A stretch of 64,000 nt of DNA, taken from the NCBI GenBank assembly GCA_031216635.1, contig CM062274.1:26356913-26420912 (forward strand), in the 5' to 3' direction. This DNA comes from Dissostichus eleginoides. Taxonomy: Eukaryota. The notes beneath the pieces were generated by a model. It did no database searches and was not told where the DNA came from. It saw nothing but the letters and a program-made list of their open reading frames with translations. Below are positions 1 through 64,000 of this stretch, in pieces; position 1 is the stretch's first letter, and the number at the start of each line of letters is the position of its first letter. Both the position numbers and the translations under genes were made by a program.

Positions 1-103
1 ATTAAATGCAGCAAAGATATTTAAACATTAATAATTAACTGTGTATTAAAATACAATACACAGAATATGTATAGCGTAGGAGGAACCTGCGAACAGCCCT
101 CAT

Positions 104-123
104 GGGTTAGGGTTAGGGTTAGC
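104..123. repeat. Interstitial telomere-like (GGGTTA)3 hexamer run
   Basis: Direct reading of gggttagggttagggtta. A short array far from a chromosome end. Confidence 0.8.
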
Positions 124-2734
124 ACTGCAAAAATATCGTGCAAGCTTTACGTTTTCTGCCTTCTTGTTTTTGCCTAGGTTGCTTAATATTTAATATGTAA
201 AAACATTGTTTCTATGTTGAATGGAATTGGCAAAACAATCAAGAGTGCAAGCTAATGTTTACTGCCGATTTGTTTTTAACTTTAGCTTCAGGCTTTTTCA
301 ACACATCCCTCCCCAGCTCCCAAAATTATAATACCAAGATGTCAGAACTTATTATACAGCACTATTTATGTTAGGGACAAAGCTTTAAAATAAAAGACAT
401 CTAATTGTTTTCTTATTCGTTGTTAGCAGTATTTGTTTCACCAATCTTCCATTTCTGATATCAAAAGCAACCCATTCATCCTCCATTATTTCTCCTACTT
501 CTGCATTTTGTTGCTCAACAATGGCCTCATCTGACCTCCTTCTTTGCTAGCATCATAACAACTACAACCACCCGAGGGTTTTCACTCTTAAACATATGTT
601 GTTTTGCTAATATGACGAATGATTTATTTTGTTTGGGAGACTCTTTGTGGGTTCATAGATGTTAAGATATAGTGTTTGTTCACTGTCACAGTTTGAAGAT
701 ATTGATCCAGAGATTCCAAATCCACCTTGCTTTCCTTTAGTAGACTTGACATTATATCCTCTTTTTGAAATAGCCTGAATAACAGAAGGAACAGTTGTAT
801 TCTTTCCTCCTGTGTGATGTGTTGTGCAAACCAGTCCAACTTTAAATCATTTTGTTGACATTGTTGAAACAAAACTTAGCAAAAATCTAAAAAAACGACT
901 TTGTAATGTTGAGTAAATCGTCACACCGGGCATGAATATCATTCTCCTGGGTGAAAATATTGTATTTATTTTACAAATTTCATATCAGCCTTGCCTTTTC
1001 TCTTTTTTTCCATTATTTGAAAAACAGGTACAATATGTGCCTTTGATGACAGCAGTAGGATGCTGCCAACAAGCCAAGAAAATACAAGTTATGTTCCATA
1101 AACCTTGTCTGTGCTCATATCAGCATATCACAGGTACAAATGGACCATTACGCTAATGGAGCCAAACAGACAAAACACACGTTCAGCTGTCATCTTTACA
1201 AAACTCAAAGGCAGCCAATTACAGCAAATCCCCCTTGAACAATGCAGAACAGTGCCTCATTCCAAGCATCTTTGCAGTGGTAAACTGAAAAGACCCAACC
1301 ACAATTAACATGAACAACAGTAACATAACCTACATTCTCAAACCTGTCAAAACAAGAGCTAGTTGTTGTTTGAGATTTATGCATATGGAACAGATTGTAC
1401 CTTTAGGGACAGTTTGAGTATCATTCCAGATGTGAAACCACCTGCGTAATGATAGAAAGAAACATTTGGAGGCCCTCGGGCTCTATTTGGAGTTTTCAAT
1501 TCGACCTTGAAAGCAACGAAACCACTGGTGTAAACGTGACTTTTTTTCAATTCTTTATTCATTGTAGGCATATAAGCCAACCAGGTTTTTGAGTTTTTAT
1601 AACTCAAAGGAAGTTGTGTCTAACTAAAGAGAGATGCTGCTGAATCCCCTAAGTCTGAAAGCCTGAGTGATGGAAAATGTGATGGTATTCATAGGGTCCT
1701 ACTTAAAAAACAGTCAATCTAAAGCAGAGTATATGTCCCCCTTTGCATTAATCATGTGTGACATTGATGAAGTTTGTTGTATATATATTGATCGTCACAT
1801 ACTGGAGGCAATGTGAAGATGTTGTGCAGCACCAGGTAAGAAATCCTGTTTCTTTACATCTACATGCCCAGATTACCCATCAGCTTCTTGCAAAGCACAA
1901 GATCTTTTGATTGATTGACACACAGACTTATCGAAGAGTCCCTTCACCACATGCTGTCCCTCCTAGTATGGGACTAAAAGACACTGAGCAAAAGCACCAG
2001 AATAATGATTGTAGAATCTCAAGCACTCTCTCTGACAGGGAGCAATACTCTGACTTGAAATAAGCTCATCTCAGCACCAGAGTGTCGATACTGAAGTTGT
2101 GGTGCCTGTCCGGTTATTTTCATTGAGCTACCGATAATCAATCCCTCCTAACTCAAAGAAAGACTCTGTTAATGAGAAGACTTGATAGAATTCAATGTGG
2201 AGAATCATTAGAGTTGGTATGACACGATACAGTGGGGTACAATATATGTACTGTACAGTAGAGCCGATGAATGGGAGTCGGAGGCGGCGTGTTGAGTATG
2301 GAACTCCACACTTTATTTTCCATTAAGTTTACATAAGGGAAGAATAACTTGCATACATGCTACTCAAGCTAGAATGACAACAACCACCAGGTACACTCTC
2401 TAACAGGTCCGTGGTGCAACACACACTATACAGTATACCAGTGAATTATGTCCCGTAATGTTCCACCACAGTACTTAACATAAAAACTGACCCTTCAACC
2501 GACAGTCACAGGTTTATCACTCATCCCTTTTATACAAGGTTGGTCGACAGGTAGTCGGCTATGTTGTTCCAGAAAGATCTCGACAACTGTTTGATGGATC
2601 GCCATGAATTTCAGCACAGATATTATTGGTGTTAGTATTGTAGGTAAACAATTATAAGGTACCTTATTATAAAAAAAAATACCTGCCAAACAACCAGCCT
2701 GTGCTTTTTGCCAATAAAAGAGAGAAATAGAGAC

Positions 2735-3056
2735 AAAGAGCACATATTTTTTTAATTTCATATTAGTAGGTTCATATGTGTATTGTGTGCTTCTACTGTG
2801 ACAATTGTACATGCTTTAATGCTTTATTTTGCTCATACTGCCTGTGCTGCAGCACCTCTTTTCACCCTCTGTCTGAAACCAGAGCCCATTCTGCTCTGAT
2901 TGGTTAGCTGGCCGGCTCTGTTGTGATTGGTCAAACACTTATAGATGTCCCGCCCCTTAGCCTATCACGTAGAATGTGTTGAAGTACTAGCCAATAGAAG
3001 CGCGAGTGCTACATACTGATGTCAAAACCGCTAAAAGCATAAAAGGACCGCTTTAA
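2735..3056 (-). mobile_element. MITE family A copy (about 320 bp, internally shortened), TTAA-flanked
   Basis: Reverse complement of the 3968-4382 copy. It shares the ctgattggttagctgg...gtgattggtcaa...ctattggctagcgctccaac core. The terminus gcataaaaggaccgct is followed by ttaa. The 5' boundary is approximate. Confidence 0.6.
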
Positions 3057-3967
3057 GAAGAATAAGGATACCACAAAGATAACTATTAAGGTCCCATTTC
3101 CCAAGTTGGGAAGTTGTTCTTCCGACTAGTGTGTTCATGAGCTTTAAGTTGTAACATGAAAAAAATGTGTTTGTTATGAAGTTATTATCTCGACGAGACA
3201 TGAATGCAGTACAAATCACAGATTATAATCCGCTTTAAAATTAAATGGGTTCTTTATTAGCCCGTGGTAAACGACTTTACCAAGTATAATCTAAATTGAC
3301 TCCAATAGCTTTTCTGTTATGCAGCTGAAAGAAAGACAGACAAACTGAGACAAGACAAGACCTTGGCAGAGGTAATAAATCAATATATTGACTGTTGAAG
3401 AGCTGTAAGATGTATTTAATTTGGATGGACAAACATTGATGTGTTTACATTTTCATCGTGACCAAGTTGACATGCTGGCAATAGCATCTAGCCCAAAGCA
3501 CCGGTGCTTTTTAAACATCTGGGTTAATCAAACACCCTTTTCTAATGGGGTTTCTTTTTTTAACGATCCACTTTTCAATACACAAAGAGAGATTGCATCA
3601 AGAAGGAATTAGAAGCTTGTCTCTCAGCTGTTATCTGTTCCTGCAACTGTAGTAACACTTTACTATGTAGCGCCTTTTATTTAAGTTTGCTGTGAGGTTT
3701 GATAAGCACATTTATTAAACCCATTAAGGAATTGTAATCTTAATGACCTCATTGCCTTTCCTCTAGCGCCAACCTTAAGACACAGGTTACTTTTTCAACC
3801 TCACTTTAGACCATTCAATCAATCAATCAGTCAATTAATCATTTATTAATGACCAGATGAAGGTCGGATGAATTTGCTTTTAGTGTAGCACGGGTAAGCT
3901 CAATATAGCAGTGTCAGTGTAATCAAACATAGACAGATAGCAACATAACAACAGAGACATGACTCAA

Positions 3968-4382
3968 AGGGGCCCTATTATGCTTTTGGGTTTTCCCCTT
4001 CCTGTAATGTTTCATATATGTGTGTGTATGTAAATGGTCTGCAAAGGCTTAAATCCCCAAAGAGGGAGTTTCTCTGGCCTTTATTTACTTTTGTAAGATA
4101 GTTTAGCGGTTTTGACATCACTATGTAAAACTCACGCTTCTATTGGCTAGCGCTCCAACATATTGTACATGATAAAAAGCGGTGGGACATCTATAAGTGG
4201 TTGACCAATCACAGCAGAATCAGAGCAGACGGGACTCTGGGTTCGGACAGAGGGTGAAAAGAGGTGCTGCAGCAAAGGCAGTTTGAGATATACTGTATAA
4301 AGACCTTTTTTAACATTAAAACATGTCACAGTAGAAGCACAAAATACAAATATGATCCTGACAATGAGCACAATATGTCCCT
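3968..4382 (+). mobile_element. MITE family A copy (about 415 bp), TIR AGGGGCCCTATTATGC...GGGACA, TCAA/TTAA flanks
   Basis: It starts tcaa|AGGGGCCCTATTATGCTTTTGG and ends ...ATATGTCCCT|ttaa. It is highly similar to the copies at 20172 and 21324 and to the inverted copy at 2735-3056. Confidence 0.75.
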
Positions 4383-5213
4383 TTAAACAGCAAACATTAT
4401 TAAGAGATTGCCACAAGACTAAATATTGTATTATTTCGAAATATTCAGACTGAATGATAGGCGTTATTTTTCCAGCGTTGTTTCCTCAAACAATAAAGTA
4501 TCTTTGGATTGGCAAACATGAATACTTGAGGTAGACAGGGTTGCGTTAGCTTTTTGCATAAAACATGACTCCTGCTCCAAATGTGTGCTCTCTGTAATAA
4601 CTCAAATGTGTGTTGTGACTGTCCCACAGCTTGTAAATTGTGCATCTGTTTTATCACCCCGCTGAGACGGCTGCAAATTTACAAGACGATGGGACTTGTG
4701 AGAGGAGGACTATCTCCCTCTGTAGGGTCTGTTTCCTATCGGTCCCTCAGGAAGCCATTACCGTGAACTAGCTCTGTTTATAGGGAGAGAGTCTAGATAT
4801 GAAGGTGGCTGAGTTTGCTGGGTACAACCACACGGAAATATTGTTTGTCTGGTCTCCAAAGATAAAGACACCGTTTTTCAAATGTACTCCTCTGAGGAGC
4901 ACCTTGCATGACATTGTCTGACTTCATAACTGCCGAGGATAACTCGGAATATGAAGATTAAGTAAAGTTAAACAAAGAAATCAAAGCTGTGTATACCAGC
5001 GACGTGCAGTCAGGGGAGGCAGGGGAGGCAGAGCCTCACCTGTCATACTCCAAAGTAACGGAAAAACAACTAAAGAAAAACTAAATAGTAATAATAATAA
5101 AATGTCTCCACTGATCTGTGTTGTAAGTGTGATTTATGTATGATTCCAATCGCTTTTTATTGTCAAGATCAGCAAATTTGCCGAGCTCCGCTACAACTAC
5201 GGGGAGCGATGAG

Positions 5214-5407
5214 AAGTGAGGCAGGGACGTGCTCTGCCTCTCGTAAGCCCACAGTAACTGGCTGGAGCGCGGGCACTAATTTTGCGCGGGCACTTATTTT
5301 GTGAGCGCGCTCAAGCCAGTTACTGTGTGGTGAGGTGAGGCACAGATGAGCTCTGCCTCACCTCAGAATGCGTCACCCCACAGAAACTGGCTGGAGCGCG
5401 GGCACTA
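5214..5407. repeat. Complex local repeat: two about 65-bp direct repeats around an inverted (palindromic) spacer
   Basis: gtgaggca..gctctgcctc..cacag(t/a)aactggctggagcgcgggcactaa occurs twice. The spacer carries cgcgctcaagccagttactgtg, the reverse complement of cacagtaactggctggagcgcg. Confidence 0.6.
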
Positions 5408-6037
5408 AGCGCATGCCTGTTACCATCTCACTGTAGGTCACCAATGTAATGTTTGTAGATCCCTTTATTACATTTATCCTCGCCAGCCATAGTCTCTAAA
5501 TAACTTATTTCACGTATATATGATATTTAGGCTCGCTGGTCTCATCGTACAACGGCAATGAAAAAAGCACCAGGGGAGGCAGCCATAACCTCTGCCGCAC
5601 TGAAGGGGGCGCACGTGAGCCCACAAGTTCTTGTTGCTACTGTTATTCTACGCAGAGATGCAGAGACGGTAGACGCAAACAACAAACTAGACTTTTGAAA
5701 CTACAGGAAGATAAGGAGGACTTTTACACAAAAGTAATAGAGATTGTTGTCCAGAAGGATAACATGGACTTCATCTTCAAGTCAAGGTAAAACCACAATT
5801 GTAATGAAAATGGGATCTTACTAAGAAAGAACAATCCACTATTTAGATTTTGGGTATTCTTTTGTTAAACGGTCTGTTTAAAATGAATCGAAGCATCAGA
5901 CTAAAAAAGCTTTTGAAAATATCCGAATATTTCGATTAAGGTCAAAATATAATATTTGTAAATCTGACTCTGAAAGAGTCAGTGCCTCACCAGCCATGAA
6001 CCTCACCGCACGTCACTGGTGTAAACAATACCCCCCA

Positions 6038-6043
<6 letters not shown>

Positions 6044-6070
<27 letters not shown>
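6044..6070. repeat. (CA)n microsatellite
   Basis: Direct reading. Confidence 0.9.
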
Positions 6071-9000
6071 TACAGTACAGATTAAATAATAGCCTCAATT
6101 TGCTTTTAAAAGGAATTGTACATCATGATAACTCCACTTCAGTGAATAACAATTAAACTGACATATTGTCTCGTTGTGAAGTTAAACCACTGTTTCAGTC
6201 AACAAAGAGCTAACAGTCTGACTGCCTGTTCCCATCAGCCATTGCAGCTCTGCACCGCCGTTCTTCTTCTCAGTGGTCTTCTTGTCAGAGTTAGTTGGCA
6301 ATATGACTGGCTTTGTTTGCTCATTATGTAAAAACTAGACAGCCATTACAGTAAAAACAGGCTTCTTTTAAGCGCTCTCAACTACATTAAATAAATAAGT
6401 GAGAGATTAGGTGTTTAACCACAAGGGCTTAATTTAGCCCTGCAAATTGTAGCTGTCATTATTTTTTTTAGCCTTTGAACTTTCTAACTTGTTAGAACAT
6501 AAATGCTATTTAAAGATCGAGTCGTACATGTCTTTAACACTGAACAAAGCACATAATGAACTAAAAACCAACCAAGCTAAATAAGCTTTTTCATTTTCCA
6601 CCGCAATTAAGCATTGGAATAAACACACTTTTCGAAACCTTTAGACACTCAAGCATTTAGATACTACCTGAGCAACCATATAAAGTAGTTTAACAGGCAC
6701 TTGCCATTAAACTTCTAGCCAATAGCCAAAACCTTTCTTTTAAAACACTTATTGCACCCAATTCTTCAAATGGTTGCATATTAGTTAGCAGTGTTCCCTT
6801 AACATTAAGACATTATTTGGTTGAAATTAACGGACCCAGCCTGTGCGACGACAGGTATCAAACAGTGAAGATGGAAAGCCACTGCAAATACAAAAAAACA
6901 CAAAACCAAAACAAAGTGTTTAAAAATGTATGGCAATATTTCAATATATCTCGCAACATCATACTCACTTTATTTGAATTAGTTGCATCTATAAAAAGCT
7001 CCTCTTACTTCCTTCATGCACTGTTGGTTAATAGTGTCCATCTATAGCAAACACAAAATGTAAAAAGTTGAACCTGAAGCACAGGATGTTTGCTGGTTAC
7101 ATCGAACAATCTGAGAAGCCTTATCTAGACATTGTCTAAAAAAAAGGGCAATCACTTTCAAAAAATGCTTCGCAGGTGATTGAATTATCACAGTTAGTCA
7201 CCAGTGAACTCTAATCAATAAGATACATGACCAAAACTCAAAGAAAAGTAACACCCACCATCACAATTTGTTTATGCTCGAAATTCGCCGAGTGCAGTTG
7301 TGGGAGGGATAACATTAGAAAATGACATTCTCTTTTATGTTTGCTTTAAACAACTTTCAAATGTTAGTATACATGTAGTTTAATTAACAGAGGAGCCTTT
7401 GATACAGAAGGGACCAACATGAGAGTTTGTGAGATGTGCAGCAGCTTCCTCCCCGCTGACCAGCTCTCCAGAGATGTGCGCCTCCTTCGGGAAACGCTGG
7501 CTGCTGCTAGTCCTCTCTCTCTATTCTCCATACTGTCACAAGCATCTGGTTTCTCTTTCATTTAGTATAGGAGACGAGCAAGTGAAAAGACAAAATAATT
7601 GCTTCTTAGGGTTTTTTAAATGTTGGCTTTGCATTGTTTGATCTTGAAAGATGTGAAAGACATGGGTCACTACTGAATCAAGATTTGGAAATGACCAATG
7701 TCACACAAAAGTGACTTTGAAATCTAATCGAACTTTAACATGCATAGCGCCTTTACACTGACAAATCCAAAGAATTGAAGTAAAACGAACAACAATTGTA
7801 CTGAATCCAAACATTCATTTATGTATAATGCAAAACTCCCTTGCAGTACTTATTCAAAACATGTCATGAGTTATTTATTTAGTGCAGTGTTTCAGACCAG
7901 CTGTTGTTTCTGGATGAACTTGGAGTTGGAACAACATTTTGAGCAGTGCTAACATTTAGGGTCAGGAACTCATCCCACAGCGGGGTGAGTGCGGTGAAGC
8001 AAAAGCAGAATTCATTGTGATTGCTACACAAAAGTTAAGGTTTGTTAAGGTCTTAGAGTCTTAAAAAATAAAGTTGTTGTCCAGAGTCGACACATCCTTT
8101 CAATCAAGCTGGGCATGACCTGGGATAAGCTCATCTTTTTCGAAAAATCTTACACAGGATAAACAAGGTGGAAAATATGTTCACTCCCCTTTGAAGAGTA
8201 GGAGAGACTATTATAGATAGTAAGTTCTGGAAAAATGATAATTATGATAGATCTATATGTGTCACACTTCTTTTGGTGTGATCATATTGTTCACAAAGAA
8301 ATACCGACAGATCTGCGGTCATACCAGCTTTGATGCTATTTTCTACAATACCTGCATGTTAATAATTCCTTTGGATGACAGATGGCATTCATCACTTTTG
8401 TGGGATTGTGTGAACCATTTTTCTGAAATAGAAAGGTAACACCAAAGGTCCACAGTAGTGCTTGTTCATCATTAGAAATTCAATCTGGTATTTTCAAGTG
8501 AAGAGCCTGCAGTTTGTGAAGAGAGGATCATCAGTAAAGCACGGTAAGCTGTCGGTGTTTATCTAAAGACAGTGCACTGTGCAACGTTTCAGATCAATGT
8601 GCCTTAGTGGTGTGAATATGATGAAGGGAAGGTCATCACGAACAAATCTGACTATTCTGAATTGTAGATACAACGTGAAAAAAAATGACCTTCGAGAGGG
8701 ATCTCTGCTAATGCTTCCATTGAAACCCTCTGACGTGCTCCTGCATTGTCTCATCCTCCTCTCTCAGCCTTGCTAATAACATTATGACTAAATATTTTCC
8801 CTTTTTTTTGACAATAACATGGATGGATGTGAAGGTCATTTATCATAGTGGTGACTGCCTAATGCTATCAGCTCCCGTGGCAGGTTTTAATCATCCTCTT
8901 TAGGATAAAGCTGGTGGTATATTATCCAATACTGCACATCTTGCAGAGTAGGAAATGTTATTAAAAAGTTGCAAAGCTTGTAGATTGTGAGGCTTGCTAA

Positions 9001-10496
9001 CTGCAGAGGAGCTCTCGGTTTCAATCTCAAAGTGCTGCATGTCTAAGAGTACAATGAGAACGGTGTATCATCAGAGATGAAACTCCAATAACCTCCAAAA
9101 CCAGCCAAGGTAGCGAGCTCATGTATCAGAGCACACCTAGCCTGAGCCAGACACTTAAAGTTAAATTACCTGTGCAAGAAAAAAAAAGTAATATCATTTT
9201 AGCAAGAAACAGCAATCTTATCGTCCTGGTGTACTGCGAGGCACATCTTGCTGAAACAGTAGTGTAATTGCAGTGTTTGCTTTGAGTCATTCACTAGGGT
9301 GAAGGTGTTTTTCACTCTGAAATGCATTGTCTGAGCCAGTGGGACTACAGGACTAATTCAAGAGTGCTTCATGTGATTTCTTATAATTGGCTCATAAAAG
9401 AGAACAAATCAGAAATCCCTCGTGTCTCATAAACAAAATACGTTAAAGCCAATCTTCGAAGGATTTCAACGGTTATATTCTTGTGTTTTGTTCAACAGTT
9501 TGGTGCCATTTAGGTTTCTATTTTAGGTATTCAAACATAACTATGCTGTCCCAATTGTAAAAACACAGCGCCCTTAAGAGTCAGAGAAAGTGTTACCTCA
9601 TCATGTAGTGTGAGGTAGAAACAAAAGGCTATTTTAATATATAAAATTACATTTGAAAACAGATGGATGGAAACAAGTTTAACAGAAAACTTTTGGGAAC
9701 CTTTTTTCAGCTTGAGCACAAACAGTGACAATTTAAATGTGCGGTTTTGGTAATTTCCTGGCTCCTAACACGACTGCTTGGGCCGGTGGGAGGGGGTAAC
9801 TCATGTTGTGTTTATGCAGAACAGGTGGCACAGTTTGACTTCGGTACACATTTTGGCAAGAAGTTACAATTGTGTTTCCACCTGTCATGAGTAACAAAAA
9901 AGGCTTAAAAGTGTCCAAGAAACACAAGTTAAAGACATGTTGTGGTTGGTTGCTAACAACCCAGGGTCAAACACATAGTGTAGCATTTTCTCTCTTCGTA
10001 GCCAAATAGATGAAGAACTGGTTTGCATTTATGCAGTGCTTTTATCCAAAGCCGAACACTCACACCCAAAACAAACATCTATCAGGAGCCATTTTTGAGC
10101 CACAGCCACCTTAAACAAGAATAATAGCAAGATAATATTAGCTTGAAGCACCTTATATAAGAGATTAATTAAAGAAAGCACAGGAGAGCAAAATTATTTA
10201 AATATCATCGAATATTGAAGGGATCATATGCATAACAGGGCTCGCAAATTAAGATGAAGTGGCATGAATGTACCATTATTGCTAACAGCATCAAAACAAA
10301 ACAGTTATCTTCTCTGAAATACAGTAGGAGACAGAGGCGTGCTCACATTTGCTGCGAACACAACTCTGAAACTGCATGTGTTCACATACATGACTCAGGA
10401 AAAGATAATGAGGTTTTGAAAAAAAAAGTACATGGACATCAGAGCTGTGAAATCACCCACTTTGCAATCATTTACTACTTTATATATAACGTACGC

Positions 10497-10530
10497 AATG
10501 AAGGGCCTAATCCTAATCTTAACCCTAAAC
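10497..10530. repeat. Degenerate telomere-like (CCTAAT/CCCTAA) run
   Basis: cctaatcctaatcttaaccctaaac. Confidence 0.6.
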
Positions 10531-10741
10531 TTTTTTTTCATCATCTTAACTTTTTCAAAAAGACGTTTATAAAACAATAATTTTGCTGTTTGTTTGTCTG
10601 CATTGATGTAAATGTCAATATGTAACAATCTTGTTGCCTGGATGATGTTAAATGCCAGTGGAGGAAGACCTATGTTTTTTGCATAGTGCCAGCTGAATGA
10701 GGTGGATGCTTGACAAAGCTTTAGATGCTTACATACCTTAA

Positions 10742-10796
10742 AGGGGCCCTATTATGCTTATTTATTTATTTTTATAATTATGGCATAATAGAGCCT
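10742..10796. mobile_element. MITE family A remnant consisting only of the two TIRs (about 55 bp), TTAA-flanked
   Basis: ttaa|GGGGCCCTATTATGC..GCATAATAGAGCCTC|ttaa. The TIR pair matches family A. Confidence 0.55.
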
Positions 10797-13178
10797 CTTA
10801 AACACTAGTTTTGCTGCCCTGTCTGTAGGTCCCATGGAGGAACTTGATTCAGCATTGGTGGTGTGCCCTGTTCATTTCTATGGAAGTTAGTTGAGCATTA
10901 AGTGAAAATTACTCTTGTGAACAAAAATACCCTGATTATCTGGTGATCTCACAAACATTGTAGTTTCACCGTTTGGACACTTAAAAATGTGCCTCAATTC
11001 CTGGGGGTTTGGTTTGTTCCAAAGGTTCATCCCAATGTCCTCCTCGACTCCTCTATCCTTGATTTTGACTCTGAAATCGATGGACACAGGAGACAGAGAG
11101 AGGGAAACGAGGAGGCCAAATAAGGTTCTCTGATTAACCTCGACTCTATTTCACCCTTGACCAGACCCACTGTCAATGATAGGTGTGATTGAACTTGTAA
11201 CCACACCCAACATCAGGACACATGTACGTCACTGCAGCAAGAGAAAATCAATGGAGATAAACAACAACACGATTATCAGGGCGTCTTCAGGGACTATTTA
11301 ACTCGAACAAATGCTTCGAGCACAAAAACGATTACATATAAAACCGTAATAATGCTTTCGTTGCTGTGAGCAAATATAGTGACTCAACATTTTATGATAC
11401 TTTCTAAGAGTTAGTTGGAATTACTGCTTCTCCATCTATCTATGCTGTTTGGATTTTAATTAGTTTGGGGACCCTAATTTGTCATGTATTCAGTATTGAT
11501 TATAATGTGCCAGACTCCTAAATGATAGTTAGGATTAATATTTACATGTGTCCTCAGGCTCAATGTTAAATCTGTGAATTCAGCTTTCCCTGAATGAGAC
11601 ACTAAGCTCCCTCAAAGGCACCATTTGTGAGGGGCGGTTTTTCCGATTGAATCTCACACAGTAATTGGCAATTTGTGCCACTCTTCCATACCACCACAAG
11701 TTATCTTACAATGTATTTTCATTGTAAAGGATGTGGTGTTATGTACTACCTCCCAGACTTATACACACTTATTGAAGACATACACTTATAGTGTTTCCCT
11801 AAAAAGCCACACTGTAATTCTCAGCAGCTATGGGCTACATCTATCAATTGTAGAAATTGCTGTAAATGAGTTTTATTCTGCGGTACTGTGGGGAACTTTA
11901 TGAAGAGAAAGTGAAAAACATTTATTTTTCCATCGATGACCTTTTACTGCTCAATGACTCTGCATAAATAGTTTTAAAGCAGTTAGACAATTTAGAGCCA
12001 CTAAAAATATCTACCAGTAAACAGATCCAAACTGTGTGAAATACGGGAAAAGAAATTGCCTTGGAAATAAATCATTGCTTTGCATGCCAGAGAAATATGA
12101 CTAGCAGAGTCCTGCCAGTTCTCCTGCTGCAAGCATCAATCTCAGGTTGGGGGAGATTGAGATGAGACTGTGGAATTTTAAAATGTAGCTGGATGAGATA
12201 ATCACACATTTGGAGATTGCTCTTTTTTCAAGAGGCTCCAAAGCTGCTTGAGGAGGGCTCTGCAATCCGCTATCATGCAAAGCTTTTAGAGATACATTTT
12301 CATGTTCCTGGTTTTGAAAAAAATACCGGAAATACTGAATTTTACCCGGAGTTTAAGAAAACTCTGGTCTGAAGCATGATGTTGCAATAACTGCTAAGCA
12401 GATTGTTAGTTAATTTGCTGTTTACACAAGAAGCTGAAACTTTACAACCTTTTTGTTGGCTCCAGAAACTGATCAGAAACTCACCTTTACCACATCTTTG
12501 GTTCACAACAAGATATATACGAAAACTACCAGCCAGATTTCCATGAGATCTGCAGTGAGTTGTTGTTACCTCGAGAATGAACCCTGATGATTTTGGTTAC
12601 TTCCTGATCTTTCTTCAGTTGCACCATCTGGCGAAAATGTGTAAACACAACAAAGATGTAAATGTGTGCTTCACATTCATGCTGCCAGGAGAATTAAACC
12701 TTTCCATTTCTATTTTTTTTTCTAAACTCGCTTTCCTCTGGTGCCAAACTCAGGAAACGTTGCACACAAGAAGGCTCATAATGCACACAGCAACAGCTGA
12801 GCAAATTCATGTTCTCACGCGAATAGACTATTTTGATTTGGTCTACTGTTGCCATAATGAAAAATGTTATATTTCCAGATCTGGTAATAAGAAATAACTT
12901 TTCAACACTCAAATTATAAGGTGACCAAAATGGACTTACATTATTTCAAAATATTGGTCACTTGTATCCACTCAATTTGTAATATTTGATTTTCAGAACT
13001 CATTTGAGAGGTCTCAGTACAAAGGATTTACAGTTTGCACATGTTTTTTATTATTTGACAAACTTGTCTTGAAAAGTTTAGGGTTGTATTGCTTGAACTA
13101 AATTGAGACACTTCAGTTTCTCTTGGAAGCTTTGCTACAATTTCCAGAGGCATTTTCAGGACATGCACACATCACAAC

Positions 13179-13353
13179 ATGACTACAGCCAGAAAAAACA
13201 AAGGATTGAGGAAGGCTAGAGATCATGGGGAGTTCAATATTATTTGGACACAGCAAAACTTTCTGCTGACGAAACACAGTTTTGGATTTACTGCGAAAAC
13301 GTCCCCTCCTGTCAGTGGCAATATAGACGCTACAATGTGGGAAGACAATCCAG
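13179..13353 (+). CDS. Candidate 5' coding exon (ATG ... CAG|GTAAGT donor), unknown product
   Basis: An ATG at 13179 opens a 58-codon frame that ends exactly at a consensus splice donor caggtaagt (13351-13359). I recognise no homolog. Confidence 0.2.
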
Positions 13354-13395
13354 GTAAGTAGGAAGAAGTGAAAAGTTCATCAAGGTTGAACGAAA

Positions 13396-13399
<4 letters not shown>

Positions 13400-13429
<30 letters not shown>
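13400..13429. repeat. (TA)n microsatellite
   Basis: Direct reading. Confidence 0.9.
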
Positions 13430-13433
<4 letters not shown>

Positions 13434-13929
13434 ATCATAAATGAGTTACTCCTTAAAGGAACTCCTTTAGTAATCAGTTTCTTTGTGATGCTGCTTTGTG
13501 CAGCCTCCACTGATGGTCAGGTGTGATTGTTGCCATTCATCATTTTCCTCCTGCTTGAGCCTGAGCCACATTCATCACTTCCCACCTGCCTGGCTCGAGC
13601 CGGGTCTGCAGGACCACAAAGCCTGAGTGGGAAACAGAAAATCACAGTGATTGAGCGTCAAGGGAAGCAGATGTCAAACTGGTGTTGGCCTGGAATGACA
13701 CACAGGACCCTCGCTTTTCCCCTGTCACTTTAAACTGGTAAGTGACCTTCAAAACAGAAACGCTGTGCTGTCACAGTCTGATGCTGCATGCTGACGGATG
13801 AGTGGTGAGGTACTGAGGCCTTCAGAAAGCACTCAGATCATTAAGGTGTGACCACAGACGGCAATATTGTGATGCTGTCTCAAGACTATAAAGGCCTCGA
13901 TGAATTTATGACGTAATAAACCCTGTCGA

Positions 13930-14770
13930 CCAGGGATACTCAAAACTGTCATTATAATTGTAATCGGTCATAAATAAAATAAAAACAATTGAGACTACTA
14001 TGTTGTGCATTCTGATGCAATGAATGTTGTATGATCACCTTTTCTTATAATGAAATATAGGTATTCATATACATTTTTAGTGTGATCTTGCACAAGCAGG
14101 TGTGAAACAGGACAGACAGATGTTGTACGTATGTTGCAAGTGTGTCATATATTCAAACATGCCTGACTGTGATCAGAGGAATGTGTGAGAAAAGGGTGAT
14201 GAAAGTACAGGTGCACACAATACGTATATGATATGACATTTCTGATGGCAATTTAGATTTTCTCAAAAATGTCCTTACAGTGTAATTGAAAACTGTCATA
14301 AATGTAAATAATACAATTGAAACCACTATCATGAATGGTGATGCAAATATCGTTGCATAATCATCTATTCTAATAATTTATAATATGTATAAATATTTTT
14401 AATTGCGACATAGTAGAAACTGTTGCAAATAAGACCAATAATAATGTAAAACAAATGTGTTTTATGCCAGGTAGGTTTTAACATATAAGCAGGTTAATAT
14501 GTTGCTGGAGCTGACATTTACATAAGAAGAAGAAAATAAGAGCAAATATTGAAGAAATACGAATGTAATGAAAAAATATAAGTTTAGAGATTTGAAAATG
14601 ATACATATTTTCTCTTGTTTTTGTTCATGGAAATATTTAAAATGTTTGAGTGTATGTATAAAAATATATTGTATAAGTGTGTCATATTATTTTCACACAT
14701 AATATTCAAACATGCTTGACTGTGATCAGAGGATTGTTCACTGATGTCGGAGGAAAGGTAGATGACTTAC
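13930..14770. repeat. Local tandem duplication, about 360-bp unit, about 2.3 copies, diverged
   Basis: aaaactgtcat(t)ataa(t)tgtaa...caattga(g/a)ac(t/c)actat...gatgcaa...tgt recurs at about 13940 and 14285. attcaaacatgc(c/t)tgactgtgatcagagga recurs at 14150 and 14700. Confidence 0.5.
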
Positions 14771-14879
14771 ATCTTTTTGCTGCTGCTTTTAATTGAACTA
14801 TTCATATTCATATCGTATTTTTTCTTTTAATGTTTATTTGATTATCTTTGCTTTTTAATGACTGTTTTTAAATGCCATT

Positions 14880-14962
14880 TTCATAATGTCTTTCATTTTT
14901 GTAAAGCATTTTGAAATGCCTTGTGTTGAAAGGTGCTATATAAATAAACTTGCCTTGCCTTG
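14880..14962 (+). repeat. Teleost LINE/SINE 3'-tail fragment (tgtaaagc..tttga..aaaggtgctatataaataaa)
   Basis: The tail motif is shared with 18590-18665, 27296-27385 (rc) and 52085-52150 (rc). Confidence 0.6.
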
Positions 14963-17900
14963 CCTTACATTTAAATTCCTAGGTGCACACATACACCAAT
15001 TACAGATGTACGATATAGCATTTCTGATCAAAACAATGGGGCTTCGGTGCTGCCTGGGAGGAAGTCTGCAGAGGAGGATTTGTGTCTCCTTATTTCTCTT
15101 ATCTTTCTCTCCTGGGTGTCGTTGATTTCGGCCGCCCCCACGCCTTGGCAGAGGAGCAGATGTACTGCAGGTCACCTCCGTCTCCTCACATTGGGATGGC
15201 CCCCAGACCCTCTGGGAGCCAGCCTGTCCATTAGGAGAGAGTTATTACATGGTTGTTATTTTTCTCTTTCATTCTGGGTTTTCTTTTGATAAGGAGTTCT
15301 ATATCAAATGAAATACAACAGTTCTTTGCTTTTGACATGCTATCTCGCTGAGGAAAATAGAAGACAGTCAATGCAACCTGGCTCGGCAGCTATAACTCTC
15401 AAAATCTTGTGATCAAAGAGAAGAGATAAGATCAAAGATATTCACTGTGATGGATTCTTCTCATCTGAGGATTATTTCAAGCATCTGCACTGTAGCAGAC
15501 GAGAGGGGCAGCTGTTTTTGGAAAATCCACAGTAAAATCGGCACTAATTCTAGTTAAGTAAAGCCAACGGAGAACGCAGCAAGGCACAAAATATTAAAAA
15601 CAAGCTTTATCTTACAAACAGCTTGGCATCCTTCCTGGATTTCCCCTTCATCATAATATTCACAAAGCGAATGGTTTGAAAAGGCATATTTATTTAGGAA
15701 CAACGTCTGAGGAGAAAGTTTTTACTATCTCATGGAAGCAACCCCGTCTCCTAGAAATTATGTTTATTCATTAATAATTTGTTTTCCCAAATACATTTTT
15801 GAATGAAAACATAATTGGTGTCTGGATTTGGTTCAGTGGAAATAACTTTTCTATTAAAAGACGTGCTATTTGTTTTTCTCACACACACAAGGCATGCAAA
15901 GCAGGAGTTTGACCTTGAAGACAGACACACATGTTCGGTTTGTGTGTGTGTCGATATTCATTCAAGTGTCTTTAGTGCCTGAATATAACCATTAAAATGT
16001 GAATCATGCCATTATTTTGTATGGCGAATTATAAAAATATAAGTGATCATTTCCAGATATGTTCGATTCGATCTTGGCTGATGTTTTCATTTCAGAATCA
16101 GAATACCTTTATTGGTCCTACAGAGGGGAAATGTACATTTGTTACAGCAAGTAGAGAGCCAAAGCTTAGTGCCACTCAAGAAGCATGCATATACATATAA
16201 ATAAGATAAATAACACAATTAAAAAAATACCCATCCATTACCAGTAACAGTTTAGCACTATAGCAGCCATGCAGTATTAAAGGTTGAAGTATGTATATAT
16301 ATATTAAACCATCTTTTAATTCATGTATTTGTTCCACTTATTGTACATAAAAAAAACACCTGTACACTTTGAAACTTTTATTTTACCTGCCCCTTACTCA
16401 AGAGTAGCTGGTCTGTCGTCACAGCTGCCAGTTACTTAACAAACTCACAGAAGCTAAAATATATTAAACATTTTAAAACATATTAAGACAAAACAATTCT
16501 ATATATTTTCTGGTAATAATAATAATAATAATAATACATGACACTTATATAGGGCTTTTCTAAAAACTCAAAGACGCTTAATACTCTGTTTTTGATCTGC
16601 ACACAACTGTTAGTCTATAATTCAATTAAATATTTTAGTTTAACCGCCCTGAATCCATAAACAGTGTAATTGTGTGTAATTGTGGACGTTCATTATGAAT
16701 AATTCTCACTGACATTTTCTGTAAAATAAATAAAAGATTTAAGTTACTCCTATTTGGTTCGCCCCACACAATCATTTAAATATGGCAAAATCAACAGTAC
16801 ACAATTTGCATTGAACTGTAGTCCAGCACAAACGTTGCCTTGTTCTGAAATATGTTAATAAAAATAGATTTAATTGGAGTGACTCAGTATCTAAAAAATT
16901 TGATTTCAAGAACATATGGTTCAATAAAAGAGGTATAAAAGAGCCATATCAGTATATAACTGGAACATAAAATAAGCAAAAACCCCCGCTCATGAAAGAA
17001 TCATACTTCAATTTGTTCCTCTAACCACCAGCCGCAGCCGACCTCAGCCCTTTGTCTGACGCACATCACACGCCTCGTCTCGTTAGCCGGAGATATTTAA
17101 AGAAATACCTAAATCTGCTGTCACTGTCCAATTAAATCAAAGCCCGTAAGTGGGATGTGTGACCCGTGCGAAATGAGAAGAAAAAGCAATTTTGCCAGAT
17201 CCTTGACATCATTTATTGAAGCCCCATGACCACTGCCCTACATTTAATTGTTTCATTCATGTTTATGAATCAGACGAACGTGATTTTGAGTCTTATTCTG
17301 CACGGTAATTTGCAGCTGCGCACATTCCCCACTGTGATGACCTCTCTCTGTTGTTGTGTTATCATGTCACTTGTAATGTGATATGGCTATATGCCCCACT
17401 GTCACTGATCTCCAGCCCTTCAGAATAATGATGATGATATATGGCTGTTTGTGCGGTGGGGTCCTCTGAAACCTGTGAACTGTGCTCCTCCATCTCTGTC
17501 CATCTTCTTGTTATTTAACAGCACCTCAGAGAGATTGCCTGCCTGTTAGACGACAGGTCGCCGCTGTGATCTGAAGAACAGATTGCACGATATTTGTTCT
17601 CCGGAAATGAGGGAAACTGAAAGACCCTTTTTTCACAGCAGGCATGTCGACTTAACATAGCGGGAAAAGCACAGGTGTTACTAATAACGTTAACCAGGGC
17701 TCTCAATGTCCTAGAAAAGCATGAAAGAGAGCCAGAATGCACAATATGCCAAACAGCTGAAGAGAATTCAGCCATCTTTTGTTTTGTAAAGATTGTATTT
17801 TATGTATTGATGTTCAATTTGAATTGCAATTTGTCATACGGTAAATCAGCATAGACTAAAATATATGTTTTTATTGTGGTGGTTATGAATGAAAACGGTA

Positions 17901-18589
17901 AAATAATAAATATATACAAAATAAAAATGACTAGAAAAAGAAGCTATTTAATAAACCATCAAAGGAAAGATTACATCTCTATTAATTCCATTATTCACAC
18001 TCATGCTTATACTGTGACTTTGTAAAATAAAATAAAGAAATTGGATATTCCATCAATATCTGCACCAGTATGATACACATAGTGATACATAGCACAAACA
18101 AATAAATCTCACAAATCCCTTGGTTAAGGTGGTCATGTTTGACCTCCTCTTCAGCCACATTTCCACAGTATCCTCATTGTATCTATTTTCCTCCATCCAC
18201 CAGGTGCCCTCCTACTTTCCCTCGTTCCTCCATCACCTGACGGCACCCCCCATCTTCACACCTGTCCCCACTCGCCCTCATCAGCCCTGCAGTACAAATA
18301 CCAGCCCCATTTTCACCAGTCATTCTTCAGTTAATTAAGGTTGCCATGTGGCAGTTTTCAAGCCTACAGAACATGAATTAGGATCAGATTTTATTTGCAT
18401 TAAATGGATATTTGTCTTGGCAAATAAGACAAAATAAACCTTACTTGGTTTGATGGCTGCTCTCCGCACGATGACGTAGATGATGACATCGTTTTTATTG
18501 GCCTGGTCAGATGTTATGTTTCGCTGCATGTACATTCAAAGTTCTTGGCAGATGATCTGAGGGGAATTTCTTGATGTTTGTTTTTAACT

Positions 18590-18672
18590 TTTGTTGTGAT
18601 TTTGTAAAGCGCTTTGAGCTGCATGTGATGTGTGAAAAGTGCTATATAAATAAACCTTTATTATTATTATTA
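18590..18672 (+). repeat. Teleost LINE/SINE 3'-tail fragment followed by (TTA)n
   Basis: ttgtaaagcgctttgagctgcatgtgatgtgtgaaaagtgctatataaataaacctttattattattatt. Confidence 0.6.
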
Positions 18673-19429
18673 TAGTTGACCGTAGAGTCGGTAGCAGCAA
18701 GGGTTGGAAAGTTTGACTCATGATAGCTTAAAGTTTCTAGCTGCCAACTAACAAACATGGACAAGATAACAGTTGAGCAGGTTGTATTTTGGGAAGGCTA
18801 TCTCAAACATGGTTTTGAATTGGCTTGCTATTAAAAAGCCTGGCAAGGACAATGATACGGCATAATAGGAAAGTAACCAAGCAGCCACTAGCTCAGTTTT
18901 TCCAACTCAACTTTTGCACTGGAGCCTGTGACCTAAGATTTTCATTGATATATCTACACTGTAGCCATGTACACAATCCTTGAATCTTGAATCTTGAACA
19001 AGACCAGCAGCATTTAAGATACTCTTTTATCTGTAGGAAGCAGGAAACTGCTGCTGGGTATGGTACCAGTTCTAGCTGCACTATTACTAATCTATTACTT
19101 TTTAACAATATAATTTCTCCAATGTTTAGCTTACAATTTCCATCAAGACTTTCTGCCGAGGGGCATCTGCGTTTTTAATCTATGCTTCCCTCATTACCTG
19201 AGTGCACTTTCCTTCTCCGTCTCTCCCATGCCTTGGACTTAATACAAGTTCTGTGTGGTATCTTTTCTTAGGTTAATACATTGCTAAATTGTCCCTATCT
19301 GCCTCCACTGTCTACAGTTTTGTCTTTCTCTTGCTCTGCTGCCCAAAAAAACCCTCATGACAAATGTCGACAATGGGGTGACAAAGATTTCTAATGATCA
19401 GAGCAAAAGGTGCACAGACAGATGCTGTG

Positions 19430-20160
19430 CACTGACTTTAAATCCATGGCACCAAATGCCGAGCCCTCAGATAAAAAAAAATTGGCTTGCTTCTGAACTC
19501 GGATTTTGATTTTGGATCCCACCTCAGTAAATCGAAAACAGCTTTTTACCACCTTAGAAATGTTGCTAAAGTGTAACCATTTCTCTCCCAGGCAGATTTA
19601 AGAGACTTATGCACACGTTTATTACTAAAGGCTTGATTTATGCAGTGCTCTACTTTCTTCTCTTGCTAAAAAAAGATATAAATAAGGTACTGATCACACA
19701 AAATACAGCAGCTTGTGTACAAACCAGCAGAGAGATAGCACACATTTCATCTGTCCTTGCGTCCCTTCATTGGTTTAAGACCTTTTCTTCAGTTTTATTA
19801 CTCTGTGGGCTAGTGCCTGAATAATGGCAGATGTGCGCTCCATCTTTGCTCCCCCTAGATCCCTCAGGTCCTCGGACAATGGCCTTTTAATTATTCCCAG
19901 TGTGAGGAGAAACACATTCAGGAAGGCAGATTTGAGTGTCTCTGCTCCTTGCCTCTGGAATAGCCTGAAAGAAAACCTTAGGTCTTCAGAATCTATAATA
20001 AAACGAAAACTTAGAAAGTATTTTTTCCCAATAACTTTCCTGATCTTAATTGACTTAATATGTATGAATATGTTGTAGAGCCTCTTTTACTGTGATTTGT
20101 AGATTGTATTGTTCTAGTTGTATTGTAATGTTAAGCATTTTGTATTACAACTTGCACAAA
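19430..20160 (+). mobile_element. Teleost L2-type LINE/SINE 3'-region repeat (degenerate ...FYHLRN..SRLDYCN..HITPVL.SLHWLP ... RLKTHLF reading frame)
   Basis: ORFs 19609-19824 and 19824-20078 translate to a diverged copy of the conserved fish repeat peptide (HAFITSRLDYCN / ITPVLASLHWLP / SRSLRSS..LL.IPSVR / AP.LWNSL). The 3' tail is interrupted by the MITE at 20172. Confidence 0.65.
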
Positions 20161-20171
20161 AAGCCCTTCAA

Positions 20172-20560
20172 AGAGACCCTATTATGCTTTTAGGGTTTCC
20201 CTTTCTTGTCGTGTTTCGACATATAAATGGTGTGCAAAGGCTAAAATCCCATTGGACTCCTATTACTTCAGTTGCATAGTGACACTTGCGCTTCTATTGG
20301 CTAGCGCTCCAACACATTGTACGTGACAGGCTAAGGGGTGGGACATCTCTAAGCGGTTGACCAATCAAAACAGAGACGGCCAGCAAACCAATCAGAGCAG
20401 ACTGGGCTCTGGTTTCAGACAGAGGGTGAAAAGAGGTGCTGCAGCACAGGCAGTATGAGAAGAATAAAGAGCTTTTTGAACATTAAAGCCTGGAGACTAT
20501 CACAGCAGAGGAACAAAATACAATCATGATTCCTGAAAATGAGCATAAAAAATAAATGAA
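20172..20560 (+). mobile_element. MITE family A copy inserted into the tail of the 19.4-kb repeat
   Basis: tcaa|AAGAGACCCTATTATGCTTTTAGG. The internal core is identical in arrangement to 3968-4382. The 3' boundary is approximate. Confidence 0.7.
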
Positions 20561-21323
20561 GTTTAGGTTGCGAGTTTAAACTGCTTTGACACATGACAGG
20601 TAACCAGGATGCTGAAGGCGAAAACCTTCACGCCGACCTCCTCTGCTTCACTTTACATGGCATTGCATAAACATCACATCACCGATCTGCATTAGAACCG
20701 CATGTTGCCTCTGACTATAAATTACTTATGTCAAACAGTTGCAAGTATCTACCCTATTATGTGTGCGTGTGTGTTTGTGTGTTATTATACGCACCAGCAC
20801 ATAAAACTGTGCATCAAAAGATTTCCTAACGATGTGTGAAAGGCATATGGACACGGTGTTCACGGTGTTCCTTCAACCACCTGCTCCTTCGCTGTCTCTG
20901 GCTGACGTGGAACAAATATAAAATGATTATAAGCATTATATGTGTATTGTAAGTGATGTTGCTGTCTATCATGCAATTACTTTACTAAGAAATTCATCAT
21001 CTGGCTTCATTTCTTTCAACTGATAAACTGAGGAGGAGTGAAGGTGATTCTCTCAGCACTTATGGTTGAGTTATTTAAATATTGTGCCGCATAACTGGCT
21101 CATTCTTTTAGTTTTCTTTAATCTGATATTAAAAGAGTTTATTTAAGTGTATATTTGTGGTCACTGTTATGTACTTGTCCGTTACTGATATAAGAGTTTA
21201 TATTCACATAATGCTCAAGCTGTTGACTCTTAGGTTAGGTTGAGGTAGCTGTTTGCAGAGGAAAGAGTTTGCCTAATAAACCTGCAAATGATAAAGTTAG
21301 TGTTATAATTGTAAAGGGTTTAA

Positions 21324-21626
21324 AGAGGCCCTATTTTGCTTTCCCTTTCCTGTAGATTGTCACATAGGTTTTTGTGGTCTGCAAAGGCTAACATTATGTT
21401 TGTTTTTGTTTGGAGCTAGCTGAAACACCTCCATTGAACTCCTTCTTTAACATAGTGACATCACTACATAACACTTGCGCTATTGGTTAGCGCTCCAACA
21501 CATTTTATGTGATAGACTAAGGGGGCGGGACATCTCTAAGAGGTTATTTAAAGCACTTTTTGAACATTAAAGCATGTCAAAATGTCACAGTTTAGGCAAA
21601 GAATACAAATGTGTTATAGGGCCCCT
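21324..21626 (+). mobile_element. MITE family A copy with near-perfect TIRs and TTAA target-site duplication
   Basis: ttaa|AGAGGCCCTATTTTGC ... GTTATAGGGCCCCT|ttaa. The TIRs are reverse complements of each other. Confidence 0.8.
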
Positions 21627-23331
21627 TTAAAGAAAAAAGCTTAACGGCTTTGACTAAATCCACATTTTAATTTGCTTTCTATTCTTACATACCAGGGATG
21701 CATATTCATTTTAACTCTACCTTTCTGTAGTAAGATTTATTTTATTTTCCCTGAAGTTTATTGATTTTCTGAACAGTATTATATGCTTGGGCTCTATTTA
21801 ACTTCCCAGCCAGAAGTTGCTTGCAATGCAGTTTTCATGAGGAATAAAAGCAGCATGAATTGGTGTCCGTTTTGACATGAAATGGGTCTTGTGCTCTAAT
21901 TAGATGCTAAATCCTCAGTGAATCTGGCCTTCAGTCAGTATTGTGTGCTGTAATAACCTTGAGTTTTGAACATGTCAAGCATCATTGGCAGAGATGTTTG
22001 GCATGAACAGCCTTTATACAACAAACCAGACTGATGAAGCTTCTATACACACAGACTCCTACTCTCCAAAGCCTTTTCTTTGTCTGCGCTCCGGGGCTTT
22101 GGGAAGAGATTGACTGCTGCTGCAGCTGTTGACAGACTACATTCTCCCTGCAGCTGCTGGGAAAGCACAGAAGAAGTAATGTGACATCCTTTCTCTGGCT
22201 GCCAGAAGATGCCTGAAACTACAGAGAGCTTTTTCATCTCTTACCCTGAAACCAACAGCACCTCCCCGCAGCCTTTCCTGTCCCAACTAATGCGTTTCGG
22301 CTTCACACTTTGATCATCTCTCATGGTCGCCTATCCTTTTGAACCACCACTAATTGTTTTTTTGCCTCTGTGGACTATCCATGTTTTTCACATCGGCGTG
22401 CTTTTTCTTTGATTCCAACCACCGTGGTACCCACATTTACTTGTTTGTTGATGTATAAATCACTAATCAAACCAATGAGAGCTGGATCTCTTGTTTATTG
22501 TTATTGCATCAATACAAATTAATAAAATGTAAAATATGAACAAGCAGGGTTCCAAGCAGAAAATCAATTAAAGGTCCCATGTCATGCTTTTCTGGTTATT
22601 ACACGTCCCCTTGTGTGTTATGAAGGTTTTTCTGCATGTAAACGGTCTGCAGAGTAAAAAACCCTCAAAGCACACCCTGTAGCGAGTAAAACTCTAACAC
22701 AGAAAAGACCTGTCTATGCTGCCCCAGAACGCCTCGTTGGAGATTATCTTTTTCCATTTGTTTCTTCCGGGAACCGCATGATGACATGTGGTTTCCGGAA
22801 CCAAAATGGAACAATCCGCGGAGCTCCTCACACACCAGGACCTTTAGCGTACATTTTCAACTAACAGGGAGTCCCATTGACTTGCATAGAGCTCCCTGGT
22901 TGGTAATAGACGAGTTGGGATCGCGGAGAAATGCTCTCCGCAGACCCATTCTCACAGCATTTATAAACTGGACGCATTCATAGGAAAGCACAAATTAATC
23001 ACGGACAGTCAATACGGATTCAGATCAAACAGATCAACATCACTGGCAATTATGGAATCAATTGAGGATATCACAGATGCCCTTGAACACAACAAATATG
23101 CAGTAGGGATTTTTATAGATATTAAAAAAGCTTTTGACACAATCAACCATAACATCCTAGTATATAAATTAGAAAGGTATGGTATCAGGGGTTTAGTTTT
23201 AGACTGGATTAAAAGCTATTTAGCAATAGACAGCATGTGAAGCTGGGAAATGACTGTTCTTCATGTTTGGACATTGCTTGTGGTGTCCCCCAGGGGTCAG
23301 TGTTGGGTCCTAAATTGTTTATACTGTACAT

Positions 23332-24245
23332 CATGGGTGGCAATAGGTGGCCCGCGGGCCATTGGGGCCCGCCAGCAATAATATTTGGCCCGGAAAATTA
23401 TTTTGAGAATAAAAATAAATATTATTTTGAGATTTTTTTTTTACAATTAGGACCGACAGTCACACACATATAGGCTATAATGTCCGAATAGAGAATCTAC
23501 CTACACCTGAAGAATGCTTATTGTACTTGTATCCATGTTGAGAGTGAATGACACACAGCACAGGCACAATCTGGCAGCGGGGTGCACTGACGCTGATAGT
23601 GGATCAATAGGTGGACAGCGCGTGGTGCTGAAAGAGCCAACATGCGGTTTGTGGTTTGAAAACAATAACACCAGCTCACTAAATCATTCAAATGTAATTT
23701 TTACTTATATGTGAACATGTAACAAAGTTCAGTCAAGACATTGGCAACAAAATCGGAGAAGCCGCCTGATCATGGAGGGCGAGGGGTGGTGGTGCATATG
23801 CTGCCACCCCAGCTGCTGCCCCAGTTGGCAGCTTTGTTTTGAAAGAAAAGTTTTGGCTCATCGGACATTTATGAGAAAATCCCTAATTTCCGAGTGCAAG
23901 TGAATGCAGCACAAGACGCGAGCCTTGTAACCCCTACCCCGGCCCTGGCCCGAGCGTGGAAATGTGATTGTCATTTGAACGGGATGGCGCAAAACGAGAT
24001 GCATTCGGTCTACATTGACAGAGAAGAGACTGTCATGTTTGGCTGTACTCAGCATTGATTCAAAATGCACTAAAGCTTTGGATCTTAATAAGTTTGTGAG
24101 CAGGGGTGGACTGGGCATCTGTAGAATCTGGAAAATCACAGAACGGCAACGCAGCGGCACCGCAGCGGCACCGCAGCGAGGCTCCCCCGTTGACAGTTCA
24201 CTAGCACACCCCCCCCCCGAGGCCAAATATAATTGCCGACCCCTG
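23332..24245. mobile_element. Non-autonomous hAT-like element (914 bp) with an 8-bp target-site duplication (TSD) CTGTACAT, nested in the LINE RT
   Basis: The identical 8-mer ctgtacat lies at 23324-23331 and 24246-24253. The termini are CATGGGTGGCAAT / ATTGCCGACCCCTG (rc CAGGGGTCGGCAAT). Joining the flanks restores the continuous RT codons LGPKLFILYINDICRV. Confidence 0.7.
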
Positions 24246-25126
24246 CTGTACATCAATGACATCTGTAGAGTATCCAATGTACTGAGGCTAGTTTTGTTTG
24301 CTGATGATACAAATATATTCTGTTCGGGGGAGAATTTAGAACAGCTAGTGGAGAACATAGACAATGAAATGCACAAATTAAAAACATGGTTTGACAAAAA
24401 TAAACTATCATTAAACTTGAGCAAAACAAAATTAATGCTGTTCGGTAAACATAGAACAAAAACACAAATGCAAATAAAAATAGATGGGGTTGAAATTGAA
24501 AGAGTCCATGAAATTAAATGTCTTGGGGTAATAATAGATGACACAATAAGTTGGAAATTACACATAAAACATGTACAAACAAAGCTGTCAAGAAGCATTT
24601 CCATACTAAACAAAGTAAAACAAGTTCTAGATCAGAAATCACTTTGCATTCTCTACTGTTCACTAGTCTTACCATATCTGAATTACTGTGCTGAAATCTG
24701 GGGCAATAACTACAAGAGTTCTATACATGCAGTATCTATTCTACAAAAAAAAGCCATACGAATCATTCACAATGCCAAATACCTTGATCACACTAACGAA
24801 TTATTCCTGCAGTCAAAATTGTTAAAATTCACAGACCTGGTAGAATTCCAAACGGCACAAATCATGTTCAAGGCAAATCATAACGTTTTACCAGGAAACA
24901 TCCAAAAAGTATTCACTGGGTGGGGGGATATAGTTCAAGGAGACAATTTCAATTGGAAATTCATAGGGTCCGTACAACCAGAAGAACTTTTTGTATCTCA
25001 GCCTGTGGAGTGAGACTATGGACCAGTGTGAACGTGGAGCTAAAGCGATGTCCAGACATTAACCAGTTCAAGAGGAAATACAGAGAAATAATTTTCTCGA
25101 GGTACAGGGATGGGGAAGGTGTTTGA

Positions 25127-25300
25127 CTATGTGTATGTGTATATGTGAGTATGTAGGTGTGTATATGTGTGTGTGCATATATGTATATTAATGTATGTGT
25201 GTGTATGTATATGTGTATAATAGTCAATCAACAGGTAAGGCAGATTAATAATAATAATAATAACAATAATAGTGAATAATAATGATAATTATTGCAGATT
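25127..25300. repeat. Degenerate (TGTATG)n / (AAT)n simple-sequence tail of the LINE
   Basis: Direct reading. Confidence 0.7.
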
Positions 25301-26138
25301 ATAGATTATAAATAAATCATTTAGGGACAAGGGGGTGAGATTAAATAAATATACTTCTTCTCACTCCTTTTCGAACACTAGATGTGGGACTGTTGATGTT
25401 GCTAATGCTGTTGTTGTTGTTGTAAATGTCATTTTTTGTTTTGATTTCTCTTACATGACTATGCACTGTAACATTTGTTTTGTTTTGTAATTATTTATTT
25501 TACTTGATCGAAATAAAAAACAAACAAATCCAATCAAAACCTTTTTCTTACTCAATATCAAGCCACACTTATTGTTTTTACTTCGGCTGTGAGTGTTTGT
25601 GTGTGCTCAGGATGAGTTTCGCGCTGTCACGCTGTATCGCCGACCGGAAACCACACCAGTAAACCAGCTCACTGAGCAGTGAGCCTGGCAACGTCCTGAC
25701 CAATCAGAGCACACTGGGCTCACAGGGAGGGGGTGCAGGAGCTCCAACAAGCCGTTTAGGACAGAGAGTGAATACACATACTTTACAGAGATGCTGTATG
25801 AGAAACCAATGTGAGTTTGGAAAATTGCACAATATAAATATATTTTAGTAGACCTCAACAATGGAATTATGATCAGTAGAAATGGCCATGACATGGGACC
25901 TTTAAACAACAAATATTTTGCAGATAATCCATTTTAAAAGTACAAGATGACCCAAGTTTAGATTTCCTGGTATCCACATTTACTTGTTTGTTGATGTATA
26001 AAGCACTAACAAAAAGTCCTGTTGTGATTTAAATTAACCTTTCATTGATTTGCACTCCCACATTGCACATATTTTGGATAATGCAAGTTATTTTCATGTA
26101 TTGTTTGTTTTTTTCTTAAATATTGCTAATTATAAGGA

Positions 26139-26160
26139 CTAACCCTGACCCTAACCCTAA
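26139..26160. repeat. (CCCTAA)n telomere-like array, left part
   Basis: ctaaccctgaccctaaccctaa. Confidence 0.85.
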
Positions 26161-26493
26161 AGCTGCATTCACATGATACGCGGTAAAACGGCTCTGTGCT
26201 GACGTTGCCATTGTAGTTTAATGGAGACTGGACCAGACAGAAGTGCCACCATTGGATTCGCACATCGCATGAAATTGTCGCTGAGTGTTACTCTCAAAGT
26301 TCAAGTAATTTCAACTTTGACCTCATTAACCGCTGACCTTTCGAGGCGCAATCAATCAGATGACAGCTGTATGTAGCGGCGCAAGATGTCACGCAGGGGA
26401 CGTAAACATAGAAACAAATCAAAATAGCTATTTTTCCCACAAGGCTCTGTGCCCAACCTCAAAGAGCAAATCTTGTATCATGTGAATGCAGCT
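26161..26493. mobile_element. Short TIR element (MITE family C, 333 bp) with 19-21 bp perfect TIRs, inserted inside a (CCCTAA)n array
   Basis: AGCTGCATTCACATGATAC ... GTATCATGTGAATGCAGCT. The flanks are ..ccctaa| and |taaccctaa, so the TSD is either a 3-bp TAA or none. Confidence 0.7.
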
Positions 26494-26515
26494 TAACCCT
26501 AACCCTAACCCTAAC
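26494..26515. repeat. (CCCTAA)n telomere-like array, right part
   Basis: taaccctaaccctaaccctaac. Confidence 0.85.
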
Positions 26516-27227
26516 TAAGAATATTGATGTCTCAAATATAACATTTTGTTGTCATATCATCAGTTATATCACACACTATTTGGCAAAGCATAATCAAATA
26601 ATGTTGCATTATGCATTTTAATCTTAAGGATTTGGTTCTTTTCTTGTTTTCATTAATCTTTGCTTGGATTACTAGCTTGTCGTACTGCTTCTAAGACTTG
26701 TTAATTTCTCTTTGCTCTTAAACAGTATGCATAATCACAGTATGCAAAACACAAGGTCAGCACATCATAATGTGTCTCGTTTTTTTACACAAAACAACAC
26801 GGTATTTCTAGCGTTACCTCACAATAGTCAAGACTGAGGAGAAAATGGTTGCTTTTTTAAATCCCATAGTGCAATGTTTTGAAACTTTAAGCCTTCATAC
26901 GTATTGATGTAATATTCTAACTGTACTCCCTTAACAGTACTTTCAGAAACCCATTCTCACAAACACAGACTCTGTACTGGCTATCCCGCATGCTGTTGTG
27001 AATATTAAATCATACTTGCTTTTCTGTCAACGATGATGCTGCTTGTCCCAAGATAAATAAATAAAGGTAAGCTTCAATTTACAACAGATGTCACGCAGTC
27101 TTCACACGGCCCCTTTATTTGTTTTTACAGGAGCTCAGGTAGTCAAATAAACATGTCCCATTTAAAAATGTGTCACCTTGGTCTTAATTATTTTCCTTTT
27201 GTTAAAAAAGATACTAATGAAAAGACA

Positions 27228-27290
27228 GCAGGTCTGATTGGTTAGCTGGCGGCTCTGTTGTGATTGGTCAACAGCTTAGAGAAGCCCCTT
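27228..27290 (-). mobile_element. MITE family A internal fragment
   Basis: ctgattggttagctggcggctctgttgtgattggtcaacagctta matches the core of 2890-2945. Confidence 0.5.
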
Positions 27291-27295
27291 CAGTT

Positions 27296-27900
27296 AGGAT
27301 ATAATACACTTTATTTGTAAAAGTAAACTTTATTTGTATTGCACCTTTCATGCACAAAGCAGCCCAAAGTGCTTTACAGAAAACACAACAACATATTGAA
27401 ATAATATTAAAATTAATACAGAACAAGATAAAACATCTACAGCGATAACATGTTAAAATAAAACAATTTAAAAAAGAAAATGTAAAATGATTAGATAAAG
27501 CAAAACTGAAAGAAATCAGTAAAACATGGACAATGATACTAGTGAGAGTTGAAAGTTAACCCAAATTTAAAGCCATATTCAAAAGTTAGGTTTTTATTTG
27601 CTTTTAAACATTTCAAGGGAGTTTGCTGTTCTGAGATCCACGGGGAGGCTGTTCCATAGGGCCGTGAAAACAGAACGCAGCCTCCCCAGATCTCTTGTGT
27701 GATACCCTTGGAATTTCTAAAAGCAGGGCACTGCAGGATCTAAGGGTTCTTGGTGGAACATAAAAAGAAAGGCAGTCGCTGAGATAAGAAGGTGCTAGGT
27801 GATGTAGAGCTTTGTAAGTGAATAAAAGGACTTGTGATGCCACGTACAAACAGTGTGTGTGTTTCATAGTGATGTCCCTTTTTCACGGAAGTAAACTAAC
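27296..27900 (-). mobile_element. Teleost L2-type LINE/SINE 3'-region repeat, minus strand
   Basis: ORF 27613-27867 (-) reads ..LLFTYKALHHLAPSYLSDCL..YVPPRTLRS..LLEIPRV..RSGEAAF. The rc tail is tgtaaagcactttg..aaaggtgcaatacaaataaa. A short MITE-B-like fragment lies next to it at about 27922-27965. Confidence 0.65.
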
Positions 27901-29152
27901 TCTGGAGGGAACACAGGGATTTTAGCCTTTTTCAGACCATTTACATCCACAAAAACCTATATACAAACCACAGGAAAGAGAAACCCCAAAACAAAGAAGG
28001 GTCTGTTAAATTATAACTTAGCTCTAGGGCTATAAACAACTGTTGATGAATCAGCCAATTCGTTTTTGCATCATGTCGTTCGTCGTCAAATTGATATATT
28101 TGTTAATAACCAGATCTGAAAGACCAGTCTTATATTAATTACCAGCAGCAACTGTGACTCTGGCATCATTTCACCTTTGAGTCTGTGTACGTTTAATCAT
28201 CTTAAATGTGCTCCTGCAGACTCATACTGCGGCGGAAACAACCACGGAAGACAAATGTGGTAATTTACCAGCTGTTTGTATTTCTACTGTATCTGTCTGT
28301 CTGTGGCATTAAAGCAACCATCTTCATTATAAAACTAAAACAGAATCTATATGTTTTGACCTGATGAGCATGTAAACCTAAACCAAGTCTTCATTAAAGC
28401 ATATTCTATATACTACAATGTCCTGTAGATAATTCAAAGCACATGAAGGACTCACTGTTTCACTTTGAAGGGAGAATAAATGAAACCAACAGATTGTTCC
28501 CTTTGTGGATAAATTAAACGACTGCAGACTGCTTGCACCACAATTATCATTCTTCTGTGTCTGTAAACAAAATCATTAGAGGGCCGTTGTAGACGTCTGT
28601 AGTCGGTGTAATAGGGCCACTGATTACTTGTTTTGGTGTTAGCAAAGACATCAGCCTTGGAAGAATATTGGCATTAGTGCTGGGTGGAACCAGGCCTGAT
28701 CAATTTTCTGTTAATGGGTTCTCCGCCCCTCTCTTCTCCTCTTATTTCTTTATTCCTCTCTGCTGTCTGCTGAGCTTGCTCTTCTGCATCTTTGCAGGAA
28801 AAGATAATGAACAGGAGCTAAACTGGCTCGCACCAACCTTTAAAGGTCACATAATATCTTGGCAAACAGCCAGAGAACATTATAAGCCATACTATTGTAC
28901 TTTTCATTTTGTGGCGTCAGGTCGATCCACTGAGAATCGGAGCATTATGAACATTATTTCACTGAGTGATCATCATTTGAAACTGTATTTGTTATGACTA
29001 ATGTGCCCTCTCAAATTCATGAAAGAAAATATGAGCCTTTTTTCTTGTGAGAATAGTATCCAGGGAGTATCGTTTTTCACGTGTTGACTGGTTATTTTCT
29101 TTGAGAAATGAGAACCTGTAGTTTTGCGCTCTTGCTCGCTATGTGTGTGTCA

Positions 29153-29176
29153 CAAACACACACACACACACACACA
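29153..29176. repeat. (CA)n microsatellite
   Basis: Direct reading. Confidence 0.9.
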
Positions 29177-29467
29177 AAGCACAGCAAGAAACAGGTGTAA
29201 TCTGTGCCGGTGGGATCAGTACACTACATACTTGCTATTCATGGTGTCAAGAGTTTGATAAAATCCCAGCTACACTTCAAGTTCAACGTTTGAGGGTTTT
29301 TCTTTTCCATTAGTTTTTTTATCAGCTTCATTTTTTTCCTTCTTTTTAGACCTGACTTTTCATATCTTACAGGTGTACATGACACAGTAGCTGTTTTTCC
29401 CAGCCGTCTTTACGGTGTGATGTGTGGAGCGCCCTGGGCTTCTGTAAGGAGATATTGTTGGTGATAC

Positions 29468-29707
29468 ATGAACAGCAGCGAGCAGCAGCGAGCAGCAGCA
29501 AGCAGCAGTGGCTCTGAGCTCCTGCAGTGTTTGTCCACAGGGGGAAGACAGATGAGGTTGACTCCGGAGTCATCAGCTTCTCCTGGGGAGGACGGAGCTG
29601 ATCATTCTGCTCCTGTGCCGCTCCACTGCTCAACGATTGCATCACAATGCCAAAACCATGAGGCGGAGCAACATGAACGCCCGTTTCTACCCACTGTTCT
29701 GCCTGCA
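29468..29707 (+). CDS. Candidate first exon: (GCAGCA)n-rich leader, then MRRSNMNARFYPLFCLQD..., ending at a G|GTAACT donor
   Basis: ORF 29468-29716 is in frame. ATG codons lie at 29647/29656/29671. The sequence gcaggacg|gtaactatg fits a splice donor. The upstream region is GC- and CA-rich and promoter-like. I recognise no homolog. Confidence 0.2.
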
Positions 29708-31482
29708 GGACGGTAACTATGAACTTTTGTGGACTGGTTGTATAATAAACATGAATATAAACATGTAATACATGTATTTATAGATAAGAATCCCTTCTTC
29801 TCTGTCATAGTGATCAATTCCAAAAAGAAACCAGTAGTGTAAAAAAAGATGTGCAGAAAAAGGTGTTCATGACTAACTGGTATTTATTTTTTCTTTGGTC
29901 AACAGTAAGGTTATGCAACGCTAAGAAAATCAATCAATGTCCCTTGTGACCACACACTGCTGACAAACTCTGCCATGGGTCAGTTAAGGTTGACTCTTTC
30001 CTTTTGAAGCACAAAATAAGCCTAAAATTACAACAATGATTCTTTTAAAAAACAAAAAAGGCTATGCTACTGCTTTGGAAAATGTAAGTATAACTTTAAT
30101 ATAACCTTTTTTGCATAATCGTATGACTTTCAACTTACAATGAAGAGGTGTTAACAGTTTGAACATTGCCAAAACTCTGCTTATCTCAGTATAGAAGAAG
30201 AAATATAACTACTTTTTATACTTTTGATCATAACATATCCCTTTCGGCCTATGACTCCTGCTAACACCATGTCTGTGATTGGTTTTAACACAATTTCATA
30301 CAGCAGGGAAGGATGAGACGTTTCAAGGTTACCGTCTGGACCTTAGCGGCACAGGTTGTGCTTTTAGGGTGGTCTGCAAACCAGATAAAGAACACACCAA
30401 CACAGCGCTGCTAACTCAGACCTCCAGACTCTTGCCAAGAGCGTGTACTCTGATTTTGAGTCCTTTATGCAGAAAGTTTGCATGTTTGTGATAAAATATT
30501 CACAGGCAACTTAATAAGTATAATTTTTCAAATAACATAATTTCCACGACGATACTAAAAAAAAAATCTGTGTGCATTATAAATGATACTTATGGGAGAC
30601 ATGTGCATTGAATATCTCTATGTCTATTTATGTGCATATCTGCTCATGCTCTAGACTTCCCATTGAACGCCTGCATTCAGTCTTGTCTTCAGATGTGTTA
30701 GAAGCATTAAGGAAATGTTCCATCTTGTCAGACTGTCTTTGTGACTTTAACAGAAAAGTGAGTCAGGATCCGTCAGAAACACAAAGCCCACGTGTCAAAC
30801 GGTCACTGCGGTTACAGAGTGAGGTGCGTGACTAACAGCCATGCATTCATCTGCACACAAAGCCGTGCACCACTTTACCTTCGGAGGAAAATCGATCATA
30901 AAAAACATGTTCCTGTAGAATATTCATAACATCTCTGCTGCTCAAATTAAAGATGCTGCATATTTCCTGGCAGTTAATTGTGCATAAAATGATTAGACGT
31001 AAGCCTCTAATGTGCAGTAGATGTATATATTAACAACCAAACTTCTACGCACAAAATTGATCGTTTAACATTGCAATTACTGGGTTGCCGTAGATATATT
31101 TGCATGGGGATTAGACCAAACTCATCTCTATAACCGGTTCACTATAATTATCCTTTTAATATAACATCTGCATTACATAACACCCCACAGGTGAGAAATA
31201 AATAACTAACATTGCAACAGTAGGAATTCTTACAAGTAGTGTAAAAGAATAAGAAAAAAACATGTTTTGCTGCTTACAATATTCCTTTATACTCCATATT
31301 TTGAGAAGAGAGAAGTTTAAGACAGGTAGTATAGAAACAAATAACAATGTTGTTCAATACTTGCTCTTGGAGCCAGCCTCCCTTTCCTTCCTGCACCTTT
31401 ATGTGCTTTAGTGTTGGCTTCATTTTTCAACAAAGGCGGTAACCGCTCGATTAGTAGCAGTACTTTAATATCTTTTCTGTAA

Positions 31483-31689
31483 CTAATTGGAAGCCAGTGT
31501 TAAAGATTTAAAAACTGGAGTAATGTGCTCTGTTCTCTTAGTCCAGGATAAACCTCCAGCAGCAGCGTTATGAACGAGCTGCAGCCGCCTAATGGTCCCT
31601 TTGGGAAGACCAGTTAATAGGCCATTACAATACTCCAACCTACTGGAAATTACAGCATGGGTGAGCTTTTCTTCGTCATTTTGGGACAC
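31483..31689 (-). mobile_element. CR1/L2-clade LINE ORF2 C-terminal fragment
   Basis: AVISSRLEYCNGLLTGLPKGTIRRLQLVHNAAAGGL..HITPVFKSL matches the conserved ..SRLDYCN..LQ.VQNAAAR..HITPVL block of CR1/L2 ORF2 tails. Confidence 0.55.
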
Positions 31690-34179
31690 CGAACCATTGA
31701 TTCTGGATGTATTTTTAACAAGGTAGAAGTATTTCCTTTGAGATGGCTGTTGAAATTGAGACCTTAGTCTGTAGGGAAGCAGAGAGACATGTCGGCTTCA
31801 TTTCACATGTTGGCTGGGAGCTTCTCAGACATCAGCGACACATCAGCCTCCGACCTCCCTTCGGGTCGTCACTGTCCTGAGAGCCAGCGGTCCTGTCAGC
31901 GACACAGCTCCTGGGAGGACAGCAGGCGGATAAATTGTCCAAACTTTTTACCAACCTGACAGTTATCAGAAACTCCAAGGTGGAAAATAGTCAAAGACAG
32001 CTCGATGATGAGTGTAGTGGAAGAAAATGTCACTTCCTGCACCCAGCAGAGCTCGACACCAACATTTCAAAAAGCAATGTCACTTAAAATCTAAAACAAA
32101 ATTCTTAAATGTCAAATCATTAAAACATAATGTATTAGGGTGCCAGTACAGCGTAGAAATAAAGACTGTCATGTGTAATTGCTGCATTTGGATAGCCTTT
32201 GGTAAAATAAAATCCTGCTAAGATCCTGTATATTGCATAAATTATAACTGTACACTATCAGCGATACATGGGAAGAATAACAAAGCACACAAATCATTGA
32301 TGAAAAGATTAGAGGCAATTGCAGATAATAATAATAATAATAATAATACATTTAATTTCAAAGCGTTTTTTCAGGTGCTCAAAGACGGTGGTGATAAAAC
32401 GAGATAAAATAGAATAAAAATATTAAAACAGCAACACAACATAATTCACAAATTCAAAGCCAATCTGAAGAGGTGTGTTTTGGTCAGTGTTTTGAAAGTG
32501 GGGGGGTCGGTGCAGTCTCTGATGGGTGGGGGCAGCGATGGAGAAGGCTCTGTCCCCCCAGGTTCGGAGCTTGGTTCGTGTGGGGATAGAGAGGAGATTC
32601 GCTTCTGATGAACGAAGGCTGCGGGAAGGGGTGTAGTGGTGGATCAGGTCGGTACAGATACTGTATATTTATCTCATGTTGACCATCTTTAATTTAGTTT
32701 TTAACCTCTTATAAATGTGCTCATTTCACTACCAATTGTTGGCTGTATAGAGACTTTTAGTGTGTGGTTTTTTATTTTACTCTGAGAATACTTTTATCCA
32801 GGACTAAAAAGAGGCATTAGAACTCCTTTTTCTTTTCCATATGGTAGTTATAGAAGTTCAATCAATGTCCTTTCATCTATCGAGCTGAAAGCTGTTCAAA
32901 GGCCGGCCTAGCAGAGCATATGAGAGCATGTGTTCCAGAAAGACAAAGGCTGTCAAATGAATGGCAGCAGAGGCACGGGGAACCGAAACAAAAAGGGAAA
33001 TCATTTATAAGCTATTATTATAATGACACGGTTTGATGTCCTTTGTACTTTGTATGTAGTTCCTTATCATTGCTTTAGAAAGGTCTCTTTTATTAAAATA
33101 AGCTACATCATGAAATCAGAATCAGAAATACTTTAATTATCCTGGGGGAAATTGGGTTTCATGACAGTTGTTCCATTTTAGAGTAAAACGGAAAAAAAAA
33201 GATGAAATAACGTTTTTTTTGAATGTAAACATAAGGAATAAAAATGTGCACATTAAAATATATAAATATAGGATTTTAAAGGACATGTCCAATAAAAAAA
33301 GAATAAAATATAATATAGAATACAAATAAAATAGAAATAATAAAATATGACAAACTCAATATTTGACAGAAAGAATAAAATATGACAAACTAAAAATATT
33401 ATCAAAGAATAAAATATCATATAAAGTACAATTAAAATAATTAAATATTATATAAATGAAAAATAAATGAAAAATAATATAATATTACATAAACTTAAAA
33501 TAAAATAATGTAAAAAAATATGATATTATATAAACATACAAAGTTAAGTGCCAGCACATGACTCATGTGTACACTTTTATCCTCAACCAGCTCTGTTTGA
33601 ATGATATAACACTGCTATTTTTAAGAGTTTTATGGGATGTGAGTGTTCTGAACTAAGTGGTTTAAATGCTTCATCTGTCATTCATACCATCAGGTTCCTC
33701 CCCCTCTTTTAACTCCTAAGTACTCTCAATATAACCCAGCGACTATAAGAGTCCTGTACTGCAACAAAGTCCACAGACGCTTGTTGAAATCTCATCGACA
33801 CCTGCGCTTTGCTGAGCATTCACCCTGGATCCGGGCCCTTATCTTTGTTCCCAAACCTCTCTCACAAACAAGTCCTGTTGACTTAGTGTCATCCTCTAAA
33901 GACACTGAGGTCTTTAAGTGCTCACACTTTAGAGTAAACAAGAAAAATATACAAAAACAACTCTGAACTTTTGGTGGTTTTCTGCTGAGAGCTGTTGGTT
34001 GTTTACTCTGAGAAATAAACGGCTGCCTTTATGAGACACTGTTATCCCCTTGTTTTTTACAAAAGGCTTCTCGTTTACCAATACACACACACACACACAC
34101 ACAGATGTAATACTTTTGTAAATGTAGCTATACTACATTTTAAAATACTTTCTTAAAAGGAAAAGTTTTGCATTTAAAA

Positions 34180-34585
34180 TCGTTTGGTATCAAAATGTAC
34201 TCAATTTCAAAAAATGAAGTACTCATTAAGCGTTATGGCCCATGTCATAATGATATATATTAAATGACTGGAGTATTATTGGATGCACAAATATGTAATA
34301 TGTGATGTACTTTTACATTTAGCAAAGGTGGAGCTCATTTCAATAGTTTGTATGCTGCTCTTGGATATTTGAACCCCTAATTATATGTTATTGTTCATAA
34401 TAATAACATAATAATCATTTGCATCTGTAAAGTACCTGGTAACTAAAGCTGTCAGATAAATGTAGTCGAGTAAAAAGTACGATATAATATAGAAGTATTA
34501 AGTAGCGTTAAAAGAAAATACTCAGATAAAGAACCTCACATCGTGAATTCAATACTTGAGTAACTGTACTTCCTTCCACCACTGT
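34180..34585. mobile_element. Possible hAT-like DNA-transposon end with subterminal AAGTAC/TTGAGTA repeats, ending ..TTCCACCACTG
   Basis: aagtactc / gtacttt / tacttgagtaa / agtaaaaagtac motifs recur. The region ends with ccaccactg (rc CAGTGGTGG), as hAT TIRs do. I found no partner end. Confidence 0.3.
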
Positions 34586-35879
34586 GTTGGCGATCACCAC
34601 AATTTGGGGTTCAATATGTCAGCCAAGGACCCTTCAAAAGGACAGGAGAGACTGGGGATCAGACGCCTGATTAATGGACAACCCCCTGAGCCACAGGCAG
34701 AAGAAGCTCTATTGGCAGCAGCAGTAGTACCAGGAGTAGGAGTATTAGTAGTAACACAGGGCATGATGGATTACCAAATTAAAGACTCAAGCCCCAGGTT
34801 CACTGTCAGTTGCTTTAATTTACGTATTGTCAATTTGCATCACTGAAGAACAATATACATATTTAAGGTGCTGCTGCATCTTTGGACCTCTTTGGACCGT
34901 TTGTGAGAAAGAACTCTTACTAGTAAATGTGATGTAAATGATCATTTGTTATCAGAATCAGAATCAGAAACGGGTTTATTGCTGGTAGGTTCACACATAC
35001 GAGGGATTTGACTTGATGTCATGGTGCATACATAAAATATAAAACAAAAATGTAAAGAAGTACATTGATAGCGAACGATATTAAGAACACTAATAAAAAT
35101 ATAGCAAGATAGCAATAAAATGAAATAAAGCAGTAATTTACAACGAAACAGAAAATGTTTACACTACCAACTTTTACAATTTTCATCTTCCAGTTGAGGG
35201 TTTAGAGATTTGAAGCTAATGGCTGAAAAGGTATAGTTTTGGTGTGATAAGGTAACAAAACAAAACTTGGATATTAAGGGAAACATTGCTGTCTTTGTCG
35301 GATAAAATACCACAAATACAATTATTGTGATGACATGTTCAACTGAAACCAACTAAAAGCGGTGTTTGAATGTAATATTAAGTGATTATCTGCCGTTATA
35401 TGGATAGTAATCTCAATATTTCTTGATAAATGTCAATGCACAGGTTTTTGTACTTTATTCTTCTAATCTACTCCACAAAGAATGGAAATATTGTACTTTT
35501 TACTTCTAGTATTTATGTCACTAGCTACTTAAATTAATATATTTCCCATAACAAAGAAGTGGGATGTTTTTTATGAGGTTAATGCACACCTTATGGATTA
35601 ACCTACCCAATGTTATTAATGATATAACTACTTCTCTTTAACAAATGTCTGTATCCATAGCCAAACCTGCAGCGTTGTAGTTCATCCAGTGCGAATTTCA
35701 CAGTACATGTTCAGCATCCTGACCGCCTGGTGTGTTATGTGTTATTTTTCAAGACTTTTGTGCTTCATGGTTTTCCTTTTATTTATTCTTTAAAGGCAAT
35801 AATGTAGTATAATACAGTATGTATATTATATTAACATAGTGACAACAGAGAACTAGACTCGCAGCAGAGTTAATTTTTC

Positions 35880-36200
35880 TTTATTCACAGCCTTTTCCTC
35901 TGCATAGAGACGTTGAATTGAAAGAAGAAAGTATCAAATCAAGTTTGTTCTGTTTTGGTTGAAATTGAGTTCAATTCTCATAAAGATCTCTGACTCCCAT
36001 TGTGCTTTTTGTACGCTCCTATTAAAGCTATTTGTCAGTGTTGCTTGAAACTACGCACACAACACATTCAAAATTGGACACCCTTTTTGATTTCCGCGCA
36101 GCACAAAAACAAACCCCCCGTAGTGCATTAACATCTACGAGTGTGAAGAATGCAAACAAACAGGTGTGGGAGAAGAGTGTGAAGTTGTATTCAAATAATA
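35880..36200 (+). repeat. Unclassified interspersed repeat (family D), copy 1
   Basis: It matches the reverse complement of 40770-40960 plus 41340-41410 (cttcacactcgtagatgttaatg..ggggtttgtttttgtgc..cacaatgggagtcagagatct..caaacttgatttgatactttcttctttcaattcaacgtctc). Confidence 0.65.
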
Positions 36201-36914
36201 TGAATCATTTAAAGATTTTCACACTTGGAAGGGAAGGCATCCAAATGTTCAGAAATATATAAAAAAAAGACAACTGGACATCTCTACTCTGCTGAAATGA
36301 ATAATAGATTTGCTGGCACATTCAGAGAGACTGGCACAGTGGTCTCCTTCTGTTAACTTCAACAATGTAAATGTGCCTATTCTCTTAAATTCACAAGCTC
36401 TAAAAGCCATTTATCGCACTGCAGAAGTGACTAGAATACTTTTTTATTGAAATGCACAACCTTCGTTTAGCACTAGCCGGCCTAATATTTCACATGGAGC
36501 CATGTAATGGGAGCAAAGTGAAGGGCAAAGTGTTCCCAAAGGCCTCTAGGTCAAGTTAACTTTCCGACGTGTTGACATTTTGCACTAATGAAAATGTAGC
36601 CTGTCAGGAACTGTTTCAAGGGTAGAGGTTTATGTCCGGTTCCCGTGAAGGAATCCCAGGAATAATAAAGGTTCATTTATAATTAAGGACTTCACTACTG
36701 CAATATAATTTGCTCAAATGACTGGGAAGCATTGGAAGCAGCAGGGTGGGTGAACTCGAATAACCCCTTTACTACCGATACAAATCATCACTTAGTTTGG
36801 TAAAAGGCTGTTAATATTATTCCTATAAAAACCAATGAAATAAAGGCAAGCTATGGATTATTCTAACAACTATCGTAGCCTAAGATATCTTCTTCTTCTG
36901 TGCCACATCTGCAA

Positions 36915-36982
36915 CCATCAGAGCAGACTGGGCTCTGGTTTCAGAAAGAAAAGAAGATGAACATGAGCATAATAAGGCCCTC
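36915..36982 (+). mobile_element. MITE family A 3' fragment
   Basis: cagagcagactgggctctggtttcagaaag...gagcataataaggccctc|taaa. Confidence 0.5.
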
Positions 36983-38650
36983 TAAAGAAAAACAACAAAG
37001 ATGAGCCACATTATTGGATGTTTCTTCTTACAATGAAGAAGGACACTTAAGTCTATTTTGAGTTATACCCACTTAAACCAACATGCTGCAGTTCAGCAGA
37101 GAGCACCTAGTGGATATTAATGCACATTTAACTCCCATCAAATAAGATAGGATGAAATTAGATCCTGGGGGAAATTGTTGTACAGCAATTGCAGTACAAA
37201 GTATGAATAAATGCAAACAATAAAGAGTATCAATGAAGGGTAAAAAGACGAATCTACACATAAAACACCAAAATAAAACAAGTGATCAGTAAGGACCAAA
37301 GATATCAGAATTGTAAACCTTCTTGGAAATAAAACAATTGCCAAGAAGGTTTACACATGAGTTATTTGCTTTGTTGTATAATGGTGCACACAATTACATT
37401 TTAAAAAGAGCAAAAACAAATCTTATGAAATCATAAAAAAATAAAAAGTAAGTAGGAATGTTTTCAATAAATATAAAAATACAACGGTCAAAATATGACA
37501 AATTACTCTGAAAGGTCAAATAAGTGCAGTATATTAGAATTTAAAGTTGAGCGCTTTGCAGTTTTAAGACTGATAAACAGAACTTTAAAAAATATAGTAA
37601 ATGTGCAGAGTTACCTTTGAGATATCTACAAGAAGTGGCATGAATAGAATATCAAAGAGTATACGGTTAGTTTAAAAAGTAATGTCCCATTATTGCACAT
37701 CCCGGCTCTTAGTCTGCCCCAATTCAGAGAGTTGTAATGAACTGTCATCCACGGAGAGACAGTAATCCGGAGAGAAATACCAAGATTTAAACAAATAGAG
37801 CAGAACACTGCAGGCCTGATAAGGAGGATAAATGTAGAAATGACTCCTATTTGCATCATGTTTTCTAAGACTGCAGTACCGATCTATCCTAGGAAACTAT
37901 TTAATCTTATTTTATTGTATTTACACCTTCAAATCAGAAACTACTCCCAGTATTTATACAGTAGCTTGTCTACTGACAGTGTTACACAGAAGCTTTCCAG
38001 CCTATTGCATCATAAAAATGTGTCGCTGGAAGCCTCATCCAACACAGTGTACACTATGACACCTGCTGATGAGTTATGTTTTCACTTTCAAGCATACAAA
38101 CCATGACATGTTGCTTGACTCGCCTAAAAAAACTACTGCTGTAACCAACGAGCGTTGTCACAATATATGATCAGAGTGAGGACACAAATCTTGCCGTGTT
38201 TACCCCCGCTGACAACCAAGATGACTGAACAATACCTCGACTAGTGTTTCAACCAACTGCACAAATCACAGAGTACAGCGTCTTCCAGCCGCCTCCGATC
38301 CTCTGATTCACTCAATGACTCACCCGGAGGCTTCAGCCCTGATGCTGCTGACGCTCTCAGTGGGCAACATGCTCCCTGATAACAAGGATTTCACTTGTTA
38401 TGCAATCTGCACAAGGACTTTACACAAACTTATGGTAATTACGGTCTCTAAAATGGACTTTCATTAAGAAGAAGAAGACATTGTATTGATCCTACAAGGG
38501 CAAATTCAGTCTTTCACCCTGTTAGAAGATTTCAGACGAACAACTAACGTTTGAAATGTTTATTAACAGCAGCATATAGCTTTATTATGGCGACTTGGCT
38601 CCGGCCCCATCACCCCTGCACATATATATTACACAGCAGTCATGTGTTAA

Positions 38651-39400
38651 AGGGCCCATGTCATGGCCATTTCCACTGATCATAATTCCATTGTTGAGGT
38701 CTACTAAAATAGATTTATACAGATAGATTTTGTGCATTTTTCCAAACTCACATTGGTTTCGCATACAGCATCTCTGTAAAGTATGTGTATTCAGCAGTAT
38801 TCACTCTCTCCACTAAATGGCTCGTTGCAGCTCTTGCCCCCCCTCCCTGTGAGCACAGTGTGCTCTGATTGGTCGGGACGTTGTGAATCGCGCTGAGCTC
38901 CGTGGAGGTGTGGTTTCCTTGTTTAGCGATACACAGCGAAACACAGCCAAACTCATCCTGAGCACACACAAACTCACAGCCGAAGTAAAAACAATAAGTG
39001 TGGCTTGATATTGAGTAAGAAAAAGGTTGATAAACGCTGTGAGAATGGGTCTGCAGAGAGAATTTCGCCGCGATCCCAACTGTCTGTTATCAGCCTGCAG
39101 CCAGGGATGAGAAATCAGCAGAGCTGGACGTAACGTAACGGCTCCACGGATTGGTCCATTTGGTTCCGGGTACGAGCTGACGTCAGCTCGTACCCGGAAC
39201 CAAACGGACCCATCCGTGGAGCAAAGAAAGAAACTGAGAAATCTCCAACGAGGCGTTTTGGGGAGGAATTTCCTATGTTAGAGTTGTACTCGCTACAGGG
39301 TGTACTTTGAGGGTTTGTGACTCTGCAGACCGTTTACATGCATAAAAACCTACATAACACACAAGGTGACGGGTAACCGGAAAAGCATGACATGGGACCT
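38651..39400 (-). mobile_element. Intact MITE family B copy (750 bp) with TTAA TSD
   Basis: ttaa|AGGGCCCATGTCATGG ... CATGACATGGGACCT|ttaa. It is collinear with the split copy at 22572 and 25901. It contains an 84-bp palindrome. Confidence 0.8.
39141..39224. repeat. 84-bp near-perfect palindrome centred on TGACGTCA inside MITE-B
   Basis: gctccacggattggtccatttggttccgggtacgagctgacgtcagctcgtacccggaaccaaacggacccatccgtggagc. The inner 46 bp are a perfect reverse complement. Confidence 0.85.
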
Positions 39401-40769
39401 TTAATAAGCGTAGTTTTTCAAATAAATTCAGCAAATTTTAGTTGATAAAAAAAAAACGCAATAACTTATTTAGATAGGAAGCTTGTAATATACCCTTCCC
39501 TTTTCACCTTATTATAATCAATCTGTGGCTTCTGTTTTAAGGAATGAGCTGCCAACAAATTGAATAAAACCCTATGGATAGTTGTGATATAGGGTGTTTT
39601 TTTCTTAGGTATCAAGCTAAATGTACCTTTGATTTATTTGGCTAACTTATAACTTAACTCATGAGGCAATATACATCACCTCTAGTGAGGGGCCCAGACC
39701 TTCGTACATTTTTATTGTTATAGCCCTTTTACATTACTTTGTTATGTTCCTACCTTGAGTCTTGAAATGTAATTTCTTTCTTTTTCTTTCTTTTCTTTTT
39801 CATAGAGTGATTCTGCCATAATATTTGAGGTTTTGATTGCAAACTATGTATTGGTCTAACTTATTGTAGTGATATTTTCTTTTTAAACTATGCTGTGCTC
39901 CCACTTTGCTTTTTTTACCTTGTCTTTGTACATGTTATGTATAAATATTTAATACATTCAATAAATACAAGTAAAATCAGGGGTTCATACAAGGTTCTAC
40001 GCCATGAAGTAATGTAAACTATCCTATACTGTATCCCAGGGCCTCATGACCATTTTTCCGCCAACCACAACAAAATGGAGAAACATTTCATGACTACTGA
40101 ATTTAAGATGCCATTCCAAATTCACCAACTAAGAGATCATGAAAAGAAAACACACAAATCCGCTTCCAATAATAGTAAAATATGATCCCCTTTTGGGTGT
40201 CATTCTCCAATAATGCCTTATCTTTTCATGTGTGTTGGTACTTGAAAAATGTCCTCAGGAAAGTCTAAGTCAGATTCATGAATACAGAATAGTCCTCGAC
40301 TGCATTCTAATGATGAATCCCATTGTCCTCACAAATTGAAAGTGCATGGCAGTTGATCCTAATTAGCATAAACGACACACCAATCACAGAAAAGGGCATG
40401 AGACTGCAAGGCTGAGTGCAAACCAGAGATGCAAACACAGAAACAGAGAAAGAAAATTCGACAGAAACTTGTCAAGAATGCCTAAACAAAAGCACAAGAA
40501 GGCGGAGCAAAACACTCCAAAGGTGAAGAATAATACATTTTTCTGAAGTGGAGGTACTTCTGCTGGATGTGAACAATCATCAATTATCACCTCATATTAA
40601 ATAATGTGTTTTCCAATAAACACAATTGGTGTGAATTGAAGTGTTACTATAGTGTTTATTTATTTGAATACTATATTGCTTCTGAAACTGAAACAGATAA
40701 AATAATTATGGAAGTGATACTGTACAAGCAATATTGTGATTTAAATCCCAACTGTATAAATTAATACAA

Positions 40770-41410
40770 ATTAAATATTCTTCACACTCGTAGATGTTAA
40801 TGTACTACTGGGGGTTTGTTTTTGTGCGGAAATCGTAAAGGGTGTGTGGACCAATTTTGAGTTGTGTGCGTTCAGGGCCGTCCCTGGCAACACTGAAAAA
40901 TAGCTCTAATAGGAGTGTACACAAAGCACAATGGGAGTCAGAGATCTTGGACTCAATTTCATAATAATCAGGATACATGTATTTATCATCCTTGCAAGAA
41001 TGGAAGTAGTCATCACATACAGAGCATTTGGGACAACTAGTTCCTGAACAGTGTCCTTCACATGCTTTATATGCAAGAGAGTGTTACAGTCACAAGATGC
41101 AGAATACCAGTTCAAAGCAGTATTCTATGTTTAGTTTAGATTAGCTGAGGCCCACGTCAGAAATGATCATGCTTGTCATATGTCTATCTCCATAGAGGCT
41201 GAATCATCATGTTAATCACATAGCTGTCATATGCCTAAAATAGTCCTGACGCTCTTCTAGGTAATCATACATCCTGTTACGTACACAGCTACGTAGGGCC
41301 TTTGTTACCATGTGTACTCTGATATTAGAAGAGTACATTCAGTATTTTCCCAACAAGAACAAACTTGATTTGATACTTTCTTCTTTCAATTCAACGTCTC
41401 AATGTGTGAC
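40770..41410 (-). repeat. Unclassified interspersed repeat (family D), copy 2, about 370 bp longer than copy 1
   Basis: It is the inverted partner of 35880-36200. An extra block at 40960-41340 is absent from copy 1. Confidence 0.65.
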
Positions 41411-43492
41411 TTCAACTGAGGCCTTTCAGGCAAGGGGGAGTTTGTGGGAAAGAACTTCGAGATTTTAGCCACATGCACAAGATAAATAAAAAATGCACTA
41501 CAGCAAAGGAAAACCCCAAAAAGCTACCCTTTAAATGAGAATAAAGCCTGAATAAGAAAACATGGTTGAATGTCAGAATCTCTGTGAATAATGCGTAATT
41601 GGGGTTTTAATGAATATATTTCTTTTTTTAAACTGGTTTGTTAATCTAGTTTAACCCAAAAGAAGGGAACTGAGATGAACCAACATCAGTTTTAATGATC
41701 TGTTCTGTCAGAAAATACTAAAAAGATGAGAAATTATTTTCCCAAGAAGTAAAGGCTCCTCGAGTGACACTGAGCTTACCTCCTGCTTTCTCTCATCTAC
41801 TCTGTTAAAAAAAAAAATAGATGCATCCAAAATCAAGCCTTAGTTTTTTGTCTTGAAAGTGAGTCTTAGTTTGCATGTCCCTTGCCCTTTTTCTAGCCAT
41901 TTTCACTAAAAGGCGTCCATATTTTTACATCTATGTATTTCTGTTTTCTCCCTCAGGTCACCAGAGGATATTCACACACCCACATGCCGTTATTCATCAG
42001 CCGCTCTCTCAGTAACCTGTATGGATTACACCACAAGTAAACTGTGCATACATAGAGTTGTAACTCTTTAGTGTTGACCATATCAATACATACTTGAGCA
42101 AACAGAGGATGGAGTAAACATTTGAAATCTATTGGCAATTGTTTTAAGCATGCTCAATAATAACTTACCTTTACGCAATGGATTCCCTGCTGAGCACTTC
42201 CTTTGTTTTCATATTTAATTCCATCTTATTCACAGAATGGCAGCAGAATATGGGTATTGATAAAACTGCCCTTTATTACCTGCAGAAAAACAATTATTTG
42301 TAAATAATAGCACCATACATGTCTACATGGACTGTGGTTGAACTAGAAGATTATACATTTGGGTTTGAATCTCAAGGAAGCCACCAAGAAAGTTTGCCTA
42401 TAAGTGAAGTTAACAAAACCAATGGGTGATCTCAGACAATATTTAAATAGACAGGTAAGTTTACAAATAATTGTGTGCGCTGCTTATTTAAAATTAACCA
42501 AAAATAAAGTACAACAAAGGATACCACAAAATAGGCTCCCTTTAAAACCTTGCAAGTTTTTTATGTAATTCAGCTTTCAAGCACTCAGATATCAATTAAT
42601 TATTAAGCAGCTTTATTAAAATGGGACGAGCAGCCAAGGTCACTATCAGTACCTGGGCTCATATGCAAGGTCGTCCTCTTTCTACTTCAATCTTTATAAT
42701 ATTGATTTCAGAAATTCCTGTCTCAATGTATAAAATCCTATGAAAAAAGATCCAGGATATCCATAAAGACAGAGAAGTCTCTATGTAGTCGTTTACAAGA
42801 ATGTTCTCCAATTGTAAAACACCTCTCAGACAGAGATGTGCTGTGGTAGCTGGAGGTTTCGAATGATACAATAATATTGATAATAATAAGATAATAGGAC
42901 TATAAACAGACAGAGTAGTAGAGGAGCACAAACAGCCTGTTACCCACTCAGACTGCCCTCAGCGACCTCATGCACCCTGTCGCCACATTTCTGACAGCCA
43001 GTCCTCCCACAAGTTCAGTCCCCAGGATAACAAGAGGTGTTTGACTCCTTGGACTCCGCTCTCAGCCACAACACTGACGGGCTCCTAAAAACTCGAGCTG
43101 ACAGAAACATGAGGCAGGGTGGCGAGGGGAGAGGAGGGGGGGGGCTGTAATGTCATTTGCCTGGAGACTTGTCGGCTCCTCGCCGAATGCCCCTCAGTGT
43201 TCTTGAGGACAATCGGAAGCAACAAGCTTCTTTTAAACACACAGTGGAGTCGAAATGAAGCCTAAGAAAAATATATATATAAAATATATATATTGTTAAA
43301 ATGTTTTCTTTTGGGTTATTTCGTTTTTTTAATTCATGTGCATTGACTTTATGACATGCTTCTGTATCATAAAATGTTCGACTTTTTTAGGATCTAACCT
43401 AAGATCAGGATACAAATTTCCTAATATTACATAAAAAATATGTTATCAGATAGCTCTGACATTTTTTAAAATTGGGATAACTGGCACAATTA

Positions 43493-43610
43493 AAGGGGCC
43501 TCATTATGCTTGTTGGGGTCGAAACGCCCATATTGGACTCCTTTGTTTACTTCAGTATCATAGAGACATCACTATGTATGTGATGAAGCACACACTCCCT
43601 CACTAACATC
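43493..43610 (+). mobile_element. MITE family A 5' fragment
   Basis: ttaa|AGGGGCCTCATTATGCTTGTTGGGG..ttacttcagtatcatagagacatcactatg. Confidence 0.55.
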
Positions 43611-44273
43611 TGGCTTAACTATTGTGTGTTAAGAAAGGTAAGCAATTTTGCTTCAGAATTGTCTTTATTGCATTTAAAGTTTATCATATCAAATATATAG
43701 GCAAATTAACATACTATGTATTTAAATGTATTTAACTTCTTAAAATGTCTTAAAGACACACAATCAAGAAAGGAATCACCATTACCTTTGTTCAGACCTG
43801 GAAGCCATCTTGTGCCCGCTCAAAGGGTAGGTGGAGTCTTGGATGTCATTGGTCAGAAAATGTGTGATGTAATGTATGCCAATTAACTTAAAACGATCCA
43901 TTTTTAGCAGATCTTGTTTGTTTTTAATGTACAATATTTTTGTAGATAAAATGATGAATTTATTTAGGCCTTGAAGATTTTGTTACATGTAGAAAACAAT
44001 GTTTCATTTTGTATTTAACTCTTCACTCCCCTGTTCAGAGTCATGACCTGATTGGTTGAATTGGGAAGGCAGGCAATCAGCTATAAAAGTGACTGGGAAG
44101 AGAGGGGAGGGGTGGCATTTGTTCCCTTGCTGCTGAAAGAGCAGCACCAGCCATGTAGAGAAAAAGCAGGTTATGTTTGAAAGCTAAAAATAAAATGCCT
44201 GTTTTTTTTAAAGAAGAACGCCCTCTCTGCTTGTGATGTTTTATCACCTGAGCCTAACATTGCAACAATGTAA

Positions 44274-44325
44274 CACTCACGATTCTATTGGCTACGCTCC
44301 AACACCTTGTACGTAGTGATGGCGA
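44274..44325 (+). mobile_element. MITE family A internal fragment
   Basis: cactcacgattctattggctacgctccaacaccttgtacgtagtgatggcg. Confidence 0.45.
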
Positions 44326-46217
44326 GATGAATCCTTATGAAGCTCTGAAGCTTTCCGGCCAAGTGGTTCACAAAAGGGATCATCTCATGAGGCTTCATTT
44401 GAACACAAACCCCCCTGTTGGTCAAAGTGTGTAAAACAGGCAGATTTGAATTAGATACAATAAAAAAAAAAATAAGATCCATGATGCAAAAGCCTTTATA
44501 TATATGTTAGGAGATGTGTGAAGTGATTTAATTTTTTTTATTTAGTTTTATTGTAATGGAATACCTTTTTAAAGTAATCCTCTCAACTCTGCTTATGTGT
44601 GTTGAGTCTGCAGTGTTTGAGCCCTGTGACTGCAGATTGAATCTACTAAAAGCATTGTAGGATTATTTTGTCCCAATATGCTAGATGACAGTTTTCAGGA
44701 CACAATGAAGGTCTTACACTATTCACAACTGACAACAAAGCAGGGAGATGCCTCTGCAGGAAAAAATCAAACTTGAGGATATAAAATAAAATAAAAAATC
44801 TGGTATGTAAGGGAAAACATTAGTTTCTAAAGGATTTAGTGCCAAAATATGTCAGATTAAGGCAACAAATTAATAAAAGAAAAATTGCAAAACATAGGAA
44901 AAGGTTGTTGTCCAGAGGTGGACTGTAACTAGGCATATTTTGTTAGGCTTTGTTCACATTTTATGCAACTTTATGCGTCTAATCTACACCTTAGGCTAAA
45001 ATAGGACATTTTATAGATGGCTTGTCCCTGCATGTAGCTGCTTGCATCTTTACAGTTTCCCCTTGCCTCACCAGCTCTGTCATCTTCAGGATTAATTACC
45101 TTGAAGCTTGTTAATTCCCTTGGGAGTGACATAAATACCTAACAGCTCTCTTACATTCAACAACATTGTTAACGCTTTCAAAAGTGCATTAATTAGCAAG
45201 ACCAGGAGACGAAATGTAGTCATCATAATCTAGATCTTAAACTATAAAAAAATGTCTTTAATCTTATTTTAATTTGATTCAAAAGCCAATTACCGACCAA
45301 GTGTAATTTTTTTGAGTTCTTTTTTTAATCACACAGGAACCTCCCAAGCCGCCAATAATTTGGTATTCTTTGTGATAATTGCCATTCTTTGATTTCTGAG
45401 GATAAAAAAGTGTAAAGAGCGCCATGCAATGTCGAAACAATATGTGCAAAAACTGTAGTTTTATATATTACTCAAATCTTTCTTGAAAATGAAATCACTG
45501 ATACAGTGTTATCATGTTTTAAAAGTTTGTCAGATCAAAAAGAGAAAGAAAATTAAAGTCTGTAATACCAATTATGCTTATAGTGGGAGTATGATATAAG
45601 GTCATACAGTATAGGAATATATCTCATATTTAAACAAGAATTACCAGTGTCCTTGTGCAAATGAGAAACAGCTTCTAGCTTTTTTGATCACAGAATTAAA
45701 GCAAGTTTCAAATCCACTAACTGTACTTCCTTGTGAGTGCTCATGCTTTAAAGTGGTTGTGACACGGTTTTCCCCCATCATCCAAACCATTAATTTCAGT
45801 AAATAATGTCCCCTTGAAACCGTTACTGAAGTGATTTTTGAAAATGTGTACTTTGATAACCGTTAATCTGCCCTTCAATGTGACCATATTCTGGATCTTC
45901 TCTGGGTCTGCTCTGGGATTCTTAAACTCCCGCGAAAAGGTGTGCCGCGTCACAGAGGGAACACGAACGCTTCCGGAGTCCAGTATCTGTATGCAAACAA
46001 ACGATGGCGCACACAGCAGCAAGCTCCGACTGCGATTGTAGTTTAATTTTGAATGTGTCTGAGAGCTCATATGAGGATGAAGCATCTGATAGTGATAGCC
46101 TCGTAGACGATATTGACTATATGCCCTACAGATTCGAACCATATGCCTCTGAATCGGATGAAATTAACTCCGAGTCGGACAGTGGAGACGACAACCCCCC
46201 CGACTCTTTCCCTCCCT

Positions 46218-46221
<4 letters not shown>

Positions 46222-46276
<55 letters not shown>

Positions 46277-46279
46277 ACA
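46222..46279. repeat. (CA)n microsatellite of about 28 units, inside the THAP element and just 3' of its splice donor
   Basis: Direct reading. Confidence 0.9.
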
Positions 46280-46324
46280 GAGTATCCTAAAAAACACATC
46301 ACGTTTAAAGGTTGTTGTTCTTAC

Positions 46325-46723
46325 CTGAGTTTTCTCTTGTTGCTCGAAGTAGGCACTTCGGGGGCGTTTAGCTGGGGGGTTGGCGAAGTCTTTGCGGCCT
46401 TTACGGATTTGGGAAGGCGTGGGAAAGAGAGTAGGCACTGCTGACGGCTTCAGAATCCGTCTTCGCGAAAAATCAATCCCAGTTTCAGCCATCAACAAAG
46501 GCCTTTCCTCGAAATTCTCGGCCAGAAAGTGGGCGCTGCATATGTAGGTCGATGTGGGGTTCATCACAGACCAGCCAGCCCTTGTGTTCGGCACGTTTTT
46601 CTCCCATGTGCGCTGACGCTTGACATCCGTTGGAAAGCTATGTATGCTGATGTTAAGTTCCTCATTTGCTGTATTGGAACAGCCAGACACAACGCATCGT
46701 CGAACCATCTCTACGCGTGACAA
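46325..46723 (-). CDS. THAP-type zinc-finger DNA-binding domain exon (first coding exon) ending at a CAG|GTAAGA donor
   Basis: M(SRVE)MVRRCVVSGCSN..ISIHSFPTD..RQRTWEKNV..W.P..YICSAHF..RRILKPSAVPTLF has the THAP signature: C-x4-C ... C-x2-H, FP, W, P and AVPT(I/L)F. The likely start is the MV.. Met at 46708. The frame ends in phase 0 at 46325, immediately before gtaagaac on the minus strand. Confidence 0.7.
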
Positions 46724-46900
46724 ATCCCTTCTGTCCCTGTCTGGCTCAATGGGAGCAGAATAAATATGGCCCTTTGTGACGCACTTCCGCCTTCGTCCCG
46801 AAAAAGGAAACTGAGTGATGGACTTTTCCCGCGATATTCGAAATTATTGATATTTATCAATACGGTATCGCAAATTCATTTTTAAACTGATGGTTCGAGA
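46724..46900 (-). promoter_or_regulatory. Putative promoter/5' flank of the THAP exon, with an E2F-like TTTCCCGCGA site and a GGAAGTG (ETS-like) site
   Basis: On the minus strand, atatcgcgggaaaagtcc and ggcggaagtgcgtcac lie 60-130 bp upstream of the ATG. This is inference only. Confidence 0.25.
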
Positions 46901-47879
46901 TGACTAGTAGCCCAACATTGCATTGCACAACAGTAGGTGGGATGGTGTCACAACCACTTTAAGAATTCTTCTTCCTCCTCATTTGGATGATAATACAGAG
47001 TTGGCTCTTCTCACAGAGGAAAAAGTTATCTTGCAGAAGAACTTGAGCTTTGAGGTGTAAAATTTCGATATGCTTTCATCGACTGTTGAACATGTAAAAA
47101 TAGAAGTGGAAAATGAGAACGGGCCACTGACAAAAAGATACGAACAAATAAAAGCATAGAGCCGGAGAGAAAACAGGGAAGAGAGGGATTGATGTTTCTT
47201 TTTTGTTCAGGCAGTTCCTGTGACTCACCGAGAGAACTGTGAGCTTTTCAATTCCCTCCAGATACCCACATTTCTGATATAGGTTCTTATTATTTTCAGA
47301 CTTCTTTATATTCAAAATGAAACTTATAATCATTGTAATATCATTTCGATAAGGGTAGGGCACTGAGTCTGACTTAAAGCACACTTCATTAAGCTTTTCA
47401 TCACAAAATTAGCATCCATCCTCACAGAGAGCCCAGCATGTTGTCTGGGATCCAAATATGCTTCAAAGGATTCATACAAAAAAAGACAGAGAGACAAAAG
47501 AAGATGTACTGGTTGATGGCTTCGTGGATGTATTTTCTTTGTATTTTCTACTTTAAATTATAAAAACAAAGCCTTAAAAAAGACGCTATAGTACAGGTTT
47601 CAATAAAAACACTATACAATGGTGCTATTGCATGTTACTGTCCACATCAAACTACATAGATACTGTAGATAACCCTAACTCTAGTAAACAGGGTGCTTAA
47701 AATCAACAGGATCAACCATTTGCCAATAGCCGTGTTTAATCTCCACAAACAGAAAATGTTTCCCCACACTTCGACGGGATATATTTTAACTTTTATAATA
47801 TTACATTTATTGCGTTTTTACACCATATTGGTATTACAAAATATTTTTGACAGAACAGCAAGACAAGGGTAGGTAGCAC

Positions 47880-48570
47880 AAGAGCAGTCGCACCAGTTAT
47901 TTTTTGCGGCAAAATCAATTAATTGAAATGCAATTGCTACACAGCCTGTCCTCCTCCAAAAAACGACCAAATAGGTTGATTGTTCAGCAGCTTATTACGA
48001 CCTAGAGTCACGTTTTTAAGTTTAGCACCTCTAGTGGTCTTGTAAGAAACGACAATTTGTGGCATATGCTCCCGTTGATTGCAAACGCTCCGGAGGGTCG
48101 TACATTCACAAATAACCCTCTCTGGAAAATCCTAAATTGTAGGATAGTTTGGCCATTAAAATGCTTTTTGATTAGATTGCTAGCGAGAAGTGTATATTGT
48201 ACTTTTAGAATCCACGTCCAGTGGATGTGTAGGATCTATAGTTTGATAGATATTACGAAGATGATTTGAGGTCTCGTCAGGAGAACGTTAATATACTACG
48301 TCTTTCCCCACAGCGTCCATGTAAAGTTGGCGTCAACCCTCATGGGGTGAAAACAGTATTTCCGGTCTCGAAGTTTTCATAATAAAACCGGAAGTATTCC
48401 CCTCACTGTCAAATGATGTCACAGTGATATATCTGCAGTACTCATCCACTAAAAAACATCAGTTCATCCTTGTTAATTACACAACATTGATTGTTTTAAA
48501 TGGTGTACAATGCTTTTGTGTTTTTAACCTTCGATTCGGAGAAAAAAAAAGTTTTTGGGGAGTTTAGGAT
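47880..48570 (+). repeat. Left arm of a large inverted repeat (about 650-690 bp arm with internal about 38-bp subrepeats)
   Basis: It is the reverse complement of 51300-52020 at about 85-90% identity. For example ctcccgttgattgcaaacgctccggagggtcgta(c/t)attcacaaataaccctctctggaaaatcctaaattgtaggatagtttggc appears in both arms. The mirror ORFs 48057-48269 (+) and 51613-51798 (-) encode the same peptide. Confidence 0.8.
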
Positions 48571-51299
48571 CAGTGGCGGAGCTGGGTCACCACGGGGGCC
48601 CAAACAATTTTAGAACATTAAGAAAAAAAATGTTAAGTAACCTTTCATCATTCATCAATAATTAACATTAATAGGACGTTATATCGATAATGTACTCACT
48701 AAACTTACAATTAATTTAACTTATTTTCTTCCAAAAGTGAATTATCCAAAGCCTCTGTACGCCCCCTTCTATTTACATGTAATGGTTTGGTCCTGCCTCC
48801 AAACGCAGTGCAGCACCGCCGGCACTTTCTAGCAGAGAGTGAGAGCATGTGAGGAGCAGGGATGCTAGTACTTACGTGTGTACCATGTCTCAACGACTAA
48901 CAAAGTCAGGCTTTCAAAAGAGAAAAGAAAGGAGAGAAAGACAAGAGAGGGCAACAGTATGTCACCCAGTTTTTCAAAGAAAAGGTGGGTGTGGTCCATG
49001 AGTGGTGGAAATGTGTCTGTTAGCTAAGCGTAGTCCATTGTAAATAATACTTTTTATGTTTTTTTTTTACTAAGCTGACATTAAGTACTGTTAATATCTA
49101 TACAGGTTTTTAATTTCTCTGCTCTTTTAGCTGACATTTAATAAATGCAGGTACATTTTTAGCAGCTATTCATACTAAATCAGTTGTCCCTCCCCCTGGT
49201 GCCAGGACCAACAGATCCATCCTTAGGCTCAGCAGCCCTGTCCCCCCATAATGCTGAACCAGCTTTTCTCCCAACTGAAGGAGGTGAGCAGCATTGTGTT
49301 GAATGTCACTGAAGGGAGACTGGAATACAAAATATATATATATCAAAACAAAAAGCTAACATCTAATTTCAATTACACATTTCAAACACAGTATTTTCCC
49401 ACATATTTAAGTTACATTTATTTGGATTTATGCATTCATGTTGAGAATGTTCCATTCAAAAATGTTATTATTAAAAAGGCATTTACACCATAAAAGATGA
49501 CTATTGAGATCTATTGTCAGGAATGTTAGTCTTATATCAAATAGTGAATTCTACTGCAGCAGAATGTTGCACGTCTGCACAGTGTTATATTTTCACAGCT
49601 CAGTGTCAGTAGTTATTGTGCGGTTAGTATTGGACTACAAGATAGATGCAAGCCTGTACAGGCAGAGTTATTTAAAGCATAAATGAGTCGGTTGGGTTCT
49701 GGAGGTGTGGTTACAGCAATTGTGCTTGGTTGGCGTGGCCTGGGCCTGTTGGTGGGGGCCAATGTGATATCTTTTCATGGGGCGCATTTAGTACCCAATA
49801 GCATTGTGAGGCTGAACAAAAGGACCTTTTGACTATGTAAATGTAGTCTTTTAAAAAAACAAAACATTTGCTGATTTGCTTTTTTAGGATAGCTTAAAGT
49901 AATGTTGTAAAATTACAACCGGGGGCCTTACACGGTTAAGGGCTATTGTTTATTGTTATTTACTTTAAGATGTTTATTCTTAACCAATAACTTATTTAAA
50001 TGATGATGTGTGTGTCTCTGTATTCCTGATGATACACTGAGAGAATGAGCTCATAGTGCTGCTGATCACCATAAGCTAAACAGTCTGTATATTGCATTAC
50101 ATTTGTATAATGTAAGCTTCATTGATACTTTGCCTGCGGGAATAGGAAAAAAATTGTTAGATATACTGAATATTATTTGATCTATTCCTCCACTTAATCC
50201 CAAATAATGTAGAGGTGTGTTGTAGGTGCCTTAAATAACCCCTTATTTTCTAGTGAGATGTATTTTTATGTTCATATAATAGTGATTTCAATGCCACCAC
50301 AAAATGATCACTGGTTCCATCCTGGCCACCCCACTGTTTAGGATGGCCGAAGACACTACATTACCCATAATCCTCAGCTATCGTTTGGGACTACAACATC
50401 CGCTTTGCTTGCCAACCCCTATGATTAGTCCTCAAGCTCTGTGATTGGATGTTGGAATGGCAGTGCGCCAAGGTTACGCCGTGCTCTTTGAAATGGAATG
50501 AAACCATGGCAGACTATCCAAAACTGGACTCGAACGGGACTTTGTATTATTAGTGCAGGACATTTATGTATGTATAACATCTGAAGATGTGTAGTTTTAT
50601 TCATGTTTTCACATAATTTTACAGGATATTGCTATATTATTTCACATATTGTAGTTCTACACATTAATATCTGATTTGTAAAACATCACAGACAGAAAGG
50701 TATATCTGTCATTTAATGGTAAGCTATTGAAATTCTGATTCCATAGATGTGTCTCCCATCACCCAAAAACCCCTGACTATTCTCTCAACTCAGTATTTAC
50801 ATTCTTATATTCAAAGAAAATCAGTAATATCTTTAAAAACTACAAGTCCCTGTCTATCAGCTGTGCACCGTTATGGGGTAAATAAAGCCTATGTACCAAT
50901 TGGATCGAATATAAAAGTCAGCCGAATTAGTATTTATACTGCAAGGAGACGTATTGTGTGAAGAGAAATTGAAGATGTTGTTTAATTGCTGATATATTTA
51001 TGATCCACGTCACGTATTCAGTTTCGGTGGCAGTTCTTCCATTTTGTCCAAAAGTCTTCTAATCAGGGCTCTATAAATAAAGAAATACGGCAGATGTGTA
51101 ATATTTAATGCAGCCGAACCGTGTATGTGAGAAAAGCAAGCACACGCGGAATAAAGTTTTTTTTTTTTTTTTTTTATGTTTTCGGAATTCACATCGCCAT
51201 AGACACCATATCCCAACGTGCATTGCGGCTAAAACATCCAATCACCGAGCTTCAACGATAGCTGAGGATTATGGGTAGTTCGATGTTTTAGCATCAAAA

Positions 51300-52020
51300 C
51301 CTCTGAAAAAAGAAATGTGTCTCTCAGAATCGAAAGGGAAAAACCTATGGGAAAAACACAAAAGCATTGTACACAATTTAAACCAATGAATGTCGTGGAG
51401 TTAACAAGGATAAACTGATGTTTTTTAGTGGATGAGTAGTGCAGATATCACTTTAAATTCATTTGACAGTGAGGGGAATACGGTTTTATTATGAAAACTT
51501 CGAGACCGGAAATACTGTTTTCACCCCGTGAGGGTTGACGCTAACTTTACATGGACGCTGCCGCATATACACGTTCTCCTGGTGAGACCTCAAATCATCT
51601 TAGTAATATCTATCAAACTATACTGTAGATCCTACACATCCACTGGACGTGGATTCTAAAAGTACAATACACACTTCTCGCTAGAAATCTAATCAAAAAG
51701 TATTTTAATAGCCAAACTATCCTACAATTTAGGATTTTCCAGAGAGGGTTATTTGTGAATATACGACCCTCCGGAGCGTTTGCAATCAACGGGAGCACTA
51801 GAGGTCGAAAACTTTAAAACGTTTATAGGAAAACAATAAATGGTCGTAAGATGAAATCAATTTTAGGGTCGTATAAGCGCAGAACAATCAACCTATTTGG
51901 TCGTAATAAGCGCTTGAACAATCAACCTATTTGGTCGTATGAGTTGGAGTAGATTATTTTACGGCAAAATAAGCGCATTCATCTTTTGCATTCAATTAAT
52001 CTGTGGGGGAATTTAGTGGC
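51300..52020 (-). repeat. Right arm of the large inverted repeat. The subrepeat acgaccaaataggttgattgttc is tandemly expanded here
   Basis: See the left arm. The spacer between the arms is about 2.7 kb with no long ORF. Confidence 0.8.
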
Positions 52021-52084
52021 AGTGACCAAATTATGTTCCCTCAAAAGAGGCTTGTAGACATTTGTGAGAGAAGAGTTTCTCGTA

Positions 52085-52480
52085 AGGCAAGGCAAGTTTA
52101 TTTATAGCACCTTTCAACAAGGCAATTCAAAGCTCTTTACAAAAATGAAAGACATTAAGAAAATGGCATTTAAAAACAGTCATTAAAAAGCAAAGATAAT
52201 ACAATAAACATTAAAAGACAAAATACATGAATAAAAGTTACAGTGCAGTAGGAATAGTTCAATTCAAAGCAGCGGCAAAAAGAAAAGTCTTCAGCCTAGA
52301 TTTAAAAGTAGTAAGAGTTGCAGCGGACCTGCAGGTTTCTGGTAGTTCGTTACAGATATTTGGGGCATAATAACTTAACTTCTCCATGTTTAGTTCTGAC
52401 TCTGGGGACACAAAGTTGACCTGTCCCAGAAGACCTGAGAGATCTGGATTCTTCAGAATTGAGCAGTAGGTCAGCAATGT
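52085..52480 (-). mobile_element. Teleost L2-type LINE/SINE 3'-region repeat, minus strand
   Basis: ORF 52259-52477 (-) reads ..LSYYAPNICNELPETCRSAATLTTFKSRLKTFLFAAAL. The rc tail is tgtaaagagctttgaattgccttgttgaaaggtgctataaataaacttgccttgcc. Confidence 0.7.
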
Positions 52481-53061
52481 ATTTTGGGCCTAAACCTCAT
52501 ATACATCTCTTAATAGATTGTGTGTGAACTAGCTGCCATTGTGACTAACTGTAGCACGTTCCTAGCTAGCGTGTTAGCTCTCTGATTGATTAGTTTGGCT
52601 ACTAGAGCTGCAGGTAGTCACTTTGTGCCCAAGCTTCTAGATTCAAAGTTTGCAAAAAGATGCCTGGATAAATTTCCCTGCAGAGACACTTTCTGATGTG
52701 ATCTGGCCTTGAGACTGGAGAGTGGTTATTTGTATGCCGTGATAAAACAGGCAGGCCTTGCAAATAGAAAAGAGAGAGATTGCCACAGTCTAAAAGGGCG
52801 CTTATTATTCACATTTTCAAGTTCATACAAAGGTGTTTTGTTTCATACTTTTATAAGGAATAAAGTATGCAAAGGTAGTTCTCAAGCCGTATATTATAAT
52901 GATTGTGCGTGTAACCTAGGCCAAATCCAATTCTTGTTGATTCCCATGTTTTCTGATCAAGGCAGCACACAAAGAACTTATGGTTGTCTGATTTTAGTTT
53001 GAGGGTTGAATAGTGAATAGGAAAGAAGGTACAAATATAAACTAAAAACTAAAAACTCTGA

Positions 53062-53064
53062 ACA

Positions 53065-53103
<39 letters not shown>

Positions 53104-53105
53104 AC
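53062..53105. repeat. (CA)n microsatellite
   Basis: Direct reading. Confidence 0.9.
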
Positions 53106-54700
53106 CAAGGACTGTGACACAGATATACACACACCTATTGTAATTGTTGTACTATCTATTTAAATGTAAATTGTGTAGCTTTGTACAATTTCTGAATATT
53201 TACATTTAACCTAATATCATTATTGCCTTCTCTTTGCTGCTATTACTTTTACTACTCTGAGAAGCCTACAAAATGTCACTCTACCTGAGTATAATGTCAA
53301 TAAAGATATTCTGATTCTGACTCTGACTAAGATAACACCCCTGTTCTTACATATGCCATATAGTATTGTTTGTCATTTTAGTATTTATTATGGTTGAGCT
53401 TTTTTGTCATTAGGACTGCCCAATGAAATGCAGTTTTAGACCCCTCCACAATTCACACACACAGAACATATATAAACAAATATAACATCCCTTAAAGTAT
53501 TTGAATTCAAAATAATGAAACAATAAATGAGCCAATATTATGTATAAAAGTAGCAGTTAGGGAAGAAACAAAAATGAAAAAGGGATTTTATTGACAAGGC
53601 AGATATACAAATACGTATTTTACACGCATGTGGAGATATGTGTGATATCAAGGTCATATACAATCATAGTTTCCCATTAAAATGTAGAGACCATGCATTG
53701 GGAGCAGGAGTAACCAGAGTGCAATATCAGATGGAAATGTATTGAAATACAAATCCACAATGTAATATATTTAATAAATTAGCAGTTATAAGACTGCAAT
53801 GCAAAGAGAATTTGGTTGAAACTGGCGGGAATGTGCATATGCGCCTCATTCAGACCAGATTTATTTCTCCTGAGGCAATGGTGTAATTTAACATTAAAAG
53901 GCCAATATGAAGATGTGATGTTGTACTGTCCGCTACAGCTGGATACAGGCAAATCTATGTCTATTACAGACCATATTCCACTCTCATTCAAATGCTGTGG
54001 AGAACACGAGTTAAATTACAGAGGGGCACAGGGGATATTTTACTCCCCACTTCACCCTTTCATGTTAATACCATTCGAATGGGTCTATAGCAGGGGTCTC
54101 CAACACGTCGATCGCGAGTTACCGGTAGCTCGCAAGCCCTTAATAAGTAGCTCGCCAAGCAAATCCCAAATGTAAAAATACACCAAAAAAAAAGGAAATG
54201 TAATTAAAAGAATCTACCCTATGCATAAACAAAACCTCAATCATAGCGAACTCTATCTACTTACTACAACTCTATATCTATCTAACACCCCTCCTCCCCC
54301 CACCCCCACAATGAATATTGACCAATCACGTTCTTGCTTGATTTGCGGGACCAGCGTTGCAGTCTGGAAGAAAAGCAATGTGGAGCGGCAGCTCACCGCT
54401 TCATAAGGAGTGTGACCGTGATTTTCCTTCTGGCAGAATTTACACAACACATCAGCCCCATTGAACAGCCTAGTCATGCCAGCCTATACAGCACATGAGG
54501 GGCAGAGTTTTACTCTGTGTGTGTTGCAACTTGCATATTTATTGCACTTGACGCACACACACGCATGGCGTAATTTCCACTGGGGACAGTCCCCCCCACT
54601 TTTCGAAATCCCGTTTGTGTCCCCCCACTTTACAAATATGTTTATTATATGTTTTAACGCAAGCCGTCATCGCCACGGAGGAGCACACAGCCTCTGTGAG

Positions 54701-54723
54701 CGAGAGAGAGAGAGAGAGAGCGA

Positions 54724-54761
<38 letters not shown>
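54701..54761. repeat. (GA)n microsatellite
   Basis: Direct reading. Confidence 0.9.
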
Positions 54762-54879
54762 ACCTTTATCTATTTAATATAGTTGTAACAAATAAAGTAT
54801 GAAATCATTCCAATTGTACTATATTGTATTTAAAAGGGGAGTGATTAGTAAAATATGCATAAATAAAAAGAAAGACTGC

Positions 54880-54935
54880 TAACTAGGTAACATAAGATAA
54901 CATAACATAACATAACATAAGATAAGAATAAACAA
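54880..54935. repeat. (ACATA/AGATA)n simple repeat
   Basis: taacataagataacataacataacataacataagataagaata. Confidence 0.7.
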
Positions 54936-56302
54936 GTTTAAATGATTTGTTATCGGTTGTGATCATATTCTAAAGATGTTTGGATTATTGAAAAGTATAC
55001 AGCTCCCTTTCATCTGAGTGTTGAGAGCTGTATCCATAAATTCATTTTGTGCTCAAAGTGCATCAGATGGATGCTTATAACTTCAACATTTAAAAAAACA
55101 TCTTCCCGGGGGTGCATGCCCCCGGACCCCCTTGGGGATGTGAGGTCCACCCCGAAATAAAGCAGGTTAAAATAATTAAATTGCATACATGTTCTTTTAG
55201 TAAACACTGCAAACGGGTCCCACAGACCCAAACAGCACACAAAGGTTAAAGGTAAGCATATAATAATGTTAAAATGTGCTAAATATATACACTGCAAAAA
55301 ACAAAAAAGAGGAGTAAAAGTAGCTCACGACTTGTTTTATTTTTTGAAAGTAGCTCTCATCCTAAAAAAGGTATAGAATACAAAATACATTTCAAAAGAA
55401 AAAAACATGCATCGTGTTCAGTTGCAAATTTGCCTTTAAATGAGCAAAGCCTTTTAGTGATTCAAAGCGTAAAAGGAACAGACTGTGGAGAAAATGAAAC
55501 TAAGAGGAGTGGTACAATCAAAAGATCTCAAGGACACTTGTAGTTTTAGAGAGGTCACATCTGTAATAGACTAATGTAGTTCTCACCTTCACAGTTTATA
55601 GGAGCAGCCTTGAGGGAAAAGGCCAGCGAGAGTGAGCCGAGCTCTGGGCTTCGGGGAGGCCTGTGTGGGCTACATGCTGAAAGGGTGCCCTTCATTTCTA
55701 GACAGCATGCCCTTTTTAAAATACAATCATAGATAGAGGGTGAGTGGCAGTCTCACTGTTGTCTGTCCCAATTGCTACACTAGGTCACAAACGTGCCCTC
55801 AAGAGCCTCATTTGTGCACACTCATCCGGAGTCCCACGTGGGGTTAGATTTAAGCAGGAAGAGCCATTTGCGTAAGGATAGGAAAAGACTGTAAGTTCCT
55901 TTTTCAGTTAAATAGTAGACACTTTTCTTTCGGCTATCACTTGCTGTGCATAGCCGTTTTGTTTGAAACAGGGACCAGCTGATTCTGCAGTAGTCGCTAA
56001 CCTGCCAGTCGGACCAATGACTATCCCAACAGAGATCTCAAGAAGGTCACACCGAATAGACGAATGATGACAGCTGGGATAGAAAAGGATAAGCCAAGTC
56101 TCCTCCGTCATCAGGGGCATCATACGATCACTGGCTAAGAAAAACGATGAGCTAATCACGCTGGTGGTTAGTCAGACCGATTATCTGGGGTGAAGTTTAA
56201 TGTGCTTTATGGAAACATGGCTGCATCAGGATGGATATGAGCACAACCCTTCCATTGATGGCTTCCGGATTGTTCTGGTTTAAAGGGATTGCACCACCGT
56301 GT

Positions 56303-56652
56303 TCATCATGTCTACACCATGAGTCTGAGTCTTCATCATGTCTTCATCATGAGTCTGGGTCTTCATCATGTCTTCACCTTGAGTCTGAGTCTTCATCATG
56401 TCTCCACCCTGAGCCTGAGTCTTCATCATGTCTCCACCCTGAGCCTGAGTCTTCATCATGTCTACACCATGAGTCTGAGTCTTCATCATGTCTCCACCCT
56501 GAGCCTGAGTCTTCATCATGTCTACACCATGAGTCTGAGTCTTCATCATGTCTCCACCCTGAGCCTGAGTCTTCATCATGTCTTCACCTTGAGTCTGAGT
56601 CTTCATCATGTCTTCACCTTGAGTCTGGGTCTTCATCATGTCTTCATCATGA
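56303..56652. repeat. 30-bp minisatellite, about 11.5 tandem units
   Basis: The unit is tcttcatcatgtct(a/c/t)ca(c)c(a/c)tgag(t/c)ctgag, with variants tctacaccatgagtctgag, tctccaccctgagcctgag and tcttcaccttgagtctgag. It generates the repetitive ORFs 56231-56701, 56280-56639 and 56289-56816. Confidence 0.9.
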
Positions 56653-57954
56653 GTCTTCAGGGGTTCTCTTTCCTATGGCAGGCGTCCTGCCTTGTTTTTA
56701 GATCAACTTCTTGTGTTTCTATCATTATTTTAATGAACCTATCAGTATTTAAATCATTTTTTTGTTTTTATTCTAATATTGTACAACTGTCAAAACCCAA
56801 TTTCCCCCCGGGATAAACCAAGTATTCAGATTATGAGTGCCTAAACATGACAATTAAGTCACCATGAGTGGATATCGCAGAGAAAACCAATGAAATAAAT
56901 TGATTGTTAATAGCGTTTCCTAATGTTAATTAACAACTTAATCAGGCAGCATTGCTATGTCCCTTTAATAACAGATATGCTGTTTCTAATTAGCAGAATG
57001 TAAATGTACAGTCATTTCTAAAGACAGGGTTAACTAGATGCAGCTGAGACTCATTTATTATGCTTTATCGATGCGGTGGCAGTATTTTAAGCAGTGAGGA
57101 AAACAATGTTTTGTTTTCCTGCTTCACAAACTTTGGCAAAGCTTGGGAACGTGCTGTGATTGGTAAATGTCAGGTTGGCTGAAATGTAACACTTATGCGA
57201 ATATTTTGGGATTGGATCGGAACACAATCTGCTTTTAGTAAAGAGCAGGCACATTCAAAGTTTATAAAATGAATCCAATTATTATTTTCTGATTTGTTTG
57301 AACTTTGCTTCAAGACATGTTTTACACATCTTTAGTTATATACAAGTAAAGCTTTAAAGGTTCTATTAATATGTGTGCCGAGACACTCTTTATGGCCCAT
57401 TCTCAGGGTAATCCTTGCATTTATATGTTTTCATTCTTGTGTGACATTGTTAAGTGTTAAAGAAACTCACTATGTTCACTCTATTATATGTCTCATACTG
57501 TATGTCTGAATATACGCTGTATGTATCCTTCACCCTACATGCCCTAAGAGCCTGTCTCTTATTGACGTGCAAACTAAAACATTTAGCACACCTTACCAAA
57601 GTGTGTTCTCAAGCCGAGGCTGGAAATACTCAGAAGGGGATCGGTATATTCTAGAATTACCGGAGCCAAATCCTAATGTTGTTGAATTTTCAATTAATGT
57701 TTTCTGATCGAGGCAGCCCACAAAAAACGGACTTGGTTATCTTTATGATGGGAATTTACAGTGATTCAATATATATGTAGGTTTCCTCGCTATGAAATGT
57801 TCTCAGATAGAAGGGTGTCGCCCTGACCATTGTCAGGCAATTATCTTATGGATGTTAGGGTTGTAATTAACACACTGTGCTTCCCCTTCTGTCTGCCCCC
57901 AACCCAACTTGGGACTGTAATGTGGATTGCCTTCCTTTCTGTGTCATCTGTATG

Positions 57955-58633
57955 AGGCCCTGGCCACACGGAGACGAAACGGGTCGTATCCGCTACAGTT
58001 CTCTATCTTATAGACGGTTCGTCCACACGAGGCCGAGAGGGAAACGCGGATAGCGATAACGGGTCCCAAGGTGGGTAGATCTGCGGACGCAACGCTCTGG
58101 GGGGCCAAACGGCTCCGCGTGTACGCCCTATACGATAATTTCCTAATAACGATCGCACCATAGCCCCGCCTCTCCCCACCTCTGCTGCTCACCCCCGCGT
58201 CACCTGCGTCATTGCTGATGTGTTTCGCCAACAACAACAACAATGGCGGATCACAGGGTTGCTTTCGTGCTCAAGAGGCTACTGACCATGATACAGATGT
58301 TAGTGCAAAATCTACAGCTCCTCTACCACAACCATCAGCAACAAGTGGACATGGAGAACTACATGAACTACATGTTGCTAAATCCACCGCGGAGAATAAA
58401 CAGAAGGGCAACCAGGCAACCATGGCAACCATGCTCGGGGGGTCTCGCTGCTTTTGGTGTATTTTGTGGCGGAAGTACAGCGCCACTTACAGGCCCGGCA
58501 TATGTAATACAGCGTCTCCAGTGGGTCGAGCGGTCTCGTGTGGACGGACACGTTTCTTGAGCCGATTCCGTGAGGACGGAAGACTTTTTTGATATCGAAT
58601 TCGGTTTGTTTTCGTCTCCCTGTGGCCGGGCCT
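57955..58633. mobile_element. Unclassified 679-bp element with about 26-bp TIRs (AGGCCCTGGCCACACGGAGACGAAAC) and subterminal repeats, enclosing a 105-aa ORF
   Basis: The left end AGGCCCTGGCCACACGGAGACGAAAC pairs with the rc of the right end AGGCCCGGCCACAGGGAGACGAAAAC. Internal copies are ccacacgaggccgagagggaaacgcgg and, in rc, ccgtcctcacggaatcgg. The body is GC-rich with ORF 58243-58560 (+). Confidence 0.6.
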
Positions 58634-59639
58634 AAGTGACATTGCTTTTCTGTGTAACGGGGTCAGATCCTGGTACTATCTACTAGTGCAGGACCTCTGT
58701 CCTTTCCAGCTGGAAATAGGATTGATTCTGTTAAATGCTATAACTCTTTATTAAATAATACGACTTTGGTTTAAGCTTGTATATTTGTTCTTTTCTTACC
58801 AGAAGGTGATTAAGTGTGGAATTTCCACCACAATCTTATTTCAGTTTTATGGGTTGGGTTGAAACTCCAGATAACCAAATGTGTTTAAAGATAAGATTAC
58901 GACAAAGACAACGAAATACTCTTTGCATCCTACCAGAAGTGCAAACAAAAAAACATTAAAGTGCAGTGTAAGGCATAGTAAAATATAAGTATATGACAGA
59001 TACAAACTGAAGTATTTACAGTATGAACACAGTACAGTACATGTGTGTATAAACAAATATAGAAATTCAACACTATAGAGCAGGTACAACTACAGTACTA
59101 TAGACGGTATAATTTTGACATTATAGACAGAATAAATATGAATACAGTATAGACAGATATTGACACTATCGGCAAGTGTTTCCACTGCATATGTTCACTT
59201 TTGTTGGCACAATATCTGTAAGAGGCAAAAAAGTCCAAACAGCCACTAACTAAAGATTCTACATTTAGGTAAGCATTTTACTGCAGCCAGGAATGTTTCA
59301 CCATCTGATCCACAATCCTTCTTGCTGTACTGTACGTTCTTATCCCAATGTTAGGGTGGGGGTGTGATTGGCACATTAAGCATACTGGATGTTACTGGAT
59401 GTTACTGGATGTTCCCGGCACAAGATGAAGCAGAGGGGCTAAGAGTGCAATGATTAATGTTGCATTACAGTGGTGCGTTCTCATTCTAAGTGTAATTCTG
59501 TGGCTGATTGGTCTGAGAGTATTTTCAGTGTAAGAGAACTTGGTAAAGGTTCAGGATGTGTCACATCTAATGTTGCTGCACAAATTGTTCCGGACTGGAG
59601 AGCTTTAACTTCAGCTTCCTGGTCCACTACTTGACCTGA

Positions 59640-60010
59640 GTCATGAAAAGAACATTATTATTAAGTAAAACCAGTTATCATGACTCGAGATCAGGAATCA
59701 AGAACTTGAAAATGAATCACTTGCATTTTCTCACATAATATGTATACTGTATATGAGAACGAGAAATTATTACGTTTCAGCTTTATTATCATTATACAAT
59801 ACCAGATTGACCATTGAAATGCAATTGTAGCCCCTTCCAAGCATCTCAGACACACAAACAAATATATTATATTACATACAATTATTTGAAATAATAAGTC
59901 AGGAAAAGAACATTATTATTAAGTAAAAACATCATGACTCAAGATCAAGAATCAAGAACTTGAAAATGAATCACACAATATATTATATTACATACAATTA
60001 TTTGAAATAG
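59640..60010. repeat. Local tandem duplication (about 250-bp unit, 1.5 copies)
   Basis: aaaagaacattattattaagtaaaa..catgactc(g/a)agatca(g/a)gaatcaagaacttgaaaatgaatcac and atatattatattacatacaattatttgaaata each occur twice. Confidence 0.7.
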
Positions 60011-62859
60011 AATGGAATAAAACTATTAATTTCCTAAGAGTAGCAGTTTAGAAAGAAATACAATGAAAATGAGATTATATTAAGATCAATGTAGTCAAGG
60101 AAACCAACTTTTTTTAAAGAATTGGAGCAATCAGCTGCTTTTGAGAAAATAATGATAGCTTTAACTCTCCGTTTCCTGTGCATGTCATTATCTTTCTTTA
60201 TGTTTTATTTTCAAAGAGTTTTGTGTAATCTCTGTTTTTAGCAACTGTCTCTGTATGTTCCTGCTTGTGTGATTGTCCGCTCACTCTGGTCATTTTACCT
60301 GCTTTCACCTGCCTTGTCTCTTGCCTGCCCTCTCAAACTTTGTCTTGTATATGTGATTAGTTCTGCTTGTATTTAAGTCCTCATTTTCTCATAGTCTTTA
60401 CAGATCCTTGCACGTTGTTACTTCCCAAAGAACTGTTTGGTTTTGCTTTGTCTCGCCTTGCCCTGTTCTGGATTCCTGATATAAAGGTATCGTTCTGGTC
60501 CAATAAGTCTTTCCTGCAAAGTTTTTCCAAATCCTTCATTTGGGTCCTCTCACAGTAATCCATAATTATTGATCTGACTAAGACAGCCTTGTGCTTTCAT
60601 ATGAACACAGGGCAGAGGAGTCTAGTTGGTCATGATTTGTCTCATCTTTCACTTCTTAATCTTTCTCTGTATGCTTGCTATGGTTTTGCCTATTATTATG
60701 CAGTTATTTTGATAACAGCAAGTGTTCCTGATGGGGTGGACATTTCCATATACCTCCCAGTAATAAACAGACTTCCAATTCACTAATGGTCTTGTCTTAA
60801 ATCTGCAAACATAGTGTACATTTGGACCACAAAATCTAAAGACTCCATTTGCGATCCCCTGCTGTTAAAGCCCTGCTGAGCTGACACAGTCTTTCATTTC
60901 CACTAATGAAAAATAAAAGGATGGAGGTGCTGAATGTGTTTTAAATTCCAGCAGGATTGGATATAACTTTATGAACAGATGAATAGATTTATAAAGTTAA
61001 AAAGTTGTCTTTTGTAAATGACCACTTAGAAAATACTTAATTTAATCCATCACTGAGTAATCTTTTATGTCGAAACACAATGTTAAAGGGATGACTATAA
61101 TTACGTAATAATGATTCCAACGAAATTATAAAAAGCCAGAAGTATTTAAACTCTCAGCCTATCTCAGGCCAATTATGAAATAGTGTATGGAAATTAGAAT
61201 ATCTCTTATTTCGTGCCAATCATTCTCACAGAATAAGCTCTAATGTATATGAATGTATTCATTAAGACAGCAGAGCACATTTAATCTGTCTTTTTACCGA
61301 GATCTTCATCATGCAGTGAGAAGTGTTCAAACACTTAGACATAAAGACCCTTTAAATGAATTAAAAAAGGAGTCAGATTACGTTTCTCTTGCCAATATTC
61401 AGTGATTTCTAAAATAAGACCCTAATTACAGTACTTTGAACTTTATAAGGAGAATAACATAATCTTATTATCACTTACAATCAGAATTAGGCAAAGAAGA
61501 AAGTTGAGAGCAATAAAAAAGTCATTTTTAGACAATTATTTTCTATACAAAGTTGATGTTAATCTATATACTGTAATTGTTGATGTTACAGGATTTTCTT
61601 TTAACGCAGAACCAAAGTGGTGGATCGAACAATTTTTAGACAGACAGACTATTGATAGACCTAGACACTTTGTAGAAAATAAACATTGTGTCCTATTGTT
61701 GGTCTTTTGAGTCGACAACAACAAGCGTTTTTGTCTTGTGGAGAAAGGTTTGCTTGAACGCTCTGGCAGCTACATGGTAAATTAACCTTGTAGCTAACAT
61801 TCACTTCATCAAATATGCTTACAATTCCACACGCATAGCGGGGAGGCACTGAATTATGGCAGAGAAGTATCTCACCAACATACTGTAAGAAGGATGGTTT
61901 GAAAAAGAATAAGCGATGTGAAGACGTTCTGAGAGCAGCAACAAACAGCGAAGAGGGAAAAATCCCCCTCGGAGAATCGATGAAAAGTGAAGTCTTATGT
62001 GAAAAGATCAGGTACAAGAGGAGCGAAATATCTAACCGAGAACATCTGAGTAAACAAACTGCCAACTATAAACTAAAAAGACCCTAACCCAGGCATGAAT
62101 AAAACCGAACATAAGTCAGAGGAAATCATCTATTTCTACTTTAAGAGTTGAAAAACAGGTTGCAGTAACTTAAAGTTAGAGTGTACTTTTGTTTTTATGA
62201 CAGCAAGGGAACTCTAGTCTGAGTCTTGAACCAGCCTGAGTTGTTTTACAGTGTACCTTTCATGAGCCCAGAAGAACACTATCAAAGCACTTTTCACCGT
62301 CTTTATTCTACCTCGCATTGCTTCTGCAGGAAAGGAGCTTTGGAGCTAAAATCCCCCTGGAAACCGCAGGGTTTAGTCTTTTGTTATTCAATTTTCCTCA
62401 AACCTTTGTAAAGGAATTAAAAGGAATCAACAGGAGATATTCCTCTATGACATTTACAGGAGATTTGAAGGTAATATTTGCTATAAAGGTGAATCAAAGT
62501 TACAGGAACAATCACGTCTGCACACAGAGACTCCGGGGATCTACTGATCCCACATCAGTTTGTAACCCTTTGATAACACTGGAAGCAGACAAAGTGGTTG
62601 TGTTTAGTAAGGAAATATTTACATTTGTAACCCATAACTGTGAAATGTCTTGAAAACTTCTGGAGAGATTGCTACTGAATCTGGTGCAGATCGTCCTGTT
62701 GCCAAGGGGATGAATCTTTTTGATCTTCTGAAATGTTCTCCAAGCGCAGGTTAAACTTTTCAACTTTCTAGTGGAATACTACGTTATCATCTACTGGATG
62801 AACTGGGGCAAAATGAAAGGTTATGAAGTCAGGAACAACGTTTTAACCCGAAAAATGGG

Positions 62860-63300
62860 ACATTACATTACATTTTACTTAGCTGACACTTCCAGCTAAG
62901 TAAAGCAACTTACAATAAGTACACTTAACCATGAAGATGAAAACTGAAAACAGCAAAAATCCTGCATCCTAACTACATTAGCCTTCAATAATGTGCTACT
63001 GCACTAGCTTTCAATAAGCAAAACCCTTCCAGGTGCTACTGTACATACAGACATTGTTTGTTCTTTTATTAATTGGCCATGACGCAGTGAAAACAGATGG
63101 GTTTTCAGTCTGCGACAGGGATTGGGAGGACTTTCTGCTGTCCTGATATCAATGTGGAGCTTTTTGCACAATTTTGGAGCCTGGGTAGCAAACAGATGTG
63201 TTTTGTTGAGGTGTACCTGGGTCACACTTGCAATGAGGTAGAAGGTAGCCGATTGGCCGATATACAGCAAAGTGCACATGCTAGAGTGTTTGATTTAACA
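62860..63300 (-). mobile_element. SINE/LINE-tail-like repeat (cattacattttacttagctgac..ccagctaagtaaagcaacttacaataagt motif; minus-strand ..RRLKTHLF peptide)
   Basis: ORF 63004-63279 (-) contains NPCRRLKTHLFS and LNKTHLFA. The 5' part resembles the widespread fish SINE motif cattacatttagcagacgc..tccaaagcgacttaca. Confidence 0.45.
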
Positions 63301-64000
63301 ATCTCGATGTAGGATGGACATGATCTATTCACAGCAGGGTAGGACAATTCCAGTATCTTTAAACCAGCCGGAACCATTATGTTTATGGCACTATTTAATG
63401 TATTTTATCAATTTGTTAAGTATCGTTTGCTGCATTTTTGGAAGAGCTTGAGACTCAAGATTTGTATTGCAAAAACTAATCTCTATCCATTGTGCATATG
63501 ACGAAAAAAACATTTGAATCTTCTAATCTTGTCTGTTCATAAACCTCCCCATGTTCTCCTACACTACAACCTCCTACGCTCCCTTCACTCCTCGAATCCA
63601 CTTCAAAACACCGGCCTATCCTGCTGTGAATGAATTTTGTTAATGCATTCAGTCATACCTTAAACTATTCATGCGCTCCGTAGGGTATGGGGACATCATA
63701 GTTTATTCTTGGAAGTATTTTGTTGTTGTGAAATTACGACATGTTTACAGATTCACAAGTGAAGACAGAAGGCAGGCAACTCTTCCAAAAAACAAGAATC
63801 TAAAGAAACCAAGCATGCCTGAGGAGTTAAAACTTAGATACACCAACAATCGCCGAAAGGATAAAAAGACTTTTTTTAGTAAGTATGTAGGAGGTTGTTT
63901 AAAGGAGGTATTCTCTGAAGATGAGGGAGTCATGAATAGCGAACAGCATTTCTTCTCTTAGCTCTCTATTCTGAATATGTACAGGGAAAGATGAGTAAGT

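Follow-up and report, generated by a model that had tools for sequence, protein, structure and literature searches.

Results

At least 13 copies or fragments from three TIR families lie in the 64-kb stretch of DNA analysed here (the window), where the initial annotation had counted at least 10. A search with a MITE-A profile found 11 separate pieces (copies A1 to A6 plus five fragments), and there are two copies of MITE-B and one of the THAP element, which we call C. An Rfam scan of the window gave no matches.

MITE-A is about 300–415 bp long. Its terminus, AGGGGCCCTATTATGC, matches the window 10 times at ≤3 mismatches, against 0.31 matches expected. Copy A2 (3968–4382, plus strand) is complete at 415 bp, with a right flank of TTAA and a left flank decayed to TCAA (profile E = 2.6e-104). 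A1 (2737–3052, minus strand, 316 bp) has its 5' region deleted, a right flank of TTAA and a left flank decayed to ACAA (E = 2.4e-82). A3 (20172–20556, plus strand) has TCAA on the left and a decayed right terminus, its end being approximate (E = 3.5e-110). A4 (21324–21626, plus strand), whose CCAAT core is internally deleted, has TTAA on both flanks and the TIRs AGAGGCCCTATT and AGGGGCCCTATA. The shortest is A5, a 57-bp mini-derivative at 10742–10798 made of two back-to-back TIRs, with TTAA on the left and TAAA on the right. A6 (43494–43578, plus strand) is a 5' fragment with a left flank of TTAA. One further copy on the minus strand (27232–28003) is in two pieces, 27232–27297 and 27852–28003, with unrelated DNA between them (E = 5e-11 and 1.9e-23). 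The remaining pieces are a 3' fragment at 36912–36982 (plus strand) that combines a CCAAT-block remnant with the terminus GCATAATAAGGCCCTC and a TAAA flank, an internal fragment at 44186–44314 (plus strand, E = 4.6e-11) and a weak MITE-A-like fragment at 41452–41524 (minus strand, E = 0.0037).

MITE-B is larger, about 750 bp, with a consensus start of AGGKC (AGGTC). Its terminus, AGGTCCCATGTCATGC, matches the window four times against 0.34 expected, and all four matches are flanked by TTAA. B1 (22572–25901, plus strand, in the A-family orientation) is a single element with TTAA at either end; a 2.6-kb LINE reverse-transcriptase fragment interrupts it at 22969–25537. B2 (38651–39400, minus strand) is a complete copy of 750 bp with TTAA on both flanks and the TIRs AGGGCCCATGTCATGG and AGGTCCCATGTCATGC. 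A 131-bp piece of MITE-B is 95% identical to Dissostichus mawsoni. Two scans of viral contigs returned no further MITE-B copies.

The A-family profile matches MITE-B collinearly at E = 1.7e-11 (in B2), 1.7e-10, 5e-5 and 4.5e-3. Together these matches cover some 100 bp of the 5' end as well as the CCAAT block and the 3' part. Some copies from outside the window are intermediate between the two families. A shared internal block, GACCAATCAGAGCASACTGGGCTC, was found five times at ≤3 mismatches (in A1, A3, B1, B2 and the fragment at 36912) against 0 expected. The initial annotation had proposed both the kinship and the common block, and the collinear matches make a stronger case than it did. The terminal motif that it also cited, AAAGG..CCC.AT..ATGCTTTT, has no match anywhere as written; what the termini really have in common is an ungapped identity of 17/22 over their 22 nt. 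MITE-A and MITE-B are thus genuine homologues, two subfamilies of one MITE lineage.

Element C (45752–46958, transposase gene on the minus strand) lies beyond the 2735–43610 interval in which the initial annotation had placed it. It is 1207 bp long, has TTAA on both sides and ends in a 14-bp perfect TIR, AGTGGTTGTGACAC, with exact inverted copies at 45752 and 46958. An open reading frame at 46298–46723 (minus strand) corresponds to the THAP-domain exon of a Kolobok transposase (Pfam THAP at 46424–46696, E = 1.7e-15; 68% identity to the icefish exon). On the opposite strand, what is left of KolX, the second Kolobok gene, is a 5' remnant of 70 aa at 46004–46204 (plus), with 79% identity to its icefish counterpart. 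Between these remnants, a deletion junction containing (CA)29 (46205–46307, no strand assigned) takes the place of some 6.1 kb present in the full-length element.

A protein search with the THAP sequence gave two matches, and these were the route to full-length relatives: a 7.3-kb element in Champsocephalus gunnari (locus L002, 9537–16786) and a 9.4-kb element in D. mawsoni (locus L017, 8122–17570). Each lies between TTAA flanks and has the TIR AGAGCCTGTGACA. Element C is 77–84% identical to both ends of these two elements, and Antarctic notothenioids, at about 82% identity, are its closest relatives. The full-length relatives carry the THAP exon (Pfam E = 1.4e-15). In tblastn, four collinear exons of L002 match the DDE cores of Kolobok-2_DR, Kolobok-1_XT and Kolobok-1_BF (E = 7e-18, 4e-15, 4e-10 and 4e-5), and searches of L017 and L018 gave similar results. 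D, D, DxxH and E are all conserved, within GGDGRADSPGH, VTDRH, YDIWH and VEGFHS. An opposite-strand P2RX7_C-like gene corresponds to KolX (P2RX7_C was recorded in L017 and was weak in L002), and transcription of both genes runs inward from the termini. The family of C is Kolobok, because its full-length relatives bear the Kolobok DDE core, THAP and KolX. These relatives show that C arose by internal deletion from a Kol0-type Kolobok with two genes. C retains both 14-bp TIRs, the THAP exon and the first KolX exon and has lost the DDE core with the missing 6.1 kb. When the window was searched with Kolobok DDE cores and the icefish proteins, the sole matches were C's remnants of THAP and KolX.

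Exact TTAA adjoins 12/17 termini in the window and is present with ≤1 mismatch at 16/17, against a background of 0.83% per position. By family, it is exact at 4/4 B termini and 6/11 A termini. TTAA stands on both sides of A4, B1, B2 and C, as the initial annotation had claimed for at least one copy of each of the three families, and A2 can be added with its decayed left flank. We repeated the count outside the window with a pattern, AGRGGCCCTATTATGCTTTT, that leaves the flank unspecified. Run on the metagenome, it recovered 14 independent MITE-A copies, whose flanks are TTAA in eight, differ from it by one base in five and by two bases in one, which upholds the initial annotation's target site beyond the window (8/14 exact, 13/14 within one mismatch). 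The DNA further upstream is unrelated between copies. Two of the 14 are complete, and the right end of each adjoins TTAA. The flanks of A2 and of one outside copy (L011) looked similar, but the match was a low-complexity BLAST extension and was rejected. Read from the flanks of filled sites, MITE-A, MITE-B and element C all have a 4-bp TTAA duplication.

Every terminus, in the window and in the outside copies, starts with AG, and all three families have 5'-RR...YY-3' ends. The initial annotation had given the start as AG(G/T)G; the AG holds throughout, but the restriction to G or T was too narrow, the MITE-A consensus being AGRGG with AGAGG the more frequent form (9/14 outside copies). The Xenopus T2 motif, TTAA followed by AGGRR, is present in the A copies that start with AGGGG (A2, A5, A6, the right end of A4 and 5/14 outside copies) and absent from the commoner AGAGG form and from MITE-B (AGGTC).

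Discussion

We put a probability of about 0.8 on the reading that the window is teleost-type non-coding DNA strewn with non-autonomous elements, old and inactive, that belong to Kolobok, a superfamily of DDE cut-and-paste DNA transposons. Kolobok elements are defined by TTAA target-site duplications and 5'-RR...YY-3' termini, and piggyBac is set apart by its termini (PMC9587614). Xenopus T2-MITEs combine TTAA with terminal AGGRR, and each of the ten full-length Kolobok copies listed for Xenopus starts with AG (PMC6004289). The initial annotation's preference for Kolobok over piggyBac was right because these two combinations are the published signatures of Kolobok and of T2-MITEs, and it is upheld as well by the DDE core, THAP and KolX of C's relatives.

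The closest parallel to C is the Kol0 lineage (Kolobok-1_XT, Kolobok-2_DR), for which the second gene, KolX, and the two-gene organization have been described (PMC9587614). Like Kol0 elements, the full-length relatives of C have TTAA duplications, AG termini, a THAP domain at the N-terminus and, in their second gene, the P2RX7 C-terminal ('ballast') domain; their DDE core is 44–57% identical to that of Kolobok-2_DR and includes the DxxH motif. The copy in the window differs in being a 1.2-kb deletion derivative that has lost the DDE core, along with most of KolX, and has (CA)n at the junction, its THAP frame remaining open. For A and B the parallel is the T2-MITE group of Xenopus (Xmix/T2-A1, T2-C; PMC6004289). 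Both are short, high-copy TIR elements with insertion at TTAA, AGG-type termini, no encoded transposase, long persistence and several subfamilies. The host is a frog in one case and a fish in the other, neither the A consensus (AGRGG) nor the B start (AGGTC) strictly fits AGGRR, and A and B have none of the Xstir-type tandem arrays found inside Xmix.

The initial annotation had traced all three families to one autonomous lineage, and this is unsupported, A and B having no detectable sequence in common with C. The A-family profile matched neither C nor any of six Kolobok loci. We rejected two candidate links as chance-level similarities in nhmmer and blastn: a 10-mer, GGTTTTCCCC (E = 8.6), which sits at a similar subterminal offset in A/B and C, and a 60-nt stretch of 66% identity (E = 0.3). 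By these comparisons A/B and C have only the superfamily-level signature, TTAA plus AG, in common. The search that the initial annotation recommended for an autonomous partner with A/B-type TIRs (AGRGGCCCTATTATGC or AGGTCCCATGTCATG termini) or subterminal sequence found none; it covered the window, 14 contigs from the metagenome and some 112 kb of sequence from the six Kolobok loci. Those loci, fetched through transposase homologues, come from C. gunnari, from D. mawsoni, from Pogonophryne (two loci) and from other organisms (three JGI contigs), and are a very small genome sample. With no partner found, the placement of A and B in the superfamily is therefore read only from the target-site duplication and the terminal signature.

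The alternative that fares best is that A and B belong to another, perhaps undescribed, TTAA-targeting group that converged on AG termini, leaving the three families without a common superfamily. It would account for the missing homology of A and B to C and to every Kolobok locus examined, and a target-site duplication plus a two-base terminus is a thin signature. We nevertheless find it unlikely. The T2-MITEs of Xenopus, which are attributed to Kolobok, have exactly this signature, TTAA plus AGG..., and the MITE-A TIR is identical at 12/16 positions to a Xenopus Kolobok TIR (XKol-A5, AGGGGAACTATCATGA; PMC6004289). Other Kolobok termini that we recovered, AGTCCCACCGACAC in L019 and AGGACTAGTATCACC in L020, also read TTAA followed by AG.

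Human MER75 and MER85, which are piggyBac-derived MITEs, resemble A and B in their TTAA duplication and short TIRs. In piggyBac, CCC...GGG ends directly adjoin the TTAA. A and B could be piggyBac-type MITEs moved by a piggyBac/PGBD transposase, with only C a Kolobok, and the failure to find a Kolobok partner for them in the sequences searched fits this idea. Against it, AG is the start of 31/31 A/B termini, none has the CCC...GGG form, and the homology between copies begins exactly at the terminal AG. Both superfamilies integrate specifically at TTAA (for piggyBac, PMC9587614 and PMC7351741), but the terminus separates them, Kolobok being 5'-RR, a distinction already drawn in PMC9587614. We regard a piggyBac origin as very improbable. 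A Tourist-like (PIF/Harbinger) origin for A and B, in which only three bases (TWA) would be duplicated and the fourth flank base would be a coincidence, is barely credible: TTAA does contain TAA and TTA, and A and B are short, AT-flanked MITEs, but the outermost flank base, T at position -4, is kept in 10/14 of the metagenome copies collected with the flank unspecified (p = 0.002), which favours a 4-bp over a 3-bp duplication, all four bases stand on both sides of A4, B1, B2 and the outside copy L009, and the two TIRs would be equal no longer, but one base apart, if the duplication were 3 bp.

Under the Kolobok reading, we infer a Kolobok transposase as the enzyme that mobilised A and B. Encoding no transposase of their own, the elements would have been moved in trans by a THAP-DDE enzyme that recognises AG-initiated TIRs and subterminal sequence and then excises the element; integration at TTAA would duplicate those four bases.

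The clusters of CCAAT/ATTGG boxes that the initial annotation pointed out are real: the A/B sequence, 4.0 kb in all, has nine occurrences of RRCCAATSR, and the remaining 58.8 kb of the window has 13. The A consensus has three ancestral CCAAT boxes, two of the NF-Y-type form RRCCAATCA, and one B copy has an additional perfect CRE palindrome. As ancestral parts of the A/B consensus, the boxes may be relics of the promoter of the parent element, and from their motif content the predicted boxes may act as NF-Y promoter modules. A truncated P-element product acts as a repressor, and by analogy the intact THAP-only reading frame of C could encode a putative DNA-binding repressor of Kolobok transposition. 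The full proposal, that the A/B cores are inward promoter relics of a lost Kolobok parent spread as NF-Y/CREB modules and that, separately, the THAP-only frame of C is a repressor, seems to us fairly unlikely. If true, MITE amplification would have scattered ready-made NF-Y/CREB promoter modules through the fish genome, and some A/B copies may now serve as promoters or enhancers. [quoted passage not shown]

The repeats described here are real but ordinary, because TTAA-inserting elements of the Kolobok type are already well described in fish and frogs. Their significance is mostly one of annotation: they should be masked and labelled as non-autonomous Kolobok elements and not as piggyBac, and they offer a worked example of how an AG start next to TTAA tells the two apart in a fish genome. 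The THAP-bearing 1.2-kb relic is now tied to a two-gene parent of 7–9 kb in Antarctic fishes.

Copies of the Three Families in the Window

The window has a GC content of about 38%, holds no long host reading frames and gave no matches in an Rfam search; in character it resembles intergenic or intronic DNA of a teleost. Copies were delimited by self-BLAST, sequence reading and profile search. All three terminal motifs quoted in the initial annotation were found, at counts far exceeding chance: the MITE-A terminus AGGGGCCCTATTATGC matched 10 times at up to 3 mismatches (0.31 expected), the MITE-B terminus AGGTCCCATGTCATGC matched 4 times (0.34 expected), and the terminus of the THAP-bearing element C, AGTGGTTGTGACAC, occurs at 45752 and again, as an exact inverted copy, at 46958.

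MITE-A is represented by copies at 2737–3052 (minus strand), 3968–4382 (plus), 20172–~20556 (plus) and, with its core deleted, 21324–21626 (plus), by a 57-bp mini-copy with a double TIR at 10742–10798, and by fragments at 27232–28003, 36912–36982, 41452–41524 (weak), 43494–43578 and 44186–44314. MITE-B has one complete copy of 750 bp, B2 (38651–39400), and a second, B1 (22572–25901), that is split by a 2.6-kb LINE fragment. This non-LTR retrotransposon fragment (22969–25537) carries a reverse-transcriptase reading frame that contains the motif FADDT and matches Pfam RVT_1. Divergence between copies is 12–35%, and these insertions are old and inactive. The three families had been placed between 2735 and 43610; the copies are real, but element C (45752–46958) lies just outside that range.

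TTAA Target Site

Exact TTAA adjoins 12 of the 17 identifiable termini in the window, with the right end of A2 taken as 4382, and at most one mismatch is seen in 16 of the 17. The TTAA background is 0.83% of window positions. Since the window copies had been picked by eye, we ran a flank-blind test in which the metagenome collection was scanned with AGRGGCCCTATTATGCTTTT, a pattern without flank bases. This gave copies on 14 independent contigs, which belong to the MITE-A family (65–88% identity in profile and BLAST comparisons). Rather than the variable or non-TTAA flanks that would speak against the proposed TTAA insertion, their four upstream bases were TTAA in eight cases, one mismatch away from it in five and CTAC in one; sequence farther upstream was unrelated among the 14. 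The right end was TTAA in both of the two complete copies. The T conserved at position −4 (10/14, p = 0.002) argues against a Harbinger-type duplication of 3 bp (TWA).

Probable Assignment to Kolobok

Kolobok elements make TTAA duplications and, unlike piggyBac, have 5′-RR and YY-3′ termini (PMC9587614). Xenopus T2-MITEs, which are presumed to be non-autonomous Kolobok elements, target TTAA and have a terminal AGGRR, and the full-length Xenopus Kolobok copies in Table 5 of that study have an AG start and TTAA flanks in 10 of 10 cases (PMC6004289). Two further Kolobok termini, which we recovered upstream of THAP exons, both read TTAA followed directly by AG. The published signature, the Xenopus termini and these further termini therefore bear out the initial annotation's guess of Kolobok over piggyBac, and relatives of element C carry Kolobok DDE cores. 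MITE-A and the Xenopus Kolobok TIR AGGGGAACTATCATGA (PMC6004289) agree at 12 of 16 positions. On the target-site duplication and terminus signature alone, we would put the probability that MITE-A and MITE-B are members of Kolobok at roughly 0.8.

Element C and Its Full-Length Relatives

Element C encodes a complete THAP domain on its minus strand (Pfam E = 1.7e-15). Used as a protein query, this reading frame led to a locus in the icefish Champsocephalus gunnari (L002), where each end of a 7,250-bp element (9537–16786) aligns with one half of C, at 77% and 82%. That element is bounded by TTAA followed by AGAGCCTGTGACAC on one side and by GTGTCACAGGCTCT followed by TTAA on the other. A second full-length copy, 9.4 kb long and TTAA-flanked, is present in Dissostichus mawsoni. 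Between their ends, these relatives have the THAP exon; they also contain four collinear exons matching the DDE cores of Kolobok-2_DR, Kolobok-1_XT and Kolobok-1_BF (whose reference sequences come from PMC9587614, Data S5), with the catalytic D, D, E and the DxxH signature kept, and an opposite-strand gene with a P2RX7 C-terminal domain. The Kol0 lineage of Kolobok has two genes, a transposase and KolX with a P2X7 “ballast” fold, and the layout of the relatives of C is exactly alike (PMC9587614). Compared with full length, element C is missing about 6.1 kb, has a (CA)29 tract at the junction and retains a KolX remnant of 70 codons. It is a Kolobok deletion derivative. Its THAP exon (46298–46723, minus strand) is still open and has kept the C2CH, P, W, F and AVPTLF residues; in principle, it could yield a THAP-only protein.

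At a Pogonophryne albipinna locus (L018), a diverged Kolobok copy is bracketed by an inverted duplication (6826–9056 and 17775–20000) whose arms are at least 2.2 kb long and 97–100% identical; no TTAA-flanked TIR pair was recoverable at this copy. Two Kolobok transposase fragments of Dissostichus eleginoides, P0004 and P0005, bear the public names “Carbonic anhydrase 1” and “50S ribosomal protein L24”, which are evidently wrong.

Kinship of MITE-A and MITE-B

A 24-nt block, GACCAATCAGAGCASACTGGGCTC, is common to A1, A3, B1, B2 and one fragment (0 expected), and the region past it is also alignable between A and B, with order kept. The first 95 bp of A2 are 67% identical to the end of B, and the 22-nt termini of the two families have 17/22 ungapped identities. 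A profile HMM derived from seven copies of MITE-A matched the 5′ 100 bp of both B copies (E = 1.7e-11 and 1.7e-10) and their block region (E = 5e-5 and 4.5e-3). Some of the metagenome copies fall between A and B; MITE-B has about 430 bp of additional internal sequence. The shared block, collinear alignments, profile matches and intermediates show MITE-A and MITE-B to be subfamilies of one MITE lineage. The initial annotation had linked them through a shared block, which stands within a homology wider than claimed, and through a terminal motif string that, as written, matches nowhere.

It had also derived all three families from one autonomous lineage. The A profile matched neither element C nor any fetched Kolobok locus, so that at ranks below the superfamily nothing supports such descent. 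Searches of the window, the metagenome contigs and the fetched Kolobok loci turned up no autonomous element with ends of the A/B type (AGRGGCCCTATTATGC or AGGTCCCATGTCATG).

Other Repeats and Cross-Genome Matches

A large inverted duplication (47963–48525 and 51352–51938) has arms of about 560 bp that are 84–97% identical and 2.8–3.9 kb apart, with a 34-bp tandem unit at its outer right end (51867–51939). It lacks TTAA flanks, encloses no long reading frame and may represent a further transposon family, one with long TIRs. A second inverted-repeat pair (35903–36151 and 40777–41404, 82–96% identical) encloses about 4.6 kb in which B2 and a fragment of MITE-A lie; TTAA does not flank the ends of this pair.

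An internal 131-bp piece of MITE-B (38996–39126) is 95% identical to positions 2836–2966 of a Dissostichus mawsoni locus (L017), far closer than the other cross-genome matches in this analysis. The locus has no B termini, and rearranged B-like CCAAT motifs adjoin it; the piece may be a conserved or captured module, or else the match may reflect close kinship between the source of the window and the toothfish.

The minisatellite at 56302–56656 (30-bp unit, 11.8 copies, 91% identity) accounts for long but spurious reading frames on either strand. Unclassified dispersed repeats of 78–84% identity pair 14756–14961 with 52084–52297, 33116–33209 with 56746–56836, and 54999–55119 with 747–869 of L015. 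L015 is a metagenome contig that also bears MITE-A, so its metagenome holds DNA of a related fish.

CCAAT Boxes and a Possible Regulatory Role

The MITE-A consensus has three ancestral CCAAT boxes (CTATTGGCTAG, TGACCAATCAC and AACCAATCAGAG). The density of RRCCAATSR in A and B is about 10 times that in the rest of the window, the copies being non-independent samples. The NF-Y-type promoter modules proposed in the initial annotation would lie in these CCAAT-rich cores. An 82-nt near-perfect palindrome in B2 (39141–39222) is centered on a consensus cAMP-response element, GCTGACGTCAGC, with ATTGG/CCAAA boxes on its flanks; the exact element is absent from B1.

Kolobok-type TTAA elements are an already described phenomenon, and these families are probably in repeat libraries already. 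Xenopus provides a precedent, with Kolobok MITEs located close to promoters and in open chromatin (PMC12676858). Because transcription of both genes in the full-length relatives runs from the termini inward, we infer, and only infer, that a promoter origin of the subterminal and core sequence in a derived MITE is plausible.

Follow-up and report, generated by a model that had tools for sequence, protein, structure and literature searches.

A non-coding element of 333 bp with perfect terminal inverted repeats (TIRs) interrupts a short array of telomere-like CCCTAA hexamers in the window, the 64-kb stretch of DNA analyzed here. The preliminary description of a genuine short TIR element within an interstitial CCCTAA array is borne out by coordinates and sequence. 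We favor, at a probability of about 0.7, an account in which a non-autonomous TIR transposon (MITE) inserted at a TAA of a pre-existing short interstitial telomeric sequence. In such an event, a transposase supplied in trans by an autonomous relative would bind the inverted repeats, excise the element from its donor site and insert it at staggered nicks on either side of a TAA in the array. The TAA would then be duplicated by gap repair, leaving the 3-bp TWA duplication that is the signature of PIF/Harbinger elements, here of a Tourist-like MITE. Because TAA with C-rich flanking triplets recurs every 6 bp, a CCCTAA array would offer a dense cluster of acceptable targets, and the element most likely owes its position to this density of targets, not to a telomere function.

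The element occupies positions 26161–26493 on the + strand. The 19-mer AGCTGCATTCACATGATAC has exactly two sites in the 64-kb window, 26161–26179 (+) and 26475–26493 (−), both with 0 mismatches; a third site is absent up to 3 mismatches, a tolerance at which the chance expectation for the window is ~0.01 matches. With the outer A/T base included by the repeat finder, the arms reach 20 nt (26160–26179 and 26475–26494). A 333-bp element with perfect TIRs of 19–21 bp, as first described, is thus what the window contains, the TIR being 19 nt, or 20 with the next base. The element and its parts are as follows.

26161–26493, + strand: non-autonomous TIR transposon (MITE), 333 bp, with perfect TIRs, ORFs of at most 51 aa and homologues in contigs L001 and L002.
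26161–26179, + strand: left TIR, AGCTGCATTCACATGATAC, 20 nt counting the A at 26160; the identical 19-mer terminates the L001 and L002 copies.
26475–26493, − strand: right TIR, 20 nt counting the T at 26494, found by inverted-repeat search.
26190–26199, + strand: left copy of the subterminal motif GGCTCTGTGC, a direct repeat of 26443–26452.
26443–26452, + strand: right copy of GGCTCTGTGC, found by repeat search and copy alignment.
26296–26318, strand not assigned: internal palindrome AAAGTTCAAGTAATTTCAACTTT, with conserved alignment columns in three copies and a predicted hairpin in the centroid structure.

The palindrome is the most conserved internal block among the three copies (window, L001 and L002). 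Motifs related to GGCTCTGTGC lie at corresponding positions in L001 and L002, and GGCTCTGTGC is a possible protein-binding site. Pairing predicted for the element as single-stranded DNA is limited to the termini and a small internal hairpin, so that no long fold-back is expected. The longest ORF in the element encodes 51 aa and has no relative in protein collections by exact look-up or homology search; likewise, a six-frame pseudo-protein of the three copies (1789 aa) has no protein homologue in the search. Neither Rfam nor tRNA matches were found at or near the element, and an RNA gene or a SINE was rejected as its origin on this basis. The element carries TIRs at both ends, is small and lacks transposase coding capacity, and its family is multi-copy with unrelated flanks in L001 and L002, as is characteristic of MITEs. 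Judged from its sequence, it is a non-autonomous TIR transposon of an ordinary type and a new member of a family that spans species.

The homologous copies come from exact-TIR scans that covered metagenome contigs, viral contigs and prokaryotic genomes. Two true homologues (L001 and L002) came out of these scans, along with a doubtful end (L004) and a bacterial match due to chance that appeared twice (L003 = L005). L001 and L002 are metagenome contigs of one sample and represent an organism other than that of the window. Identity to the element is 74% over 274 nt in L001, and in L002 80% over 82 nt of the internal core and 94% over the final 35 nt; both copies end in the identical terminus, ...GAATGCAGCT. 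The L001 terminus is followed by TGACTCAAATC... (TGACTC...), and this contig contains no telomere-like 12-mer, with none within 1.4 kb of the element. The L002 terminus is followed by TTAGGGCTC... / TTAGGGCTCTTC..., which comprises a single TTAGGG and then other sequence. Next to the L002 copy, positions 246–430 of the contig look like a candidate hAT-type MITE (...CCACCCCCTG at ~371); the same region holds a 32-nt palindrome (363–394) and, at 416–427, a perfect TAACCCTAACCC, the only one in the 16 fetched loci.

L004 matches the element in 27 of 29 terminal bases, is unlike it in its interior and has no long ORF; its membership in the family appears doubtful. L003 (a metagenome contig, 3021–3039) and L005 (a Clostridia MAG, 5443–5461) carry AGCTGCATTCACATGATAC within the same bacterial gene, translated ...ERYHVNAATITELSQARAQY..., and were rejected as family copies since this gene carries the 19-mer by chance; in very large collections, chance recurrences of an exact 19-mer do happen. 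The 64-kb window contains one copy of the element, and ~200 kb of fish-like DNA gathered around LINE proteins contained neither the TIR nor the element. Neither an empty site nor a further complete copy was found in the metagenome, viral and prokaryotic scans or in the ~200 kb of fish-like DNA, and no autonomous partner (DDE transposase plus Myb-like gene) was found among the exact-TIR scan matches. A literature search found no paper containing the TIR sequence; a fish MITE family with this 19-nt terminus was not encountered in the literature that could be searched.

On both sides, the element abuts telomere-like DNA, within which a short duplication can be read.

26140–26160, + strand: left telomere-like tract TAACCCTGACCCTAACCCTAA, C-strand, read as target DNA; 3.5 units, one of them a CCCTGA variant.
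26494–26514, + strand: right telomere-like tract TAACCCTAACCCTAACCCTAA, C-strand, read as target DNA; 3.5 perfect units, then C.
26158–26160, + strand: putative target-site duplication (TSD) TAA, left copy, in its minimal reading from the sequence.
26494–26496, + strand: putative TSD TAA, right copy, in its minimal reading from the sequence.

The two tracts form a 21-nt direct repeat, identical at 20 of 21 positions (95%), in matching orientation and phase. The three to four CCCTAA units noted earlier on each side are thus confirmed as 3.5 units each. The sequences that border the tracts on the outside (...TTATAAGGAC and CTAAGAATATT...) occur once in the window. Deletion of the element together with one TAA regains an unbroken hexamer array of ~6.5 CCCTAA units (39 nt), in line with the earlier remark that, without the element, the hexamer phase is continuous or carries a TAA duplication. 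With a few tandem units in internal, window-unique sequence, the reconstructed array is a short interstitial telomeric sequence. It resembles other short interstitial telomeric sequences of vertebrates in that few exact or near-exact TTAGGG units lie in unique non-terminal DNA and in that a variant unit, here CCCTGA, is located near one edge; it differs in that the array is split by a transposon and in that the window has several such runs, which are ~5 times as dense as in control fish-like DNA. Because the TIRs are identical and the flanks match at 20 of 21 positions, the insertion looks young.

Short interstitial telomeric sequences of vertebrates are reported (Azzalin/Nergadze et al.) to be products of telomerase-mediated repair of internal breaks. 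We considered telomerase healing after cleavage at the ends of the element and rejected it, as the strand orientation is wrong for two of the four ends: healing would place the G-strand on top both at the chromosomal end on the left and at the right end of the element, whereas both observed tracts have the C-strand on top.

Read outward from the terminus, the available ends continue as TTA-GGG (window left), TAA-CCC (window right), TTA-GGG (L002), TGA-CTC (L001) and TTT-CTG (L004). The base at +1 is T in all five ends and that at +3 is A in four of the five. A T-N-A duplication best explains this pattern, and the single ends from which it is read thus favor a 3-bp TSD. By copy, the implied TSD is TAA in the window, where it is compatible with the flanks, TTA in L002, TCA in L001 and TTT in L004, the latter two not being TWA. 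The TAA duplication of the PIF/Harbinger type suggested at the outset is compatible with these data and a reasonable candidate, yet its length is ambiguous within a 6-bp period: TSDs of 3, 9, 15 or 21 bp all fit the periodic target, as do 1, 7, 13 or 19 bp if the terminus is 20 nt long. Because of this period, the TSD does not identify the superfamily. The element is probably Tourist-like (PIF/Harbinger type), a superfamily assignment that is unproven because neither an empty site nor another complete copy was retrieved.

PIF/Harbinger transposons produce 3-bp TSDs, usually TAA/TTA, excise precisely and are the source of Tourist MITEs of 100–500 bp (PMC2836001; PMC9179366). Like the Tourist-like MITEs mPing/Ping and zebrafish Harbinger3N_DR, the element belongs to the 100–500 bp class, is non-coding and has short perfect TIRs; a 3-bp TAA/TTA duplication would agree with its flanks, which show signs of a preference in the 3 bp on either side of the duplication. 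It differs from Tourist-like MITEs in that one flank (L001) implies TCA, not TWA, and in the ambiguity of TSD length in the window. In addition, its TIR of 19–20 nt, which starts AGCTGC, is shorter than the 25–50 bp of fish Harbinger TIRs (PMC9179366). Insertion at TA or TTAA and Helitron-type A^T insertion were ruled out because the flanks do not fit. The Dada superfamily, whose members are devoid of TIRs, have 6–7-bp TSDs and sit in snRNA/tRNA genes (PMC3706591), was excluded in view of the perfect TIRs and the absence of Rfam/tRNA matches at or near the site.

The simple insertion favored here would be refined, not excluded, if the position of the element were not due to chance. We regard it as a tentative possibility that the family has an extended target preference of approximately S-N-S T-N-A S-N-S, of which TTAGGG/CCCTAA is a favored half-site, so that the family inserts preferentially into interstitial, possibly also terminal, telomeric repeats. 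An extended preference of 9–15 bp is a known trait of PIF/Harbinger elements, which prefer 15 bp in vertebrates and, in plants, 9 bp made up of the TSD plus 3 bp per side (PMC2836001). Consistent with such a preference, G/C is found at +4 and +6 in all five ends (GGG, CCC, GGG, CTC and CTG), against a background of 13% per end. L002 adjoins TTAGGG, and its 25 nt GTATCATGTGAATGCAGCTTTAGGG match window positions 26155–26179, read in reverse complement, at every base; the sole perfect TAACCCTAACCC among the 16 fetched loci lies 170 bp from the L002 element. One of the two independent ends thus adjoins TTAGGG (L002, not L001), whereas TTAGGG or TAACCC follows a T-N-A site in just 0.4% of cases in pooled control DNA, i.e., ~0.4% per end by chance. 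These figures have to be weighed against the fact that only three ends are independent, that the patterns were spotted post hoc and that the L004 end is doubtful. Moreover, nothing telomeric lies within 1.4 kb on the L001 flank (TGACTC...), and the TAGGG beside L002 may be the start of the candidate hAT-like element, in which case base composition would underestimate the frequency of such starts.

A real liking of the family for the telomeric hexamer has a low-to-moderate chance of being true. That the family preferentially integrates at the vertebrate telomeric hexamer, with a half-site around T-N-A, and that interstitial, perhaps also terminal, arrays are its habitual landing pads appears unlikely. 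Because CCC-TAA-CCC recurs every 6 bp, a modest extended preference would be enough to make CCCTAA arrays hot spots without any telomere-related function; the local excess of telomere-like runs by itself raises the chance of insertion into one of them. As judged from the L001 flank, the family is not strictly telomere-specific. A telomere-repeat specificity of the TRAS/SART type was rejected, L001 being without a telomere-like 12-mer and L002 having a single TTAGGG. Our literature searches uncovered no description of a TIR transposon with specificity for the telomeric repeats of vertebrates and, for DNA transposons in telomeric repeats, returned only retrotransposon cases together with Dada, Pokey and Crypton.

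Membership in a superfamily with longer TSDs instead of PIF/Harbinger seems quite unlikely. The candidates would be a Mutator- or Merlin-like element with a TSD of 9 bp or, given a 20-nt terminus, a P-like element with a TSD of 7 bp. Both the 9-bp TAACCCTAA and the 7-bp AACCCTA fit the flanks exactly, and a T follows ...GCAGCT at each of the five ends, which is what a base belonging to the element would show. The presence of TAACCCTAA on both sides is, however, owed solely to the repeat period, with no other feature to support a Mutator- or Merlin-like TSD, and positive evidence for a Mutator-like, Merlin-like or P-like element is lacking altogether. A T-N-A duplication accounts better for the four of five ends with A at +3, and the size of 333 bp, the short TIR and the TAA match the Tourist-like pattern.

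The element is located at the exact center of the reconstructed array, flanked by 21 nt to the left and 21 nt to the right, a coincidence that simple insertion would produce in 1 of 6 to 1 of 7 cases. Symmetry would be predicted if a single tract had been duplicated when the element arrived, either by hexamer-homology repair from a donor embedded in an array or by an atypically long staggered cut. The two tracts would fit such a duplication in that both are 21 nt long, share their phase at either end and agree at 20 of 21 positions. We nevertheless consider it improbable: it needs a later G/A substitution in one tract although both TIRs are still identical, and an unobserved donor copy in a telomeric array. 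We know of no TIR transposon superfamily with a 21-bp duplication.

It is very hard to believe that the hexamers belong to a composite mobile unit, although TAA also borders the whole block at this single locus (GGAC-TAA ... TAA-CTAAG), or that misassembly at a telomere junction created the tracts. Had the hexamers arrived with the element, the empty site would be free of an array and read ...GGACTAACTAAG... The hexamers are best read as target DNA, not cargo, because homologous copies do not end in telomeric arrays (L001 and L002 share the terminus and have no hexamer arrays) and because the hexamers are direct, not inverted, on both sides of the window copy, so that the outer ends of the block would provide no substrate for a TIR-binding transposase. 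The composite element raised in the preliminary description is therefore not supported. Nor is there any sign of the misassembled telomere junction that it also envisaged: each tract measures 21 nt and lies within unique sequence on both sides, unlike a collapsed telomere.

As it stands, the locus records a routine insertion with tidy anatomy. Once annotated, it illustrates how a MITE can divide a short interstitial telomeric sequence, and the 19-nt terminus of the element can serve as a seed for defining a fish MITE family. If the target preference were true, no TIR DNA transposon with a liking for the vertebrate telomeric hexamer would have been known before this one. It would be a DNA-transposon counterpart of telomere-repeat-specific retrotransposons and would mark telomere-like tracts in the genomes of fish. 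The cause would be a simple one at the level of sequence, namely a PIF-type extended target that the CCCTAA array reiterates every 6 bp, and the preference would bear on the accumulation of mobile DNA in interstitial telomeric sequences and subtelomeres.

Telomere-repeat-specific retrotransposons are represented by TRAS/SART of Bombyx and by MoTeR (cited in PMC8869645). The element shares with these a location in telomeric-type repeats at a defined phase. They are coding non-LTR retrotransposons with sequence-specific endonucleases, essentially all copies of which reside in the repeat, whereas the window element is of the non-coding TIR type and has relatives in other sequence. With Dada (small RNA genes), Pokey (28S rDNA) and CryptonV (microsatellites), the element has in common that it suggests a DNA transposon may use a harmless multicopy repeat as a safe harbor. 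In contrast to Dada, with its snRNA/tRNA gene targets, 6–7-bp TSDs and lack of TIRs, the window element carries perfect TIRs and lies away from any RNA gene; Cryptons differ in that they use a tyrosine recombinase and have no TIRs.

Telomere-like sequence is not confined to the tracts that flank the element. Telomeric 12-mers with at most 1 mismatch were found five times in the 64-kb window, where 0.17 are expected, and three further sites lie apart from the element.

104–122, + strand: perfect interstitial telomeric run (GGGTTA)3.2, i.e., (TTAGGG)3, in the opposite orientation to the tracts.
10506–10528, + strand: weak, degenerate CCTAAT/CCCTAA-like run, 82% matches, score 32.
47670–47683: further weak telomere-like site.

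The claim that the locus carries several interstitial telomeric sequences holds, with 4–5 telomere-like sites in 64 kb. This compares to 2 in 200 kb of control fish-like DNA, a ~5-fold difference in density that hints at a subtelomeric or otherwise unusual region. The run initially placed at 104–123 exists and is perfect, but it spans 104–122 and has the opposite orientation; that placed at 10497–10530 also exists, but is a weak run of the CCTAAT type with 82% matches and spans 10506–10528. Directly after the first of these runs, CACTGCAAA (123–131) has an inverted partner, TTTGCAGTG, 1.1 kb downstream at 1271–1279. A second TIR element beside this run was considered and rejected: the inverted repeat is only 9 nt long and no flanking duplication is present, so the pairing is probably due to chance.

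The neighborhood of the element contains other repeats. Window positions 22890–25013 (+) hold a fragment of a non-LTR (LINE) reverse transcriptase (Pfam RVT_1), the relatives of which are found in the teleosts Syngnathus, Oryzias, Oreochromis and Sarotherodon, cichlids among them; by this reverse transcriptase, the host is judged to be a teleost. A LINE copy on ENA contig L006 is 87% identical at the DNA and 96% at the protein level; this best match (96%) was rejected as the orthologous locus because it is another LINE copy. In a Pfam search of ORFs of at least 62 aa in the first 31.8 kb of the window (1–31.8 kb), RVT_1 was the only domain found, and there was no host gene to anchor an orthologous locus. 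On the − strand, 46070–46843 contains an ORF with a THAP zinc-finger domain (E 2e-15) that enters a (CA)29 microsatellite (46222–46279) and may be either an exon of a host gene or the remnant of a transposon; it was rejected as an orthology anchor, being too distant from the element. The segments 25538–25908 and 38643–39028 form a pair of repeat family members in inverted orientation, 84% identical over ~390 bp, and one member of this pair ends 230 bp upstream of the telomere-like tract. Two tandem repeats are located further downstream: a 34-bp repeat, GGTCGTAATAAGCGCTAGAACAATCAACCTATTT, at 51867–51939 (2.2 copies, 92% matches), and a 30-bp minisatellite, TTCATCATGTCTTCACCATGAGTCTGAGTC, at 56302–56656 (11.8 copies, 91% matches), which gives rise to long repetitive ORFs on both strands.

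Follow-up and report, generated by a model that had tools for sequence, protein, structure and literature searches.

A 1.2-kb TTAA-flanked element with a THAP exon in Dissostichus eleginoides is very probably an internally deleted Kol0 Kolobok transposon

Introduction

What is an intact exon encoding a complete THAP domain, with promoter-like motifs on one side and a consensus splice donor on the other, doing between two short inverted repeats flanked by TTAA? This question is raised by a 1.2-kb segment of Dissostichus eleginoides, contained in the 64,000-nucleotide stretch of contig CM062274.1 that we analyzed and that is called the window hereafter. An earlier note on this DNA had offered two answers: a TTAA transposon bearing a THAP domain, Kolobok being among the named candidates, that had become non-autonomous and kept only its first exon, or a mobile exon-trap cassette able to donate a DNA-binding exon to host genes.

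Kolobok elements have 5'-RR...YY-3' termini, in contrast to piggyBac (PMC9587614). The Kol0 lineage, to which Kolobok-1_XT, Kolobok-2_DR and Kolobok-1_BF belong (Kapitonov & Jurka; Kojima & Bao 2022, PMC9587614), encodes a second protein termed KolX that displays the P2X7 ballast fold (PMC9587614). The XKol elements of Xenopus are bounded by TTAA duplications and have ends starting with AG (Hikosaka et al. 2018, PMC6004289), and the T2-MITEs are short, non-coding, high-copy elements with a terminal AGGRR (PMC6004289).

Results

The element spans positions 45748-46962 of the window (1215 bp) and is delimited by a perfect 18-nt inverted repeat (45748-45765 and 46945-46962, 100% complementary), which has just two matches in the 64 kb when up to 3 mismatches are allowed, for a chance expectation of 0.08. 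This repeat is composed of TTAA and a 14-nt terminal inverted repeat (TIR), AGTGGTTGTGACAC. At the end that we call the KolX side, the TTAA at 45748-45751 is followed by the TIR at 45752-45765 (plus strand), which begins with 5'-AG; at the transposase side, the TIR, recognized by its inverted-repeat match, occupies 46945-46958 (minus strand) and the TTAA 46959-46962. The exact TTAA bracketing described earlier is thus present, but the TIR is shorter than the 15-16 bp first given, as the two arms diverge at position 15 (G vs C). The termini read 5'-AGTGG...CCACT-3' and are of the RR...YY type. Since TTAA is a palindrome, it could formally belong to the TIR; the identity of the two flanks and the behavior of the family suggest that it would be a target-site duplication, and the predicted empty site with a single TTAA would read ...CATGCTTTAAGAATTC....

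The same organization was found elsewhere. Units bounded by TTAA and TIRs lie in different flanks in Champsocephalus gunnari, G. acuticeps and D. mawsoni, and TTAA abuts all eight element ends observed (5 loci with differing flanks). A TIR sequence of its own characterizes the notothenioid family, in which two subfamilies can be told apart (AGTGGT/AGTGCT and AGAGCC): the two TIRs are matched within each element and differ between subfamilies (AGTGGT vs AGAGCC). The KolX-side TIR of the window element shares 13 of its 14 nucleotides with that of the D. mawsoni copy, AGTGCTTGTGACAC. At the G. acuticeps locus, the flanks of the two 5' ends are identical, which rules out separate insertions and points to a segmental duplication.

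On the minus strand, positions 46325-46708 correspond to the coding part of transposase exon 1, an intact frame of 128 codons encoding a complete THAP domain and a basic linker. The Pfam THAP profile is matched over positions 1-87 of 87 (E=6e-16), and the residues C-X4-C...C-X2-H, P, W and AVPTLF are recognizable in the sequence. The domain is complete, as had been noticed from the sequence alone, but the frame had been counted as 133 codons from an upstream TTG (46723), whereas the conserved ATG lies at 46708. Its 384 nt end in phase 0 at 46325, exactly as had been read, and GTAAGA follows at 46324-46319, so that the donor CAG|GTAAGA closes the exon. The dN/dS ratio of the exon is 0.5-0.6. 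A protein search with the THAP peptide gave 2 matches in all, which led to related loci; the peptide is 81% identical to one protein (P0001) and aligns from residue 1 of at least 20 proteins of 700-760 amino acids containing both THAP and DDE domains.

Upstream of this exon, positions 46709-46944 (minus strand) comprise the transposase 5' UTR, promoter and subterminal region, as delineated by an alignment of related copies (A1). The cluster of E2F-like and ETS-like motifs reported there is indeed present, with the E2F-like CGCGGGAAAA at 46824-46833 and the ETS/CRE-like GGCGGAAGTGCGTCA at 46777-46791 (plus-strand coordinates), and these columns are invariant in 3/3 copies. Downstream of the exon, the first 120 nt of transposase intron 1 (46205-46324, minus strand) could be assigned by alignment to the D. 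mawsoni copy L004. They include a (TG)n/(CA)n microsatellite of 29 units at 46222-46279; L004 contains this intron sequence at positions 8436-8526, where the (TG)n run is shorter. Comparison with the related sequences identifies the donor as the native exon-1 boundary of the transposase gene and the E2F/ETS-like motifs as its native promoter.

The other arm belongs to a different gene. Positions 45766-46003 (plus strand; alignment A2) contain the KolX-side subterminal region and the KolX promoter, 98.5% identical to L004, with conserved AACCGTTA repeats, a CRE-like CGTCA, an E2F-like TCCCGCGAAAA (45928-45938) and an ETS-like CTTCCGG (45970-45976). They are followed by a truncated KolX exon 1 at 46004-46204 (plus strand), identified by tblastn against C. 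gunnari KolX (residues 2-71, 78.6% identity, E=4e-27). The first 67 codons are left; they encode the acidic N-terminus with its PYRFEP motif. The deletion has taken away the ballast domain as well as the splice donor. The acidic plus-strand peptide of the earlier note is therefore real from 46004 onward, but its nature as the N-terminus of a second transposon gene had been missed, and the element retains parts of two first exons rather than one. On the other hand, we treated the minus-strand open reading frame 45741-46142, also mentioned in that note, as spurious, because it has no family match and runs antisense to a conserved exon and promoter.

The earlier note had asked for a longer relative with a DDE core, and such relatives exist in notothenioid genomes, with the same ends and with THAP as the first exon. 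The C. gunnari element is TTAA-flanked and 7262 bp long. The two arms of the window element are colinear with its positions 1-653 and 6793-7258 and align end-to-end with it (82% and 77% identity) as well as with the D. mawsoni copy (97.4% and 98.5%). The latter is decayed: it has lost 7 bp, contains a stop codon and is disrupted at its 5' end. We saw no intact autonomous copy of the subfamily of the window element. Pfam gave no match on single exons of the relative's transposase, and the family was assigned by BLASTP against the Repbase Kolobok cores taken from Data S5 of PMC9587614: the C. gunnari core shares 45% identity with Kolobok-2_DR (E=1e-64), 35% with Kolobok-1_XT and 38% with Kolobok-1_BF, and the segments GDGRADSPG, VTDRH, YDIWH (DxxH) and EGFHS are aligned. 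A Kolobok-type DDD/E transposase, recognized by its catalytic D, D and E and a C/DxxH signature, is thus encoded by the colinear C. gunnari element and not by the window copy. Among 432 homologues, many combine THAP with PF20700 in 700-760 residues. The full-length relatives also carry a convergent KolX gene with a P2X7 "ballast" domain; KolX assembled from locus L002 matches Pfam P2RX7_C (E=1.5e-18, 67.8 bits for a cut-off of 23.5) and residues 473-594 of the P2X7 structure 9e3m (E=2e-4).

Relative to the C. gunnari element, about 6.1 kb are missing from the window element. Local alignments on both sides of the D. mawsoni copy place the junction with base accuracy between 46204 and 46205, where KolX exon 1 is joined to transposase intron 1 with a 1-nt microhomology (GGGAGGGAAAGAG followed by TCGGGGGGGTTGTCG). 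The deletion breakpoints lie about 120 nt inside transposase intron 1 and at codon 67 of KolX exon 1. The element has lost its entire catalytic core as well as the KolX domain; it still has its two ends and two promoters, the complete THAP exon followed by the donor, and the (TG)n microsatellite of the intron. The (CA)n tract could be rejected as filler at the junction, since both the microsatellite and the GCGCGAGGGAGGGAAAGAG stretch behind it prove to be native intron-1 sequence when aligned to the D. mawsoni copy. No DDE-coding sequence was found anywhere in the 64-kb window. A scan of the JGI metagenomes, a collection that is not a fish genome resource, revealed neither a second occurrence of the junction nor a match to the conserved subterminal pattern.

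The window also contains a reverse-transcriptase open reading frame of a teleost, percomorph-like LINE, for which no near-identical protein was found.

Discussion

Altogether, these data make it very probable that positions 45748-46962 are a non-autonomous copy of a Kol0-lineage Kolobok element whose interior was lost by one deletion. The parent element is about 7.3 kb long and inserts at TTAA, with 14-nt TIRs starting with 5'-AG and two convergent intron-containing genes. One encodes the transposase, with the THAP DNA-binding domain in the first exon and the DDE catalytic core in later exons. The other encodes KolX, a small protein in which an acidic N-terminus is combined with a P2X7 'ballast' domain that binds zinc. 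Owing to the loss of the DDE core and of the KolX domain, the window copy is non-autonomous and would be unable to move alone. With its two TIRs and conserved subterminal regions preserved, it could be excised and reinserted at TTAA by a transposase supplied in trans by a full-length member of its subfamily. That the THAP frame is still intact is most likely due to the youth of this copy, which is just 1.5-2.6% divergent from that of D. mawsoni. The first of the two answers proposed earlier thus stands as to a THAP-bearing TTAA transposon of the Kolobok type, for which the full-length relatives provide the DDE transposase, but not as to the first exon being all that was kept, a piece of KolX exon 1 being present too.

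One could wonder whether the promoter, the THAP exon and its phase-0 donor form instead a mobile cassette that would splice into host exons and generate THAP-fusion genes. The donor CAG|GTAAGA is retained and the native acceptor deleted, so that any splicing from it would need foreign acceptors, and Kolobok transposases have been repeatedly domesticated in Xenopus (PMC6004289). However, donor and promoter alike belong to the ordinary make-up of the transposase gene and are conserved in full-length copies, and a single random internal deletion fully accounts for the architecture; we thus find no support for such a cassette and regard it as very improbable. A search for neighboring host exons, covering nine stop-free segments within about 8 kb on either side, gave no Pfam match. 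This lack of a recognized downstream exon also argues against a resident host THAP gene, of which the frame would be the first exon and the inverted repeat a coincidence. Such a gene would agree with an intact THAP frame provided with a promoter and a donor, but the inverted repeat far exceeds chance, the THAP exon of the relatives continues into a Kolobok DDE transposase, and the occurrence of the TTAA- and TIR-bounded unit in different flanks in three other notothenioids rules this reading out, leaving it with practically no likelihood. The same negligible probability applies to a non-autonomous element of piggyBac, another superfamily that duplicates TTAA. The TTAA flanks fit it, one gene model (P0024) has a piggyBac Pfam domain, and a KolX-like protein occurs in a few piggyBac families (PMC9587614). 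P0024, however, looks like a chimeric gene model, given its THAP domain at residues 244-366, the colinear full-length element has a transposase of the Kolobok type and not DDE_Tnp_1_7, and the AG...CT termini, a Kolobok signature in contrast to piggyBac (PMC9587614), rule piggyBac out.

Another hypothesis accepts the deletion and gives its product a function. P elements, which have an 8-bp duplication and 31-bp TIRs, belong to a class ruled out here by the 4-bp TTAA duplication and the 14-nt TIR. Small non-autonomous P elements nevertheless often encode repressors such as KP (PMC7776569), a precedent from another THAP transposon. By analogy, the deletion derivative, if transcribed from the transposase promoter that it retains, could yield a putative THAP-only protein, made of the 128 exon-1 residues and either a tail read through from the intron (213 amino acids in total) or a spliced tail, which would bind subterminal sites and damp transposition. 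The THAP frame intact over 128 codons, the conserved promoter motifs and a read-through frame running to 46067 speak for this idea. Against it, an intact frame is expected by chance at only about 2% divergence from the relative, the JGI metagenomes scanned contain no second copy of the deletion form, the protein search gave no protein with the junction-specific tail, and no dimerization motif was identified. We consider this hypothesis unlikely, and hold the same view of its extension, in which the mobile unit would spread itself through notothenioid genomes as a repressor of its own family, its product competing with full-length transposase at conserved subterminal sites such as the AACCGTTA repeats.

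The deleted Kolobok copy can be compared with several known systems. With Kol0 elements, the family shares the TTAA target duplication, the 5'-AG...CT-3' termini and the short TIRs, and the full-length relatives encode both a THAP and DDE (DxxH, H2CH) transposase, with 35-45% core identity to the Repbase references, and KolX with the P2X7 ballast fold; the window copy differs in having neither the DDE core nor the KolX domain. The TTAA flanks and the AG terminus are also those of XKol, and the TIR resembles that of XKol-A1 (AGTGATACTGACA vs AGTGGTTGTGACA). A parallel can be drawn with the non-autonomous derivatives of the XKol/T2-MITE system mobilized by Kolobok transposase, a mobilization that would hold here as well. 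The window element is nonetheless no T2-MITE: it begins with AGTGG, measures 1.2 kb and contains an intact 128-codon THAP exon and a KolX fragment. Like KP of Drosophila, it is a deletion derivative of about 1.2 kb of a THAP-transposase transposon that kept its ends, promoter and N-terminal THAP coding region; KP, however, belongs to another superfamily and encodes a THAP-containing repressor, a role that is putative for the window element.

The presence of a THAP exon in a box delimited by TTAA and TIRs is fully explained by the known architecture of Kol0 Kolobok elements, and we are dealing with an ordinary mobile-element remnant of a known kind, not with a new exon-donating cassette. A KP-like role as a repressor, if true, would be the sole part adding biology. 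The locus shows neatly, at base resolution, how a two-gene Kolobok is reduced by one internal deletion to a non-autonomous element of 1.2 kb. Antarctic notothenioids are further shown to harbor a Kol0 family comprising two TIR subfamilies, a finding that aids the annotation of transposable elements in these transposon-rich genomes and helps prevent THAP or 'P2X7-like' fragments from being mis-annotated as host genes.

Results

The repeat, the THAP frame and the splice donor that the earlier note had described in this region are all in place. The element (window 45748-46962, 1215 bp) is bounded by an 18-nt inverted repeat, 100% complementary (TTAAAGTGGTTGTGACAC, 45748-45765 and 46945-46962). 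With up to 3 mismatches permitted, TTAAAGTGGTTGTGACAC had no further match in the 64-kb window, its 2 matches being the element ends, for a mean of 0.08 in shuffled sequence. Once the TTAA is set apart, the TIR is 14 nt long, with a mismatch already at position 15.

With the THAP peptide as query, a protein search gave just two hits: P0001, 81% identical and located on a 1.5-kb ENA metagenome contig, and P0002 from Champsocephalus gunnari. At the C. gunnari locus (L002), the transposase-side arm of the window element (46315-46962) aligns with 10185-9533 at 82%, and the KolX-side arm (45748-46204; KolX is a second Kolobok gene) with 16790-16325 at 77%. The 7.26-kb C. gunnari interval carries TTAA and AGAGCCTGTGACAC on one end, and the exact reverse complement and TTAA on the opposite one; the window element represents positions 1-653 and 6793-7258 of this 7262-bp element. 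The ENA contig covers positions 35-1628 at 91% identity and is a fragment of a full-length-type copy. Using the C. gunnari interior as query, we retrieved loci from Gymnodraco acuticeps (L003) and Dissostichus mawsoni (L004 and L005).

The decayed copy at L004 shares 97.4% and 98.5% identity with the window element in its two arms, and its surviving end reads AGTGCTTGTGACAC followed by TTAA. Such closeness suggests that the window derives from Dissostichus or a nearby notothenioid. This near-identical copy is dead. At L004 8045-8320 it carries a 7-bp deletion after MVRRC and a TCG>TAG stop in the THAP exon, the 5' arm upstream of 8045 is replaced by unrelated sequence, and ~7 kb of additional sequence separates the transposase part from the KolX part.

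TTAA adjoins all 8 element ends, at 5 loci with unrelated flanks. Since the flank is common to both 5' ends in L003, these two represent one duplicated insertion. They lie at 8884 and 20585 of CADEHN010000598.1, ~11.7 kb apart with identical flanks, the result of a segmental or assembly duplication rather than two insertions. Two subfamilies, both present in D. mawsoni (L004, L005), differ at 3-4 TIR positions (AGTGGTTGTGACAC at window 45752-45765 and 46945-46958 versus AGAGCCTGTGACAC at L002 9537-9550 and 16773-16786). Within each complete element both ends agree, as expected if the ends are functional.

Alignment to both sides of L004 places the deletion junction at window 46204|46205, with 1 shared base. 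Of the transposase gene's intron 1, the donor and the initial 120 nt are kept; the other side of the junction falls inside exon 1 of KolX. The native intron-1 acceptor and all downstream sequence are absent from the element, and tblastn and blastn found the remaining parts nowhere else in the window. The kept intron stretch holds a (TG)n run followed by GCGCGAGGGAGGGAAAGAG. Because both also occur in L004, the (CA)29 at window 46222-46279 is an intronic microsatellite of the element itself that has expanded in the window copy; an origin as filler DNA was rejected. The run counts 29 units here and is much shorter and interrupted at L004 8478-8505.

The minus-strand THAP frame runs from an ATG at 46708 to 46325 (384 nt, 128 codons, phase 0). 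The 133 codons initially counted took in five codons from an upstream TTG; the frame itself is clean. The Pfam THAP model is matched in full (positions 1-87 of 87, E=6e-16). The frame ends at a CAG|GTAAGA donor that occupies the same place in every copy (CAG|GTAAAA in the other subfamily). In C. gunnari and G. acuticeps, gene models join this donor to an acceptor lying 102 nt further downstream. When the transposase-side arms of three copies are aligned, the E2F-like CGCGGGAAAA, the ETS/CRE-like GCGGAAGTG(A)CGTCA and a large part of the subterminal region are invariant. On the KolX side, TCCCGC[G/C]AAA and CGTCA are conserved, and the ETS-like TTCCGG occurs only in the window/D. mawsoni subfamily.

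The later exons of the full element's transposase gene, on the THAP strand, encode ...GDGRADSPGH...MVTDRH...YDIWH...EGFHS. By BLASTP against curated Repbase catalytic cores (Data S5 of Kojima & Bao 2022, PMC9587614), the core is 45% identical to Kolobok-2_DR over the whole 246 residues (E=1e-64), 35% to Kolobok-1_XT (E=3e-49) and 38% to Kolobok-1_BF (E=2e-44), with no significant match to KolobokE. The C. gunnari element is the longer DDE-bearing relative whose existence the earlier note had raised. A database search gave 432 homologues from fishes, amphioxus, molluscs, echinoderms, hemichordates and sponges, many of them 700-760 aa long with THAP and PF20700; over 20 of these homologues align, from their first residue, with the window THAP peptide (E as low as 1e-22). 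A Pogonophryne albipinna gene model (P0024) combines THAP (residues 244-366), the Kolobok PF20700 and the piggyBac domain PF13843, and is probably a chimeric model across nested transposons.

KolX is convergent to the transposase gene and has three exons in the full element. Pfam assigns the assembled protein to P2RX7_C (E=1.5e-18; 67.8 bits, cut-off 23.5); the protein also matches residues 473-594 of the P2X7 structure 9e3m and shows the pattern W-C-x-C-G-x-C...ECVCC...CIT.HPGF...AYRQ of the published KolX alignment. The acidic peptide at window 46004-46204 is KolX residues 1-67 (78.6% identity to C. gunnari). The minus-strand ORF 45741-46142, also listed in the earlier note, has no family match and is regarded as noise, because it lies antisense to the conserved exon and promoter.

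Several other repeats were observed. Subterminal AACCGT(T/G) motifs (AAACCGTTACTGAA at window 45822-45836, GATAACCGTTAATCTG at 45856-45870, the TIR-adjacent CACGGTTTT at 45762-45772, and TACCGTAT at 46862-46872 on the other arm) are almost invariant across subfamilies in alignments of both arms and are candidate THAP/transposase binding sites. The KolX-side arm contains 2.5 repeats of the 11-bp unit TCTGGGTCTGC (45890-45917), just downstream of a 10-bp insertion, GACCATATTC, that distinguishes the window/D. mawsoni subfamily from that of C. gunnari. Elsewhere, window 22890-25010 (+) holds non-LTR retrotransposon reverse transcriptase fragments (Pfam RVT_1; best matches teleost RT-domain proteins, at most 75% identity), and a tandem minisatellite at 56201-56816 produces long ORFs of repetitive sequence, such as SCLHHESESS repeats, in three frames. 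Stop-free segments at 22690-22980 (+) and 38816-39277 (-), the latter without Pfam match, encode a similar peptide (...PRWR...GSRRN.L.RPILTAFIN...), which suggests two oppositely oriented copies of another repeat family.

Discussion

Kolobok elements make TTAA duplications and, in contrast to piggyBac, have 5'-RR/YY-3' termini; a DDD/E transposase and KolX, which has the P2X7 ballast fold, are the two proteins of the original Kol0 group, that of Kolobok-1_XT (Kojima & Bao, PMC9587614). Kolobok transposases combine DDE, THAP and H2CH, and in Xenopus the full-length elements are flanked by TTAA and end in the TIRs AGCGATTCTGACATGG / AGTGATACTGACAGTA (Hikosaka et al. 2018, PMC6004289), visibly like the AGTGGTTGTGACAC of the window element. 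Every testable defining feature of Kolobok and Kol0 is found in the notothenioid family.

The earlier note had hesitated between a non-autonomous derivative of a THAP-bearing TTAA transposon and a mobile exon-trap cassette, whose THAP exon would be spliced to host exons. We find the former: a Kol0 Kolobok deletion derivative that retains the first transposase exon and a portion of the first KolX exon. The cassette finds no support. The E2F/ETS-like cluster and the donor are indeed present; being conserved across copies, and the donor being used by the relatives' gene models, they are the transposon's own expression signals and no purpose-built cassette. Nine stop-free segments tested up to ~8 kb away on either side yielded no recognisable host exon, and one deletion accounts for the entire architecture.

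A KP-like THAP-only repressor made by the window copy has a precedent (PMC7776569), and the intact THAP frame is the sole point in its favour here; we consider it very improbable. The window and D. mawsoni copies, 1.5-2.6% apart, point to a fairly recent common source, and at so low a divergence the open 128-codon frame needs no selection. Between subfamilies, the THAP-exon dN/dS of 0.5-0.6 indicates modest constraint, as is usual for transposase lineages.

For the Kolobok derivative, structure and homology are demonstrated, as is the fact that catalytic capacity has been lost. Lacking the transposase core, the window copy is a non-autonomous member. It probably arose by a single internal deletion, for example through abortive gap repair following excision, with which the 1-nt microhomology is compatible. 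It could be mobilised in trans only: an autonomous member of its subfamily would have to supply a transposase that recognises the TIRs and subterminal sites still present. Annotations of notothenioid genomes routinely include Kolobok-T2 elements (PMC12527291), and the window element adds a new member, or at most a new family, to an already well-described type.
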